Shown: positions 1-64,000, counted from the first letter of the stretch. The stretch: 64,000 nucleotides of DNA from Candidatus Angelobacter sp. (GCA_035606845.1 DATNEA010000072.1:24234-88233), one strand, 5' to 3'. Program-made: numbers and translations. Notes: a model not told the origin generated them from the letters alone.

Positions 1-1
1 T

Positions 2-382
2 TTCATGGAGGACTTGCTGGAGCGCGAGCCGGTGGCGGTGAAATTCAATTCGCGCGCGGAGAAAATGATCGTGCACATCCATTGCCATGCGAAGGCGCTG
101 GGCGGGGGACATTCGCTGCAACGGCTGGCGCAGCGGCTGCCGGAGCGGACGGTGGAATTTCTCGACACCGGTTGTTGCGGCATGGCCGGGAGCTTCGGGA
201 TGCTCGAATCGAAATATGATTTGTCGGTGAAAATCGCCGAGCCGCTGGTGCAAGCGGTGAAGCATCAGCCGTTCGGGACGACGTTGATCACGTCCGGGGC
301 GAGTTGCCGGAACCAGGTGGCGCATCTGGCCACGGTGAAATCGCGGCATTTGGCGGAGGTGCTGGCGGATGCGTTGTTGTAG
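2..382 (+). CDS. C-terminal part of FAD-binding/(Fe-S)-binding oxidoreductase (CCG domain); 5' end outside window
   Basis: HIHCHAKA, GCCGMAGSFG and SGASCRNQ motifs of CCG domains. Confidence 0.85.
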   Translation, partial: FMEDLLEREPVAVKFNSRAEKMIVHIHCHAKALGGGHSLQRLAQRLPERTVEFLDTGCCGMAGSFGMLESKYDLSVKIAEPLVQAVKHQPFGTTLITSGASCRNQVAHLATVKSRHLAEVLADALL

Positions 383-391
383 TTGGTCGCT

Positions 392-416
392 TGTAGGAGC
401 CGACGTGAGGAGGCTC
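392..416 (+). repeat. REP-like family A copy (TGTAGGAGCCGACGTGAGGAGGCTC)
   Basis: Exact reverse complement of 6815-6839; related copies near 33135, 33778, 39163-39238, 56723, 58057. Confidence 0.85.
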
Positions 417-615
417 TCGAATTTTTCGCACGGAAATGATCCATCTGCCAACGAATGGGAGCTTGTTCGACGCTCGCCCTCACCCTTTCCCTAGCATCTG
501 CTGGTTTTTGCAATGACCGCTTGTCCTCTAAAGGCAAAGTCAGTCATTGGTCATATATGGTGTTGGCCTCGCGTATCGCGACATCTACAGTTTACGGAAG
601 GCTGAAAAGGGTGCG

Positions 616-1008
616 TCACTCGACTTTGGTGGCGATCCACCAAGTTGTGCCGCTGCTATCTTTGACCGCGCCACGCTTGTTTTCGTCCTGTCGCTTAGTT
701 GGCATTTGGACGGAAATAGCTCCCGCGTTGAGCGCTTTGCGGTAGGTAGCGTCCGCGTCCGCAACGTAGATATGGACGTGGGAGGGAAGCGCAGGCCACA
801 TCGGCGCGGCGTCAGCGATCATAATTACGGTGTCCTCAATGCGAACTTCAGAGTGGATTACTTTGCCGTCGCCGGTGGCAAAGCGGCGTAATTTGGTAGC
901 GTCGAAGACACGCGCCAAGAAATCCACTGTGGCATCCGCGCCGTTGACGACGAGGTAAGGTGAAACGGTGGAATAACCGTGCGGCTTATGTTGCGAGCTT
1001 GTTTTCAT
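616..1008 (-). CDS. VOC/glyoxalase family protein (PhnB-like)
   Basis: KPHGYSTVSPYLVV...HSEVRIEDTVIMIAD...VKDSSGTTWWIAT pattern. Confidence 0.85.
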   Translation of the reverse strand: MKTSSQHKPHGYSTVSPYLVVNGADATVDFLARVFDATKLRRFATGDGKVIHSEVRIEDTVIMIADAAPMWPALPSHVHIYVADADATYRKALNAGAISVQMPTKRQDENKRGAVKDSSGTTWWIATKVE

Positions 1009-1069
1009 GTTGTGCGCATCTTACAGGCTCTGGCGTGGGCTGTATTGTAGAAATTTGAATTGGTTTCGT

Positions 1070-1882
1070 TTACAATCGAGCGTGGTTCTGATGGTCAGTG
1101 CGGTGGGTTAGATACGAGCCCGGATTGAGGCCCGAAAAAGCCCGAAATTCGTGGTTTAGATGAGCCTGATCAAAATAGCCACATTGAATTGCAAGATCGG
1201 CCCAATCCACAATGCCAGCTTGCGGGATGTGGCTAAGTGTATTTTGGAAGCGATGCAGGCGGCAAAATAGTTTCGGCGTCAAACCGACTTCTTTGGTGAA
1301 AACCGTGATAAACCGCCTCGAACTCAACCCGACTTTCCCGACGACACGGGAAATGGGACCTACATTTTCTCTGGTTTGGAATTCGCGAAGGGCAAATGCG
1401 ACCGCCGGATGCCGCGCAGTTCCCTGATTCAATCGCCTCAGCAGCATATTTTCGAGCAGGTGGAACCGGGATTTTGCGTCCGGCTCGGCCACCAGCCTGT
1501 CTCGCAATTCCCAGGCCTGATCAGCCCATAAGGCGTCAAGGGAAACATGTGCGTTATGCAACAAATCCGTCGGCGAACCGAGGAATGGCCAAATGCCACC
1601 GGGTTTGAAATGCACACCCATAAGGGACTCCATATCGGTGGTATCAACAATGGAAAAATCCGAACGTGGACCGGCAATCAATGCACCCCGGAAACGCTCA
1701 AAGCGGTCGATACCTTGCGGCACGGAAACATTTAGCGAATTTTGGTGCAGATTGAAAATGATCTGAACGTTAGCCGAGGGGAGGACGCGCTCGCGCATGT
1801 GCGAAGGGCGGCCCCGGTGAAACCATAACGTCTCCACATAATCCGATAGGGGAGCACAAGGAGCGTGGGCAAGGAACACCAT
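1070..1882 (-). CDS. AraC family transcriptional regulator (DUF6597-like N-terminus)
   Basis: C-terminal double HTH (VGLTPKLFCRLHRF, WADLAIQCGYFDQAHLNHEFRAFSG); upstream of the VOC gene. Confidence 0.9.
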   Translation of the reverse strand: MVFLAHAPCAPLSDYVETLWFHRGRPSHMRERVLPSANVQIIFNLHQNSLNVSVPQGIDRFERFRGALIAGPRSDFSIVDTTDMESLMGVHFKPGGIWPFLGSPTDLLHNAHVSLDALWADQAWELRDRLVAEPDAKSRFHLLENMLLRRLNQGTARHPAVAFALREFQTRENVGPISRVVGKVGLSSRRFITVFTKEVGLTPKLFCRLHRFQNTLSHIPQAGIVDWADLAIQCGYFDQAHLNHEFRAFSGLNPGSYLTHRTDHQNHARL

Positions 1883-1985
1883 TACTCAAGCAAAGCAAAG
1901 GCGTTTATCAAATGCAAGCGGTGGTGGCAACGATAGCTGCTGCAAATCCATTTAGGCAAACTAAGGATCGGCCCGGCAATTTCAG

Positions 1986-2798
1986 CTACGAAGACAATTT
2001 AGGAAAAAACTGATGCGCCGTTTCGCAGGTGGCGGCGCTGAGTTCTTCGAGGGAGCAGTTTTTGGTTTGGGCGACGACTTCGGAAAGTTCCTTTACGTAG
2101 GCGGGTTCGCAACGTTTGCCGCGATAGGGGACGGGCGCGAGGTACGGGCAATCGGTTTCCAGCATGAATTGGCCGAGCGGCGTGGCGGCGATGGTCTGGC
2201 GGACGTTTTCTCCGTTCTTGAAGGTGGCAATGCCGGTGAAACTGACGATTGAGTTCATCGCGACGATGCGTTTCATCGTGGCGGCGTCGTTCGCAAAGCA
2301 ATGGAACACGCCGCGGACGCGATCGGCGAAGGGTTGCAGTTGCGCCAGCGTGTCTTCCAGGGCGTCGCGCTGGTGGATGACGCAATTCAACTTCAGTTCG
2401 GCGGCGGCTTCGAGATGCTGGCGGAACAGGGAGGCTTGTTTGGTTTTGTAGTGTTCGTCATCAGCGGCGGTGAATTCCGGTTTTTGGCTCGGCAAGCGGT
2501 GGTAATCCAGGCCGGTCTCGCCGAGGGCGACGACTTTCGGATGGCGGCCCAGTTCGCGCAGTTCGGCGCGGATATCGTCCGGCGTGCGGAGCGCTTCCGA
2601 CGGATGCCAGCCGATGACGGCGTAAATGCACGGGAATTTTTCGGCCAGTTGAATCGCGCGCCGGCTGCTCTCCAGGTCGGTGCCGATGGAATTTATTTTT
2701 ATGATTCCCGCCGCCTGCGCGCGTTCGATGACCTGGTTGAAATCCGGCGCGAACTCGGGATAGTCGAGGTGCGCGTGGGTGTCGTAAAAAACCGGCAT
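1986..2798 (-). CDS. tatD: TatD family hydrolase
   Basis: DTHAH, GWHP, GETGLDY, IHQRDA, HCF, LETDCPYLAP motifs. Confidence 0.95.
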   Translation of the reverse strand: MPVFYDTHAHLDYPEFAPDFNQVIERAQAAGIIKINSIGTDLESSRRAIQLAEKFPCIYAVIGWHPSEALRTPDDIRAELRELGRHPKVVALGETGLDYHRLPSQKPEFTAADDEHYKTKQASLFRQHLEAAAELKLNCVIHQRDALEDTLAQLQPFADRVRGVFHCFANDAATMKRIVAMNSIVSFTGIATFKNGENVRQTIAATPLGQFMLETDCPYLAPVPYRGKRCEPAYVKELSEVVAQTKNCSLEELSAATCETAHQFFPKLSS

Positions 2799-2807
2799 GT
2801 TTTTAAA

Positions 2808-4433
2808 TCAAGGATTTGCCTCGGCGGCGGCGGGCTTGGCGGATTGGCTCAGCTCGGTGGCTCGTTGTTCGATGGCGGGCCGGCCCGGATAATCCGGCAC
2901 TTCATCAGCCAGGGCTTTGAGATCGGCGGATGCGTTGTTGGTTTTTCCGGCGGCGATGAATTTGTCCGCGAGTTTAAGCCGGATGCGCACGCGTTGCAGC
3001 GGGCTAGGGGAAAGGTCCAGCGATCTTTGATAGGTTTCGATGGCCGAAGCCGGCATGCCTTCCGCGGCATAAATATCGCCGAGCTTTTCCGTCAGGACGG
3101 CGCTGCGGCCGGTTGCGGGGAGGTTTTGCAGGACGGCCGCCATTTGAGCGAGGCTTTTGCCGTGCAACAGATCCACATTGATGGCGCGCGCATAGGTCCA
3201 TTCCAGGCCCTTGTTTTTCGTGCCTTGCTGTTCGTTCAATCGTTGTTGGAGCGTCATGGCGAATGGCCGATACAGCGGATCGCCCACGACGGTCGTTTGC
3301 CACGAAAGAGTCGACTGGCAGGCATAGGCGGCTTCGCCAAAGGTGAAATGAGACAAGATCCAGCGCGCGCAAAAGATGGAGACATCCGGCGTGCCGCTGA
3401 TGTAAGGCTCGTTCACGGAGCCCATGCTGCAAGTGGCGCCTTTGGCGAGCAAAGGCCCGACCCAGCGCTGTGTCGCGCTGCGAATCGTTGCCGCGTTGAA
3501 GGAATGAAGGTGATAGGCGAACGCGCCCGGCATGAACTCAACGTTTTTCTGGGCGAATGGCCCCGACACGTTTTCATCATACCAGCCGCAATAAATCGCA
3601 ATCTGACTCATGGGAAAATCGGCTGGAAACGTGCGTGGGTTTTCGTCGATGACCGTATCATAGCCGCCAAAAATCTGGCAGATTTTCGCCGCGCCCATGA
3701 TCCAAGCGTCGCCCATGGCCAGCGCTGAATTGGTGGGGACGTCGCGCAAATCGAAGTACGCGCGGCCGCCGAGCCCGTTGGTTTCGGCTTCCATGGCCTT
3801 GTCGACGAGCGCGCGCGCGATGGAAGCGCTCGGTCCGTCGAGTCGCGCGACCATGAGGATGCCGTTGGTGGGATTGAAGTCGGCGGAGTTCGTGTGCGTG
3901 TAGACGTTGTTCTCGAAAAGGCCCGTCCGCTGATAGCCTCGCCCGGCCAGCGGCAGCAACGCGAGTTCGTTGTCCACGGCCGCGTCATTGCGCCGCAATT
4001 CCGGCCGGAGACTGTCCGGAACCTCCTCTTTCAAACTGGGGTCTGCTTCAATTCGCAGCGGCACGCCGTAGCAAAGAACGGCGTAGCGGATTTTGGAGCT
4101 GGTCACTTTGCGCACGGTTTTTGCCGGCTGATGGTTGGTGGCGGGAATGCTTTCCGAGCCGATGCGCCACAGTTTTTTGCTTTCCAATTCCTTGGCTAAA
4201 GGCTTTTCCAGCGAATCGTGATATTCCGCCCGCGAAATGTCTTCATTGGTGGTGAGGGCGAAACCGAAAATCTGGTTTTTCGGCACGCGCCTGCAGGCGG
4301 CGTAATGTTCCGCCACGTCCTTCGAACCCGGCATGCGGCTGTTGTAGATGATGACGACTTCGTCGCCCGTCTCGGCGGCACTGAGAATGCCGGTGAAGCC
4401 GAAGAGCCCAATGATTGCCAAAAATTTCCACAT
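2808..4433 (-). CDS. TIGR03790-like exported protein with C-terminal TPR
   Basis: Signal peptide; VARLDGP, YCGWY, GAFAYHLHSFNA, GSVNEPY, VGDPLYRPF motifs; start at ATG 4433 chosen. Confidence 0.8.
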   Translation of the reverse strand: MWKFLAIIGLFGFTGILSAAETGDEVVIIYNSRMPGSKDVAEHYAACRRVPKNQIFGFALTTNEDISRAEYHDSLEKPLAKELESKKLWRIGSESIPATNHQPAKTVRKVTSSKIRYAVLCYGVPLRIEADPSLKEEVPDSLRPELRRNDAAVDNELALLPLAGRGYQRTGLFENNVYTHTNSADFNPTNGILMVARLDGPSASIARALVDKAMEAETNGLGGRAYFDLRDVPTNSALAMGDAWIMGAAKICQIFGGYDTVIDENPRTFPADFPMSQIAIYCGWYDENVSGPFAQKNVEFMPGAFAYHLHSFNAATIRSATQRWVGPLLAKGATCSMGSVNEPYISGTPDVSIFCARWILSHFTFGEAAYACQSTLSWQTTVVGDPLYRPFAMTLQQRLNEQQGTKNKGLEWTYARAINVDLLHGKSLAQMAAVLQNLPATGRSAVLTEKLGDIYAAEGMPASAIETYQRSLDLSPSPLQRVRIRLKLADKFIAAGKTNNASADLKALADEVPDYPGRPAIEQRATELSQSAKPAAAEANP

Positions 4434-4469
4434 TGAATGAGACAAGAAATTACCCCGAAGCGGCCTTCC

Positions 4470-5267
4470 TCACAAGTGTTGGCCTGCGCAATCCACTTTG
4501 AGGCCGTCGTAGGCGAACATCACGCCGGGCGGCAATTCTGCCTGGGAGAGGTCGTGATCGTAGTCGTGGGTCAAATGCGTGAAATAAGTGCGTTGCGCCC
4601 CAATGCGGCGCGCGGTGGTGAGCGCTTCGTCCAGGCTCATGTGCGTCGGATGCGGCGCTTTCCGCAGCGCGTCCAGCACGGCGACTTCCACGCCGCGGAC
4701 TTTTTCCACGACCTCCATCGGCACTTCTTTGCAATCGCTCAGGTAAGCCAGGCGTTTCTTTCCATTTTGGACAAAGAGATAGCCGTTGGTGTTCATGGAG
4801 CCGTGCGGCAGTGGCAGCGGAATGATTTCCAAATCGCCGAGCGTGAACGGGCCTTCGACGATGTGCGGTTCGGGAATGAAATACCCTTTCGGCCACGGCC
4901 CGCTGTGGAATGCGTAAGGGTAAATGCGCTTGAGTGCTTCCATGGTGCGTTCGTTCGCGTAAATGGGCAGGGCGGTGCCGCCGCGCAAATCGCAAAAACG
5001 CCGGCAATCGTCCAGGCCCATCACGTGGTCCGCGTGCGAGTGCGTGAAAACGACCGCATCGAGCCAGTTGAGTTTCTCGCGCAGGCATTGCAGGCGAAAT
5101 TCCGGCGTGGTGTCGATGACGAGCTTGAGTTTTTCAGTGGCAATGTAAATGGAGGGACGGGTGCGCCAATTTTTGGGGTTGGCGAGAAATTCGGGCGGAT
5201 AATCCTTGCCAATAATAGGGACGCCCTGCGAAGTGCCGGTGCCGAGAAAAATAAATTCAAATGCCAT
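4470..5267 (-). CDS. MBL-fold metallohydrolase (PhnP-like)
   Basis: [30 protein letters not shown] motifs. Confidence 0.9.
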
Positions 5268-5291
5268 GCGTCCAGCCAAGTTAACGGAAAC

Positions 5292-5365
5292 GACACGAAT
5301 TTCACGAATTTTTACGAATTGACAGGAACAGTGAGTAATTCGTGCGAATTAGTGAAATTCGTGTC
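5292..5365. repeat. Inverted 9-bp tandem repeat (CACGAATTT)x3 ... (AATTCGTG)x3
   Basis: Directly visible between the divergent MBL gene and recN. Confidence 0.85.
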
Positions 5366-5417
5366 CACTTTCCTTTTTGCATCCGCGGCCTTCTGTGTTT
5401 ATCTGTGCGCGTTTAGA

Positions 5418-7283
5418 ATGCTGACGACGCTGCGCATCAAAAATCTCGCCCTGGTTGCTGACCTGACGCTGGAACTCCAGCCCGGTTGCAATGTCATTAC
5501 CGGCGAAACCGGCGCGGGCAAATCGATTCTCATCGGGGCGCTGAATTTGGTGTTGGGCGAGCGCGCGGATCGGACGCTCATTCGCAGCGGCAGTGAGAGT
5601 TGTTCGGTCGAGGCGGTGTTTGATGTTTCGGCCTTATGCGGGAAAAACAGTCTCCCTCGCCCCGTGACGAAGGAGCGGGGAGAGGGTCGGCTGATAAAAG
5701 CCTCCTCACCCCAACCCTCTCCTCCTTTTAGGGGAGGAGAGGGAGAAAAATCGCCCTCGGCCATTTTTCGCGGTTCGATTGGAGAATCTCCGCTGGAAAT
5801 ATTCCTGGAAGAAAACGGCCTGGAGCCGTGCGAGGAAAATCAGTTGGTGCTCAAGCGCGTGTTCACCAGCGCGGGTGCGAACCGGCAATTCGTCAATGGC
5901 TCGCCCACCACGCTGGCGGCGCTGGCGTCCATCGGCGAGTGGCTGGTGGACATTCATGGGCCGCATGAGCATCAGTCGCTGCTGAACGCGTCGAAGCAAC
6001 TGGCGATTTTGGACGCTTTTGGCGGATTGCAACCGGAACGCGAGGCGTTTGCGGAATTGGTTCGGCGGCGGACTGCGTTGGAGGCGGAGAAAGCCGCGCT
6101 CATTGTGGATGAAAAAACCTATGCGCAGCAGTTGGATTTGCTTCGGTTTCAAACGAACGAAATCGCTTCGGCGCGCCTGCAGCCCGGCGAGGACGAGCGC
6201 ATCGAGCAGGAGCATCAACGCGCCAGCAACGCGGCGAAATTGCTGCAATTGAGCCAGGCGGCGCTGGATTTGATTTCGGAAAACGAAAGCGCGCTTCTGA
6301 CGCAGGCGGGCATCGTGGGGCGCACGTTGCAGGAATTGCAGCGCATCGATCCCAGCGCGGCGGAGATTGTTTCGCAACACGAGCAGGCGGTGAGCGCGCT
6401 GCGCGATTTGCAGGCCAGCCTTTCGCATTACGTGGACAAAGTGGATGTGAATCCGGAACGGCATCAGGAATTGGAGGAGCGATTGAATCTTCTGCATTCC
6501 CTCAAGCGCAAATATGGCGCGACGCTCGCGGAGGTGATTGCGTTTGGCGACGAGGCGAAGCAGAAATTGCAAAACCTGGAGCAGCGCGATGAAGAATTGG
6601 CGCGATTGAACGCGGCGCTGGCGAAATTGGGTGCGGAAATTTTGCGCGCCGGAAAGGAGTTGTCGACCAAACGGAAAAAAATTGTTCCGCAACTTGGCAA
6701 AGCGGTCAGCAAACAGTTGGCGGACCTGGGATTCAAGCAGAGCAAGTTTGAGGTGGCGATCACGACCGATTCTGTAGGAGACGAGATGACGAGTCTCAAA
6801 CCGCACAAAAGTCAGAGCCTCCTCACGTCGGCTCCTACACTAAAAGCGAGCGGGTTCGATGCCGTTGAATTCCAATTTGCGCCCAACCCGGGCGAACCGG
6901 CCAAGCCGTTGCGCGCGATTGCTTCGTCCGGCGAACTGGCGCGGGTGATGCTGGCGTTGAAAACGGTGCTCGCGGCGGAGGATGAAATCCCCGTGCTCGT
7001 GTTTGACGAAGTGGATGCGAACGTGGGCGGCGAAACGGCGAATGCGGTCGGCGAAAAAATGCGCCAGATTGCCGACAAGCGACAGGTCCTGTGCATCACG
7101 CATCTTCCGCAGGTCGCCGCGGCGGGCACGGCGCATTATGTCGTAAGCAAACAGGTGAAGGACGGCCGGACCATTTCGGACATTTCCTTGTTGAACAAGA
7201 AGGAGCGGGTGACGGAATTGACGCGCATGCTGGGCGGCCAAACGGACGCCGCGCGGAAACATGCGGAGGCGTTGTTGAAGTGA
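5418..7283 (+). CDS. recN: DNA repair protein RecN, with two in-frame repeat-derived insertions
   Basis: MLTTLRIKNLAL, TGETGAGKS Walker A, DIHGPHEHQ, ASSGELAR signature, FDEVDAN, CITHLPQVAA. Confidence 0.95.
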   Translation: MLTTLRIKNLALVADLTLELQPGCNVITGETGAGKSILIGALNLVLGERADRTLIRSGSESCSVEAVFDVSALCGKNSLPRPVTKERGEGRLIKASSPQPSPPFRGGEGEKSPSAIFRGSIGESPLEIFLEENGLEPCEENQLVLKRVFTSAGANRQFVNGSPTTLAALASIGEWLVDIHGPHEHQSLLNASKQLAILDAFGGLQPEREAFAELVRRRTALEAEKAALIVDEKTYAQQLDLLRFQTNEIASARLQPGEDERIEQEHQRASNAAKLLQLSQAALDLISENESALLTQAGIVGRTLQELQRIDPSAAEIVSQHEQAVSALRDLQASLSHYVDKVDVNPERHQELEERLNLLHSLKRKYGATLAEVIAFGDEAKQKLQNLEQRDEELARLNAALAKLGAEILRAGKELSTKRKKIVPQLGKAVSKQLADLGFKQSKFEVAITTDSVGDEMTSLKPHKSQSLLTSAPTLKASGFDAVEFQFAPNPGEPAKPLRAIASSGELARVMLALKTVLAAEDEIPVLVFDEVDANVGGETANAVGEKMRQIADKRQVLCITHLPQVAAAGTAHYVVSKQVKDGRTISDISLLNKKERVTELTRMLGGQTDAARKHAEALLK

Positions 7284-7458
7284 ACGACGGGTTTGCCGGA
7301 TGCCGCGTCGTGGCGCCGGATTTCCCAACGGCGCGCGGGGAGCGCCGCCGCGATTCATTAGCCGTTTGCTTGAGTTTTCCCCCGTTCAGTTTACAATTCT
7401 AAAGTCTTTGACGCCTTGCGACGGTTCTCGTAGCGTTTGACACCATTTTTAAGGATCC

Positions 7459-10400
7459 ATGTTTGATTTTATCGTCAAAAAATTCATCGGCTCGAAAAAC
7501 GAGCGCGAAGTGAAGAAAATCCGCCCATTCATCGGCAAGATCAATGAAATCGAAAAGGGCCTGCAGAGTCTTCCCGATGAGGCGCTGCGCCAGAAAACCG
7601 CCGCGTGGAAGGAGGAGCTTTCCAAGATCGAGGACACGGACCAGCTCGCGGCGCGGTTGACGGAAATTTTGCCCGAGGCATTTGCGGTCGTGAAAAATAC
7701 CGCGCGCCGGTTGTGCGGCCAGGATGTCATCGTGCGCGGCCATCCGTTGAAATGGGAAATGGTCCATTTCGACGTGCAGTTGATCGGCGGCATTGGCTTG
7801 CACATGGGCAAAATCGCGGAAATGGCGACCGGCGAAGGCAAAACACTTGTGGGCACCTTGCCGGTGTATCTGAACGCGCTGACGGGGCGGGGCGTGCACG
7901 TGGTGACGGTGAACGATTACCTGGCCGCGCGCGACAGCGAATGGATGGGCGCGGTCTACAAATTTTTGGGGCTCTCGGTCGGTTGCATTCTGCACGACCA
8001 GCCGCCAATGGTGCGCCGCGCGCAATACGCCTGCGACATCACCTACGGCACCAACGCCGAATTCGGCTTCGATTATTTGCGCGACAACGGCATGGCCACG
8101 CGCAAGGAAGACCAGGTCCAGCGCGGCCATTACTTCGCGATCGTGGACGAAGTGGACTCGATTCTCATCGATGAAGCGCGCACGCCGTTGATCATCAGCG
8201 GGCCGGCCGTGGTCACTTACGACGAGCAATACGCCAATTTCAAACCGCAGGTGGAAGGGTTGTTTCATGCCCAGGAGCGCTTGAGCAACCGGTTTCTCAG
8301 CGAGGCCGAACAGTTGATCAAGAAACTGCATCCGGAAGACGGCTCGAACGTGAAGGATGGCGAAGCTTTGGAAAGGGAAATCGGCCTGCTGCTGTTCCGC
8401 GCCAAAACCGGCACGCCGAAGTCCGAGGCGTTGATGAAGATGCTGGAGGACCCGGAAAATCTCCGGCTCATGAACCAGGCGGAACTTTTTCTTCACAGCG
8501 ACCAGAAAAAAACCGAGCTTTACGCCGAGAAGGAACAACTGCTGTTCGCGATCGACGAAAAGAGCAACGAAGCGGATTTGACGGAGAAGGGCCGCAGTTT
8601 CATGAGCCCCAAGGATCCGGACGCGTTCATGCTGCCGGATTTGACGACGGCGTTGCACGAAATCGATACCCAGCCGGACCTCGACGGGCGTCAACGCATG
8701 GAGGCCAAGACCAAACTGCAGGGTGAGTTTGAAGCCAAGGCCCAGCGCATCCACGCCATTTCGCAATTGGTCAAGGCCTACTCGCTTTACCAAAAGGACG
8801 TCCAATATGTCGTTCAAGAAAACAAAGTCATCATCGTGGACGAAAACACGGGCCGTTTGATGACCGGGCGCCGGTGGAGCGATGGTTTGCATCAGGCGGT
8901 CGAAGCGAAGGAAGGCGTGGCCATCGAACGCGAGACCCAAACGCTCGCGACGATTACGATTCAAAATTATTTCCGGCTGTATCACAAGCTGGCCGGCATG
9001 ACCGGCACGGCCGAAACGGAGGCGTCGGAGTTCTTTGATATTTACAAATTGGGCGTGCTGGTGATCCCGACCAACCGGCCGGTCGCGCGCAAGGACGCGA
9101 ACGATTCCGTTTACAAAACCAAACGCGAGAAATACAACGCGGTCGTCAAGGAAATCAAGGAAGTCCACGGCAAAGGCCGGCCCATTCTCGTGGGCACGAT
9201 CTCGGTCGAGGTCAGCGAATTGCTTTCGCGGATGTTGAAGCGGGAAGGGATCATCCATTCCGTGCTGAACGCGAAATATCATGAGCAGGAAGCGGAAATC
9301 GTGGCCCGCGCGGGACAGCGCGGCGCGGTGACCATCGCCACGAACATGGCGGGCCGCGGCACGGACATCAAGCTGGGCGAGGGGGTCGCGGATCTGGGCG
9401 GTTTGCACGTGCTCGCCACGGAGCGGCATGAATCGCGGCGCATTGACCGGCAGTTGCGCGGCCGTTGCTCGCGCCAGGGCGATCCCGGTTCCTCGCACTT
9501 TTTCATTTCGCTCGAAGACGATTTGATGCGCCTCTTCGGCGCGGATCGCATCGTGAAAATGATGGAGCGGATGGGCCTGGAGGAGGACCAGGAACTGCAG
9601 CATCCGTTGCTGAATCATTCGGTCCAGAGCGCGCAAAAGAAAGTCGAGCAGCACAATTTCGAAATCCGCAAGCGCACGCTCGAATACGACGACGTGATGA
9701 ACAAGCAGCGCGAGGTCATTTACGGCTTCCGCAACGAGATTATCCGTGCCGCCGACGTGCGCGATCGCCTGATGGACATCATGGAGGAAGTGGTCATCAC
9801 CAAGGTGGAGGAAACGACCAAGGCTGGCGATTACAACCCGGAGCAATGGACGGTGCGCGCGCTGGCCGACTGGGTGAACCTGAATTTTCCGCTGGGCATC
9901 CCCGAAGGCGAAATTGTCAAGGCCGCGGAATCCGGCACGGAAGAGCCGGTGTCCGGCTCGTTGTACGACGGCTTGAGCGCGTCGCAGTTCGCGGTGTGCA
10001 ATTTCATTTCGGACGCCGTTCGCAAGGCTTACGATCTTAAGATCAGTTTTGAAAATCCGGATGCGTTGAAGGAAGTGGAGCGTTACACGATCCTCAGCGC
10101 CATTGACCGGCTTTGGCAGGAGCATTTGTACGAGATGGACAGCCTGCGCTACAGCATCGGCCTGCGCGGTTATGGCCAGCTCGATCCGCTCGTGGAATAC
10201 AAGGCGGAAGGTTACAAGATTTTCGACGAATTGATGGTCAACATCAAAACGGAGATTTGCCACAACATCTTCCGCAGCGCCTCGAGCCTGATGGCCTTCG
10301 AAAATTTCCTGCGCAGCATGCCCAAGCAGACGTCGCATCAATCCACGAGCGCGTTTGGCGGCAGCACGACGAACGAGGACACGAAGGGGAAGGGGAGCGA

Positions 10401-10533
10401 CATGGTCAGCGAAGCCGCGGACGAGCTTTCGAAAGAAAAGCCGAAGCCGAAGCGAAGCGGCCCCAAAGTCGGACGCAACGACCCGTGCCCCTGCGGCAGC
10501 GGCAAGAAATACAAGGTTTGTTGCGGGAGATAG
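7459..10533 (+). CDS. secA: Preprotein translocase subunit SecA
   Basis: MATGEGKT, DEVDSILIDEARTPLIISG, ATNMAGRGTDI, C-terminal SEC-C motif GRNDPCPCGSGKKYK. Confidence 0.98.
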   Translation: MFDFIVKKFIGSKNEREVKKIRPFIGKINEIEKGLQSLPDEALRQKTAAWKEELSKIEDTDQLAARLTEILPEAFAVVKNTARRLCGQDVIVRGHPLKWEMVHFDVQLIGGIGLHMGKIAEMATGEGKTLVGTLPVYLNALTGRGVHVVTVNDYLAARDSEWMGAVYKFLGLSVGCILHDQPPMVRRAQYACDITYGTNAEFGFDYLRDNGMATRKEDQVQRGHYFAIVDEVDSILIDEARTPLIISGPAVVTYDEQYANFKPQVEGLFHAQERLSNRFLSEAEQLIKKLHPEDGSNVKDGEALEREIGLLLFRAKTGTPKSEALMKMLEDPENLRLMNQAELFLHSDQKKTELYAEKEQLLFAIDEKSNEADLTEKGRSFMSPKDPDAFMLPDLTTALHEIDTQPDLDGRQRMEAKTKLQGEFEAKAQRIHAISQLVKAYSLYQKDVQYVVQENKVIIVDENTGRLMTGRRWSDGLHQAVEAKEGVAIERETQTLATITIQNYFRLYHKLAGMTGTAETEASEFFDIYKLGVLVIPTNRPVARKDANDSVYKTKREKYNAVVKEIKEVHGKGRPILVGTISVEVSELLSRMLKREGIIHSVLNAKYHEQEAEIVARAGQRGAVTIATNMAGRGTDIKLGEGVADLGGLHVLATERHESRRIDRQLRGRCSRQGDPGSSHFFISLEDDLMRLFGADRIVKMMERMGLEEDQELQHPLLNHSVQSAQKKVEQHNFEIRKRTLEYDDVMNKQREVIYGFRNEIIRAADVRDRLMDIMEEVVITKVEETTKAGDYNPEQWTVRALADWVNLNFPLGIPEGEIVKAAESGTEEPVSGSLYDGLSASQFAVCNFISDAVRKAYDLKISFENPDALKEVERYTILSAIDRLWQEHLYEMDSLRYSIGLRGYGQLDPLVEYKAEGYKIFDELMVNIKTEICHNIFRSASSLMAFENFLRSMPKQTSHQSTSAFGGSTTNEDTKGKGSDMVSEAADELSKEKPKPKRSGPKVGRNDPCPCGSGKKYKVCCGR

Positions 10534-10559
10534 CCGGAGACGCCGCGCCGCGGCGTCTC

Positions 10560-10691
10560 TGTAGCGCAGGCGTCTCGCCTACGAGTTCCGACACCGTCCC
10601 GGCGCCAGGACAATTGTCCTTTGATTGCATCCGTTTCACTGTCTGGCGGCGAGACGCCGCCGACACTCGCAGCCGGGACGGCTGCGCTACA
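10560..10691. repeat. REP-like palindromic element (TGTAGCGCAG ... CTGCGCTACA)
   Basis: Terminal inverted arms with internal GGCGTCTCGCC/GGCGAGACGCC palindromes, immediately after secA. Confidence 0.75.
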
Positions 10692-10976
10692 TTTAGTCCA
10701 AAAGGAAACCCTCCGGCTCTGCTGGAGGACTCGCGAAGTTTGACGGCTCCCGCAATGGATATTTGGCGAGTAGTTGTATTTGCGCTCGTCCAAAGCGGCG
10801 GAGGGCTGGCGCTTTTGTGCAAGAGCGACAAGAAAGATAACCACTGCCGAGCGCGTTGTTTGGCGCCCGCAGGGCCGCGCCGGTTTTGAGCCGCTATAAT
10901 CTCGGTCAAGCCTCCCGCGCACTGCGACACCTTGCCTTGATTCTCGCCGCAACTATGGCCAAGCTGAGTAAAGCTG

Positions 10977-11825
10977 ATGACATCCAACTCACAACCCGGC
11001 GCCGCGGACTTCGTCGCAACCATGCGCGAGGTGACGTTGACGTACGATGGTTATCTGACGCGCGCGTTGGCAAAGGTGAACCTTGGATTTCGCGGCGGAG
11101 AAATCACCGGGGTTCTGGGAGTAAAAGGTTCCGGCAAATCCACGGCGCTCCGCCTTCTCGCGGGACGGCTGCGTCCGACGGAGGGGACGGTGAAAGTTTT
11201 TGGGCGGCCCGCACGGCGTGGCGCTGCCAAGGCCCGCATCGGTTATCTCCCCGGGAAAATGGATGCGGTGAGGCGCGTCGGATTTTTCGGCCGTCTCTTT
11301 GGCGGGAAACCCGAATCGCCAACGGCGGCCCGCGGCGTGGCCCGGCTTACCCAGGCGATTTTGGGCAATCGGGATTTGTTGATTCTTGATGATCCATTTG
11401 CTGATTTGGATGCTGCGGAATTGGCCGAAGCCAAGGCGCTCATTCGCGACCTGGCGGGGCGCGGAAAAACAGTGATTCTCAGCAGCGATGCGCTTCTCGA
11501 AGTAAAGGATTTGTGCCAGCGCATCGCGATATTGCACGAAGGGCGGGTGCAGGCGATTGGAACGCTCACCGAACTGCTTTCGTCCGGCGAAGCAATCCGC
11601 TTTTTGCCGGCCATTTTGCCGCCGGATATGAATGAGCGCGTGCTGAAAGTTCTTCGCGCGGAAATTCTCTCGAACGACGTTGCGGCCGCAGCGCAGCCCG
11701 CCGGAACATCGGCATCGTCGAAAAAACCGGGAGGAGAAACTCCGCCGCCGCCGGAGCCGCGTCCGGACGACACGATTGATCACGAGAAGCTGGAGGAATT
11801 GGTGAAACGGCCCAAGCCGGAGTAG
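10977..11825 (+). CDS. ABC transporter ATP-binding-like protein with degenerate motifs
   Basis: Walker A GVKGSGKST present; Walker B reads ILDDP; signature and H-loop altered. Confidence 0.75.
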   Translation: MTSNSQPGAADFVATMREVTLTYDGYLTRALAKVNLGFRGGEITGVLGVKGSGKSTALRLLAGRLRPTEGTVKVFGRPARRGAAKARIGYLPGKMDAVRRVGFFGRLFGGKPESPTAARGVARLTQAILGNRDLLILDDPFADLDAAELAEAKALIRDLAGRGKTVILSSDALLEVKDLCQRIAILHEGRVQAIGTLTELLSSGEAIRFLPAILPPDMNERVLKVLRAEILSNDVAAAAQPAGTSASSKKPGGETPPPPEPRPDDTIDHEKLEELVKRPKPE

Positions 11826-11855
11826 AATCAAACCGCTCCGCAGAACCTTTCAGAA

Positions 11856-12036
11856 GTCGCGGAGCGACACGAGGATATTAGCCAGCCACAAAGTGGCTGG
11901 TAACTGTGTTTACGCAGAGCTTGTCCTGAAAGGACAGCGGAAAAGCCGTCGATTCCAGCGTCCTTTCAGGACGTGGCCGTAATGCTGGAATTCCAGCCAC
12001 TTCGTGGCTGGCTAATTTCCTGAGTCGCTTCGCGAC
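11856..12036. repeat. Nested palindromic element (~180 bp)
   Basis: Arm pairs GTCGCGGAGCGAC/GTCGCTTCGCGAC, ATTAGCCAGCCAC/GTGGCTGGCTAAT, GTCCTGAAAGGAC/GTCCTTTCAGGAC. Confidence 0.8.
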
Positions 12037-12183
12037 AAACGATTCTACAGAGCAATTACAAATTCGCGCCACCGGCTCGCTGCCCGAACTCAAAAGCAAA
12101 ATCCGGATTGACGCGATTGCGGCATTCCGATTTGCAAGTAATCGAAGAATTGTTCCGGCCGAATCAGGAGATCGGCGCTCCGT

Positions 12184-13059
12184 TTAAGGATTGCTTGGGC
12201 AAACCCAATGCTGGATGAGGTAGCCGACATCGGCGGTTCCGGAGCGAGCCGGAGAACCGTTAATTGCATTGTCTCCACCGTACGCGTAACACACGGTATT
12301 GGGCATATTGGCGAGCTTTCCTACGCCGATAACGTCTTTATCCAGCCATTTGTGGGATTCAGCATGGCCATCCGCAAAAGCGAAGGTGCCTACATTGCCG
12401 TGGTACGTGGCGAAAAGATCCTCGTAAGGAAAGGAAGTTGGCGTGACATTGCCGCCAACGTCAAAGGCGCCGTTATTGTAGCCACGAGAATCCGCCTGCT
12501 CCGCGAAGATGAAACAATCGGCGGTGCGCTTGATCTGAGTGAGCTTCGTATAAAAAGTATGTTTGTTGGTGGTCACGTTGTCCGTTACCGCATAGCTGTC
12601 CCAGGCCCAGGACACGGAGTCACCGCTGCCGATCGGGTTTTTGAAACGGACATCGCCCGGACAGTGATTGGCGTCTGAATTCCCGATATAGGGAGATAAC
12701 AGGCTGTTCGTCCTCATGCAATTTTTGATGTCCTGCATGGCCCGGTCTATATTTCGATTCCATGAACCGGGTGCGGCGCTGTCGAGGTTCCAATACCCGC
12801 CCCCGCTCTTGAACCCGCTCGGAGGCTTGAGCCACAACAGCCGATCGTCGTTATCGGTGACGTACATGTTAAACGAAATCGCGAGCTGGCGTTCGTTGTT
12901 CAGGCAGCTTGCCTGGGTTGCTTTCAACTTCGCCCGGGCAAGCGCTGGCAGGAGCATGGCGGCCAATATCGCGATGATGGCGATAACAACAAGGAGTTCG
13001 ATGAGCGTAAACGCTCGCGACGTGGTTATGGATTTGGATGTAGGGGTACTGCTTTTCAT
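12184..13059 (-). CDS. Prepilin-type N-terminal methylation domain protein (DUF1559 / H-X9-DG family)
   Basis: [25 protein letters not shown] and [13 protein letters not shown] motifs. Confidence 0.92.
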
Positions 13060-13260
13060 ACCATTGACTCAATTAACACTGACACATTCGATTATTTTGC
13101 TCAGGCGCCGGTTTTTGAAACTGTGCGTCCATCGCACGCGGTACCTTCTCGCATCCCGGTGACGCCTCCGGGACCCCTCATTGGCCTGAGCCACTTCCGA
13201 TGTTCAGCATGCTAAATTTGCGCCAGATAAAATCTCCTCGCAATTGGACAAACGTATTAA

Positions 13261-13540
13261 GAGCCCATAGCAAAATGAGGAATGGGCGCGCTGTTTTCTG
13301 GCGGGCGGCTGGCAGGGCGCGACGAAGGAAGATAGCCGCAGTGCTCTCTGACTGAGGAGCAACGCTGCCAGCCGCCCGCCAGAAAACAGCCCTCCGGGTT
13401 GCCAGATCTTTGTCGCTGCCGCGGCGTTGCTCGTCGGTCGAAGATCCATAAAGTCCCCGCCATGGCGGGATCCCTCCTCGCGCCTTGCAGCACCGCCAAA
13501 TCTCTGGCAACGCGCCCGTTCCTCATTTTGATATGGGCTT
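13261..13540. mobile_element. MITE-like element, 280 bp, 30-bp terminal inverted repeats
   Basis: 13261-13290 matches the reverse complement of 13511-13540 at 27/30; flanked by TAA/TCA; no transposase. Confidence 0.75.
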
Positions 13541-13766
13541 TCAGAACCCATACTGTCAAAAAGGCTCGCGCGCAGCCGGTTGAGCGCCGAAAAACGGTTC
13601 ATTATCGCAGTTTACCGGTATTAGAAGAGGTATGAATCTGGCTTAAAAAAATCCAAAAAAACTGCTTGTGAAATTTTTCACGATGAGGCAATGTCTCACG
13701 CGCTCCGAGCAAAACTGGTTGGCATGGACCGGGGGGATGGTGTCCCTTCGCGCGGGGCTTTGCTGA

Positions 13767-14678
13767 ATGCGACGAATTCGTATCATCATTTTATTGTGTT
13801 CGGTTTTGGCGGGCTTGCCGTTCGCTGGAATTTGCGCTGAGGCGGGCTCTCCCGCGGCTCCCGCCGCGCATGAGGAAGGAATTCCGGCCAGCGCCGTCGG
13901 CATCGGCCATATTGGACCGCTTCCCATCACCAATTCCATGCTGGTCACGTGGATTGTGGCTTTGGCCCTGATCATTTTTTCGCAGGTTGCCACGCGCAAC
14001 ATGAAGGAAGTCCCATCGGGCTTGCAGAATTTCTGGGAATGGATGGTCGAAAGCCTCTACGGCTTCCTCGAAGGCATCATCGGCCACGATCTGGTCAAGA
14101 AGACGTTCTGGTTCTTTGCGACGATTTTCATTTTCATCGTGTTTTGTAATTGGGCGGGCTTGATCCCTGGGTTGGGAACGATTGGCTGGGGCGTCAAGGA
14201 CAGCGCCGGGCATTTTGACCTGGTGCGACCGCTTTTCCGCGGCGGCAATGCGGACCTCAACATGACCCTCGGCATGGCGATGGTGTTCTTCGCGTGCTGG
14301 ATCATCTGGTCGCTCCAGATGAACGGGGTGGTTGGGTTCCTGAAACATTTGTTCGCGCCGAAGGGGGATACCAAGGGCTGGCTTCGGATATTGATGATCA
14401 TCGTTTTCTTTGCGGTCGGCTGGCTGGAAATTCTTTCGATTCTGTTCCGCCCGGTATCGCTCAGCTTTCGTCTTTACGGAAACATCTTCGCGGGTGAAAA
14501 CATGCTCGAAGCCATGAGCAAGCTGGTTCCACACTTCGGCTGGCTGTTGCCGGTGCCGTTTTATTTCATGGAATTGCTCGTGGGCTTCGTCCAGGCGCTG
14601 GTGTTCATGCTGCTGACGGCGGTGTTCACCATGTTGATGACCCCGCACGACGACTCGCACGGCAAAGCACATCATTAA
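13767..14678 (+). CDS. atpB: ATP synthase F0 subunit a
   Basis: PITNSMLVTW, RPVSLSFRLYGNIFAGE, ELLVGFVQALVF. Confidence 0.97.
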   Translation: MRRIRIIILLCSVLAGLPFAGICAEAGSPAAPAAHEEGIPASAVGIGHIGPLPITNSMLVTWIVALALIIFSQVATRNMKEVPSGLQNFWEWMVESLYGFLEGIIGHDLVKKTFWFFATIFIFIVFCNWAGLIPGLGTIGWGVKDSAGHFDLVRPLFRGGNADLNMTLGMAMVFFACWIIWSLQMNGVVGFLKHLFAPKGDTKGWLRILMIIVFFAVGWLEILSILFRPVSLSFRLYGNIFAGENMLEAMSKLVPHFGWLLPVPFYFMELLVGFVQALVFMLLTAVFTMLMTPHDDSHGKAHH

Positions 14679-14749
14679 TTTTGGAATTTCGGCAGTCTGA
14701 CCGTGTTCAATCGCGGGGGCTGCTGAGAAGAGAAAGAAAGGAAAGTATT

Positions 14750-15025
14750 ATGTTTACGCCTATGTTGGCGCAAGCGGCGGAAGCGGCGACGAACGCGGTA
14801 GCGAACGTGGCGGCGAGTCCGGCGGCGGCGAAAGTCGTCAGCGGCAACCTCACGGTCGGTCTGGCGGCGCTCGGCGCGGCCCTCGGCGTGGGTTTCATCG
14901 GAATGAAGGCTTCGGAAGCGGTGGGACGCAATCCCGGCGCGGCCACGCCCATTCTGGTGCAGGCCATTCTGGCAATCGCATTCGCGGAAGCCATTGTGTT
15001 CTACGCCATCTTCCTCGTGCACTAA
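14750..15025 (+). CDS. atpE: ATP synthase F0 subunit c
   Basis: GLAALGAALGVG, GRNPGA loop, AFAEA with the ion-binding Glu; purine-rich RBS before ATG 14750. Confidence 0.95.
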   Translation: MFTPMLAQAAEAATNAVANVAASPAAAKVVSGNLTVGLAALGAALGVGFIGMKASEAVGRNPGAATPILVQAILAIAFAEAIVFYAIFLVH

Positions 15026-15076
15026 GCGTGTTGGGCGCGGAGCGATCCTCCGCGCCCGACCTTTCATGGAATTTTT

Positions 15077-15625
15077 ATGAATCACATGGTTTTATTTGGC
15101 AGCATCGGCAGTGACCTGTCGGACATTGGGACGAGTACCGCCCATACGTTCGGTGTCGATTGGCCGCATTTCATCGCGCAGGTCATCAGCTTCTGCATCA
15201 CGGCGGCGCTGCTTTACTTTTTCGCTTATAAACGCGTGCTGGCGATGCTCGAAGAGCGCCGTCAGCGCATTGCCGACGGCCTGGCCAACGCGGACAAGAT
15301 CAAGGCGGAATTGCAACGCACGGAAGCCGCGCGATTGGAAGTGTTGAACCAGGCGAACACGCAAGCCAACAAATTGATTGAAGAAGCCCGCGCCGCCGCC
15401 AATCGCGTGCGCGAAGATGAAACGCAGAAAGCCATCGCCGCCGCCGAACAGATCATCACCAAAGCCCGCGAAGCCGCCGCCGCGGACCACGCGCGGATGC
15501 TCGCCGACCTGAAACGCGAAGTCGGCCGCCTCGTGGTGCAGACCACCGCCACAGTTACCGGCAAGGTGTTGACGCCGGAAGATCAAAAGCGGCTGGCGGA
15601 AGAAACGGCCAAACAACTCGCGTGA
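15077..15625 (+). CDS. atpF: ATP synthase F0 subunit b
   Basis: Single TM (FIAQVISFCI) followed by coiled coil; operon position. Confidence 0.95.
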   Translation: MNHMVLFGSIGSDLSDIGTSTAHTFGVDWPHFIAQVISFCITAALLYFFAYKRVLAMLEERRQRIADGLANADKIKAELQRTEAARLEVLNQANTQANKLIEEARAAANRVREDETQKAIAAAEQIITKAREAAAADHARMLADLKREVGRLVVQTTATVTGKVLTPEDQKRLAEETAKQLA

Positions 15626-15653
15626 TGAATTTTAGCGTCGAAGCTGGCTCCAA

Positions 15654-15728
15654 TAGTGGCACGGGCGTCTCGCCCGTGCGATTCTGGAAAGCCGATTAAC
15701 GCGCGGGCGAGACGGCCCGCGCCACTAA
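15654..15728. repeat. REP-like family B copy (TAGTGGCACGGGCGTCTCGCCCGTG ... GCCACTA)
   Basis: Between atpF and atpH; related copies at 41038-41099, ~51440, ~55443, ~61517. Confidence 0.85.
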
Positions 15729-15731
15729 GAA

Positions 15732-16124
15732 ATGAAAATATCCAAACAAGCCCGGCGTGAAGCGAAGGAGCTGTTTCGCAGCACGCTGATTGACGGTGTG
15801 CTCGACGACAACCGCGTGCGCATGGCCGTCAGCAAAGTGGCGCAGGCCAAGCCGCGTGGTTATGTGGAAATCCTGTCGCATTTTCAGCGGCTGGTGAAGT
15901 TGGAGATCGAGCGCCGCACGGCTCGCGTGGAAAGCGCGGTCGCCTTGCCTCCGGAACTTCAGGCGCAGGTGAAAAATAAGCTGGCGAATATCTACGGGCA
16001 GGGTCTGAATATTTCGTTCGCCCAAAACCCGGCTTTGCTCGGCGGCTTGCGCATCAAGGTGGGCAGCGATGTTTATGACGGCAGCGTGCAGGCGCGGTTG
16101 GAGCGGTTGGTGGAAAGCTTTTAG
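15732..16124 (+). CDS. atpH: ATP synthase F1 subunit delta (short form)
   Basis: VESAVAL...NPALLGGLRIKVGSDVYDGSV; operon position. Confidence 0.93.
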   Translation: MKISKQARREAKELFRSTLIDGVLDDNRVRMAVSKVAQAKPRGYVEILSHFQRLVKLEIERRTARVESAVALPPELQAQVKNKLANIYGQGLNISFAQNPALLGGLRIKVGSDVYDGSVQARLERLVESF

Positions 16125-16137
16125 GAATGAAACGGAT

Positions 16138-16212
16138 TGAAACGTAAAACGTAAAACGTGAATGAGGGCCGGTGCGCCCGGTCTTTTCACGTTTCACGTT
16201 TCACGAATCACG
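16138..16212. repeat. Inverted 7-bp tandem repeat (AAACGTR)n ... (TTTCACG)n
   Basis: Between atpH and atpA; same unit at 20772-20838, 25210-25308, 26464-26499. Confidence 0.88.
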
Positions 16213-16219
16213 AGAATAT

Positions 16220-17752
16220 ATGAGCAACTTATTGCAAGAAATTGAAGCGCAAATCGCGGGCGTCAAGACGGCTACCGCCAAGCAGAACGTCGGCGTCGTC
16301 CGCGAAATCTCGGACGGCGTGGCCAAAATCGAAGGCCTCACCGATGCGATGCTCAACGAAATGCTCGACTTCGGCAACGGCGTCGTCGGCCTCGCGTTGA
16401 ACCTCGAGGAAACCGAGGTCGGCGCCATCATCCTCGGCGATTACCTCCAGGTCCATGAAGGCTCCGAGGTCAAGACGACTGGCAAGCTGCTCTCGGTTCC
16501 GGTGGGCAAGGGTCTGCTCGGCCGCGTGGTGGATTCGCTCGGCCGCCCGGTGGACGGCAAGGGCGCCATCAAGGAAACCGCGTTTTATCCCGTCGAAAAA
16601 ATCGCGCCCGGCATCGTGAAACGCAAATCCGTCAGCCAGCCGGTGCAGACCGGCATCATGGCCATTGACGCGATGATCCCGATCGGCCGCGGCCAGCGCG
16701 AATTGATCATCGGCGATCGTTCGACCGGCAAGACGACCATCGGCGTGGACACGATGATCAACCAGGCGCGCATCAACAAGGTTGGCCGCGCCTCCGGCGA
16801 CAAGGATTTCCGTCCCGTTTATAACATTTACGTCGCCATCGGCCAGAAGCAGTCGAACATCGCGCGGGTTATTGCGGAATTGGAAAAGGCCGGCGCGTTG
16901 GAAGACACGATTATCGTTGTCGCTTCCGCATCCGACTCGGCTGCCAATCAATACCTCGCGCCGTTTGCCGGCGCATCAATGGGCGAGTGGTTCATGGATA
17001 ACGGCATGGACGCGCTGATCATCTACGACGATCTTTCGAAGCAAGCCGTGGCGTATCGCCAGGTGTCGCTCGTGCTCAAGCGCCCGTCCGGCCGCGAAGC
17101 GTATCCAGGTGATGTGTTCTATTTGCACAGCCGCCTGCTCGAACGCAGCGCGCGCGTTTCCGAAAAATACGGCAACGGTTCACTGACGGCGCTGCCGATC
17201 ATTGAAACGCAGGCCGGCGACGTTTCGGCCTACATTCCGACGAACGTGATTTCGATCACGGACGGCCAGATTTATCTGGGAACGGATTTGTTCTATCAAG
17301 GCGTGCGTCCCGCGGTTTCGGTCGGTCTCTCCGTGAGCCGTGTCGGTTCAGCGGCGCAAATCAAGGCGATGAAGCAGGTGGCCGGGCGCATCAAGGGCGA
17401 TTTGGCGCAGTACCGCGAACTGGCTGCGTTTGCGCAGTTCGGTTCCGACCTCGACGCCAAGACATTGGGAATTCTCGAACGCGGCAAGCGCGTCGTGGAA
17501 GTATTCAAGCAACCGCAGTTCAACCCGGTGTCCGTCGAAGTGCAGGCCGCCATATTGTGGGCGGTGCAGAACAATTATTTCGATGATGTGCCGGTGGAAA
17601 AAGTGAAGGACTTCCAGAACAAGCTGACGGACTTCCTCAGCACGCGCAAAGCGGAGTTGCTGGCGAAAATCCGCAACGAGAAAGCGATCAGCGACGCGAT
17701 TGCCGGTGATTTGAAGAATGCGCTCGGTGAGTTCAAACCGACGTATCGGTAA
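16220..17752 (+). CDS. atpA: ATP synthase F1 subunit alpha
   Basis: [38 protein letters not shown]. Confidence 0.98.
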
Positions 17753-17764
17753 TTTTGGAACGTC

Positions 17765-18334
17765 ATGGCCAACTGCAAAACAGCAACTGAGTCCGCGCGG
17801 CAGATTGAGGAGATGATTTTCCTCATTCGCGGCCAGCGGGTCATGCTGGATGCTGATTTGGCCAGGATTTACGGGGTCACGACGAAACGGTTGAAAGAAC
17901 AGTTTCGCCGAAACGCGGAAAGGTTTCCAGGCGACTTTGCGTTTCAGCTTACAAATCAGGAACTTACAATCTTGAGGTCGCAAATTGCGACCTCAAGTTC
18001 GCACGGCGGCGCACGCTATTTGCCCATCGCTTTTACCGAGCACGGCGCTCTAATGCTCGGCAACATACTCAACAGCAAAATCGCAATCGAGGCCAGCATC
18101 CGAGTGGTGCGGGCTTTTGTTTGGATGCGCGAACAGCTCGCTGCCAACAAAGCGCTGGCGGCGAAGTTGAATGAGCTGGAGAGCCGCGTCGGTGAACACG
18201 ACGGCGCCATCGCCAATTTATTTGAAGCCATCCGGCAGTTGTTGGAACCCGCCGAGAAGCCCCAACGCGAAATCGGTTTTCACATTCGAGAAACAGCGCC
18301 TCCCTATCGGGTCAAAACGCGCAAACGATTTTAA
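17765..18334 (+). CDS. ORF6N (KilA-N-like) DNA-binding domain protein
   Basis: IRGQRVMLDADLARIYGVTTKRL..RNAERFPGDFAFQL, AFTEHGALML, C-terminal REIGF. Confidence 0.9.
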   Translation: MANCKTATESARQIEEMIFLIRGQRVMLDADLARIYGVTTKRLKEQFRRNAERFPGDFAFQLTNQELTILRSQIATSSSHGGARYLPIAFTEHGALMLGNILNSKIAIEASIRVVRAFVWMREQLAANKALAAKLNELESRVGEHDGAIANLFEAIRQLLEPAEKPQREIGFHIRETAPPYRVKTRKRF

Positions 18335-18337
18335 GTC

Positions 18338-19222
18338 ATGCCCAGCACACGCGACATACGCCGGCGCATCCGGTCGGTCAAGAACACCGCGCAGATCACC
18401 AAGGCCATGCAGATGGTGGCTTCGTCGAAGATGCGCAAGGCCCAGCTCGCGGCCCTCGCGGGGCGGCCTTATGCCATCCTGATGAACCAGGTGATTCTCA
18501 ACGCCGCGAAGGACGCTGGTCAGAACTTCACGCAACCATTGATGGAAACTCGGCCGATCAGGAAGCGCGCTGTATTGGCCGTCAGCACGGACAAGGGATT
18601 GTGCGGCGCGCTCAATGCCAACCTCGGCCGTGAAGCGTTGAAATACGAGAAGGAAACAACGGTCTATGTCGCCGCCGGCCGCAAAGCCGCGCAACTCTTT
18701 GCGCGCACCAAGCGGAATCTGAACGCGGAATTCACCTACAAGGACGCGCCGCTGTTCGCCGAAGCGCGCGCGATGTCCAAAACCGTCCAGGAAATGTTCC
18801 TGAAAGGTGAAGTGGACTCCGTGGACGTTGTCTTTACGCGGTTCGTCAACACGCTGACTCAGAAGGTGGAAGTCCGGCAGTTGCTGCCGATTGGCAAATT
18901 GGAGAACATCCTGAATTTGCCCGGCGGTCCGGACGAGAACGCCCAAACCGGTGACGCCCAGCAACTCGAACATTTATTTGAGCCGAGCGCCGAGCAGGTA
19001 TTGGGCGCGATTCTCCCGCACTTCGTCAATTTCATAGTTTATCAAATCCTCCTGGAAGCCAAGGCGTCCGAGCACAGCGCGCGAATGGTCGCCATGAAGA
19101 ACGCGACCGACAACGCGAAGCAGCTCATCAAGGACCTGACGCTCGAATACAACAAATTGCGCCAGGCAAACATCACGAAAGAGCTTTTGGAAATCACCAC
19201 CGCCCAGATGGCGCTGGGATGA
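18338..19222 (+). CDS. atpG: ATP synthase F1 subunit gamma
   Basis: SVKNTAQITKAMQMV, DKGLCG, SEHSARMVAMKNATDNA, RQANITKELLEI. Confidence 0.98.
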   Translation: MPSTRDIRRRIRSVKNTAQITKAMQMVASSKMRKAQLAALAGRPYAILMNQVILNAAKDAGQNFTQPLMETRPIRKRAVLAVSTDKGLCGALNANLGREALKYEKETTVYVAAGRKAAQLFARTKRNLNAEFTYKDAPLFAEARAMSKTVQEMFLKGEVDSVDVVFTRFVNTLTQKVEVRQLLPIGKLENILNLPGGPDENAQTGDAQQLEHLFEPSAEQVLGAILPHFVNFIVYQILLEAKASEHSARMVAMKNATDNAKQLIKDLTLEYNKLRQANITKELLEITTAQMALG

Positions 19223-19305
19223 CGTTTACGTTCGCGTTGATTTGAATTAAATTTGCGACATGACGAAATTGCTGAATTAGGCTCAGACGCTTAGAGAATT
19301 TTTGA

Positions 19306-20763
<1,458 letters not shown>

Positions 20764-20771
20764 CGTGCGAG

Positions 20772-20838
20772 TTCACGTTTCACGTTTCACGTTTCAGGCG
20801 TGAACGTGTTGCGTGAAACGTAAAACGTGAAACGTGAA
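20772..20838. repeat. Inverted 7-bp tandem repeat (TTTCACG)n ... (CGTGAAA)n
   Basis: Between atpD and atpC; arms in the opposite order to the atpH-atpA copy. Confidence 0.88.
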
Positions 20839-20843
20839 TTAAA

Positions 20844-21251
20844 ATGGCTGGAACTTTAAAACTCGAAATCGTCACGCCGGACGCGAAGGTGTTCTCGGAA
20901 GACGTGGACATGGTCACGCTGCCGGGTGTCGAGGGCGAGATGGGCATTTTCCCCAACCACGTCCCGTTGCTGACGCAAATTGTCCCGGGCGAAATCACCG
21001 CTCGCAAAGGCGGGCAGGATTTTTTCCTGGCCATCGGCGAAGGCTTTGTCGAAATCACTGGCAACCAGGTCTCGATCCTTGCCGATATGGCCATCCGCGC
21101 CGAGAACATCGATGAAGCGAAGGCTGAAGAGGCGCGCCGCCGCGCCGAAGCCCGGCTGGCCGAACAGCTGGACGATGAAGAAACCGCCCGGGTGCAGGCT
21201 TCATTGACGCACTCCACCGCCCAACTCAAGGTCAAGCGCCGGCAACACTAA
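20844..21251 (+). CDS. atpC: ATP synthase F1 subunit epsilon
   Basis: LEIVTPD, PGVEGEMGIFPNH, GEGFVEI. Confidence 0.97.
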   Translation: MAGTLKLEIVTPDAKVFSEDVDMVTLPGVEGEMGIFPNHVPLLTQIVPGEITARKGGQDFFLAIGEGFVEITGNQVSILADMAIRAENIDEAKAEEARRRAEARLAEQLDDEETARVQASLTHSTAQLKVKRRQH

Positions 21252-21273
21252 TTCATTTTAAATCCCACAATGC

Positions 21274-21308
21274 AAAAGCCGCCGAATCCCGGCGGCTTTT
21301 CTTTTTTC
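21274..21308 (+). terminator. Intrinsic terminator after the atp operon (possibly bidirectional)
   Basis: AAAAGCCGCCG-aatcc-CGGCGGCTTTT followed by a T-tract. Confidence 0.85.
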
Positions 21309-21470
21309 GGAGCCCGGGCTGCCGACCCGGCGCGAAGCAAATTTTACAGGAGCAAACAGACGTAACGGAGAGATCCCCGAACAGAAAATTCCAGCAGAGG
21401 CAAACGAGACAAATAAAGCGCAACCCGCGGAATCTCTGCTCCCTCTGTTTCCTTCTGTTCAAAAATAAGT

Positions 21471-21758
21471 TTAACTCTCGATCACGTTGATCTCGACTGG
21501 CTCGACTTTCACACCGATTTTTTCCAGCCATTTGATCGCGGCTTTGACTTCTTCGCGTTTGCCATCCAGTTCGAGGCAGACAATGCCGATCTCGTCGGTC
21601 ACGCTCACCTGGCGTATGTTCGTCACGACTTTGAATTTATTTCCCAACTGCCACAGCAGCGGTTCGCGGATCAGCCGCGGCGGATACATCAGCCACAAGC
21701 GCTGCTGAGTCGGTGTGGTCGCTTTCGTGGACGTGGATTTCTTTGGAGATTTAGGCAC
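21471..21758 (-). CDS. NIL-domain protein
   Basis: LMYPPRLIREPLLWQL..KFKVVTNIRQVSV...GVKVEPVEINVIE; GTG start at 21758 chosen. Confidence 0.8.
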   Translation of the reverse strand: MPKSPKKSTSTKATTPTQQRLWLMYPPRLIREPLLWQLGNKFKVVTNIRQVSVTDEIGIVCLELDGKREEVKAAIKWLEKIGVKVEPVEINVIES

Positions 21759-21920
21759 GGTGTTGAGAATTAAAATTGATAACGGCGGCTTCGGGATGCA
21801 TCTCAATTTGGAGCGCGGCGGCATGTCGCCACTTTTTGCCGGGCAGACATGTCTGCCCGTTTGAAAGCGCGGTCGTGCCCGCGCACTCCAAACTGAGCAG
21901 CGGATTGCCCAGCCATATTC

Positions 21921-22196
21921 CTAGCCCCCGGCAATTGCCGGGATGATGCTGACCTCGTCGCCGTCTTTGAGAGGCGTCTTTTGATTTTCGAGGAAGCGGA
22001 TGTCCTCCTCGTTTACATACACATTGACGAAACGGCGCACTTCGCCTTTTTCATCGACGAGGCGTTCCTGGATTCCTGGATAGCGCGATTGCAGTTCCGT
22101 GATGGCTCCGCCAATCGTGGAAGCCGTCACTTCGACAACTTCCTCGTTGTTCGTCAATTTGCGGAGCGGGGTGGGGATGCGGACTTTGGTTGCCAT
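21921..22196 (-). CDS. MoaD/ThiS (CysO-like) sulfur-carrier protein
   Basis: VRIPTPLR, RRFVNVYVNEEDIRFL, C-terminal IIPAIAGG. Confidence 0.93.
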   Translation of the reverse strand: MATKVRIPTPLRKLTNNEEVVEVTASTIGGAITELQSRYPGIQERLVDEKGEVRRFVNVYVNEEDIRFLENQKTPLKDGDEVSIIPAIAGG

Positions 22197-22262
22197 AAAT
22201 TTAAGAAACTATTATTTGGAAATCGGTTCGATTCGGCAAACTCGGCTTGATCTCGTCGGTGT

Positions 22263-22454
22263 TCAGACGAGGCCAAGCTGCTTGCGGACTTCATCCGCCG
22301 TCAACGTTCGTTTGCCTTTGTTGCGGGCGCGCGCTTCAAGCAGGTCAAGATAGTCATTCAAATCTTCCATTTGCTCGCGCAAAGAACTGATTTGCTTGAG
22401 CACGGTTTGTTGCCGCCGGTTAAACGCAGGTTTTTTCGAGATGCTGCTAATCAT
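22263..22454 (-). CDS. Putative antitoxin
   Basis: ATG overlaps the toxin stop; LREQMEDLNDYLDLLEARARN...EVRKQLGL. Confidence 0.7.
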   Translation of the reverse strand: MISSISKKPAFNRRQQTVLKQISSLREQMEDLNDYLDLLEARARNKGKRTLTADEVRKQLGLV

Positions 22455-22704
22455 AAATGTCTTTTCGATTGCCAATTTTTTGGATCAAAATCATATCACC
22501 AACCACATCAAATAAAACGCGATAATCGCCCATCCGCAATCGAAAACCGAAGTCGGCCTTTTGCAGCCTCTTGATATTACCGTGCAGCCCCTGCTCGAGC
22601 CGCGCAATTTTCCGAAGAATCTGCTCCGCTTCACGCTTCGGAAGCGAGCGCAAATCTTCCAAGGCGGTTCGAGTATATTCGACGCGATGGTGTTGAATTG
22701 CCAC
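22447..22704 (-). CDS. RelE/ParE family toxin
   Basis: VEYTRTALEDLRSL, IKRL, FRLRMGDYRVLF, IGNRKDIYD. Confidence 0.9.
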   Translation of the reverse strand: MAIQHHRVEYTRTALEDLRSLPKREAEQILRKIARLEQGLHGNIKRLQKADFGFRLRMGDYRVLFDVVGDMILIQKIGNRKDIYD

Positions 22705-22719
22705 AGTAGCCGGTACAGT

Positions 22720-23955
22720 TTACGCGCTCACCTTCTGTTCCTGCGCCAGCATCGATTCAAACTCCCGCAAGCTCGGCTTGATTTCGCGCGGTTTGCCGAC
22801 GTAACCGTCCACGGCGTCGAGGGTTTTCAGGCCGTTGCCGGTGATGCAGAGCACGGCGGAATCTTCGCGCGGGATTTTTCCGCTCGCAATCAGTTTCTTG
22901 GCCACGCCCAGCGTGACGCCGCCGGCGGTCTCGGCAAAAATGCCTTCCGTTTCCGCCAGCAACTTGATGGCTTCGCGAATTTCGTCGTCGGTCACGTCTT
23001 CGGCGGCGCCGCCGGTTTCCTTCATGACTTTGAGCGCGTAAAAACCATCCGCCGGCGTGCCGATGGCCAGCGATTTTGCAATTGTGTTCGGCTTGACCGG
23101 CTTGAAAAAATCGAGCGACGCTTTTTGCGCCGAGGAAATCGGCGAACAACCCGTCGGCTGCGCGCCGTGAATATGTGTGTCCGCGGCGGAAACCAATCCG
23201 AGCTTGGTCAATTCCTGGTAGCCCTTGTGAATCTTGGTCAACAACGAACCGGAAGCCATCGGCACCACGGTGTGTTGCGGCAGGCGCCAGCCAAGCTGTT
23301 CGGCGATTTCAAACGCCATGCTCTTGGAACCCTCGGCGTAGTAGGGGCGCATGTTCACGTTCACAAATGCCCAGCCGAATTTGCCCGCGATTTCCGCGCA
23401 CAACCGGTTCACTTCGTCGTAATGGCCTTTGATCGCAATCACGTTCGCGCCATAAACCAGTGAGTTCAAAATTTTTCCCTGCTCGAGGTCTGAGGGAATG
23501 AACACGTACGCTTTCAAGCCCGCCGACGCCGCATTGGCCGCCACCGAATTGGCCAGGTTGCCCGTCGAAGCGCAGGCCACCGTATCGAAGCCCAGTTCTC
23601 GCGACCGGCTTAAGGCCACGCTGACCACGCGGTCCTTGAACGAAAGGGTGGGGTAGTTGACCGTGTCATTCTTGATCCACAATTCACGAATGCCGAGTTT
23701 TTTGGCGAGCCGATCGGCCTTCACGAGCGGCGTGAAACCGACTTGCATGCCGACGGTAGGCTCGTGTTGCACCGGGAGCAGTTCACGATAGCGCCACATG
23801 CTTTTGGAACGGGACGCCACGGCTTCGCGCGTGAGCGCCTTTTTGATCTGGTCGTAATCGTAAACGACTTCGAGCGGGCCGAAATCGAATTCACAGACGT
23901 GCGAGGCCGTGAGCGGATACTCACGTCCGCATTCGCGGCACTTCAGTGCCCTCAT
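22720..23955 (-). CDS. thrC: Threonine-synthase-like PLP enzyme with N-terminal Zn ribbon (alternative start 23976)
   Basis: CRECG..CEFDFGPL, PTLSFKDR (PLP Lys), ASTGNLA, ITGNGLKT; the actual reaction may be sulfhydrylation (see findings). Confidence 0.85.
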   Translation of the reverse strand: MRALKCRECGREYPLTASHVCEFDFGPLEVVYDYDQIKKALTREAVASRSKSMWRYRELLPVQHEPTVGMQVGFTPLVKADRLAKKLGIRELWIKNDTVNYPTLSFKDRVVSVALSRSRELGFDTVACASTGNLANSVAANAASAGLKAYVFIPSDLEQGKILNSLVYGANVIAIKGHYDEVNRLCAEIAGKFGWAFVNVNMRPYYAEGSKSMAFEIAEQLGWRLPQHTVVPMASGSLLTKIHKGYQELTKLGLVSAADTHIHGAQPTGCSPISSAQKASLDFFKPVKPNTIAKSLAIGTPADGFYALKVMKETGGAAEDVTDDEIREAIKLLAETEGIFAETAGGVTLGVAKKLIASGKIPREDSAVLCITGNGLKTLDAVDGYVGKPREIKPSLREFESMLAQEQKVSA

Positions 23956-23987
23956 GAAACCTTCGTGTTTTTCCATAAAATCAACGC

Positions 23988-24079
23988 TGTAGCGGCGGTC
24001 TGTGACCGCCGAATCACGGCAGAGCGGCAGATCTGCCCTACCGATGTTCAAATAACGGCGGTCATAGACCGCCGTTACA
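23988..24079. repeat. REP-like palindrome (TGTAGCGGCGGTC ... GACCGCCGTTACA) in the thrC leader
   Basis: Inverted arms directly visible. Confidence 0.75.
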
Positions 24080-24082
24080 AAT

Positions 24083-24109
24083 AAAAAACCCCTTCTCATG
24101 GGAGAAGAG
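24083..24109 (-). terminator. Riboswitch expression-platform terminator
   Basis: Minus strand CCTCTTCTC-ccat-GAGAAGGGG-TTTTTT. Confidence 0.8.
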
Positions 24110-24126
24110 GCTGGCAAATCGTTCTT

Positions 24127-24238
24127 CTCATTTTCCCCGGCGCACGAATGCCGGGCTGGATTTGGCACCAGCATTGAACTTGCGTCCAACCGGTTGCCGT
24201 GGCGTCTCAGGGCCAGTCCCTCAACCACTCTGCATGAG
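24127..24238 (-). promoter_or_regulatory. SAM-I (S-box) riboswitch
   Basis: Minus strand CTCATGCAGAG..GAGGGACTGGCCC..GACGCCACGGCAACC..GGTGCCAAATCC..GAAAATGAG matches the S-box consensus; P1 CTCAT/ATGAG. Confidence 0.93.
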
Positions 24239-24326
24239 ACCGTTGTATCAACGGATACGGATAGATTGATGGCAGGTGGTGAATGTGTCAACTTTAATTC
24301 TTGAGCCTTCCCGAGAGTTCGCCAGT

Positions 24327-24404
24327 CCTGAGGAGCGCCGATCTCCGATCCGGCGCGTTTCGGCGTGTTTTTTCTTGCGCGCCGGGTCTGGAGACCGGCG
24401 CTCC
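24327..24404. repeat. REP-like family C (GGAGCGCCGATCTCC ... GAGACCGGCGCTCC)
   Basis: Related arms at ~12160-12181, ~33917-33940, ~34600-34675. Confidence 0.75.
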
Positions 24405-24489
24405 GGGCAAAGTTATCTGGATGCACACGTTAAAATCCGGATTTCGAGCTTGCGTTTTCGATGCATGAACGGAAGATTGCACCCCCTGT

Positions 24490-25203
24490 ATGGAATCTGA
24501 CATTACGGAATCAGAGTTACTTTATAAATTGTGGGCCTGGGGCGACCGGTACAAAAAACAGCTCCTTGCGGCCCTGATTGTTCTGGCCATCGCGGGAATC
24601 GTGATCGCTTTTTGGCTGACGCATCAAACTGCCAGGCAAAATGATGCGAACATGGCATTATCGAGATTGACCAGCCAGCAGCTTGGCCCCAATGCCCCGG
24701 AGCCGGCACCCGGCGATTTTCTGAAGATCGCCACGGATTTTCCCAACACGGATGCGGGGCAGCGTGCGATGCTGATCGGCGCGAGCGATTTGTTCGCCTC
24801 CGGCAAATACGACGAAGCGCAGGCCCAATTTCAAAAATTTCTGCAACAATACGCCAACTCGCCCTTCACCGCGCAAGCCGCGCTCGGCGTGGCGGCGAGC
24901 TACGATGCCATGGGCAAGACCAACGACGCGGTTTCCAGTTACCAGGCCGTGATCGATCGGTATCCGGCCGAAATTGCCGTCGCGTCGCAAGCGAACCTGG
25001 CGCTGGCGCATTTGCTGGAGACGCAGGGTAAATTCAAGGACGCCCGCGACAAGTACGAGGAATTGGCCGCCCAGGTTCCCGGCACGATCGGCTCCGAAGC
25101 TGGTATTCGTTTGCAGGCCTTGAACGCCGCGCATCCCGAATTGCAACCGACCAATCCTCCGGTGTCCAGGGTGCCGATGATCAATACTGTGAAGAAGCCG
25201 TGA
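24490..25203 (+). CDS. Membrane-anchored TPR protein (YfgM-like)
   Basis: N-terminal TM helix followed by TPR repeats (GKYDEAQAQFQKFLQQY). Confidence 0.8.
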   Translation: MESDITESELLYKLWAWGDRYKKQLLAALIVLAIAGIVIAFWLTHQTARQNDANMALSRLTSQQLGPNAPEPAPGDFLKIATDFPNTDAGQRAMLIGASDLFASGKYDEAQAQFQKFLQQYANSPFTAQAALGVAASYDAMGKTNDAVSSYQAVIDRYPAEIAVASQANLALAHLLETQGKFKDARDKYEELAAQVPGTIGSEAGIRLQALNAAHPELQPTNPPVSRVPMINTVKKP

Positions 25204-25209
25204 AGGATT

Positions 25210-25308
25210 CGTGAAATGTGATACGTGAACCGTGACCGCGTGAAACGTGAACATGGCAAAACGCAAAACGCATAACCAATAATCACGTTTCACGTTTTAC
25301 GTTTCACG
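25210..25308. repeat. Inverted 7-bp tandem repeat (CGTGAAA-like ... TTTCACG)
   Basis: Fills the TPR-mutT intergenic gap. Confidence 0.82.
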
Positions 25309-25315
25309 CAAAGCT

Positions 25316-25717
25316 GTGAAATCCGTCGAGGTCAGCGCGGGATTAGTCTTTCGCAGCGGCAAACTGCTCATCACCCAACGTCACCAGGACGCGCACCTCG
25401 GCGGCTTGTGGGAATTTCCCGGCGGCAAACGCGAACCCAACGAAACCTTCGAGCAATGCCTCGTCCGCGAATTGCGCGAGGAATTGGGCATTGAAGTGGA
25501 AGTGGGCGAGTTGGTGGAGAGTCTCACTCATGCTTACCCGGAAAAGACCGTTACGCTGAAATTCTTTCGCTGCCGATTGAAGCAAGGCGAGCCGCGCGCG
25601 ATTGATTGTTTGGATTTGAGATGGGTGAGTGTCGGCGAGTTGAGGAATTATGAATTTCCGGCGGCGGATGCGCGGTTACTAGAGATGCTACGGAGTTCGC
25701 CGGGGTTGTGGATGTAG
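25316..25717 (+). CDS. mutT: NUDIX hydrolase, 8-oxo-dGTP diphosphatase-like
   Basis: HLGGLWEFPGGKREPNETFEQCLVRELREELGI Nudix box; FPAAD. Confidence 0.88.
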   Translation: MKSVEVSAGLVFRSGKLLITQRHQDAHLGGLWEFPGGKREPNETFEQCLVRELREELGIEVEVGELVESLTHAYPEKTVTLKFFRCRLKQGEPRAIDCLDLRWVSVGELRNYEFPAADARLLEMLRSSPGLWM

Positions 25718-25783
25718 CGAGCGTCAGAAGCGAATTTATCGGGCGCATCGCAGTTTAAGTCCATCGGCATTCCAAATGTTCGA

Positions 25784-25962
25784 GTCCCGGAGGGACTTTT
25801 GACAATAGCCAGGCGTTTCAACGCCGGGATCTGCCTCGTAGCGTTCGAGTCCCGGAGGGACGGCTGAGAACTCCTGGTTCAGTCGTCCCTTCGGGACTCG
25901 AGTCGGTTGGTGCTGGTCCCGGCAGTAAACTGCCGGGCTATTCTCAGTGGTTCCTTCGGAAC
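25784..25962. repeat. Nested palindromic element with the same architecture as 11856-12036
   Basis: GTCCCGGAGGGAC x2, AATAGCC/GGCTATT, GTCCCTTCGGGAC arms. Confidence 0.78.
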
Positions 25963-26061
25963 CGGACGTCCGGCGGTTCTCAGATCTTGACGCGTCCGTT
26001 TGTCCGCGACCCAAATTGGTCTCGACAACAACGAGGGACCGAAATAACGTCGGCTTGACGC

Positions 26062-26391
26062 ATGGGGCTCTCTGCTTCAACGGTATCAGCGCTTGTGGAA
26101 AAGGAGATCGCTCGCGTTTCCAGTTCGGAAGCTGCGGCCCTCATTCGAAGTTTACTTGTGCCGCCGCGCTGCGAAGATCGTCCTTGGGATTATGACGAGC
26201 CCGGCGAGAAATATCCGTGTTGGATCGTGGCAGAGCATCCGGCCTCGAGGACGGGTATCGGATATTGTGAAAAGGGTTTCGGCCCCAAATGTCCGTGGGG
26301 GCTACTTTGGCTATCTGAGCATTTGAATATGGGGGCGGATTACAGTTGGTTTAGTTCTTTGGAGGCCGCAGTACGCGATTCGTTTGCCTGA
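26062..26391 (+). CDS. Hypothetical protein
   Basis: Compact ORF with plausible composition (RPWDY, YCEKGFGPKCPWGL, WFSSLE). Confidence 0.65.
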   Translation: MGLSASTVSALVEKEIARVSSSEAAALIRSLLVPPRCEDRPWDYDEPGEKYPCWIVAEHPASRTGIGYCEKGFGPKCPWGLLWLSEHLNMGADYSWFSSLEAAVRDSFA

Positions 26392-26506
26392 CCTGAATCG
26401 AGTTCTACTTGATCATTTTTCCGATTTGAGTAGCTACCGGAGAAGTCTATAAAACAAAAAAAGCGTGAAACGCATTCACGTTCCACGCTTCACGCTTCAA
26501 TTCCGC

Positions 26507-27679
26507 TCAGACCTTTCCGTAAAACTCTTCCACCACCTGTTTGAAATTGTTCTCGCCGACGTTCACGATGCCGAACTCCCGCTTCGCGCTTTCTTCGGAA
26601 TCGCTGGCGTGCGCGGCGTTGACCATGATGGTTTGGCCGAATTCGCGGCGGATGGATCCCGGCGGCGCCTTGGACGGGTCCGTTGGCCCGAGCACGTCGC
26701 GAATCTTGCGCACGGCTTCCACGCCTTCGTAGCACAGTGCGATGCAGCGTTCGGTGCCGGGCTTGCTCCAGTCGCTTTCGGGAATGTCCGAGGGCGCGTA
26801 GCCGGACATGAAGCGGACGATGTTGTCGAATTGATTGTCGCCAAAGGCGGGCCCGAGGATATCGCCGAGCTGCTGCTGTTTTTCCGGCGGGAGCGTGAAG
26901 CCCCAGTCTTTTTCCAGCAGCGCCTTGGCCTTGCTGCCGACCATGTCTTTCAACTTGGTGCGCAACACGTCGCGGACCGGCCCGTAAAATTCCAGCGCCT
27001 GCGCCACGCTCATGCGATGCAGCTTGATGCCGACGATGTAAAGGCCGGTGCGCGAGAAGAAATCGATCACGTTGCCCGGGCGGCCGGAGGGGAACCGGAA
27101 ATTTTCCGGCTTGATGAGCACCAGCGTGCGCTGCGGTTGCTCGCCGGGTTGATAAGTGATGACATTATCGAGGATGCCGCCGTCGGAATCCGAGTGTTTG
27201 GCCCAAAGCTTGAGCTTGGTTTCCGCTTCGTCTGCCGTGGGCGGCGCCAGCACGGCGGGCTCAAAATAACGGACCTGGTTGTTCTCATCAATGATGAGGT
27301 CGCCGTAGGTGTCGCGGATGGTTTCGCCACCGCGGCGGTCCGGGCTGATGTGGCCGATGACCGAGCGCGTCTTGCGGACGGCGTCTTCGCCGCGGAAGAG
27401 CAGCACCATTGCGCGGCGGCGGCGGCCGGTTTTGGGGTCGGGAGAAAGATTCTGAATGATGTAATTGTGAATCAGCTCCTGCACACGGCGATCCTGGGGA
27501 TCGTTTTGTGAAATAATCGCCTGGGAGTATTGCTTCACGAGTTCGGCGCTTGGCGCGAACATGCGCGCGGCCGCGAGTTCGAGGCCGGTGCGCGTGATGA
27601 GGCGGCTCAGGATGCCGCCCGTGCGCGATTTGAAGAGCGAATACGGAGTGATGATGACGTATGCGAGCTGTTGAGACAT
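26507..27679 (-). CDS. ndk: Two-domain nucleoside-diphosphate kinase
   Basis: QRTLVLIKPE, LGPTDPSKAPPGSIRREFG, NAAHASDS; N-terminal duplicate domain (IITPY...TIRDTYG). Confidence 0.85.
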   Translation of the reverse strand: MSQQLAYVIITPYSLFKSRTGGILSRLITRTGLELAAARMFAPSAELVKQYSQAIISQNDPQDRRVQELIHNYIIQNLSPDPKTGRRRRAMVLLFRGEDAVRKTRSVIGHISPDRRGGETIRDTYGDLIIDENNQVRYFEPAVLAPPTADEAETKLKLWAKHSDSDGGILDNVITYQPGEQPQRTLVLIKPENFRFPSGRPGNVIDFFSRTGLYIVGIKLHRMSVAQALEFYGPVRDVLRTKLKDMVGSKAKALLEKDWGFTLPPEKQQQLGDILGPAFGDNQFDNIVRFMSGYAPSDIPESDWSKPGTERCIALCYEGVEAVRKIRDVLGPTDPSKAPPGSIRREFGQTIMVNAAHASDSEESAKREFGIVNVGENNFKQVVEEFYGKV

Positions 27680-27768
27680 ATTTTAATTCAGTGGCAAATA
27701 TCCGATGCCGGCTTTCCCGGCGTCAATAGTGATGGAGTTCAATTTCATTCCCCGTTGGACCCAGGCGG

Positions 27769-27966
27769 TTAAGACGGCTTGGGACTGGTCGGTTCCGGGG
27801 CTGCCGTTGCCGGCGTCGTGGATTTACCGCCTAAAATTTTAAACATGACCGTGCCGCACGTGGGGCATTTGCCCTTGATGGCCTTGCGCCCATTCTTCAT
27901 CGTTTCTTCCACCGCATCCACGATTTCCTTCTTGGCCTTGCATTTGACGCAATATCCTTCAGGCAT
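27769..27966 (-). CDS. Small Zn-ribbon protein (DUF5679-like)
   Basis: YCVKCK...MKNGRKAIKGKCPTCGTVMFKI. Confidence 0.85.
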   Translation of the reverse strand: MPEGYCVKCKAKKEIVDAVEETMKNGRKAIKGKCPTCGTVMFKILGGKSTTPATAAPEPTSPKPS

Positions 27967-28424
27967 AAAATTTTTCCGCGCTGACGCTTCATGCGAGAGC
28001 GCGGTCAGGGGGAAAGTTTGGGGGCGTTCCCGGCCAGCGTCAACTGGGAAAAGGACCGACAGCGCGAAGGGTGGTTTGCAAGTTATTCATTATAAGGATG
28101 TTGCTGGCTAATGAGGGCGGATGGCCTGGCCAATGTCGGTCGCCTGAAATCTCGGAAAAACCTTAAAATTGGGCTTATTCGCGGTTGGGGAACAAATCGC
28201 CAGAAACTGAGAGGAATGGACGCTACGATGACAACCATTCAGTTCGCATTTTGCTTGGGAAAATAAAGCTCGAATAAAATTCCGCCCGGGCGGGTCAATT
28301 GGTTATCTGCGGTAAGTTCTCCATTGCGCGAATCCGGCGTATTCGGGAAGGTCATGCGTGCCGGGCTGCGGAAGAAGTGTCGTCTGCGTTCCGCAACGGC
28401 GATTCTCGGTGGGAACTCGTAACT

Positions 28425-30713
28425 ATGGATCACGTTTCGGCAAACCGACGTACTGCGCCTCGACAGCATCGCCTCGTTTTCACGCGAGGAAAGCGATTCG
28501 TTTTCCGATTCCCACGAAGGAGACCGGTTGCAATTTTGTCCGTTTTAGCGGTGATCGCGTTGGTATGGCCGGCCCGCGCACAGAATGAGACGTCACTGGT
28601 CAACACAAACGCGCCGTCAGTGCCCACCAACGCTCCATCCGCCGCCACCAACGCGCCACGGAACGCGCCCTGGGCCACCACGAACAACAACGTGCCCAAG
28701 GCCAGGTTCAAAATTTCCGGATACGGTTTTCTTGGTGATTTGCGGCTCAGGCGCATGATCAAGCTGCTGGAAATTGAAAAGAAGAGACCGCAATTTTTCG
28801 ACGCGAATTTCATGGAGGACACCGCGCTGATCCTGAAATCAAAAATCCGGGAGGATGGTTTCCTAAACCCCCGGATCGTGATCACCGTCAAGAAGGACGA
28901 TGGCACGTCGGCCCGTTTCCGCTGGAACGAAAACGAGCCGTTGCCGAGGCCGCTGCGCGCGACGGAGGTGCGATTCAGGATCAAGAAAGGCGTTTTGTTC
29001 CACTACGAGAAGCTGAAGTTCAACGGATTGGCAGCCGTGCCGGAAAAAAAGGCGCGCGGTTATTTCCTCGAGACGAGCGGGTTGGTGCCCTTGAAAAAGA
29101 ACCGGGTGTATTCGCCGCAACGGCTGAAGCAAAGCGTGGCGAACCTCACCGAGGTGTTGAATCGAATGGGATATCAAAACGCCACCGTGACCGTCGGCGA
29201 AATCCGGCAGGACGACAAGACCGGCAGCGTTTCGGTGAGGATTGACGTGGTGCAGGGGCCGAAGTTCTTCGTGCGCACGGTGCGGCAGGAAGTTTATTAC
29301 CCGGGAACCAACGCGCCGATCGATTTGCGGACGAACACATTGCTGAAAACCTATTCGAAATGGTGGGAGCAGGATTTTACGCACGGCATCAAAACCAATT
29401 ACTTCAGCCAGGGCTACCCCGAGACATCGGTTGAAATGAAAACGGAGCGGAGCGAGCCGGGGACGACCAATGTATTGCTGGATTTGGCGGCGGTGGTCAG
29501 AACGGGATCGCGGGTGCGCGTCGGCGATGTGACCATCAAGGGCGCCAAGCGCACTAAGGAGTCGATGTTGTATGGCCGGGTGCCGGTGCAAACTGGCGAT
29601 TGGCTCGATCGCCTGCAGGCCGAGCGCGGGCAATATCGGCTGGCCCGCCTGGGAATCTTCGACCTGGCGGAACTGAATTACGAAATCGTGAGCAGCAATT
29701 TATGGGACGTGCGCTATGACGTGAAGGAGGGCAAACGGCTCGAAATCAGCCCGTTGTTCGGCTTCGGCAGCTACGATTTGCTGCGCGTGGGCGTGGAAGT
29801 GGACCAATACAATCTTTGGGGCCTGGCGCACAACTCGCAACTCAAGCTCGTGCAATCATTCAAATCATCCAGCGGCGATTACACCTACAACATACCGGAA
29901 TTGCTCGGCGAGGATGTGGACGTGTTTGCCACCGCCAACGGCCTGCGCCGCCAGGAAATTTCGTTCCTGCGCGTGGAATATGGCGGCGGCGTGGGCGTGC
30001 GGCGGCTTTTCCGCGACGTGGCCGTGGACGCGAGCGCGCGTTACAATTACGGCATTCTGCAGGCCACCGAGCAAAGCGCGAATTTCCTCGTGGAAGGCGC
30101 GCAGAATCCCACCGTGGGCGAGTTCATTGTGGACCTGCGGCACGATCGCCGTGACAACCCGCTGTATCCCAGGCGCGGTTACCAGTTGCTCGCGAACGTG
30201 GAAATCGCGAACAGTTCGCTGGGAGGCAGCGCCAATTTTCAGCGCACCGAACTTGGGGCTTCCTATCATATTCCGTTGAGCGACAGCCAATGGATCCATC
30301 TTGGTTTGCGTCACGGGTTGGTGTTCACCAGCGGCAGTACGAGCAACAACCTGCCGTTCACGCGGCGATTTTTTCCCGGCGGCCAGGATTCCGTGCGCGG
30401 TTATCAGGAAGGCGAAGCCGCGCCGCGCAATGCGCAGGGAAAAATCGTGGGCGCGGAAACCTACACGAGCGGCAACGTGGAATTCGAGCAAGGCGTCACG
30501 CCGCATTGGTCGGTGGTCGCATTCGTGGACGGCGTGGAATTCGCCGAGCACATGAATGACTATCCGGGCGACGAAGCGCTTTTTTCCGTCGGCGGCGGCT
30601 TGCGCTGGCGGACGATTATCGGCCCGGTGCGGTTGGAATACGGTTACAATTTGAACCCGCGCAAGCGCGACCCGGTCGGGACGCTGCAGTTCTCGCTGGG
30701 ATTTCCGTTCTGA
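28425..30713 (+). CDS. Omp85 family outer-membrane protein (BamA/TamA-like); start uncertain
   Basis: POTRA-like segments, FFPGGQDSVRGY, GLRWRTIIGPVRLEYG, terminal Phe. Confidence 0.88.
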   Translation: MDHVSANRRTAPRQHRLVFTRGKRFVFRFPRRRPVAILSVLAVIALVWPARAQNETSLVNTNAPSVPTNAPSAATNAPRNAPWATTNNNVPKARFKISGYGFLGDLRLRRMIKLLEIEKKRPQFFDANFMEDTALILKSKIREDGFLNPRIVITVKKDDGTSARFRWNENEPLPRPLRATEVRFRIKKGVLFHYEKLKFNGLAAVPEKKARGYFLETSGLVPLKKNRVYSPQRLKQSVANLTEVLNRMGYQNATVTVGEIRQDDKTGSVSVRIDVVQGPKFFVRTVRQEVYYPGTNAPIDLRTNTLLKTYSKWWEQDFTHGIKTNYFSQGYPETSVEMKTERSEPGTTNVLLDLAAVVRTGSRVRVGDVTIKGAKRTKESMLYGRVPVQTGDWLDRLQAERGQYRLARLGIFDLAELNYEIVSSNLWDVRYDVKEGKRLEISPLFGFGSYDLLRVGVEVDQYNLWGLAHNSQLKLVQSFKSSSGDYTYNIPELLGEDVDVFATANGLRRQEISFLRVEYGGGVGVRRLFRDVAVDASARYNYGILQATEQSANFLVEGAQNPTVGEFIVDLRHDRRDNPLYPRRGYQLLANVEIANSSLGGSANFQRTELGASYHIPLSDSQWIHLGLRHGLVFTSGSTSNNLPFTRRFFPGGQDSVRGYQEGEAAPRNAQGKIVGAETYTSGNVEFEQGVTPHWSVVAFVDGVEFAEHMNDYPGDEALFSVGGGLRWRTIIGPVRLEYGYNLNPRKRDPVGTLQFSLGFPF

Positions 30714-30913
30714 ACAAATCCGAAGCTCGAAATCCGAAAGAGATCCGAGATCCGAAGCTGCCCTGAACGGTCGATCCATTGGCCGCCGGAGCGCGGGATT
30801 TATCCCGCTCGGACGTTCCGGCAAGTTGCTTCCAGCGAGAAGGTCCGCTGGACAGGCCAAAAATAAATGGAAAAATGTTCTAACCTTTGCAGATTTAAAG
30901 CATCTATATCTAC

Positions 30914-33085
30914 GTGAAACTCCTTCGAGCCATCTTTGCCGCGTTGTGCCTGGGCATATTCATCCCGGCGGCCCACGCGGCGCATACGCAGGCGCAGTTG
31001 CTTTTGGCCAATGACATGGCGCGCCGCGGCGACACCGTGCTGGTGGGGGTTGATTTGAAGATGGCGCCCGGCTGGCACACGTATTGGAAAAACCCCGGCT
31101 CGGCGGGCATGGCAACCAAGGTTCAATGGCAATTGCCCCGGGGCGTGACAGCGGGAGACATCCTATGGCCGCTGCCGAAAAAATTGCCGCCCGCGGAAGT
31201 CATCACTTACGGCTACGAAGACGAAACGATGCTGATTGTCCCGCTGAAGCTGGCGAGTGATCTGAAACCCGGCCCGCTTGATTTGAAGGCAAAGGTTTCC
31301 TGGCTCGAGTGCAAGGAACAATGCATTCCCGCTGGCGCAACCGTCGAGGCGACGTTGAACATCGGCAGCGAAACCAAACCGTCCACGAACGCGCCGGCCA
31401 TCAATTTGTGGAAAAACAGAGCGCCGCGCTCCGAACAGCTATTTTCCTTCGCCGCGCGTTGGGAAAAGTCGGTGGATGACACCACGCGCACGATGATCAT
31501 TCAGGGCACGCCGACGGGAGCAAATGTTCTGCCCATCGAAAAAGTCGATTTCTTTCCGGGTGCCAGCGATAACTTTGAGGTCCAGGGCGCGACGGAGAAG
31601 GTGGATTCCCAAATCGGCTTTGCCCTGCGCAAAACGGTGAAGAAATTCTCCGGCGATTGGCCTTCGAGCATCGGCGGCCTGGTGATTGTTGAGGGCGGCG
31701 GACAGACCAATGGTTTTGAAATGAACGTGCCCATCATGGCCATCGGAACTGCAACTCCGGCTAGATCGCCATCGCTCTCGACGTCGCCGCCGGCCAGCAC
31801 ACCGAATCGATCGCTGGCCCTGATGCTGTTTTACGCCTTCATCGGCGGATTGATCCTGAACATCATGCCGTGCGTGTTGCCGGTGATTGCGCTGAAAATT
31901 CTAGGGTTTGTCAGCGAGGCGCATAACGATCCCAAACGGGTCAGAATGCTGGGAATCGTTTATTCGCTGGGTGTGCTGGCGTCATTCTGGGTGATGGCGG
32001 CTTTGGTGATCGGTATCCAATCGGCTGGACATCGAGCGGGGTGGGGAATGCAATTCAGCAATCCCTATTTTCTAATTGCGCTAACTGTGCTGATCACGTT
32101 AGTGGCTTTGAATTTGTTCGGCGTTTTTGAGGTCAACCTTGGCTCGGGCACGATGAGTGCCGCGAGCACGCTGGCCGGGCGGCAGGGTGTCAGTGGCGCG
32201 TTTTTCAATGGAGTTTTGACAACGATCCTCGCGACGCCATGCACCGCGGCGATATTGGGTACCGCTCTTGGATTTGCATTTGCACACGGACCAGCCGTGA
32301 TTGTCCTGATGTTCTCGACCATGGGCATCGGACTGGCTTTCCCCTATCTGTTGCTAAGTTTTCAACCCGCCTGGCTTAAATTTTTGCCGAAACCGGGCGC
32401 TTGGATGGAGAAATTCAAAATCGCGATGGGTTTTCCCATGCTCATCGCGGCCATCTGGCTCTTCAGCATTGCCTCAATTCATTACGGCGATAGAAGCTGG
32501 TGGCTGGCGGTATTTCTTGTTTTTGTTGCCATTGCCGCATGGGTGTACGGCGAGTTTGTGCAGCGGGGCCGAACCCGCCGGGGTTTCGCTCGTTGCGTCG
32601 TCATCCTCGTGTTAATCGCCGGCTATTTCTGGCCGTTAAAATCCCAACTCCGATGGAACGAGCCGCTCGAGGCAGAAGCCGGCGGAAATTCACCAAAAAT
32701 AAATTTCCCGGAATTGAGCGCTGAACCGTGGAGTGCCGAAACCGTCGCGCTGGCTCGCGCGGAGAACCATCCGGTGCTGGTGGATTTCACTGCAAAATGG
32801 TGTGTGACCTGCAATTCAGTTGTCGCTCCCGCGCTTCAGAAACCAACAGTGCAGGCTAAACTCAAAGAGATCAATGCGCGTGTTTTTGTTGCCGACTATT
32901 CACTCACACCTCCCGAAATTACCGATGAACTTGCGCGCTATGGCCGGGCCGGCGTGCCATTGGTGCTGGTTTACCCAAAGGATCCCTCCAAACCGGCGAT
33001 TGTTTTGCAGGAGCCTGGTCCGCTCGAACTTCCGTCGCATTATGCTGGCGCGGTGTTAACTGCCCTCGATCAGGCCGCGAAATAA
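30914..33085 (+). CDS. dsbD: Thiol:disulfide interchange protein (DsbD/ScsB-like)
   Basis: WHTYWKNPG, CKEQC, LNIMPCVLPV, ATPCTA, DFTAKWCVTC. Confidence 0.9.
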   Translation: MKLLRAIFAALCLGIFIPAAHAAHTQAQLLLANDMARRGDTVLVGVDLKMAPGWHTYWKNPGSAGMATKVQWQLPRGVTAGDILWPLPKKLPPAEVITYGYEDETMLIVPLKLASDLKPGPLDLKAKVSWLECKEQCIPAGATVEATLNIGSETKPSTNAPAINLWKNRAPRSEQLFSFAARWEKSVDDTTRTMIIQGTPTGANVLPIEKVDFFPGASDNFEVQGATEKVDSQIGFALRKTVKKFSGDWPSSIGGLVIVEGGGQTNGFEMNVPIMAIGTATPARSPSLSTSPPASTPNRSLALMLFYAFIGGLILNIMPCVLPVIALKILGFVSEAHNDPKRVRMLGIVYSLGVLASFWVMAALVIGIQSAGHRAGWGMQFSNPYFLIALTVLITLVALNLFGVFEVNLGSGTMSAASTLAGRQGVSGAFFNGVLTTILATPCTAAILGTALGFAFAHGPAVIVLMFSTMGIGLAFPYLLLSFQPAWLKFLPKPGAWMEKFKIAMGFPMLIAAIWLFSIASIHYGDRSWWLAVFLVFVAIAAWVYGEFVQRGRTRRGFARCVVILVLIAGYFWPLKSQLRWNEPLEAEAGGNSPKINFPELSAEPWSAETVALARAENHPVLVDFTAKWCVTCNSVVAPALQKPTVQAKLKEINARVFVADYSLTPPEITDELARYGRAGVPLVLVYPKDPSKPAIVLQEPGPLELPSHYAGAVLTALDQAAK

Positions 33086-33174
33086 TTGAAACCAATTGGC
33101 CGCTCCACCGTCCTAGTTTAATAGCATCGAGAATGTAGAGATGACGTAAGAAGTCTCTGACTTAAAGAGAATTT

Positions 33175-33768
33175 ATGAAACAAGTTATTGCACTGCTCGC
33201 ATTGATCGCGCTGACGGGCACGGCGTTCACCGAGGTTGAAGTTGGCAAGCCCGCCCCGGATTTCACCGCGACGGACATTTACGGCAAAACTGTTCATCTC
33301 TCCGATTACAAAGGCAAAATCGTGGTATTGGAGTCCTACAATCAGGACTGTCCTTTTTGCCACAACCAATTCAAGACCGGCGCGATGCAGGAGTTGGAGA
33401 AGGAGATGACCGGCAAAGGCGTCATCTGGCTCCTCGTCAACTCCGTCAACCCGCACAACTCGAGCCATCGCACGCCGGAACAGGCGCGCGCCGAATGGGC
33501 CAAATACAAAATCGGCGCCACCGATTGGCTCGACGACAGCTCCGGCGACATCGGCCATCTTTACGGCATGAAAACCACGCCGCACATGTTCGTGATCGAT
33601 AAGACCGGCACGCTGGTCTACGACGGCGCCATCGACAACGAACCCGATCCTGAGCACGACCCGCACAAAGCCGACAATTACGTCCGCGACGCCCTGACCC
33701 AGGTCTTCGCCGGCCAAAAAGTCACCGTCTCGCAAACGAAGCCCTACGGCTGCGCGGTGAAATACTGA
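33175..33768 (+). CDS. Exported redoxin/thioredoxin-family protein
   Basis: Signal peptide, APDFTATD, CPFC, TTPHMFVID, YDGAID, PYGCAVKY. Confidence 0.9.
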   Translation: MKQVIALLALIALTGTAFTEVEVGKPAPDFTATDIYGKTVHLSDYKGKIVVLESYNQDCPFCHNQFKTGAMQELEKEMTGKGVIWLLVNSVNPHNSSHRTPEQARAEWAKYKIGATDWLDDSSGDIGHLYGMKTTPHMFVIDKTGTLVYDGAIDNEPDPEHDPHKADNYVRDALTQVFAGQKVTVSQTKPYGCAVKY

Positions 33769-34048
33769 TCTTGGATCGTAGGAAACGAGATGACGATTCT
33801 CAAACTCTGGGTCAATTTGATTGGGCTGGGGCAGATTTGGCGTTCGAGGTTTTGATTTCCCGCCTTCTCCGGCTTTGGGGATTCGGCGCGGCAGTTGAGT
33901 TTCGAATGGTGCAAAGCGCCGATCGGGAGATCGGCGCTCCATACGCCGAAAAATGGGTTTTTTTGCCAAGGTGGTAAACGACGCGCCCAAGTTGTCGATG
34001 GAGAAGCGATCTCGAGACTGAAATGGGTTCAGGTAATCACATTGCTGT

Positions 34049-34417
34049 TTATCGGTTTGGCGAATGCGACGTGACGATGAACTGCACTCTTCTGTTCCTG
34101 GCGGCCAATGCGGCGATGGTAATGATAATTCCAAGAATAATACAATTCCACCGCACGGCCGGCCGGAGAACACGGAGCGCAAATGGCGAGAAAATCAGCC
34201 AAATGCCCAGGAACATGTTCAGCATCGATGGCGCGAATTTTCGGGAACGGATCAGTGCCAGCAGGAAAATGGCTCCGCCGGTGGCTACGCAATTCCACAT
34301 AACCGCCGTTTGATTCGAAAATCCCAGGATGAACGGCGAGATGATTACCCAGCCTCCCAGAATCACGTTCAGCCAATTGGCGCCCAGGACATTCGGTTTT
34401 TGCAATGTTTCGTTCAT
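34049..34417 (-). CDS. SPW-repeat membrane protein
   Basis: WLNVILGGWVIISPF and LNMFLGIWLIFSPF repeats; AAAGGAG RBS before ATG 34417. Confidence 0.82.
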   Translation of the reverse strand: MNETLQKPNVLGANWLNVILGGWVIISPFILGFSNQTAVMWNCVATGGAIFLLALIRSRKFAPSMLNMFLGIWLIFSPFALRVLRPAVRWNCIILGIIITIAALAARNRRVQFIVTSHSPNR

Positions 34418-34775
34418 ATCGTCTCCTTTGATAAAGTTCGGGCCAACCATTTCAGGATTCTAAAGGGGGAAACACCCTATTGTCCACCGCCCCGCACAAA
34501 TGGTGGGGCAGGGCTCACACATTCAAAGAGGCGTGAGATCCGCGAGGCTTTCAAATAGCATGTCGACCACTTCGTGATGGGCGCATCCTGATACTCCCCC
34601 GGAGCGCCGGTCTTCGACCCGGCATGAAGAAAAGGAAACCCCTGAAAAACGCGCCAGATCGGAGATCGGCGCTCCAAACGCCGCGCAACTTCGGGGCAGT
34701 GTCAGGATGCGCTCCTTCGTGATCTCTTCGGACTTCGGAGCTTGTTTGCGGGCATCCTTGCGGTAATTTACCGGC

Positions 34776-35003
34776 ATGAAGACCTTGACCGTTCATGATT
34801 ACCAGCGCGTCCGGTTGCCCGACGTGAAGCCGCGCCAGGTCTTCGCCCACGAAAAGGGACCGGACGGGCGGATTATCCTGACGCCGGTTGCGCCCAAGCC
34901 GGCCAAAGTCCACTTCGAAAAGCGCGGCAAATATACCGTGGCTGTCACGGATCGGCCGTTCGACATGGAGGCCCTGAAACAGGCTCTGGCTGAGTTTCCA
35001 TGA
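34776..35003 (+). CDS. Putative antitoxin (AbrB/MazE-like)
   Basis: Small ORF overlapping the PIN gene via ATGA. Confidence 0.7.
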   Translation: MKTLTVHDYQRVRLPDVKPRQVFAHEKGPDGRIILTPVAPKPAKVHFEKRGKYTVAVTDRPFDMEALKQALAEFP

Positions 35004-35376
35004 AGCATTTGCTGGACGTCAACGTGCTTCTGGCGGCGATTTGGGCCACTCACGCGGACAATGGAAAAACTCTTGCCTGGCTGGAGGAAAAATCCATCGC
35101 ACTTTGTCCCATTGCCGAACTGGGTTTTCTGCGAATCAGTACGAATCCAAAATCGACTTTCGGCGCTACGATGGATAAAGCGCGTGAGGCATTGCAAACG
35201 TTCAAACGCGAAAGAAAAGCGCAACGGATCGCTGACGACCTGGAAGCGCTGGACTCATCTTCGAAGACTTCCTCTCAACTGACTGATTCGTATCTGGCGG
35301 ACCTGGCCGAGAAACACGGCTTCAAACTGGCGGCGTCGCAGGCATCAAACATTCCGTTGCAGAATTGATCCGTTAG
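35000..35376 (+). pseudogene. PIN-domain (VapC) toxin, probably frameshifted near the C-terminus
   Basis: LLDVNVLLA, ELGFLRISTNP, TDSYLADLA; the expected ATxD is absent and a tail AGIKHSVAELIR* lies in another frame. Confidence 0.65.
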
Positions 35377-35458
35377 AAAACTTCAAAGCCGATGGGTCCG
35401 AACCGTCTGCCGAATGCCATTCGGCGATACAGTCCCGCCATGGCGCATACGCGTCAAG

Positions 35459-35653
35459 TTAAGCTGAGCGTAATTTTCGGGCTGTTTTCTTGATTTTGCG
35501 GGTCAGAACCAAAGTATTTTTGTCTTCGATGGACCATTCCCATTCTTCGCCTTTGGACAAGCCGATGGCTTCGGCCAAGGCCACAGGGAGATTCAAATAA
35601 TAGGAGCGGTTGGTGGGGCGCTCCACCTTTTGGACTTTAATCAAGTAACCCAT
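35459..35653 (-). CDS. AbrB/MazE/SpoVT-like small DNA-binding protein inside the IS
   Basis: SYYLNLPVALAEAIGLSKGEEWEWSIED swapped-hairpin pattern; stop codon lies in the left TIR. Confidence 0.72.
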   Translation of the reverse strand: MGYLIKVQKVERPTNRSYYLNLPVALAEAIGLSKGEEWEWSIEDKNTLVLTRKIKKTARKLRSA

Positions 35654-35732
35654 AGCGGTGTCTTTGGTTTCAGAGTGGCCGATTTGAGGGTGGAAAAACC
35701 ATTCTGGTAATAAATAGTATAAATACTATATC

Positions 35733-36730
35733 ATGCGCCGCATGTCAATTCCTCTCTGCTCCACTCTGCAATCCCAACTCCAACATCTGCGCTCCCAACT
35801 GCAACAAACCCGCTTTCCCGGCCCGGCCAACGGCCGCAAAAGGCGCTGCGCCTTCCCTCAAACTGCAGTTTGTTTGCGACTTGCTTCACAGCCAGGTCCT
35901 CCTCTTGGGGCTCTCTGGCTTCACCCGTAATGATCAGGCCGCTTCCACCGATAGTCTCTCTCTGCTTCGACCGGGGGATCTCCTCATCCGCGATTTGGGT
36001 TATTTCGTGCTAAAAGTTTTCCAACAGATCGGCTTGCTGGGAGCTTTCTTCCTGAGCCGCTATCGTCATGACGTCTGCCTCTTCGATCCCCAAAGCGGCC
36101 AACCCATCGATTTGGCCGGCTTATTGCGTTCAGGCCAGTCCTTTGACCAGGAGATCTTGTTGGGAAAAGAAAAAGTCCGAGTCCGCCTGGTGGCTCAACC
36201 GGTGGCCCAAGCCCTGGCCGATGAACGCCGCCGCAAAGCCAAATCCAATCGCGACCGGCGCCTCAACCCCAGCAAACGCAAACTCTATCTGCTAGGCTGG
36301 AATATCTTTGTCACCAACGTGTCCCGCACCGTCTGGCCGGCCGGTGCCTTGCAGCCCATTTATCGCCTGCGCTGGCGCATCGAGATTATTTTCAAGGCTT
36401 GGAAAAGTCATTTGGGATTGCGTCAACTCAATTGCCGCTCCGCCTCTCTGCTGAGCCTTTCAGTCCTGACCAAACTCTTGTTTTGCATCGCCGTTTATCG
36501 CTTGTGCGATGCGCTCCAATGGACCGGATCAGCCTCCCATCACGTCAGCCTGCTGCGCCTGGCGCGCATTCTGGGCCAATGCGCCTGCTGGTTCGCAGCC
36601 CAGTTGCTGGACCTCTCCGTGACTCAGTGGCTCCAATGGCACCTCTAAGCACCATCTCTTCTATGAAAGGCGAAAAGACCGCTCTAATTTTTATGAACTG
36701 CTCTCCGAAAGACTCCTCCCACTAACTTGA
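35733..36730 (+). pseudogene. IS4 family transposase, deleted and frameshifted
   Basis: IRDLGYF and YRLRWRIEIIFKAWKS (YREK motif); N-terminal catalytic region missing; frameshifts near 35855 and 36645. Confidence 0.85.
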
Positions 36731-36916
36731 CGCGTATGCGCCGCGGCGGGACCATCCTGCGCTTCGCGGCGATCTCCTGACCCATGCGATCCAGAATTAA
36801 AATGTCATAATAGTCAGCTCTGATAAACATTAAGGGTTGGCTGGCGTAGGAAGGTTTCCTTCCGGTAGAACGTTGTTGTCCGATCAAAAACAAACAACGA
36901 ACCGAAAGGAAACCAT

Positions 36917-37945
36917 ATGACGAGGCAAGTAATGGCAGGCATCGATCTGCATAGCAACAACCTGATGATTGGGATCGTGGACCAGGACGGCAAACGGTTG
37001 AAGCACCAGAAAGTGGACTACGATCTCAAGCAGGTAACGGCCGTGCTGGAACCTTACAAGGCGCGGCTCAAAAGCGTGGCGGTGGAGTCAACCTACAACT
37101 GATATTGGCTGGTGGACGGATTGCGTGCGCAGGCCTATCCCGTAGTGCTGGCCAATCCGGCGGGAATCGAGCAATACAGCGGGATCAAATGCGCCGACGA
37201 CAAGAACGACGCCTTCTTTCTGGCGGAGTTGCAACGGCTGAACATTTTGCCCGCAGGCTACATTTACGATGCGAAGTTGCGGCCGGTGCGGGATTTGTTG
37301 CGGCGGCGCTTGAGCCTGGTGCACCAGCGCAGCTCGCTCTTGGTCAGTTTCAAAAGCCTTTACACGCGCACGACTGGAGCGGCGATGAACCTGGGTAAAC
37401 CTAAAGCATGGAACCAGAAGCGGCGGTGGCTCTGTATGAGCATCCGGCCAATCAATTGATTGCTAAGGTGCAGAAAGAACACATTGAGCAATTGGATAAG
37501 AGCATTGCGCGGATCGAGAAAGCGGTGCTGCAATCAGCTCGGGAACTGCCCTATTACGGGAAGCTCAACACGTTGCCGGAGTGGGAAAGATTTTGGGGAT
37601 GACCATCACCATGGAAGTGGGGGAGATCGAGCGGTTCAAAACACCGGGAGATTTCGTCAGCTATTGCCGGGCGGTCGATTCCAAACGGACCAGCAACCAG
37701 AAGAACAAAGGGCGGAACAACCGCAAGTGTGGCAACAAATACCCGGCCTGGGCCTTTGTCGAGGCGGCTAATTTTGCCAAACGCTACGATGAACGGTGCC
37801 GGCGCTGGTTTGATCGCAAAGCCGCGCGGACCAACACCGTGATAGCCACCAAAGCTCTGGCCTGCAAGCTGGCCAAGGCGGCGTGGCATTTGATGGCGGA
37901 AAAGGCGGACTACGATCAGAAACGAATTTTTCCGCAAGAGTGTGG
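36917..37945 (+). pseudogene. IS110 family transposase, disrupted
   Basis: AGIDLHSNN; VESTYN*YW (in-frame TGA where Trp is expected); KCADDKNDA; NNRKCGNKY; frameshifts near 37400 and 37580. Confidence 0.9.
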
Positions 37946-38420
37946 CAGAGCCGCCGTCGGCCAGAGAAAGGGTTGGCTAAAAACCCTGGCGACTGATTGG
38001 AGGCGGCGGCTCTGCTTGAATTTGGAACGGAGTGAGAACAGGATTTGCAGGCGATTCGACCGCGCCGTGAGTCACCAAAGGGTTGGACGCCAGAAATGGC
38101 GAGCCACCGTTCTTTGAAACTGAATGAACACGGCCCGGCACTGAATGTTTTCTGGTCCCGCTGACGCGGGATGGGCGCCAAAGGGGAAGCTTTTAATGAA
38201 AAGGCTTCCGACACCAGGCGCTAGAACCAGATGGGTGACTGAACGGATCGCTTGAGCGTATCCGCAATCAGAAAAGAAAAGACGGGATCGAGTCAGTTAC
38301 TGCAAATCGCGTTCGCTCTGGAAGGCCCGAAGAAAAACGGGAACGCTTTATCTATTGACCACGTGCCCTAATGGGTGACCCTTTTGTCGCAGGACTAAAA
38401 TTGTTACTGCTTAAACTGAC

Positions 38421-39113
38421 TCACCACATCATCTCCACCGCATTATAAATTTCACCCGCCCGCCCACATTCCAGCGCCGCGATGATGCACCCGGTCACAT
38501 CATCACGATGAATCATATTCAGAAACCGCGCGCCGTCCCCATCCAATCGCGCCTCGACGTTCACGAATTGCTTGAACCAATAGCCGCGTCCCGGCCCGTA
38601 AATGCCGGCTACGCGCAAAATCATCGCCGCAAAATTTCTCTGTTGTCCCGCCGCCAACAGCTCCCGCTCTGCTTCCACCAGCACACGGCCCGTTTCTGTT
38701 ACTAGCTCGGACGTGCTGCTCTCATCCACCGCCGACCCGTCATTTTTGTGCGTAAACACTTGTGCTGCTCGTATGTACGAACCTGGGAGCGCCGGCGCGT
38801 CTTGCCGACCAGTCCCAACCGGCGCGAGCCATTCCACCACATTCCGCATCCCCTCGAGATAAATCCGTCGATAATCCTCCACGCCACCTCCGCCCGATGC
38901 CGCGCAATTCACGACCCAATCGAAGTCACTCGGCAACTGTTTCAATTCTGCCGAACGCGTAATATCAGCAAACAACGGCGTGATGCCTGCCGCCTCCAAC
39001 GCGCCCGCCGCCGCCTTGTTCCGCCGCAAGCCAAACACCTCATGCCTGTGACGCGCCAATTCCGCGCCCAGCGGCAGCCCCACATAACCCGCGTCAATAA
39101 TCAATACGCGCAT
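38421..39113 (-). pseudogene. NAD-dependent epimerase/SDR (YeeZ-like), degraded
   Basis: IIDAGYVG (broken GxGxxG); LRVAGIYGPGR; NMIHRDD; native HTSSTSVYAQ in a shifted frame; truncated C-terminus. Confidence 0.78.
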
Positions 39114-39301
39114 GACCAGAGTTAAACGCAAAGGCCTCCAAGAGGCAAAGCCGCAAAGTTCCCGTAGGAGCCAACGTGAGAAGACTCTCGAATTTTCTGC
39201 GCGGAAAACGTTGGAGTCTCCTCACGTCGGCTGCCACGGTTAAAGAAGGCCCGAAGATTCTTTGTCCCCGCTCCAACCTGTGTTAAGCTTTTAATTCCAA
39301 A

Positions 39302-41953
39302 ATGAGCAGTGTTGCATCACCTCAACCCACCGCCGGCGAAGCCGCGTTCGATACCCCGCGAACGCTGCCCGAGCTCCTTGCGCCCGCCGGCGATTGGGAA
39401 TGCGCCAAAGCCGCCGTCGAAAACGGCGCTGACGCGATCTATTTCGGTCTCGACAAATTCAACGCCCGAATGCGCGCGCATAATTTCACCGAGGCCGACT
39501 TGCCGCGCCTGATGGAATTCCTGCATCGCCGCGGCGTCCGCGGCTACGTCACCTTCAACACGCTCATCTTCGAAAACGAGCTCGCGGACGCCGGAAATTA
39601 TTTGCGCAGCATCATCACCGCCGGCGTGGATGCCGCAATCGTTCAGGACGTCGGCATTGCCCGGCTCATTCGCCAGCTCTCGCCGGATTTTCCCATCCAC
39701 GCCTCGACGCAAATGACCGTCACGAGCGCCGCCGGCATCGAATTCGCCCGCGAACTCGGCTGCAATCTGGTCGTCCTTGCCCGGGAATGCTCCATCAAAG
39801 AGATCGAGAGGATGCAGCAAACGTTGAATGACAAACGCCGAATGACGAATGGCAAAGAGACGAGCGCAGATGCTCCATTCGTCATTCGTCATTCGTCATT
39901 CCCCTTGGAAGTCTTCGTCCACGGCGCCCTCTGCGTGGCCTATTCCGGCCAATGCCTCACGAGCGAAGCTCTCGGTGGCCGCTCGGCCAATCGCGGCGAA
40001 TGCGCGCAAGCCTGCCGAATGCCCTATGAATTGATTTCGGACAACAAACCGGTTCCGCTGGGCGACAAAAAATATCTCTTGAGCCCGCAGGACCTCGCCG
40101 GCCTGGAAGTGTTGCCCGAATTGATCCGCAGCGGCGTCGCCTCGCTGAAAATCGAAGGCCGCCTCAAAACTCCCGAATACGTCGCCAACATCACCCGCGT
40201 CTACCGCGAAGCCATTGACGAACTCGCGAAAAATTCCGAAGCAGCCCAAACTCGAAACCCGAAACCCGAAACCCGAAACTACAATTTGGAGATGGCCTTT
40301 TCCCGCGGCCTCTACACCGGCTGGTTCGGCGGCATCAACAATCAAAAACTCGTCCACGCGCGCTTCGGAAAAAAGCGCGGCGTTTTCCTCGGCGAAATTG
40401 AATCGGTCTTGCGCGACGGAGTAGTCCTCGAACTTGCAGCCCCTCTGAAACCCGGCGATGGCGTCGTCTTCGACGCCGGCAAACCCGAAGAAAAAGAGCA
40501 GGGTGGCCGCGTCTACGAAATCAGGAAAGTACACAGAAGCGGCACTACTAAGAATCACGGAACACGGAACACGGAACACGAAGCGCACGTCGAACTCCGC
40601 TTCGGCCACGGCGACATCGATTTTTCCCGCATCCACACTGGCGACAAACTCTGGAAAACCAGCGACCCGGAACTCGACCGTCATCTGCGGCAAACGTTCG
40701 AAGGCGACGAACCGAAATTTCAGCAGCCCATCGAAATGGACGTCCACGGCCTCGCCGGCAGGCCGCTTACGCTGATTGCCCGTGACGAACAGGGCCACAT
40801 CGCCCGTGCAGATTCGGCCATGCCGCTCGCCAAAGCCGAAAAACGCCCATTGGACGACAAGCGATTGCGCGAGCAACTAGGCCGGTTGGGTGGCACGCCG
40901 TTCAAACTCGGCGAATTGAAAAATATCCTCACCGGCGAAGTCCTTCTGCCCATCAGCGAATTGAACCGTCTGCGCCGCGAAATCGTCGCGGACCTGGAAC
41001 GCCAGCGCGCCCAGCCAAAGCGGTGGACGCTTCTTGATAGTGGCACGGGCGTCTCGCCCGTGCGAACAGGGACTCACAGGCGAGACGCCCGTGCCACTAC
41101 CGCACCGCGTCTCATCGTCCTCGTACGCCATCTGGTGCAACTCGACGCCGTCCTGAACGCCGGAGTGGAAACCATCTACTGCGACTTCGAAAACCCGAAG
41201 AAATATCGAGACGCCGTAGCCGCCGCGAAACACGAAACACGGAACACGAAACACGAAATTTTCGTCGCCCCTCCGCGCATTTTCAAAACCGGCGAGGAAT
41301 GGACGCTCCAACAAGTCCGCTCCTGCGAGGCCGACGGCTATTTGATCCGCAACTACGATCATCTGAACTTTTTCGCCGACGACCGGCGCGTCTGCGATTT
41401 TTCGTTGAACATCGCCAACCACTTGTCCGCCGATTATTTCAAAAACAAATTCGGCCTCGAACGCGTCACGGCCTCGTATGATTTGAATTTCCAGCAACTC
41501 GAAGCGTTGTTCCAGGGCGCGCCGCCCGAATGGTTCGAGGTCACGATTCATCAGCACATGCCGATGTTTCACATGGAGCACTGCGTGTTTTGCGCCTTCC
41601 TTTCGAGCGGCACTGATTACACGAACTGCGGCCGTCCCTGCGACAAGCACGACGTGAAATTGCGCGACCGCGTCGGGATGGAGCACCCTTTGAAAGCCGA
41701 CGTGGGTTGCCGCAACACGGTCTTCAATGCGCTCGCTCAAACCGGCGCGGAATACGTCGAACGAATGCTATCGTTGGGCGTGGGAAATTTTCGCATCGAG
41801 TTCCTGAACGAAACCCCGGAGCAGGTGACTCAAACCATCGCCAAATATCGCCAGCTTTTGCGCGGCGAAATTTCCGGCACGAATCTCTGGCGCGAATTGC
41901 GTCTCATGAACCAACTGGGCGTCACCCGCGGCCAAATCGCCCAACGCACCTAA
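39302..41953 (+). CDS. U32-family protein with DUF3656 (RlhA-like RNA hydroxylase family), with five repeat-derived in-frame insertions
   Basis: ELLAPAG, HASTQM, HGALCVAYSGQC, SANRGECAQACR, KIEGR, HMEHCVFC. Confidence 0.92.
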   Translation: MSSVASPQPTAGEAAFDTPRTLPELLAPAGDWECAKAAVENGADAIYFGLDKFNARMRAHNFTEADLPRLMEFLHRRGVRGYVTFNTLIFENELADAGNYLRSIITAGVDAAIVQDVGIARLIRQLSPDFPIHASTQMTVTSAAGIEFARELGCNLVVLARECSIKEIERMQQTLNDKRRMTNGKETSADAPFVIRHSSFPLEVFVHGALCVAYSGQCLTSEALGGRSANRGECAQACRMPYELISDNKPVPLGDKKYLLSPQDLAGLEVLPELIRSGVASLKIEGRLKTPEYVANITRVYREAIDELAKNSEAAQTRNPKPETRNYNLEMAFSRGLYTGWFGGINNQKLVHARFGKKRGVFLGEIESVLRDGVVLELAAPLKPGDGVVFDAGKPEEKEQGGRVYEIRKVHRSGTTKNHGTRNTEHEAHVELRFGHGDIDFSRIHTGDKLWKTSDPELDRHLRQTFEGDEPKFQQPIEMDVHGLAGRPLTLIARDEQGHIARADSAMPLAKAEKRPLDDKRLREQLGRLGGTPFKLGELKNILTGEVLLPISELNRLRREIVADLERQRAQPKRWTLLDSGTGVSPVRTGTHRRDARATTAPRLIVLVRHLVQLDAVLNAGVETIYCDFENPKKYRDAVAAAKHETRNTKHEIFVAPPRIFKTGEEWTLQQVRSCEADGYLIRNYDHLNFFADDRRVCDFSLNIANHLSADYFKNKFGLERVTASYDLNFQQLEALFQGAPPEWFEVTIHQHMPMFHMEHCVFCAFLSSGTDYTNCGRPCDKHDVKLRDRVGMEHPLKADVGCRNTVFNALAQTGAEYVERMLSLGVGNFRIEFLNETPEQVTQTIAKYRQLLRGEISGTNLWRELRLMNQLGVTRGQIAQRT

Positions 41954-41992
41954 CTGGAGTTGAGGCGGCTTGGGTACAGGGGCAACTATTAT

Positions 41993-44086
41993 TTAAGGTC
42001 CAAGCACCCGGTAATACCGTGCCGGATTCGTCGCGCTCGGGTCCTGAATGAAAAATGTGCGCTGCGAAGGATTCGTTATCAGCAACGTGCTCCAATTCGT
42101 CGATTTCAGATTCGTCGTGGCCTGCACCGTGTAATTGACGCCCGGCGTTGAGACGGACATCTGAAATTGAAATTGGCTGCCGGACTTCGAGGGCTGGCCG
42201 AGAAGGACTGTCGTTTGCGGCGCTTCGATGGTGATCGAATAATTCTGGTTCGTGGACGCGCCGCTGCCGTCCTGGACATGCGCCGTGAAATTGAACGTGC
42301 CGCTGGTGGTCGGTGTGCCATTCAACCCGCCACCGGAAAGGAACGTCAGCCCTGGCGGCAAGCTGCCGGACTGAAGACTCCAGGTAAATGTATCGTTGCA
42401 ACTGCTCGCCTCGAGTTGCATGGAATAAAAATTCCCCGCCTGGCCGTTCGGCAGCGTCGAAGGGGTCAACACCTGGATCCCGCCGCACGGCATGATGGTG
42501 AAATTAGCGACCGGGTTGTTTCCGGAAGCGGTCACATTCGTGCCACCAGGGCAAAGGTAATTGCCGTTGCCGAAAATGGCGTCGAGACTATCGTTGCCAC
42601 CCTGGCAAGTGACACTCACGGTCCATAGGCCGTTGGGGACGTTGAGCGCGTAATTCCCGTTGTCATCCGTGTCGGCCTGGGTCTGAAAATTCGCGCCGTT
42701 GATCGTCGCCGTCGCCACCACTTGCGCGCCGATGACGGGTTGATTGGTGCTGTCCTGCACGTGTCCCGTGATTTGGTTCGTCGCGAGCAACGCAATGAAA
42801 TCATAGCGCACCGCCTGGCCGGCCGTCAGATTGGTGCCGTTGTCCGGAAACCCATCAAACGCAGGCTGGGAAAAAACGTAATTGGTCGGATTGCCGTCAT
42901 TGCTCACCTCGAGTTGCCATTGAACACCCGGCATGCCGACGGCACCCACAAAATAATTTCCATTCACATCACCCGTCGTATCCTGTTCCAAAGAGTTATT
43001 ATTATCCTGGCTGAACAGGCTGACGCTTGGCACCGGCTGATTCGAGCCATCCTTCACGGTGCCGTAAAAAATCGCGTTGGCTTTTACCAGGGAAACGGTC
43101 GCGCCGGATACGCTCCCGCCGGTCGTGTCCACCTGCATCTTGTTGTTCTGTTCCCGCAAATAGCCGTGGAACGTTGCGGCCTGGTCGGAAACTTGAATTT
43201 GCCATTGGTCCGCCGTCACACCCGCGCGGAAATTTCCATTCGTGTCCGTGAACGCGACTGTTAGCAAACCGCCCTGCGATTCCACGGGAATCAGCGCGCC
43301 CGGCAACCCAACCGCCGCATTGCTTGCGTCGAGAATGCTGCCGGAAATCGTCCGGTCCGACGGCAACAAAAACAAATTCGTGCTCAGGTTCACTCCGCTG
43401 CCGAGACTCACCGAGGCCGCTCCCGCATTCGCCACAAAATTGCTTTTGAACGCCACCAGCACGTAACTTCCCGGCGGCGCGGTAATCAGATAATTGCCCG
43501 AATTGTCCGCGATTGCTCCGCCTTGCGGGTTCAAATTCTGGCCCACCGGCTGGAACAACAGAACCGCCGCGCCAGGCACATTTGTCCCGCTCGCAATCAC
43601 GCTGCCGCTCAAGGATTGCGCAAACGGAAAATTCGTGATCATGAATGAGTTTGTTTGCGGCGAAAAACTTCCGGTGGTGCTCGACACCACAAACAGGTAA
43701 TGACCGCTCATGGTCTGCTCAAAACCGCTCACGCGCAAATTCAGAGCCGCGGTAATCTGTCCCGAAACCGAATCCAGGTCGCCGGGAACGAGCGTATTCG
43801 TCACCGAGGTTGTCCCGTCATGAAAAACATTCGCTTGGCCGTCAGTCAGACTGAAGGCCTGGAAGAGGACGTCCCCGGCGTCCACGACGCCATTGGCATT
43901 CGCATCGACGAATTTTTGCACGAACACTGTCTCACCATTGGCCAGACCCGACACTTGCAAGGTGATCGTGCCGGCGTAAGTGTTGCTCACGGCGACGGGC
44001 GTCACCGTGACTGTCGTAACCGCTTGGATGTTAAATGCGAAGGCCGCCAGGGTACATAAAACGGCCACACCTAGAAACGTCTTCAT
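41993..44086 (-). CDS. Secreted beta-sandwich repeat protein (carboxypeptidase-regulatory-like and putative Ig domains)
   Basis: Signal peptide, repeated GxVxD..TDxxGNY modules, GSLPPGLTF Ig motif, C-terminal QATTNL..W...YYRV domain. Confidence 0.8.
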   Translation of the reverse strand: MKTFLGVAVLCTLAAFAFNIQAVTTVTVTPVAVSNTYAGTITLQVSGLANGETVFVQKFVDANANGVVDAGDVLFQAFSLTDGQANVFHDGTTSVTNTLVPGDLDSVSGQITAALNLRVSGFEQTMSGHYLFVVSSTTGSFSPQTNSFMITNFPFAQSLSGSVIASGTNVPGAAVLLFQPVGQNLNPQGGAIADNSGNYLITAPPGSYVLVAFKSNFVANAGAASVSLGSGVNLSTNLFLLPSDRTISGSILDASNAAVGLPGALIPVESQGGLLTVAFTDTNGNFRAGVTADQWQIQVSDQAATFHGYLREQNNKMQVDTTGGSVSGATVSLVKANAIFYGTVKDGSNQPVPSVSLFSQDNNNSLEQDTTGDVNGNYFVGAVGMPGVQWQLEVSNDGNPTNYVFSQPAFDGFPDNGTNLTAGQAVRYDFIALLATNQITGHVQDSTNQPVIGAQVVATATINGANFQTQADTDDNGNYALNVPNGLWTVSVTCQGGNDSLDAIFGNGNYLCPGGTNVTASGNNPVANFTIMPCGGIQVLTPSTLPNGQAGNFYSMQLEASSCNDTFTWSLQSGSLPPGLTFLSGGGLNGTPTTSGTFNFTAHVQDGSGASTNQNYSITIEAPQTTVLLGQPSKSGSQFQFQMSVSTPGVNYTVQATTNLKSTNWSTLLITNPSQRTFFIQDPSATNPARYYRVLGP

Positions 44087-44174
44087 AAGTTCGCTTTCTG
44101 ATTCACTACCGATTGTCCAGTAACTCTTTTGAAGCAAACAACCTGCCAAAATGCCTTAGGACAGGCTAAATCGG

Positions 44175-45158
44175 TCAAGCCCGGCTGGCGGCCAACTGCT
44201 TTGCCAATCGAATCGCCGAAATCATCGAGGAAGGATCCGCAATACCTTCACCGGCAATATCATAGGCCGTGCCATGGTCCGGCGAGGTGCGGATAAATGG
44301 CAAACCGAGCGTCCAGTTCACGCCCGTTTCAAAGCCGATCAGCTTCAGCGGGCAGAGCCCTTGATCGTGGTACATCGCCACCACTGCATCGTAATCGCCT
44401 CGGTAAGCATGATAAAAAAGCGTGTCGGCGCTCAATGGTCCGGCCGCGTCAATGTTCCGGCGTTGCATCGCGAGCACGGCGGGGCCGACGGTCGTTTTTT
44501 CCTCGGCGCCAAGTTCGCCGCCTTCGCCCGCGTGCGGGTTCAGGCCGCATACCGCCACGCGCGCGCGCGGCAGGCGCAAATCGCGACAGGCGTTTGCTGC
44601 CAGTTCAATGGCCAACTCGATTTTCGCGCGCGTCAATTGCGCCGCGACCATTTTCAGCGGCACATGTGTCGTCGCCAGCGCCACCCGCAGCCAGCGCCCG
44701 CGCTCGTCATGACCCAGGAGCATCATCACGGTTTTGTCCGTCCCGGCAATTTGCGAGAGAAACTCCGTTTGCCCGACAAACGCCTGGCCCGCGCGGATGA
44801 TGTTCGCCTTGTTCACGGGGGCGGTGACCATCGCGTTCAACTCTTGCCGCAGGCATCGTTCAGCGGCCTCTTTCAGCCACGCCACGGCCGCTCGTGCGGC
44901 AGCCGGAGAACCCGCGACCAGGTCGGCCGATAAGGAATCAGAGAGCGGATTAAAAATGCAAATGCGCCCGGAATCTTTCCCGCGATAATCCTCCAGTGCC
45001 AGGTTGAGTTGAAGCTGCTCGTTGATCCGCCGCGCGCATCCGGCGTCGCCGATGATCAGGTAACGCGCGTCGCCGGCCTGCGCTTCCTTTGCCAGCGCCT
45101 TCAGCGTCACCTCGGGACCAACTCCCGTGACGTCACCGAGTGTAATGCCAATCCACAT
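44175..45158 (-). CDS. pdxA: 4-hydroxythreonine-4-phosphate dehydrogenase
   Basis: GDVTGVGPE, TAPVNK, TTHVPL, GLNPHAGE, MYHDQG, RTSPDHGTAYDIAG. Confidence 0.95.
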   Translation of the reverse strand: MWIGITLGDVTGVGPEVTLKALAKEAQAGDARYLIIGDAGCARRINEQLQLNLALEDYRGKDSGRICIFNPLSDSLSADLVAGSPAAARAAVAWLKEAAERCLRQELNAMVTAPVNKANIIRAGQAFVGQTEFLSQIAGTDKTVMMLLGHDERGRWLRVALATTHVPLKMVAAQLTRAKIELAIELAANACRDLRLPRARVAVCGLNPHAGEGGELGAEEKTTVGPAVLAMQRRNIDAAGPLSADTLFYHAYRGDYDAVVAMYHDQGLCPLKLIGFETGVNWTLGLPFIRTSPDHGTAYDIAGEGIADPSSMISAIRLAKQLAASRA

Positions 45159-45190
45159 GTCGAATCATCGCCGAAGAGTTTGCGGCCTCA

Positions 45191-46159
45191 TCAATAGGGG
45201 AATTCGCGGACGAACGTCTTTTTCCTAAGCTTCTCAATCCATGCCTGCTGCAGGCGCGTGCGTTCCTTCGCCAGCAGCAGCTTCTCGATCTGGTCGCGGA
45301 CGTCGGCCAGTGGCCTCACTCGGGCGTCCTGCCGGTCTTCCACCAGCATGATGTAATAGGCGCCCGGCGTTTCAATCACGCCGCTCATTTGGCCCGGCTT
45401 GAGCGTGAACGCCACGTCCGCCAGCTCCTTGCGCAGCACCGATTTCTCGACCCAATCCCATTCGCCGCCTTGCCTGGCTTGCGAACCTTGCGAATAAATC
45501 GTGGCCATGTCCGCGAACGATGCGCCGCCTTTGAGCTTGCCCAGGATTTCCTCGGCCAGCCGCTTGGTCTGCGTGGTATCCGTCTCGGGCGCATTCGTGA
45601 GCACAATCATCCGCAGCTTCACCCGGTCCTCTTCTTTGAAGTCATCCTTGTGGTCGAGGTAATAAGTTTCGATTTTGTGCGGCGAAATGATGATCGCGCT
45701 GGACACGTTCTTGATGCGCATTTGCTCGACAATGAACGTATCCCGGTAATCCTGCCGCGCCCGCTCGTAAGTGATTCCTTCCTCCTGCAACGTTTTGATA
45801 AACGCCACGCGATCCCCGTGGTATTTGTCCTTGATATAATTCTCGAATTCCTCGTCGATGATGCTCTCGGGGAGATTGTAGCCGGCGGTTTCGAAGTCGT
45901 GCAGGATCAATTGCCGTTCCTGCAATTCCTCGAGCGTTTCCTTGTAAGCATCGGCGAGCTTCTGGCGCAAGACATCCGGCTGTCCGGCGTACTCCTCGCG
46001 CAGTTGCTGCACCACGCGCGCGCTGGCGTCATCCACATCCTGAAAAGTGATCACCGAATCGTGAACGATGGAGTCAATGCCATCCGCCAATTCAGCCCCG
46101 GCCCTGAATCCGAAGCCGGTCAACATTGCTCCCGCCAGAATCGCACAAAGGAATCTCAT
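45191..46159 (-). CDS. surA: SurA-like peptidyl-prolyl isomerase
   Basis: Signal peptide, SurA N domain, parvulin motifs (FADMATIYS, SGVIET); upstream of pdxA. Confidence 0.8.
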   Translation of the reverse strand: MRFLCAILAGAMLTGFGFRAGAELADGIDSIVHDSVITFQDVDDASARVVQQLREEYAGQPDVLRQKLADAYKETLEELQERQLILHDFETAGYNLPESIIDEEFENYIKDKYHGDRVAFIKTLQEEGITYERARQDYRDTFIVEQMRIKNVSSAIIISPHKIETYYLDHKDDFKEEDRVKLRMIVLTNAPETDTTQTKRLAEEILGKLKGGASFADMATIYSQGSQARQGGEWDWVEKSVLRKELADVAFTLKPGQMSGVIETPGAYYIMLVEDRQDARVRPLADVRDQIEKLLLAKERTRLQQAWIEKLRKKTFVREFPY

Positions 46160-46219
46160 CAATTGACCGAAGTGTAGCGGCTCGCGTGAGCCGGTCAAGA
46201 GCTTGCGAAAGGAACGCGA

Positions 46220-46351
46220 AAAAGCTCCAAGGACCAAGCGTCCAAGCACCAGAGAAGCTCCAAAAGCCAAGCTCCAACTCATCGCCGGGCGTCATTGGTT
46301 CTTGGAGCTTGAGTTTTCTCTGGAGCTTGGAGATTGGACGCTTGGAGATTT
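46220..46351. repeat. Inverted ~7-bp tandem repeat (CTCCAAG-like ... CTTGGAG-like)
   Basis: Between the divergent surA and GH20 genes; related array at 56753-56834. Confidence 0.8.
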
Positions 46352-46371
46352 CGAAGGCACATTGATCTTCA

Positions 46372-48402
46372 ATGAGAGCTTACCTGTCAGCCATTTGCGT
46401 TAGTCTTGTCGCCGCAACGGCATTCGGCGCGGAGCCAAGCGCGCCGTCCGTTATTCCTGCGCCACAAAAAATGGAGGTCAGCAACGGCCAATTCACGCTT
46501 TCATCGGCCGCGCAGATTGACATCGACGCACCCTCGGCTGCCACCGGCGAATTTCTCGCCGCCAAATTGCGCGCCGCCACCGGCTATCGAATTCCGCTCT
46601 ACACCAACAATGCGTCCGATAAAGGCGCCATCCAGCTCACGACCAAAAACGCCAACGCCTCTCTCGGCGCGGAAGGCTATGAATTGAATGTCACTCCGGA
46701 CGCCGTCACCATCAAGGCGCCCGCACAGGCTGGTTTGTTTTACGGCGTCCAAACTTTGTTGCAATTGTTCCCGCCGCAGATTTTTGCCTCCGCTCCGGCC
46801 ACGAATGTGCACTGGCAAATCCCATTCGCCGTTCACATCGAAGATCAGCCGCGGTTTCCCTGGCGCGGATTCATGCTCGATGTCAGCCGCCATTTTTTCA
46901 GCAAATCCGAAGTCGAGCGCGTCCTCGATTTAATGGCCCTGCACAAGCTGAACATGTTCCATTGGCATCTGACCGACGACCAGGGCTGGCGCATTGAAAT
47001 CAAAAAATATCCCAAGCTTACTCAAATCGGCGCATGGCGCGACCAAAGCCTCATTACTCCGCCGAACGGCGATGATGGCCATCGCCAGGCGGACCACATC
47101 CATCCTGCGTGGGACGTCGCGCCGAAAACGGACTATAATTCGGCTGGCCGTTACGGCGGCTTTTATACCCAGGACGATATTCGCGAAGTCGTCGCCTACG
47201 CCGCCGCGCGCCACATCACGGTCGTGCCGGAAATCGAAATGCCCGGCCACGCCATCGCGGCACTGGCCGCCTATCCCGAGTTAAGTTGTGATGGCGGCAG
47301 CTACAGCGTCAACGTCCAGGCCGGCGTGAACAAAGGCGTTTTTTGCGTTGGCAAGGATGGCGTCTTCACGTTCCTGCAAAATGTGTTGCTGGAAGTGTTC
47401 CAGTTGTTTCCCGGCAAATATGTTCACGTTGGCGGCGACGAAGTGAATGCCGCCATCAAAAAAGACACCTGGGGCAAATCGCCCGAATGCCTGGCGCTCA
47501 TGAAGGCGCACGGACTAAAAACGCTCGACGAATTGCAAGGTTGGTTCACCGGCAAAATCGGACAATTCATCGCCGATCACGGCAAGATCATGATCGGCTG
47601 GACCGAAATCGCCGAAAGCCCGCTCCCGCCGAACGCGATCGTGATGGATTGGCAGGGTGGGGCGCTCGCCGCCGCCACGAACGGCCACGATGTCGTCATG
47701 AGCCCGACGAGATTTTGTTACTTCGATTACTACCAGTCCATCGATACCGCCGCCGAGCCGCCCGGCACTGGCGGATATGTGCCGCTCGAAAAAGTCTATT
47801 CTTTCGAACCGGTCCCCGCCGGTCTCGCGCCGAAATTTCGCTCCCGCATTCTCGGCGCGCAAGGCAATCTCTGGACCGAATACATCCCCTCGTTCGCGCA
47901 CGTCGAATACATGGCCTTCCCGCGCCTGAGCGCGCTTGCCGAAGTCGTTTGGTCGCCGAAAGCCGAGCGCAACTGGGACGACTTCAGCCGCCGCCTGCAA
48001 GTGCATGAACAAAGGCTGGAAATCCTGGGCGTGAATTTCCGCCGCGACCTTTCGGTGAAAATCGGCGAATGGACGCCCGTGCAACTTTCCACGAACGCCG
48101 AAGGCGCCAACCTCGAATGGGACGTCACATCGCAAATTAAATCGGCTGGCCAATATCGCGTGTTGTTCAAATACACGCACGGCCCCGGTCTTCTGATCAA
48201 ATCTGTTTCCCTGTTGGAAAACGGAACGCCTGTCGCCACCGATTCCCACGAGGGCTTTGCCGCGCGCCACCCGACTAAGCCCGCTTACGTCCTGAATCTC
48301 GCCTCGCGAAAACCCGGCGCGAAATACACCCTGCGCGCCAACGTCGTCGGGACGGGGTCTTCGGGAATGGTCACATTGCTTTTCAACCCGCACGCCAAGT
48401 GA
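46372..48402 (+). CDS. Beta-N-acetylhexosaminidase (GH20)
   Basis: PRFPWRGFMLDVSRHF, HWHLTDDQGWR, EIEMPGH, HVGGDEV, LWTEY. Confidence 0.95.
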   Translation: MRAYLSAICVSLVAATAFGAEPSAPSVIPAPQKMEVSNGQFTLSSAAQIDIDAPSAATGEFLAAKLRAATGYRIPLYTNNASDKGAIQLTTKNANASLGAEGYELNVTPDAVTIKAPAQAGLFYGVQTLLQLFPPQIFASAPATNVHWQIPFAVHIEDQPRFPWRGFMLDVSRHFFSKSEVERVLDLMALHKLNMFHWHLTDDQGWRIEIKKYPKLTQIGAWRDQSLITPPNGDDGHRQADHIHPAWDVAPKTDYNSAGRYGGFYTQDDIREVVAYAAARHITVVPEIEMPGHAIAALAAYPELSCDGGSYSVNVQAGVNKGVFCVGKDGVFTFLQNVLLEVFQLFPGKYVHVGGDEVNAAIKKDTWGKSPECLALMKAHGLKTLDELQGWFTGKIGQFIADHGKIMIGWTEIAESPLPPNAIVMDWQGGALAAATNGHDVVMSPTRFCYFDYYQSIDTAAEPPGTGGYVPLEKVYSFEPVPAGLAPKFRSRILGAQGNLWTEYIPSFAHVEYMAFPRLSALAEVVWSPKAERNWDDFSRRLQVHEQRLEILGVNFRRDLSVKIGEWTPVQLSTNAEGANLEWDVTSQIKSAGQYRVLFKYTHGPGLLIKSVSLLENGTPVATDSHEGFAARHPTKPAYVLNLASRKPGAKYTLRANVVGTGSSGMVTLLFNPHAK

Positions 48403-48418
48403 ATGGCAGGTCAAACGT

Positions 48419-48590
48419 AAATCCGAAGGCCGAAGCCCGAAATCCGAAAAAAATCCGAATTCCGAACTCCGAACTCGAAGCAGGATTGGCGGTGGCGGCT
48501 GATTTCAAATCACGTCCTAGCGGAGCAAACGCGCCAATTCATTTCGGGTTTCGAATTTCTTTCGGATTTCGGGCTTCGGCCTTCGGATTT
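48419..48590. repeat. Inverted 7-bp tandem repeat (TCCGAAA-like ... TTTCGGA-like)
   Basis: Long arms visible; related arrays at 30716-30756 (one arm only) and 62476-62591. Confidence 0.85.
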
Positions 48591-48650
48591 GATTCGTTTC
48601 CTTCGCAAAAAACTTTCTACAGCAGCCAAAAACCCTTATCAACAACGCCG

Positions 48651-49550
48651 ATGACCAAACCAACTTTGCTCGTTCTCGCCGCCGGCATGGGCAGCCGCTA
48701 TGGCGGCCTCAAACAAATCGATCCCGTCGGCCCCGCCGGCGAAACCATCATCGATTATTCCATTTTCGACGCCATCCGCGCCGGGTTCGGCAAACTGGTC
48801 TTCGTCATCCGCCACGATATCGAAGCCGCCTTTCGCGAAGCCATCGGCGCGCGTTTCGAAAAACGTCTGCCCGTCGAATACGTCTTCCAGGAATTGGATA
48901 AATTGCCGCCCAGCTTTTCCGTGCCGCCGAACCGCAAAAAACCCTGGGGCACCGGCCAGGCCATCCTCATGGCCGCCGACGTGATTCGCGAACCCTTCGC
49001 CGCCATCAACGCCGACGATTTTTACGGCGCCGCTTCCTTCCGCGTTCTGGCCGAGCACCTGCGCTCCGGCTCGCCCGATTACGCCATGGTCGGTTTTGTG
49101 TTGCGCAACACGCTGTCCGAATTCGGCAGCGTCGCCCGCGGCGCGTGCGAGGTCGGCCCGGACGGATATTTGCGCGGCGTGACGGAATTGACCAAAATCG
49201 AAAAAGAGGGCACCGGCGCGAAATACACCGATGCCTCCGGAACCGTTCAGCGACTCACCGGTGACGAGCCCGTCTCAATGAACATGTGGGGTTTTACTCC
49301 AACTTTATTTGCCCGCCTGCACGAGCAATTTGTGGAATTCCTGAAACGTCAGAGCCAGGAGGAAAAATCCGAATTCTATATTCCGTTGGCTGTAAACCAA
49401 CTGGTGAGCGCAAAAAAAGAGCGCTGTAAGGTTCTCCGCACCACCGATTCCTGGTTCGGCGTGACTTATCGCGAAGATCGCCCGTTCGTCGTCGAAGGGA
49501 TCCGCAAATTGATTGCGCGCGGCGATTATCCGAAAAAGCTTTGGGATTAG
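48651..49550 (+). CDS. Sugar-phosphate nucleotidyltransferase family protein
   Basis: LAAGMGSRYGGLKQ, KPWGTG, INADDFYG, SMNMWGF, WFGVTY. Confidence 0.9.
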   Translation: MTKPTLLVLAAGMGSRYGGLKQIDPVGPAGETIIDYSIFDAIRAGFGKLVFVIRHDIEAAFREAIGARFEKRLPVEYVFQELDKLPPSFSVPPNRKKPWGTGQAILMAADVIREPFAAINADDFYGAASFRVLAEHLRSGSPDYAMVGFVLRNTLSEFGSVARGACEVGPDGYLRGVTELTKIEKEGTGAKYTDASGTVQRLTGDEPVSMNMWGFTPTLFARLHEQFVEFLKRQSQEEKSEFYIPLAVNQLVSAKKERCKVLRTTDSWFGVTYREDRPFVVEGIRKLIARGDYPKKLWD

Positions 49551-49573
49551 TTCGCGGGCTTCGGAAAATTGCT

Positions 49574-49987
49574 TCAACCCTGAGCCGGCACAGCCAGGAA
49601 TCCGCGGCATTTAGAGGAACCGCAGTTGCATTGGATGCTTAGGCCCGGGACTTTCTCCACGACGTAATCCACCGTAATTTCCTCGCCCTTTTTGATCGCG
49701 CGAATAGCCACGTCGCGCCCGTCGCCTCCGCATGCATTGGCATCGCAGGAATGATTGACCCAGCAGGCCGGCGGCTTGAATAAAATATATTGCCCCTCAA
49801 TAAAAGAGACGCGCTTCCGTTCATCCGACGAAAGTTTTTCGACCTTCTCTGCCGTTAAAACTTCCGTGCAGGTAGCCCATTCAATGAGCACCTCGCCTCG
49901 CGCGATATCGTGCGCGGCGAAAATGCCGACGCCATGAATGCAACTACGCCGAGCTTCGATCATTTGCGAACGGTAGCTGATAGTCAT
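49574..49987 (-). CDS. SET-domain protein-lysine methyltransferase with post-SET motif
   Basis: HGVGIFA, VNHSCDAN, EEITVDY, CNCGSSKCRG. Confidence 0.9.
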   Translation of the reverse strand: MTISYRSQMIEARRSCIHGVGIFAAHDIARGEVLIEWATCTEVLTAEKVEKLSSDERKRVSFIEGQYILFKPPACWVNHSCDANACGGDGRDVAIRAIKKGEEITVDYVVEKVPGLSIQCNCGSSKCRGFLAVPAQG

Positions 49988-49998
49988 CTACAGAAAGG

Positions 49999-50145
49999 AA
50001 TTAACGCAAAGGCGCAAAGATGTGAAGGCGCAAAGGGCGGAAATTTTATGTGGCAGGTCGTCATTATTTGAGGAGGCGGGCCTTCAGGTCGCGGTTTCTT
50101 CGGTTTAACTTTGCGTCTTTGTTCCTTTGCGCCTTTGCGTTAATT
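49999..50145. repeat. Inverted 9-bp tandem repeat (AACGCAAAGGCGCAAAG ... CTTTGCGCCTTTGCGTT)
   Basis: Inverted arms directly visible upstream of the SET gene. Confidence 0.85.
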
Positions 50146-50222
50146 TCTGTTGCATACAAACGGCTTTAGCGATTTTTTCAATTTTCCCCGAAATAAATGT
50201 TCTCAGTTCCGTCCGTTCCCTC

Positions 50223-50249
50223 TCAAGTCCTCGCGCCATCTTCCGATGA
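50223..50249 (+). promoter_or_regulatory. Sigma28 (FliA) promoter of flagellin 1
   Basis: TCAA-N15-TCCGATGA versus consensus TAAA-N15-GCCGATAA. Confidence 0.75.
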
Positions 50250-50402
50250 AAGGGCATCTCGCGAAAGTGGGATGAAGGCAGCCGGCAGCCTGAAACAGCC
50301 GGCGGTAAAAACGGCGCGCCATCCTTAAAGGCGTGCCCGCGGCATGGACGCTGCGCAAATCAATGCCCCCTTAAATAAGGGGCGAACTCACGGAATAGAG
50401 TT

Positions 50403-51206
50403 ATGGTCATTAATACCAACCTGTCGGCGCAGAGCAGTGCTAACCTGCTCATGCAATCCTCCACTTCACTCAGCAAATCCCTGGCCCGTTTGTCTTCCGG
50501 CTCGAAAGTCACTTCGCCTTCGGATGACAGCGCCGGCCTGGCCGTCTCCATGAATTTGGAGGCGCAAATTGGCCGCGACACCGCGGCTCAAAACAACATC
50601 GGCGATGCCGTTGCGTTCAACCAGACGCAGGATGGCTATCTCCAGCAGGTCACCAACGCCCTCGATCGAATGAGCGAACTGTCCATTCAATCGCAGGACG
50701 TGACCAAATCGGACAGCGACCGCAGCCTGTATCAACAGGAATTCACCACCCTGGCCAACTACGTGAATAACGTGGCGACCAAGGAATTCAACGGCGTGAG
50801 CCTCTTCGATGGCGCCAACCTCAACGTCACCGTCGATAGCGATGCCAATACCTTCACCATGACCGGCGTGGACATGACAAGCGCGACCTTCACGAACCTC
50901 CAATCCGATTCCATCGGGACCACCACCGGCGCCATTGCCGCGCTCACGGATGTCAAGGCAGCGATCTCAACCTTGGCGGCCGACCGCGCGAACATCGGCG
51001 CCAACATCGAGGCGCTGAACAACTATAGCAACCAGCTCTCGACGTTGAATAACAACCTCTCGGCGGCCAACAGCCAGATCATGGATGTGGACGTCGCGCA
51101 GGAAAGCACCAACTACGCGAAATACAACATCCTGGTCCAGACCGGCACCGCCATGTTGGCCCAGGCCAACTCGCTGCCGCAGATCGCGCTCAAGCTGCTC
51201 CAATAA
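50403..51206 (+). CDS. fliC: Flagellin 1 (267 aa)
   Basis: MVINTN, ARLSSG, DDSAGLAVS, RMSEL, IMDVDVAQE, MLAQAN. Confidence 0.95.
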   Translation: MVINTNLSAQSSANLLMQSSTSLSKSLARLSSGSKVTSPSDDSAGLAVSMNLEAQIGRDTAAQNNIGDAVAFNQTQDGYLQQVTNALDRMSELSIQSQDVTKSDSDRSLYQQEFTTLANYVNNVATKEFNGVSLFDGANLNVTVDSDANTFTMTGVDMTSATFTNLQSDSIGTTTGAIAALTDVKAAISTLAADRANIGANIEALNNYSNQLSTLNNNLSAANSQIMDVDVAQESTNYAKYNILVQTGTAMLAQANSLPQIALKLLQ

Positions 51207-51666
51207 AAGCTTAGTCAAAGGCAGGTGGGCAAACCCGGACGGCCTTCGGGCCGTCCGGGAAAAAGGTAAAAGAACCTGCCAACTGAGCGAGCAGAACAAG
51301 CGCAAGACCGGTTTAAAAGCCCAGAGGAAGTACCCGCGATTCAATGAAAAATCGCATCCATCCCAAAGAAACCCGCAGCGACCGATTTCGTTGCAACTCC
51401 CGCGAAGGATCGGCGACCTCCTTCGCGGGACCGCTCCATAGTAGCACGGGCATCTTGCCCGTGCGTTATGCAGCGAAATCCAACCGCCGGATGGAGTCCC
51501 CGGCGGACGATCGTTGCCGGCGCATTAAAAAGTTTCTCCTTCTTCCCGGGGAAAAGGGCAGGGGTGAGGGCGAGCGTCCATCCGTTTTCATCAATGGCGC
51601 TCCGCATTTCTATCGGAGAAACCAGAAGGTCTTACTAACCAGGCTCGTCCAAATGATTTCCACCAC

Positions 51667-51693
51667 TCAAGTCCCGGCAAAAACTGCCGATAC
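51667..51693 (+). promoter_or_regulatory. Sigma28 (FliA) promoter of flagellin 2
   Basis: TCAA-N15-GCCGATAC. Confidence 0.82.
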
Positions 51694-51834
51694 GAAGCTG
51701 TGGAATACCGGCGGCTGGCGGCCTTAAACGGCCAGCAGGGAACAACAGGCGCACGCCCGGGAAAAGAGGCGCCTCGTGGCAGGGATGTCACGCAAATAAA
51801 ACCCCGCAAGGGGTGACTCATGGAAGGAGTCAGT

Positions 51835-52638
51835 ATGGTCATTAATACAAACACATCGGCACAAACAACCGCCTCATTGCTGGCTGGCACCAGCGCCAAC
51901 TTGAGCGCTTCACTGGCACGTCTGTCCTCCGGTTCGAAAGTGATTTCGCCGTCGGACGACAGCGCCGGTTTGGCTGTCTCGATGCGCATCACGGCGGAAA
52001 TGGGCCGCAACACCGCGGCTTCGGACAACATCGGCAACGCCATTTCGTTCAACCAAACGCAGGATGGTTACCTCCAACAGGTAAACAACGCGCTTGGCCG
52101 TATGAGCGAACTGTCGGTGCAAGCGATGGACGTCACGAAGTCGGATGCCGACCGCTCGCTGTATCAGCAGGAGTTCAACACGTTGGCCAATTACGTGAAC
52201 AACGTGTCCACCAAGGACTTCAACGGCGTTAGCTTGTTCGCGGGCGGCAACCTCTCGGTGACGATCGACAGCGACGGCAATACGTTCAACAACACCGGCG
52301 TTGATTTGACCGCGACCACGTACAGCAAATTGGCGAGTGACTCCATTGGCACGACCACTGGCGCCACCACCGCTTTGTCTGACGTCAAGGCGGCCATCAC
52401 CCAGCTCGCGTCTGACCGCGCGAACCTGGGCGCCAACATCGAAACGCTGACGGATTACAACAATCAGCTCTCGACGTTGAACAACAACCTCTCGGCGGCG
52501 AACAGCCAGATCATGGATGTGGATATCGCCCAGGAGAGTACCAACTATGCCAAGGAAAACATCCTCGTCCAAACCGGCACGGCGATGTTGGCCCAGGCAA
52601 ATGCCCTTCCTCAAATCGCGCTGAAGCTTCTGGCTTAA
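51835..52638 (+). CDS. fliC: Flagellin 2 (267 aa)
   Basis: Paralog of flagellin 1; AAGGAG RBS before ATG 51835. Confidence 0.95.
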   Translation: MVINTNTSAQTTASLLAGTSANLSASLARLSSGSKVISPSDDSAGLAVSMRITAEMGRNTAASDNIGNAISFNQTQDGYLQQVNNALGRMSELSVQAMDVTKSDADRSLYQQEFNTLANYVNNVSTKDFNGVSLFAGGNLSVTIDSDGNTFNNTGVDLTATTYSKLASDSIGTTTGATTALSDVKAAITQLASDRANLGANIETLTDYNNQLSTLNNNLSAANSQIMDVDIAQESTNYAKENILVQTGTAMLAQANALPQIALKLLA

Positions 52639-52768
52639 TCAGCTCGTTTGATGGTTCGGTAAAATCGTCGGACGGCGCGCGAGCGCCGTCCGACCTTTCG
52701 GCTTGAACGGACGGTCTGAGTAAAATTGAAAATCACCCCGCGAAGGTGAACGAAACAAAGAAAAAATT

Positions 52769-54598
52769 ATGTCGAGTGTTTCTTCAACCAGCAGTTCGAG
52801 CCTGGGCTCATTCCTGAGCTCCACCGGCCTGACGTCCGTCGGCGGTGCATCCACCATCACCGGCAATTCCTCGCTCGCCCTGTCCGGTCTCGCCTCCGGT
52901 TTTGATTGGCAATCCGTCGTTACGGAATTGGCCAACGCCGAGCGCAATTCCGAGACCCCGTGGAAAACCCAGCAGACCACCATCAACTCCCAAATTTCCT
53001 CGTACAACACCATCAACAGCGCGTTCACCACGCTTCAGACGGACATTCAGACCCTGCAGGATCCGACCTTTTATCAAAGCACGCTGGCAAATACTTCCGA
53101 TTCCACCCTGGCCAGCGCCAGCGCGGACCCGGGCGCGACGCTCGGCAGTTTCACGTTCAATATTTCCCAAATGGCCACCGCCGCGCAAATCAATGGCGCG
53201 GCCAACGTCGGCAAAGTGCTCGCGCCCACTGGCGCGGCGAATGCCGTGATCGGCGCCGCTCCCTTCGCCACGCCCGTCACCGCCGGAACATTTACCATCA
53301 ACGGCGCACAAGTCACCGTGGCCACTACTGACACGTTGCAGGATGTCTTCGATAAAATTGCCGCTGCCACCAACAACACCGTGACCGCCAGTTACAATTC
53401 GACCAGCGACACGATTTCGCTTTCGAGCAGCAGCAGCATCGTCCTCGGCAGCGCCACGGACACCAGCAACTTTCTGCAATCCTCGCTCCTGTTTAACAGC
53501 AATGAAACTGGCACCACTACCCATACCATCACCAGCAGCCTGGCTCTTGGCCACGTGCAAGTCACGGCCAGCCTGGCGAACGCCAATTTGGCGACCGCCA
53601 TTCAGGACGACGGAACCGGGAACGGCGCGTTCACCGTCAACGGCGTGACCATCAATTACAACGCCAGCACGGACAACGTCCAAAACATCCTCGACCGCAT
53701 CACGAACTCCGCCGCCGGTGTCACGGCGAGCTACGATTCGCTGAACAATCGTTTCGTTCTGACCGACAAAGCCACTGGCGATGTCGGCATTTCCATCCAG
53801 GATGTGGCTGGCAAAGGCAATTTCGCCGCCGCCACCGGCCTGGCCACCGGCACGCTCCAACGCGGCCAGGATCTGCTTTACACCGTGAACGGTGGCCCGC
53901 AATTGGTCAGCTCCTCGAATTCCATCACTTCGACGAGCTCCAGCATCAGCGGCCTCTCCGTGACCGCGCTCAAAACCGGTTCCGTCACGGTCAACGTCTC
54001 CAGCGACACGAGCAAAATCAGCTCGGCCATCCAGCAATTCATCACCGATTACAACAACGCCCAAACCGACATCAGCGCGCAGCAAATCGTCTCGACCGAT
54101 TCCTCCGGCAAAGTCACGCCCGGCACATTGACCGGCGATCTGACCGCCAGCAACATCGCCTCCGGCCTTCGTTCGGCCGTGTTTTCCGCGCTGCCCGGAT
54201 TGTCCGGCGCTGTCAACATGCTCTCGGATCTCGGCATCCAAACCAACGGCCAGGACAACACGCTCAAGCTCACCGATTCCACCGCTTTGACCAACGCCCT
54301 CACCAACAACCTGACCGGGGTCAAAACCTTTTTCACGGATCCAACGAACGGCTGGACCAAACAGGTGACCAATTACCTGAACAATACCATCGGCGACAAC
54401 GGCACCATCCCCAACCACCTGGCCAGCCTGAACCAGCAGGTCAACAACCTGAGCACCCAAATCGCCAACATGGAAACGAAAATCACCTCCGATTCCGCCC
54501 ATTGGACCAGTGAATTCCAAGCGATGGAACAAGCCGAAGCCCAGACCAACCAGGAACTCACCTATCTCAACCAGCAAATCAACGCCGGTGGTCTTTAA
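52769..54598 (+). CDS. fliD: Flagellar filament cap protein
   Basis: LSGLASGFDWQSVVTEL N-terminal motif, LSDLGI, C-terminal EFQAMEQA coiled coil; follows the flagellins. Confidence 0.92.
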   Translation: MSSVSSTSSSSLGSFLSSTGLTSVGGASTITGNSSLALSGLASGFDWQSVVTELANAERNSETPWKTQQTTINSQISSYNTINSAFTTLQTDIQTLQDPTFYQSTLANTSDSTLASASADPGATLGSFTFNISQMATAAQINGAANVGKVLAPTGAANAVIGAAPFATPVTAGTFTINGAQVTVATTDTLQDVFDKIAAATNNTVTASYNSTSDTISLSSSSSIVLGSATDTSNFLQSSLLFNSNETGTTTHTITSSLALGHVQVTASLANANLATAIQDDGTGNGAFTVNGVTINYNASTDNVQNILDRITNSAAGVTASYDSLNNRFVLTDKATGDVGISIQDVAGKGNFAAATGLATGTLQRGQDLLYTVNGGPQLVSSSNSITSTSSSISGLSVTALKTGSVTVNVSSDTSKISSAIQQFITDYNNAQTDISAQQIVSTDSSGKVTPGTLTGDLTASNIASGLRSAVFSALPGLSGAVNMLSDLGIQTNGQDNTLKLTDSTALTNALTNNLTGVKTFFTDPTNGWTKQVTNYLNNTIGDNGTIPNHLASLNQQVNNLSTQIANMETKITSDSAHWTSEFQAMEQAEAQTNQELTYLNQQINAGGL

Positions 54599-54759
54599 AC
54601 CGATTTAAACTCCAGCATGCCCATGAAAATCCCGAATTCAAACCGACCCGAGATTTCCTCTCCCTCTCCGCCGCGGAGCGGGGGAGAGGGCGAGGGTGAG
54701 GTGATGCTTAGGGTTCTGCGGGCGAAGCTCATTTTATCTTCAAATTTTTATTTCAAACC

Positions 54760-55443
54760 ATGAATCGCATCACCGTTATCTTCCATTGCCTCACTGCCAC
54801 GGTCCTCTGCATCCTGCTCGCCGGCTGTGCCATCGGCACACCTCGCGACCTCGTTCGCGGCAAAGGCTATCAACCCCAAAACGTTTTTGTCGCCACGAAC
54901 GGTCTGCCAAGCGATCTGCGCCGTGTCGCCATGCTCCCGACTTCCTGCGATGAAAGCGATTCCGTCCTCGTTGATGGCCGCAATGAGCTCCAGCCGATAT
55001 TGATGGAGCAATTGATCAAGACCAAAAAATTCGAAGTGGTCTCGGCCAACTCGGACGCTCTGAAAACCCGCCTGACCCGCGCGGATTGGAGCAGCGAAGA
55101 GCCGTTGCCTCCGGACCTTTTGGCATTGCTGCAGCAGCAATCCGGCTGCGACGCCGTGATGTTTTCGCGTCTCACGGTTTTCCGGGCGTATCCGCCGCTG
55201 GAAGTTGGCTGGCGGATGCGCCTGGTCGACGTCCGCACCGGCCACACCCTCTGGGCCGCGGACGAGATTTTCAATGGCGGCGAAATTTCCGTGGACAACG
55301 GCGCGCGGCGCCATCAATTGACCGAGGAACGTGTCCCCAGCGGCGCCCCGGACGAATGGTTCATCCGGAATTCCCCGGACAAATTCGGCGAATACACCGC
55401 CGCCCGCCTCCTCGCCACCCTGCCGCCCCGCCAACCACAGTGA
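54760..55443 (+). CDS. Uncharacterised lipoprotein in the flagellar cluster
   Basis: Lipobox LAGC; RVAMLP...MRLVDVRTGHTLW suggests a CsgG/TolB-N-like fold. Confidence 0.75.
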   Translation: MNRITVIFHCLTATVLCILLAGCAIGTPRDLVRGKGYQPQNVFVATNGLPSDLRRVAMLPTSCDESDSVLVDGRNELQPILMEQLIKTKKFEVVSANSDALKTRLTRADWSSEEPLPPDLLALLQQQSGCDAVMFSRLTVFRAYPPLEVGWRMRLVDVRTGHTLWAADEIFNGGEISVDNGARRHQLTEERVPSGAPDEWFIRNSPDKFGEYTAARLLATLPPRQPQ

Positions 55444-55556
55444 CACAGGCGTCTCGCCCGTGCGGATGGAAACCACGGGCGAAGAGCATTGAACTGGCTC
55501 GAACGTTATCGCTCGATCCGGACTCTGCGCGAGGCCGGAAACCATCCAAAAACTCC

Positions 55557-55583
55557 TAAAGTTTTCCCCGCAGTTACCGATGT
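55557..55583 (+). promoter_or_regulatory. Sigma28 promoter upstream of flgM-like gene and fliS
   Basis: TAAA-N15-ACCGATGT. Confidence 0.75.
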
Positions 55584-55605
55584 GCCAGATAGGAAATGTA
55601 GTGTT

Positions 55606-55863
55606 ATGGAGATTGACGTAAACCTCAATCGTGTTCCGCCAGTGGAACCCAGCCAGGCCGTTGCCCGTCGCGATGACGCGGCCGCGGCGGACGATACTTC
55701 TTTCCGGCTCACCTCGGCGCTGCAGGATCAATTGAAAAACCTCCCCGCCGTTCGCCCGGACAAGATCGCTCAAGCCCAGGCATTCGTTTCCGACCCAAAA
55801 TATCCGCCCTCAGACGTGCTCGACCGGATCGCTGTTCTTCTGGCCATACGCGTCAAACAATAA
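55606..55863 (+). CDS. flgM: FlgM-like anti-sigma28 factor
   Basis: 85 aa; LPAVRPDKIAQA..SDPKYP..RIA pattern; sigma28 promoter upstream. Confidence 0.6.
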   Translation: MEIDVNLNRVPPVEPSQAVARRDDAAAADDTSFRLTSALQDQLKNLPAVRPDKIAQAQAFVSDPKYPPSDVLDRIAVLLAIRVKQ

Positions 55864-55888
55864 ACAAATCACTCCGCCACGCTAAAAC

Positions 55889-56314
55889 ATGCGCGCTGCA
55901 AATCCCTGGAAGTCGTACCGCGAAACCGCCACCCTGACCGCGCCGCCCGGCCAAGTTGTGCTGATGCTTTTCGAAGGCGCCATCCGTTCGCTCGAACGTT
56001 CCTTGCCCGGCTTCACCAACACCGACCCGGCCGAGTCGAATATGACCATTCATAATAATCTTCAGCGCGCCCAGCAAATCGTTCGCGAACTTAATCATTC
56101 GTTGAACATGGAGCAGGGCGGGGAATTCGCCGCCAACCTCCGCCGCCTCTACAACTATTTCGAAAAACGCATCTGGGAAAGCAACCTCAAGAAAAATCCC
56201 GAAGGCGTTGGCGAAGTCATCCGCCACATCACCGTCCTCCGCGACGCCTGGGCCACCATGCTCGCCAACCAGGGTTCCGCTCCGGACACCCGCGCCGTCC
56301 TGGCTGCCGCATGA
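55889..56314 (+). CDS. fliS: Flagellin export chaperone
   Basis: Y..TATLTAPPGQVVLMLFEGAI, SLNMEQGGEFAANLRRLYNY, LRDAW. Confidence 0.95.
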   Translation: MRAANPWKSYRETATLTAPPGQVVLMLFEGAIRSLERSLPGFTNTDPAESNMTIHNNLQRAQQIVRELNHSLNMEQGGEFAANLRRLYNYFEKRIWESNLKKNPEGVGEVIRHITVLRDAWATMLANQGSAPDTRAVLAAA

Positions 56315-56721
56315 ACTCGGCTCCCACCGTCACCGCCGAGCCGGCCTTGTTCGAAGCCTACGAGGAATGGCGCCAGATTATCGAAGCGGCCGGCGCAGCC
56401 ATCCGCGCGGGCAACTGGTCAGTCGCGTCGGATTGCCACAAACGCATCTCCGTGCTGCAACCGCGCATCACGCGCCTGACGAACGAAACCCGCCAGGAAT
56501 GGCAGCGCGCCGGCGCCGGCCTGAGCGTCAAAGAGCGAAAGCTCCACGCCATTGTTTCAGGCCTCATCGAGCTCGAATTGCAGAACAATTCCTTTTTGGC
56601 CAGCGCCAAGCAATCCGCCCGCAACCATCTCGATCAACTCAGCCGCGCCCGCCAAAACCTCAAGCGCGTCCACCGCTCCTATTCTTCGGTCCGTCCGACG
56701 ACCTGGAATTCGTTCTCCTGA
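56311..56721 (+). CDS. Helical flagellar chaperone-like protein (FliT/FlgN-like)
   Basis: Coupled to fliS (ATGA overlap); all-helical composition. Confidence 0.5.
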   Translation: MNSAPTVTAEPALFEAYEEWRQIIEAAGAAIRAGNWSVASDCHKRISVLQPRITRLTNETRQEWQRAGAGLSVKERKLHAIVSGLIELELQNNSFLASAKQSARNHLDQLSRARQNLKRVHRSYSSVRPTTWNSFS

Positions 56722-56850
56722 CCGTAGCAGCCGACGTAAGGCGGAAGTTAAGATCCAAGCGTCCAAGCTCCAAAAACCGTACGTGGCGGATTGGAATTTG
56801 GCCTTTGGAGCTTGGATGTTGGACGTTTGGTGCTTAATTCTTGAAGTTGC

Positions 56851-57309
56851 TCACGGCCTCACGTCGATATTCGTCCCCTTCACCCCAATCATCTCGCCGG
56901 AACGCCAAGGTATTTCCTTCTTATCAATGGTCAGCACTCGCGGGATCAATTGAACCTCGTGCCCGAACAAATCGAAGACAATCGTCCCCGGCAGGAACGT
57001 CGTATCCATGAACACGCATTTGCCGAACGGCACGTCATAAGGCCACTCTTTCGGCTGGGCAAACACCATCAAAGCATTCGTTTCGCTCGCATTCGTTTCT
57101 CCGGAAAACGTGATCTGCAGATTCGCAATGCCCAAGTTGGTCTCGGTGACCACCAAAGCCGGCGCTCCAGCCGCTGAATTCGTGAAGTGAACCACCCACG
57201 GCCCTTTCCGTTCACGGCGATGCTCAATCCACGTGTAAGCAATGATGTACACGATGATCGCAATCCCGAATGGTATCCAAAGGTGCCGCAGCAAATTATC
57301 TGACTTCAT
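56851..57309 (-). CDS. Hypothetical membrane-anchored protein
   Basis: N-terminal TM helix; FMDTTFLPGT, HEVQLIPR. Confidence 0.7.
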   Translation of the reverse strand: MKSDNLLRHLWIPFGIAIIVYIIAYTWIEHRRERKGPWVVHFTNSAAGAPALVVTETNLGIANLQITFSGETNASETNALMVFAQPKEWPYDVPFGKCVFMDTTFLPGTIVFDLFGHEVQLIPRVLTIDKKEIPWRSGEMIGVKGTNIDVRP

Positions 57310-57667
57310 AAATCCGTCCGCAGAGTACGGAGATTCGACGATTTCACGAGCCGAAAAATGCGCACTCGACAAATCCCGTAACGGCGCCTCGGAAGAGCGC
57401 CGCCATGTTTTTGGGCGGCAGCAGCCACCGTAAGGACGCGTTAGTCAAGCGTTCGGAGCGCGGCTCTGTGAGCCGCAGCAGCATTCCATTTTCACTGGTT
57501 GCCGAATTTGTTCACGGGCATTGCCTCCCACACCTTGCTGCGGGTCGCAGACCCGCGCTCCTTTCGCTTTCGGCAACGCGTTCGTGAGGCTCGAATTGCC
57601 CTCACGCCAACCGTAACATCTAATTTGTTTCGTTGACGTCCCGCCGACGCGCGACTTAACTCCCGGC

Positions 57668-58045
57668 ATGAAAACCGCCGTTCGATGTTTCGCCCTGCTG
57701 GCCGCGCTGGCCGTGACCGGTTGCATTTTTGGCAGACATAAGCAACCGCGGCCGCCAACAGTTGTCAATCTCACCGCCACCAACGCGCCCACTGCGAACA
57801 CTTTCACAATCACGCCCGACCAAAGCATCACGGGCCGCGTCACCTTGGTGAATCCGAACCTGCGGTTTGTCGTGCTCACGTTTCCGCTCGGGCAGATTCC
57901 GCCCGTCGGCTCGCGCATGAACGTCTTTCGCAACAGCGCCATCGTCGGCGAAATCAGCATTACCGGCCCCGCGCGTGAAGACAACACCGTCGCCGATATT
58001 ATATTTGGTGAAGCGCAAAAAGGCGACGAAGTGCGGGCGAAGTAA
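57668..58045 (+). CDS. Hypothetical lipoprotein with a small beta-barrel domain
   Basis: Lipobox VTGC; GRVTLVN..FVVL...GDEVR. Confidence 0.75.
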   Translation: MKTAVRCFALLAALAVTGCIFGRHKQPRPPTVVNLTATNAPTANTFTITPDQSITGRVTLVNPNLRFVVLTFPLGQIPPVGSRMNVFRNSAIVGEISITGPAREDNTVADIIFGEAQKGDEVRAK

Positions 58046-58089
58046 AATTCTGTATCTGTAGGAGCCGACGTGAGAATTCTTCTAAACCC

Positions 58090-58181
58090 TTGAACCGCGA
58101 CATATCAGCGGCTGTGTTCGGCGAGAGGCGCTGGAGCAACTTCTCCCTCTCCCATCGGATGGGAGAGGGCCGGGGTGAGGG
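58090..58181 (+). repeat. REP-like family D (...CTCCCTCTCCCATCGGATGGGAGAGGGC.GGGGTGAGGG)
   Basis: Near-identical copy at ~60310-60399; related copies at ~51535-51572, ~54660-54700 and inside recN. Confidence 0.88.
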
Positions 58182-58231
58182 TTTGGGTTCGGGAGGAGCC
58201 TCTTTTTTGAAGGAGAGGTGATCTCCCGCGC

Positions 58232-58570
58232 TCAATCCTCCGACGTCGCCTTGCGCTCTCCAATCGTTTCCTCGATGGCCTTGACGGTCTTGGGAAGCGA
58301 CTGCCGCTGATACGGCGAATGGAGATTGAAATAGATTCCGCACAACGGCCGCTCGGAATCGCTCTGGCTGAGGATGACCGTGACGTGTTTATCGAGCGCG
58401 ATGCCGTGGCGCAATTGCGGGCCGCGGGTCTCGTACGCGCGAATCGCCTTTGCCATGAGGGATTTCAGGGAGGCCTCGAACTCTTCAGGGATTTTGTCGA
58501 TATTGATGACGTACGCATCATACGCCTTCATTGCCAACGCCATCTCGTCTTTAAACGTCTCAACAGTCAC
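58232..58570 (-). CDS. Hypothetical protein
   Basis: GTG-start ORF with plausible composition (LRHGIALD, PLCGIYFNLHSPY). Confidence 0.7.
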   Translation of the reverse strand: MTVETFKDEMALAMKAYDAYVINIDKIPEEFEASLKSLMAKAIRAYETRGPQLRHGIALDKHVTVILSQSDSERPLCGIYFNLHSPYQRQSLPKTVKAIEETIGERKATSED

Positions 58571-59056
58571 GTATCTTAGAATAGAAAACTTTATGTAAAA
58601 GTGAAGTAAAATCTGGCTTCACCGTGGTTTCCGGCACCTTCCGGCTGTATTTCACCCGACAATGGTCCTGAACCCACTATGTTATCGGTAGAAACGGAGC
58701 GGCCTTGAGTGCCTCACGCAACAAATCACGGGCGGGAACCGTGGGACATTGCCGCGGATATGGAAAGAACTGCGAGGCAAAGAGCGAATGTCGTGATGAA
58801 AATGTAGTGAGCCAGGCTGAACCAATACCGAACAGATTGCTTGTCCCTGGCGTATATGGTTGTGCTTCTCCCCTTCTGAACGGCTGGGGCCAGTCCTTTG
58901 CGCAAGGCTCGAATCACGCGGAAAGCATATACGGCTCAGTCCCATGAAAATCACGGCGAGCCATTCGTCGAACGGTCGATCTGACGATTGAACGTTGGCG
59001 GCAGCGAAAAATATCTCGGGAACCATCAGTAAGAGATCTTCAGGCGGCACGTCGTC

Positions 59057-59159
59057 TCAATCCAACTCCAACTCCTTTTTGACATTGCTCCAAGACATCC
59101 GTGGGCAATGCGCGAAGCTGCTCGATCGCGGATGGAACAAATTCAATTTGGTAGCGCAT
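59057..59159 (-). pseudogene. Fused remnant of a RelE-like toxin N-terminus and an antitoxin C-terminus
   Basis: ATG 2 nt after the hemC stop: MRYQIEFVPSAIEQLRALPTDV, then WSNVKKELELD* in the +1 frame. Confidence 0.6.
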
Positions 59160-59161
59160 TT

Positions 59162-60175
59162 TTACTTCAACTCCCCCGCCAACTGCTGTCCCAATTCCGC
59201 CGCTTCCTTAATCGCCCGCTTCGCCTCCGCACGCCGCATCGGGCCGCTTGCAAACGAAATTGCCTGCATCCGCAGTTGTTCACCCACCACCTCCGCATAC
59301 GCCGCCACGGGACTCTGGCAACCGCCGCCCATGCCGGCCAGGAACGCCCGTTCCGCCGTCACGCACTGAAACGTATTAAAATGATTCAACCGCTCGCAAA
59401 TTTTTGAAATGCGCTCATCGTTCGCGCGAATCTCAACTCCAATCGCCCCCTGGCCGACTGCCGGCAGCATCACCTCCAAATCCAGCACCGACGCCAAAAT
59501 CCCGTCCGGCACCGCATCGCCATGCAATTTGCCATCAGCCGAAATCGTAAAATTCAGCCGCAAAAGCCCCGCCAGCGCCAACACCGTGCCATCCAGTTCG
59601 GCGCGATCGGCCACTTTCTGCATTCGCGTGGGGACGTTCCCGCGAATTTCCACCACGTTCAAATCCGGCCGCGCCGTCAGCAATTGCGCCTTGCGCCGCG
59701 TGCTGCTTGTCGCGATGGTTGCGCCCTTCGGAAAATCCTTCAGCGTGCTGTTCGCCTTCAATCCCTTCAACGCCGCCTGTCCCGGCGTCCATTCCTCCTT
59801 CTGATGATTCGCCGGGTTCGCGAAATATTCCGCGTCGCGGTAAATCAGCACATCGCGCACATCCGCGCGTTTTGACGTGGCCACCAGCGCCAGTCCCGCC
59901 GGCAATTCCGTCGGCAAATCCTTCAAGCTGTGCACCGCGATGTCCGCGTGTCCCTTCACCAGCGCCACTTCCAGTTCCTTCGTGAACAAACCCTTCGGCA
60001 ACCCGCCGTCCACCTTCATTGAAGCCTTTTGCAACTTGTCGCCCGTGGTCTTGATGATCTTCAGCTCAAACCGCAGCCTCGGAAAAATCCGCCGGCACTC
60101 GGCAGCAATCAAATTGGACTGGGCCAACGCCAGCGCGCTTCCCCGTGTGCAAATGATGATGGGTTTTTCCGGCAT
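59162..60175 (-). CDS. hemC: Hydroxymethylbilane synthase
   Basis: TRGSALALAQ, TTGD, KGLFTKELE, VHSLKD, TSSTRR, IRGNV, GGCQSP. Confidence 0.97.
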   Translation of the reverse strand: MPEKPIIICTRGSALALAQSNLIAAECRRIFPRLRFELKIIKTTGDKLQKASMKVDGGLPKGLFTKELEVALVKGHADIAVHSLKDLPTELPAGLALVATSKRADVRDVLIYRDAEYFANPANHQKEEWTPGQAALKGLKANSTLKDFPKGATIATSSTRRKAQLLTARPDLNVVEIRGNVPTRMQKVADRAELDGTVLALAGLLRLNFTISADGKLHGDAVPDGILASVLDLEVMLPAVGQGAIGVEIRANDERISKICERLNHFNTFQCVTAERAFLAGMGGGCQSPVAAYAEVVGEQLRMQAISFASGPMRRAEAKRAIKEAAELGQQLAGELK

Positions 60176-60427
60176 GATCTAGGTCAGCATTCAAAAGTTT
60201 ACCCGCCGCTGGAATGAGTCGACGATGAATGGATTTCAAAACCGTTCCAAAGTTTCACCCTCTCCTGTGAGGGGGAATTCTCCGAAATGAAATTCGCGCT
60301 TTGAACCCCGAACCATGACATATCGATCGCCATAGTCGACGAGAGGCGCTGGAGCAAGTTCTCCCTCTCCCATCGGATGGGAGAGGGCAGGGGTGAGGGC
60401 GGAGGTCCATACCATATTGAACGGCCT

Positions 60428-61510
60428 TCATGCCGACCCTTTCGATTTGGAATCACGAAACACGGGACACGGAACACTCACCGTCGTCCCCGGTAAATTC
60501 GCTCCAATATTCCCAACCAACGGCTTCGCTTTTTCGATGATGATCTTCTCGCAGCGGGCGATTTCCTCTTTTCGCTGCTGCAAATAGTCCTCGGCAATGG
60601 CTTGGAGATCATCGATATTGTAGAGGTAAACATTCGGCATGATGTTCACTTCCGGATCAATGTCGCGCGGCACCGCGATATCCACCAGCAGCAACGGCCG
60701 ATTTTTGCGAAGCTTCATCAATGGCTCCAATTTCGCCCGCGTCAAAATATGATGGGGCGCCGCCGTGCTGCTGATGACGATATCGACCTGCCCGAATTCA
60801 TTCGACCAATCGTCAAAGTTCACCGCGCGTCCGCCGAATTCCGCGGCCAGCGCCTGTGCGCGATCAAATGAGCGGTTGGCCACCACGATGCTCCTCGCCC
60901 CGCGCGAAAGCAGGGCGCGCGCGGTCTTCTCGCTCGTGTCACCGGCCCCGATCACCATCACGTGCCGATTTTCCAGCGACGAAAAAATCTTCTCTGCCAG
61001 CTCCACCGCCACCGAACCCACCGAAATACTTCCGCGCTGAATGCTCGTCTCGGTGCGGACATGCTTGGCCACGTTGAACGCGCGCTGAAACGCCTTGTTC
61101 AATCGCGGTCCGGTATGCCGATGTTGCAGCGCGAGGTCGTAAGCCTTTTTCAACTGCCCCAAAATCTCCGTCTCGCCCAGCACCATCGAATCCAGCCCGC
61201 AGGCCACCTTGAACAGATGGTAAACGCTCTGCGGTTCGTTCAGCGTGTAAATCTCATCCGTGAGCGGATCGCGATAGTTGTGGCACTTCACCAGAAATTG
61301 TTTCAATTCCTCGAAGGCTTTGGCCGATTCGAGCGGCGTCGAAACGTAAAGCTCCACGCGGTTGCAGGTCGAAAGAATCACCGCCTCGTCCGCAATCCCT
61401 TCGTCGCGCAGCAACTGGAGCACGGCCGGCACGCGCGCCTCGCCAAAAGCAAACCGCTCCCGCAATTCCACGGGTGACGTATGATGGCTTAGGCCGAGGA
61501 CGACGATCAT
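60428..61510 (-). CDS. hemA: Glutamyl-tRNA reductase (short form)
   Basis: LSTCNRVELY, GLDSMVLGETEILGQ, IGAG, DIAVPRD. Confidence 0.97.
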   Translation of the reverse strand: MIVVLGLSHHTSPVELRERFAFGEARVPAVLQLLRDEGIADEAVILSTCNRVELYVSTPLESAKAFEELKQFLVKCHNYRDPLTDEIYTLNEPQSVYHLFKVACGLDSMVLGETEILGQLKKAYDLALQHRHTGPRLNKAFQRAFNVAKHVRTETSIQRGSISVGSVAVELAEKIFSSLENRHVMVIGAGDTSEKTARALLSRGARSIVVANRSFDRAQALAAEFGGRAVNFDDWSNEFGQVDIVISSTAAPHHILTRAKLEPLMKLRKNRPLLLVDIAVPRDIDPEVNIMPNVYLYNIDDLQAIAEDYLQQRKEEIARCEKIIIEKAKPLVGNIGANLPGTTVSVPCPVFRDSKSKGSA

Positions 61511-61591
61511 GAGAATAGTGGCACGGGCGTCCCGCCCGTGCGAATCCTCGCCGGTTCTCGAAACTCGAAACTCGAAACTCGAAACATAGTT

Positions 61592-62425
61592 TTACGGATG
61601 ATGCAACGGAGAGAGCAGGGTGGTGCCCCAAAATGTCAGCGCCAGGAACGCAAACACCGCGATCACTCCCACCGCGAACCGCCGGCCCGATTGCGCAAAA
61701 CGCCAGCGCGAAACCAGCAGCCCCAGGTAAATCGCCCATAACAGGATCGCCCACGGGACCTTCGGATCGTTGAACAGCGGCTTGTTCTCCTTCTCGGCGA
61801 TATCTCCGCCCAGCGCCAGGCTCACCGTCAGCAAAGCAAACCCGGCCAGCACCAGCCGCCCCGTGATCACTTCCAGTTTTTGAATCGGCGGCAGCAGCGA
61901 AAGCATCGCGCGCATTTTGTGAAATTTCAAATTGTGTTCCTGCGTCAAAAACATCACCCCCGCCACCGCCGCCAGGCCAAACGCTCCAAACGCCAGCAGC
62001 GCGAGCGCCGCGTGCAAACTCGTCGGCGCGCCGCTGAATTGTGGTGTCGCCGCGTGCCTGTCCAGTTCCGGCATCAGCGCGAACACTCCCATCGCAAACA
62101 GCACCGGCGACGCAAACGCCCCCAAAAATCGCAGCCGCGCCCACAATCCAAAGGCCAAATACGCCGCCACAATCGTCCACGCGATGAAGGTCGTGGCCTC
62201 GTACAGATTGTTCACCGGGCAATGTTTCAAATCGAACCCGCGCAACATGATTGCCGCCGTATGCAGCCCGAAGGCCACGAGCAGGAGGAAATAATTGATC
62301 CAGTTATCCTGGCGAAACCCTTTGCGCCAAAGGAAAACCGAATAAATCGTGCTGATGCCGTAAATAATGACGGCCAGCAGGAAAAAATGCCGGTCAAGAT
62401 GGGGGTCTTGGTTGGTGAACCACAC
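61592..62425 (-). CDS. Cytochrome c assembly protein CcsA/HemX-like
   Basis: Multi-TM; CPVNNLYE, LHAAL, NDPKV; upstream of hemA. Confidence 0.85.
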   Translation of the reverse strand: MWFTNQDPHLDRHFFLLAVIIYGISTIYSVFLWRKGFRQDNWINYFLLLVAFGLHTAAIMLRGFDLKHCPVNNLYEATTFIAWTIVAAYLAFGLWARLRFLGAFASPVLFAMGVFALMPELDRHAATPQFSGAPTSLHAALALLAFGAFGLAAVAGVMFLTQEHNLKFHKMRAMLSLLPPIQKLEVITGRLVLAGFALLTVSLALGGDIAEKENKPLFNDPKVPWAILLWAIYLGLLVSRWRFAQSGRRFAVGVIAVFAFLALTFWGTTLLSPLHHP

Positions 62426-62590
62426 AGTGACAGGTTAATTTACCCCTGATTTCAGGCAAGCTGGAATTAGGGCTGAAATCCGAATACCGAATCCGAAATC
62501 CGATTAATCTGCCTTCAACGCTCTCTGGCCGATCTCTTTCGGTTTTCGGACTTCGGATTTCTTTCGGATTTCGGATTTCGAGTTTCGGAA

Positions 62591-63988
62591 TTAGGGCTGC
62601 CCCCCACTCAAATCCGCCGGAAATTTACCCTGCATCGTCGGAATCACTTGCGTCGGACATTTCCCGCCCGCATCCGCCAGCCCCGCCGCGATGCCCGTCG
62701 CATACGCCGTCGACGTCGAAGTCCCCGTCACCGCCCACGATTGCCCGTCATATGGCACGATGCTCGTTCCCGGCAACAACAGGTCCACGAAACTGCCGCG
62801 GTTCGCGTAATCCGCCACTTGCCCCGGCCCGCTCCCGGCCGTGACCGATTCCACTTCCGGATAGGCCGCCGGATATTCCGGCGTGGTCACCGGCTGATTG
62901 CCCGCCGCGGCGAAAAACACCACGCCTTGCTTGCTCGCATTTTGGATCAACGTATGTAAAAACGTGCTGTCACCCTGGCCGCCGAGGCTCAAATTGATCA
63001 CGTTCGCCCCCGCCTGCACGGCGTCATAAATGCCCGTTGCCACATCATACGTACTCGTCGTCTCGTTCGGCCCATACACATCCACCGACATCATCTTGGC
63101 GGATGTCTGGCCGCTCGTATTCGCCTGCACTGCGCGCCAGATCGTGTCCGCCATCGCGGTTCCATGAGTGAGTTGCGAGCCACTCGTCGCCTTGCCTGCC
63201 ACCGAAATCGAAGGCAGCATCAATTGGTCAAGATTATTTCCCAGCGTTCCAACCGAAGTATCAATCAATCCAATCACCACCTGGCAACTGCTGTCGTTCG
63301 GTGACTTCGGCGTCAAATTGAATTGCGGCGACGCGTTCGCCACACCCAGCGGCACATTCGGTGGTTCCATGGAATAATTATTTTCCACCGCCAGCACGTT
63401 TGGATTGGCCGTGAGGCAATCACGTCCCGCATTCGCCGCCGCTTCGTCCTTGAACTGCACGCGATACGTATTGAGCGCGTTGAGGCGTCCGGTCACGGTC
63501 GCATCCTTGATGCAAGGCAACCCATCGATGCTCGTGCCCGGCTTCAAAGTCACGACTAGCTCGTTCGGGATTTTGCCTGACTTCGCCGTTTTCGAAACCA
63601 GGTCTTCGGGCCGAATCAATTGCGTCGCGCTGCGCCTCGAAGTGCGAAACACGTAAAGATGCAGCGGGCCATTCGTTTGCGGGACCATGGCGAAATTCAA
63701 ATCGCCGAGCAACATCCGCAACGCCTCGCCCGCTGAAAGGTCGGCAAACTTCGTCGAAACCGTGTGCGTCACGTGCGGCTCAAGAAAAATCTCCCAGCCG
63801 GTATGCTTGGCAATTCCCGCGAGGAGCCGCGATACCGGCACCGATTGGATATCGGCGCTGACGATGTTATTATTCGTGTTCCAGTTCAGCGTGTCCGCCG
63901 CCGAAGCGCGAGTATTGGAGAACAACAGCATAAGCGCGCAATTCGCCAGGCACAGCCATCCTCGAAAACAATGTTGCATCAGGCACAA
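62591..63988 (-). CDS. Secreted S8 (subtilase) peptidase; start uncertain
   Basis: LIDT, HGTAMA, INLSLG, AAAGN, YPAAY, GTS catalytic motifs. Confidence 0.88.
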   Translation of the reverse strand: MCLMQHCFRGWLCLANCALMLLFSNTRASAADTLNWNTNNNIVSADIQSVPVSRLLAGIAKHTGWEIFLEPHVTHTVSTKFADLSAGEALRMLLGDLNFAMVPQTNGPLHLYVFRTSRRSATQLIRPEDLVSKTAKSGKIPNELVVTLKPGTSIDGLPCIKDATVTGRLNALNTYRVQFKDEAAANAGRDCLTANPNVLAVENNYSMEPPNVPLGVANASPQFNLTPKSPNDSSCQVVIGLIDTSVGTLGNNLDQLMLPSISVAGKATSGSQLTHGTAMADTIWRAVQANTSGQTSAKMMSVDVYGPNETTSTYDVATGIYDAVQAGANVINLSLGGQGDSTFLHTLIQNASKQGVVFFAAAGNQPVTTPEYPAAYPEVESVTAGSGPGQVADYANRGSFVDLLLPGTSIVPYDGQSWAVTGTSTSTAYATGIAAGLADAGGKCPTQVIPTMQGKFPADLSGGQP

Positions 63989-64000
63989 TATAGCGAAAAC

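Follow-up and report, generated by a model that had tools for sequence, protein, structure and literature searches.

Rickettsia palindromic elements (RPEs) are palindromic DNA segments that add peptide segments to functional proteins; the available portions of the sources (PMC3733652, PMC3184786) place them in a reduced genome, at about 105-146 nt, and name no mobilising gene. REP singlets and dimers lie in frame within known proteins, most numerously in Opitutus terrae (Verrucomicrobia), and hit repair genes and tRNA synthetases, some genes twice (PMC3733652). In that paper RAYT genes are flanked by repeats (REPtrons), and REPs of related genes mostly occupy different sites, recB of two Xanthomonas being the exception. 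REP doublets of fixed geometry (REPINs) replicate as units in Pseudomonas fluorescens (PMC3116915), and work on TnpA-REP shows in vitro cleavage and strand transfer of REPs by RAYTs (PMC8266576). For the elements of four heptamers in Geobacter metallireducens (PMC2700814) and for the TAACTGA repeats found in Beggiatoaceae (PMC4679880), regulatory roles have been proposed. At dimorphic and polymorphic microdiversity loci, short segments are replaced at intragenic hot spots, for which homology-facilitated illegitimate recombination was proposed (PMC2884548). Cyanobacterial small dispersed repeats are mentioned in PMC3116915 and PMC2884548.

The stretch analysed here (the window, 64,000 nucleotides) comes from a metagenome-derived assembly of a soil bacterium, Candidatus Angelobacter sp. 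A first-pass annotation had described in-frame repeat copies in its genes, likened them to RPEs and ascribed them to one active mobilisation system generating new loops in this lineage. The likeness holds, as palindromes lie in frame inside intact protein genes of the window's genome (G000). It concerns mode of action, and we claim no family membership. Here we find dozens of families of 25-150 nt, candidate parent cassettes and turnover at the sites. Compared with the intragenic GTAG/CGTC REPs and REPtrons of PMC3733652, the same loop is re-used order-wide by unrelated families, among them heptamer arrays, and RAYT cassettes lie in frame in their entirety. O. terrae sites that may be listed in Additional file 3 of that paper could coincide with sites here. 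Like the Geobacter and Beggiatoaceae elements, our arrays comprise about four tandem 7-mers, lie within and between genes, sometimes form inverted pairs and are tolerated in coding sequence according to orientation; the available portions of those papers describe neither a link to four-helix-bundle genes nor unit replacement at orthologous sites; here such replacement is found, and the arms of IVP genes suggest such a link. At the microdiversity loci most segments are not repeats; ours belong to repeat families or cassettes. Earlier papers had already described REPs in frame in a Verrucomicrobium, and heptamer arrays inside genes; what is new is the turnover. The literature searched, mostly open-access, contained nothing linking heptamers to four-helix-bundle genes, no RAYT in tRNA synthetases and no same-loop repeat replacement.

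Coding repeats in the window and the genome

All nine coding copies described earlier (two in recN, five in a U32 peptidase gene, one in hemA and one in a decayed SDR gene) are present and supported by orthologs (Table 1). As had been claimed, they represent several unrelated families, lie in frame in intact conserved genes and reflect a genome-wide process. The assignment to 7- and 9-mer families stood for the heptamers; no 9-mer array is among the nine copies, and the 8- and 9-mer families of the window are intergenic. Intergenic siblings within the window, claimed for most copies, are clear for about four of the nine (recN insert 1 by family motif, recN insert 2, U32 sites 2 and 4), and within the window U32 sites 3 and 5 and the hemA array match only each other. 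The window holds no tRNA, and the genome has a single copy of a reverse transcriptase (C68:16394).

Table 1. Repeat copies and host genes in the window
Feature	Position	Strand	Basis or relation
GTAG REP arm, intergenic	391..436	+	sibling of recN insert 2
9-mer-unit hairpin, intergenic	5292..5365	.	resembles arms of a GxxExxY cassette elsewhere in G000
recN, intact, 2 inserts	5418..7283	+	TIGR00634 above cut-off; orthologs
recN insert 1, two diverged DUF559-type hairpins	5651..5748 (about)	+	motif, orthologs, fold z -4.25
recN insert 2, GTAG-type REP dimer (F2), arms from two subfamilies	6772..6840	+	117 genome loci, fold z -2.78
F1 REP dimer, intergenic, atp operon	15652..15727	+	sibling of U32 site 4
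CGTGAAA heptamer hairpin, intergenic, atp operon	16138..16212	.	CGTGAAA also arms IVP cassette on C69
CGTGAAA heptamer hairpin, intergenic, atp operon	20771..20840	.	
CGTGAAA heptamer hairpin, intergenic	25206..25311	.	
SDR/epimerase gene, decayed	38421..39113	-	PF01370; ortholog comparison
Degenerate REP-like copy in SDR gene	38779..38830	-	ortholog comparison; then short frame-shifted stretch
GTAG REP dimer, intergenic, upstream of U32 gene	39164..39237	+	
U32 peptidase-family/DUF3656 gene, 5 inserts	39302..41953	+	PF01136+PF12392
U32 site 1, heptamer hairpin, GAATGAC/CATTCGT arms	39821..39903	+	fold z -4.65; 40 genome loci
U32 site 2, heptamer array, CGAAACC type, inter-helix loop	40247..40280	+	
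U32 site 3, heptamer array, CGGAACA type, beta-hairpin loop	40552..40583	+	
U32 site 4, REP dimer (REPIN-like), family F1, interdomain linker	41037..41100	+	148 loci; fold z -8.67
U32 site 5, heptamer array, CGAAACA type	41226..41259	+	
AAGCTCC-family hairpin, intergenic	46219..46350	.	family also arms IVP cassette at C52:1351
AAATCCG heptamer hairpin, intergenic	48416..48590	.	AAATCCG also arms IVP cassette on C49
8-mer-unit hairpin, intergenic	49996..50148	.	word is that of a GxxExxY relic's arms on C6
GTAG arm + DUF559-type repeat, intergenic	58057..58192	+	
DUF559-type repeat, intergenic	60340..60410	+	
hemA, intact	60428..61510	-	TIGR01035 above cut-off
Heptamer array, hemA C-terminal tail	60449..60481	-	also in G004, G007, G008
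F1 arm + AAACTCG heptamer array, intergenic	61513..61585	+	
AAATCCG heptamer hairpin, intergenic	62475..62592	.	

No other gene of the genome carries as many inserts as the U32 gene. The site 1 repeat has 34 intergenic siblings in the genome beyond the window, and the site 4 spacer is identical to that of intergenic F1 copies. For recN insert 1 (4 and 12 loci), the hemA array (10) and the SDR copy (16), blastn-short copy numbers stay within a noisy null (95th percentile 18); these copies rest on ortholog comparison together with motif or periodicity. Folding of the SDR copy does not exceed that of shuffled sequences (z 0.5). Ortholog comparison confirms the decay of its host gene, which has an altered Gly-rich motif, is truncated and is frame-shifted over a short stretch directly after the repeat.

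Genome-wide (89% complete; genes from a hexamer-based caller, making counts close to gene ends approximate), at least 160 dispersed inserts lie in 125 of 3,097 genes, against 6 in a shuffle null. Intergenic copies number 1,514, giving a 36-fold lower density in coding sequence. Period-7 arrays occur 51 times in genes, 151 times between genes, 9 times at gene edges and never in codon-shuffled genes; coding period-9 matches (13 against a null of 3) are mostly GC-rich codon repeats. This coding-to-intergenic count had been proposed as a check, as had tests of frame and structure. Among 693 conserved genes we found no repeat-linked frameshift. In an AF2 model of the U32 protein (pTM 0.85), five of five sites fall in loops or linkers, site 1 in a loop of residues about 172-200. 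Heptamer arrays take the hydrophilic reading direction 44:3 in genes, compared with 32:45 between co-oriented genes (p 1e-9). Coding copies thus look filtered at the peptide level: they sit in loops, read hydrophilic and leave conserved genes in frame.

The two REP families of the window, F1 and F2, are high-copy short palindromes starting with (A/G)TAG and GTAG, respectively, and about 87% of their loci are intergenic. F1 dimers measure 62 nt in 32/58 cases, with spacers that recur both inside and between genes; F2 dimers measure 69-75 nt. Between genes, dimer lengths are not divisible by three, which led us to reject element length as a built-in frame-keeping design. Coding F1 dimers also keep 62 nt, and their reading frame therefore depends on junction bases. 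Installation of arms around host sequence was likewise rejected; it has weak 9-nt hints in dnaK and a C43 gene, and for F1 the shared spacers contradict it. Pfam/NCBIfam scans of P0001-P0004 detected no intein family.

Turnover at shared loops

Analogous inserts occur in dozens of relatives, in the same variable loops across the whole order. At recN site 1, 23 of 28 readable orthologs are empty and four carry a different REP-like insert at the identical place; the insert holding the G000 hairpins is 147 nt longer than in G008. In relatives, recN site 2 is occupied by different REPs or by heptamer arrays. Among 62-80 readable loci, 12-16 distinct units occur per U32 site, and at site 5 G007 and G008 have arrays of the same length built from other units. 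Because the repeats in a given loop differ between relatives, old loops have been refilled and mostly no new ones made, contrary to the proposal of newly generated loops.

Between G000 and G008 (compared over 2.4 of 5.9 Mb, 41%), 27 of 2,544 variable regions hold a repeat in both genomes, where 1.2 are expected, and a 13-mer is shared in just one of the 27. The excess persists among long variable loops (14/30 vs 19/128, about 5-fold enriched), a control that removes the effect of differing loop tolerance only partly. In close pairs, units differ by 0-1 base in 24/63 same-site and 24/175 cross-site comparisons. Species pairs are not independent, and p-values are overstated accordingly. Same-site units are identical in 4/63 and differ by 3 or more bases in 24/63, some arrays standing in shifted register. 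All units of a four-unit array change together between relatives. Hairpins with mismatched arms are found at U32 site 1 of G008 and recN site 2 of G000.

Two observations hint at recombination: G029, of another family, has a recN site-1 insert in common with G002/G003/G004, flanked by sequence of raised identity, and GC3 falls in the conserved flank of foreign segments in AlaRS. Synonymous divergence drops from 0.50 to 0.42 near repeat sites and from 0.51 to 0.45 near ordinary indels; being no higher than at indels, it does not demonstrate recombination tracts around inserts on a genome-wide scale. With amino-acid identity at about 83%, no clean empty/filled junction is readable, nor any target-site duplication in 19 empty/filled alignments. 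Near-identical strains have the same inserts wherever contigs cover them, and contigs of runs X1-X6 over 38400-42000 and 4400-17000 gave no clean empty/filled strain pair, their joints there being short-sided or from other organisms. The word 'active' is thus justified for turnover between species, the only level at which it is demonstrated.

Cassettes and their arms

The genome carries 23 small cassettes: 11 IVP, 7 Y1 (RAYT), 4 GxxExxY (from 5 matches, as a single broken gene gives two) and 1 DUF559. Of the 23, 20 are flanked by inverted arms with a score of at least 14, compared with 4/120 random small genes. An IVP cassette is a four-helix-bundle ORF (PF05635/TIGR02436) between inverted arms, which 10 of the 11 IVP genes possess. 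ORF and arms match the 23S rRNA intervening sequence with IVP ORF; the location differs, as the inspected cassettes lie between protein genes and not in rRNA. IVPs are not known to have catalytic activity. Cassettes occupy operon junctions, which swap cassette kinds between G000 and G008, and their arm words recur as gene-less copies. Arms of G008 IVP genes include TCGACCC and TCAACTA, units of G008 coding arrays. Judged by sequence, the dispersed repeats resemble the inverted ends of all four cassette types, which speaks against one mobilisation system. Nor is the process special to this lineage, given that IVP genes (3-15 per genome) and Y1 genes (2-10 per genome) occur in all 12 genomes of the genus and that intragenic REPs were most numerous in O. 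terrae.

In G000 and the compared 41% of G008 we found neither a RAYT armed with F1 or F2 nor an IVP armed with exact U32 units; G000 does have RAYTs armed with other REP families. F1 dimers resemble the REPINs of PMC3116915 in their 62-nt length and shared spacers; they differ in that no cognate RAYT was found for them in the sequence covered.

One RAYT cassette (C49; inverted REP arms, score 26) lies in frame within alaS and is not a stand-alone intergenic gene. Its Y1 domain exceeds the PF01797 cut-off and scores 69 bits with NF047646, below that model's cut-off of 80. Among 22 readable orthologs of this AlaRS site B, 9 are empty, 4 hold the whole cassette, 1 has an arm-only remnant that reads as an internal deletion of the cassette, and 8 have unrelated foreign segments, which showed no Pfam match of their own in the 7 scanned. 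HUH and Tyr motifs are kept in 130/133 homologous RAYT domains, and between G000 and G006 dN is 0.095 and dS about 2.4; by these measures the domain is under protein-level purifying selection. This clade, found in AlaRS, MetH and ThrRS, is translated as part of the host's reading frame, and such long fusions were discarded in PMC6006769.

Origin of the coding inserts

We consider it probable, with some reserve, that the coding inserts are in-frame copies of dispersed repeats, likely the ends of selfish cassettes, kept where the peptide is tolerated and likely rewritten repeatedly at the same sites. Its starting point is observed directly: armed cassettes in operon junctions, whose arm words recur gene-less. 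A whole cassette can stand in frame within a gene, with an arm remnant at that site in a relative, as seen once, in AlaRS. REP dimers would move as units, probably through RAYTs acting in trans, and IVPs would likely be involved in the spread of heptamer arrays. Protein selection would purge frameshifting, stop-bearing and hydrophobic-reading copies, producing the pattern of hydrophilic surface-loop peptides. Loops and junctions that already hold a repeat would take up repeats of other families or be overwritten one unit at a time, likely through homology-guided conversion with related arrays as donors and recombination across conserved flanks. Small selfish cassettes thus likely keep re-landing while selection clears harmful copies. 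Points that weigh against this account are that the covered parts of G000 and G008 showed no RAYT armed with F1 or F2 and no IVP armed with exact U32 units, that IVPs are not known as catalysts, that synonymous divergence near repeat sites resembles that near ordinary indels, and that neither duplications nor clean junctions were readable.

What was a curiosity of Rickettsia and single genomes can thereby be measured as a process. Specific loops, among them the five of a single U32 protein, offer natural insertion-tolerance maps with repeat turnover between species, and the orientation bias reports cleanly on how selection acts on random peptides. Through the cassette links, the spread of 7-base repeats and the function of IVP proteins become testable questions. 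For annotation, such peptides and alaS-RAYT 'fusions' are to be read as mobile-element cargo, not domains. A bolder version, which we think unlikely, holds that each IVP paralog and a partner enzyme write their own four-unit array over existing arrays or hairpins, forming with in-frame RAYT cassettes a family-agnostic rewriting system. If true, IVP/RAYT rewriting would keep fixed loops of housekeeping proteins hypervariable order-wide and explain the long-puzzling bacterial excess of 7-base repeats.

Tolerance alone, with random insertion, few accepting loops and deletion of old copies, would require neither targeting nor conversion. The strong depletion and peptide-level filter account for much of the clustering, and fixed-length elements yield same-length inserts without conversion. 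Against it stand the co-occupancy enrichment among long variable loops, the single concerted changes that relate same-site units of close relatives more often than cross-site ones, and the mismatched hairpin arms. We regard this as a minority possibility.

Decidedly improbable is an origin of the heptamer arrays by polymerase slippage, locally arisen and homogenised, with incidental IVP flanking. Concerted one-base changes across all units are its expected product, and 7-nt slippage is cited in PMC4679880. Slippage microsatellites would spread broadly in unit number and be unpaired; our arrays keep to about four units (median 29 nt, 10-90% range 23-33), and 82/151 intergenic ones are paired as inverted arms. 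The arms of the IVP genes, and same-site units that differ by several bases or in register, argue further against slippage.

Excision of the inserts from RNA by hairpin processing, as in the rRNA intervening sequences that gave the IVP family its name, would leave them absent from protein. Many copies do fold as strong hairpins. This reading is disfavoured, and very improbable, because every conserved-gene copy keeps frame and the hydrophilic bias persists, because only 6/51 coding arrays have paired arms and 45/51 are single arms unable to form hairpins, and because the inserts sit in protein loops and the AlaRS RAYT domain is constrained as protein.

We hold it equally improbable that the host uses the repeats adaptively by varying loops of DNA-repair and translation proteins. 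Conserved genes do carry more inserts per 100 kb than others (8.3 vs 3.6), 7 genes have 3 or more where 0.3 are expected, and a repair-gene bias appears also in PMC3733652. Yet the peptides can replace one another between species, purging dominates overall, and the enrichment equally fits selfish persistence in conserved, recombining genes.

To an assembly artefact or pseudogenes we give next to no credence, despite the metagenome-derived assembly and the decayed SDR host: recN and hemA pass equivalog cut-offs, recN and the U32 gene have one match each in G000, dozens of relatives carry analogous inserts, and contigs from separate studies' runs cover or span several inserts, including recN insert 1 (X1, 0 differences; X5, 5 differences) and U32 sites 3 and 5 (X2, 40251-41064 and 41069-41302).

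Repeat copies inside genes of the window and the genome

All nine coding copies that the first-pass annotation had claimed for the window were found. recN has two, the U32/DUF3656 gene five and the hemA tail one; the ninth lies in a decayed SDR gene, in which a short frame-shifted stretch directly follows the repeat. Its observation stands, with a correction: 9-mer as well as 7-mer families had been placed in coding sequence, and none of the nine copies is a 9-mer array. Its interpretation, an active mobilisation system that generates new peptide loops in housekeeping proteins, is supported in part. In the window a strict detector marked 45 segments between genes, 6 in coding sequence and 1 at a gene edge, overlooking the diverged copies at recN site 1 and in hemA. 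Contigs from other sequencing runs back several inserts against an assembly artefact. Those of X1 (0 differences) and X5 (5 differences) span recN site 1, those of X2 bridge U32 sites 3 and 5, and those of X3 and X5 cover U32 site 1 up to, or just beyond, its end; X1 or X2 is possibly the source sample, and X3 and X5 come from other studies. The window lies at C52:24234-88233 of the source assembly, G000, which comprises 4.97 Mb in 86 contigs (89% complete, contamination 4.9%), and genes were called with our own hexamer model. Close protein homologs carry the labels Verrucomicrobiae/Verrucomicrobiota and 17 of 20 listed runs come from soil metagenomes, so a soil Verrucomicrobium is the likely host; it carries a flagellar cluster (see table).

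Dozens of dispersed repeat families occur in G000. One rule applied to all DNA yields 1,514 copies between genes and 160 within coding sequence (null 6), the latter spread over 125 of the 3,097 genes; copies are 36-fold less dense inside genes. At least three copies lie in each of seven genes (0.3 expected), and the U32 gene tops them with five. Genes with an ortholog in G008, a compared genome, hold 8.3 copies per 100 kb versus 3.6 in others. Of the period-7 arrays, 151 lie between genes, 51 in coding sequence and 9 at gene edges; codon-shuffled genes give 0. Judging from N-termini, the hosts of the 57 coding 7/14-mer arrays are presumably dnaK, pheT, smc, mutL, uvrA and similar genes.

Repeats in proteins as such are ordinary. 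In-frame REPs have been described, with O. terrae richest and repair genes and synthetases favoured (PMC3733652), and repeat-ORF fusions have been reviewed (PMC3184786). Geobacter carries four-heptamer elements inside genes (PMC2700814), heptamers of Beggiatoaceae are limited by orientation (PMC4679880), and the survey in PMC6006769 discarded long RAYT fusions. What is noteworthy here is the cassette sources, the quantified peptide filter and the turnover in place; our literature search returned no publication on a link between IVP genes and heptamers, on in-frame RAYTs or on same-loop replacement.

Coding inserts at the peptide level

Inserts had been claimed to keep the reading frame, and this holds: G008 proteins cover 693 conserved genes, in which two frame changes occur, neither of them at a repeat. 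The same genes contain 14 in-frame stops, of which two are near repeats. Coding heptamer arrays are read in the more hydrophilic direction rather than the other by 44 to 3, as against 32 to 45 for arrays between co-oriented genes. Likewise, an inverted partner accompanies 6 of 51 coding arrays versus 82 of 151 arrays outside genes. An AlphaFold model of the U32 protein (pTM 0.85, 72 sequences) places all five sites between secondary-structure elements, in loops or linkers; confidence is low at four of them, and site 5 is a short confident loop. Together, frame, hydrophilic reading, unpaired arms and loop placement match translation followed by purifying selection, and do not match excision of the inserts at the RNA level.

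Turnover of inserts at the same sites

The five U32 loops differ in length and repeat peptides among 30 genomes across genus and order. Widening the comparison by 80 metagenome loci to a total of 110 left each site readable in 62-80 loci, with 16-29 heptamer arrays and 12-16 different units per site. At recN site 1, 23 of 28 readable orthologs are empty, G000 has a DUF559-type insert, and G002, G003, G004 and G029 have another; recN site 2 shows many repeat families among orthologs.

Genome-wide, we compared 718 ortholog pairs of G000 and G008 (median identity 83%), covering 2.4 of 5.9 Mb of G008. Repeats were flagged in 56 and 53 of 2,544 variable regions, and in both genomes at 27 versus 1.2 expected, with a detector background of 55 in 4,994 random windows; a library 13-mer is shared at one of the 27. 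The excess persists among long, length-variable loops (14 of 30 vs 19 of 128). Several arrays keep place and length with the unit changed, and array size stays at about four units. In close pairs, no more than one base separates the units in 24 of 63 same-site and 24 of 175 cross-site comparisons; genome pairs are not independent, so p-values are indicative only. Same-site units of these pairs are identical in 4 of 63 and differ by at least three bases in 24 of 63. One-base concerted rewriting and wholesale replacement thus both occur.

Junctions between genes show a similar behaviour: repeats stand in both genomes at 150 of 608 conserved junctions, 49 of these 150 with a shared 13-mer. The counterparts of RAYT, GxxExxY and IVP cassettes in the other genome are gene-less hairpins or what we take to be a toxin-antitoxin-like pair. 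Many operon junctions also hold AT-rich hairpins of 9-10-mer GTTAAAT-type units (e.g. G000 C12:48545, C14:4180 and C15:7705), whose position is kept between G000 and G008; no parent cassette was identified for them.

Armed cassettes and the proposed mechanism

G000 contains candidate cassette genes, which lie mostly between operon genes: 11 encode IVP four-helix bundles, 7 Y1/RAYT domains, 4 GxxExxY and 1 DUF559. Inverted arms flank 20 of these 23 genes and 4 of 120 small genes taken at random. Most of the arm words are found again across the genome. IVP arms are heptamer-type arrays whose unit differs in nearly every paralog; in G008 they include TCGACCC and TCAACTA, units that compose coding arrays of that genome. 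IVP and Y1 genes are present in 12 of 12 genus genomes. IVPs may be similar to Avd, a DGR accessory protein.

No cassette armed with F1 or F2, the two GTAG-type REP families of the window, or with exact U32 units was found in G000 (89% complete) and 2.4 of 5.9 Mb of G008, which counts against the likely origin of the repeats from cassettes. In length and spacer, F1 dimers behave like REPINs: 32 of 58 measure 62 nt, and intergenic copies share their spacer with the U32 copy.

Outside the window, a whole RAYT cassette lies in frame in alaS (see table). Of 25 fetched orthologs, 22 can be read at this site. Among these, 9 are empty and 4 contain a RAYT cassette, in one case with different arms; that of G003 retains the left arm only, a remnant fused to the right flank, and 8 carry unrelated segments lengthening the site by roughly 15-140 residues, often with lower GC3. 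Purifying selection acts on the RAYT domain: dN is 0.095 and dS about 2.4, close to saturation. Proteins with this domain type number 1,809 (606-1,931 residues); the top 120 contain 133 domains at three AlaRS, two MetH and one ThrRS sites, and 130 of the 133 keep the HUH and Tyr motifs.

What the data show directly are cassettes with arms, one cassette in frame and a remnant of it, the pattern in the peptides and turnover at fixed sites. RAYT would move REP dimers; cleavage and strand transfer in vitro are described for other RAYTs (PMC8266576). GxxExxY (Pfam PDDEXK_3) and DUF559 may nick at their own arms, and homology-guided conversion would rewrite arrays. DUF559 has a nuclease fold. Recombination via conserved flanks might transfer whole loop contents: foreign AlaRS segments have low GC3 in ten flank codons, and recombination tracts near inserts gave no genome-wide signal. 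The recN gene (L067) of G029, a genome from another family, has the site-1 insert of G002, G003 and G004; DNA identity reaches 94% over the insert window and is raised in the flanks too, which hints at recombination between families.

At G000 C42:6570-7881 the left arm of an IVP cassette codes for the C-terminal end of the protein from the gene upstream, and the IVP gene has an internal stop. Two IVP cassettes on different contigs (C51:60786 and C54:7062) are near-duplicates of each other and share their gene context, which may reflect contamination or duplication. We take the neighbours of the ParE-like toxin to be a threonine-synthase-like and a MoaD-like gene. The ORF6N-domain gene is a further foreign gene at a conserved operon junction.

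Coordinates of features in the window and elsewhere in G000
Feature	Location	Strand	Remarks
alaS with RAYT cassette	G000 C49:40297-43695 (L046/L227)		Whole RAYT and inverted arms, in frame
ORF6N-domain gene	window 17765-18334		Inserted between atpA and atpG, conserved operon junction
Small ParE-like toxin and upstream antitoxin-like ORF	window 22263-22662	-	
Small antitoxin-like ORF and PIN-domain gene	window 34776-35368	+	
Broken transposon debris	window 35459-38214		IS4-like DDE_Tnp_1 fragment (terminal inverted repeats 35432-35461/36723-36752) and fragmented IS110 transposase
Flagellar cluster	window 50403-56721		Pair of flagellin-like genes (about 78% alike), fliD, neighbours
RVT_1 match, sole one in G000	C68:16394-17041 (L252)		Within 594-aa frame
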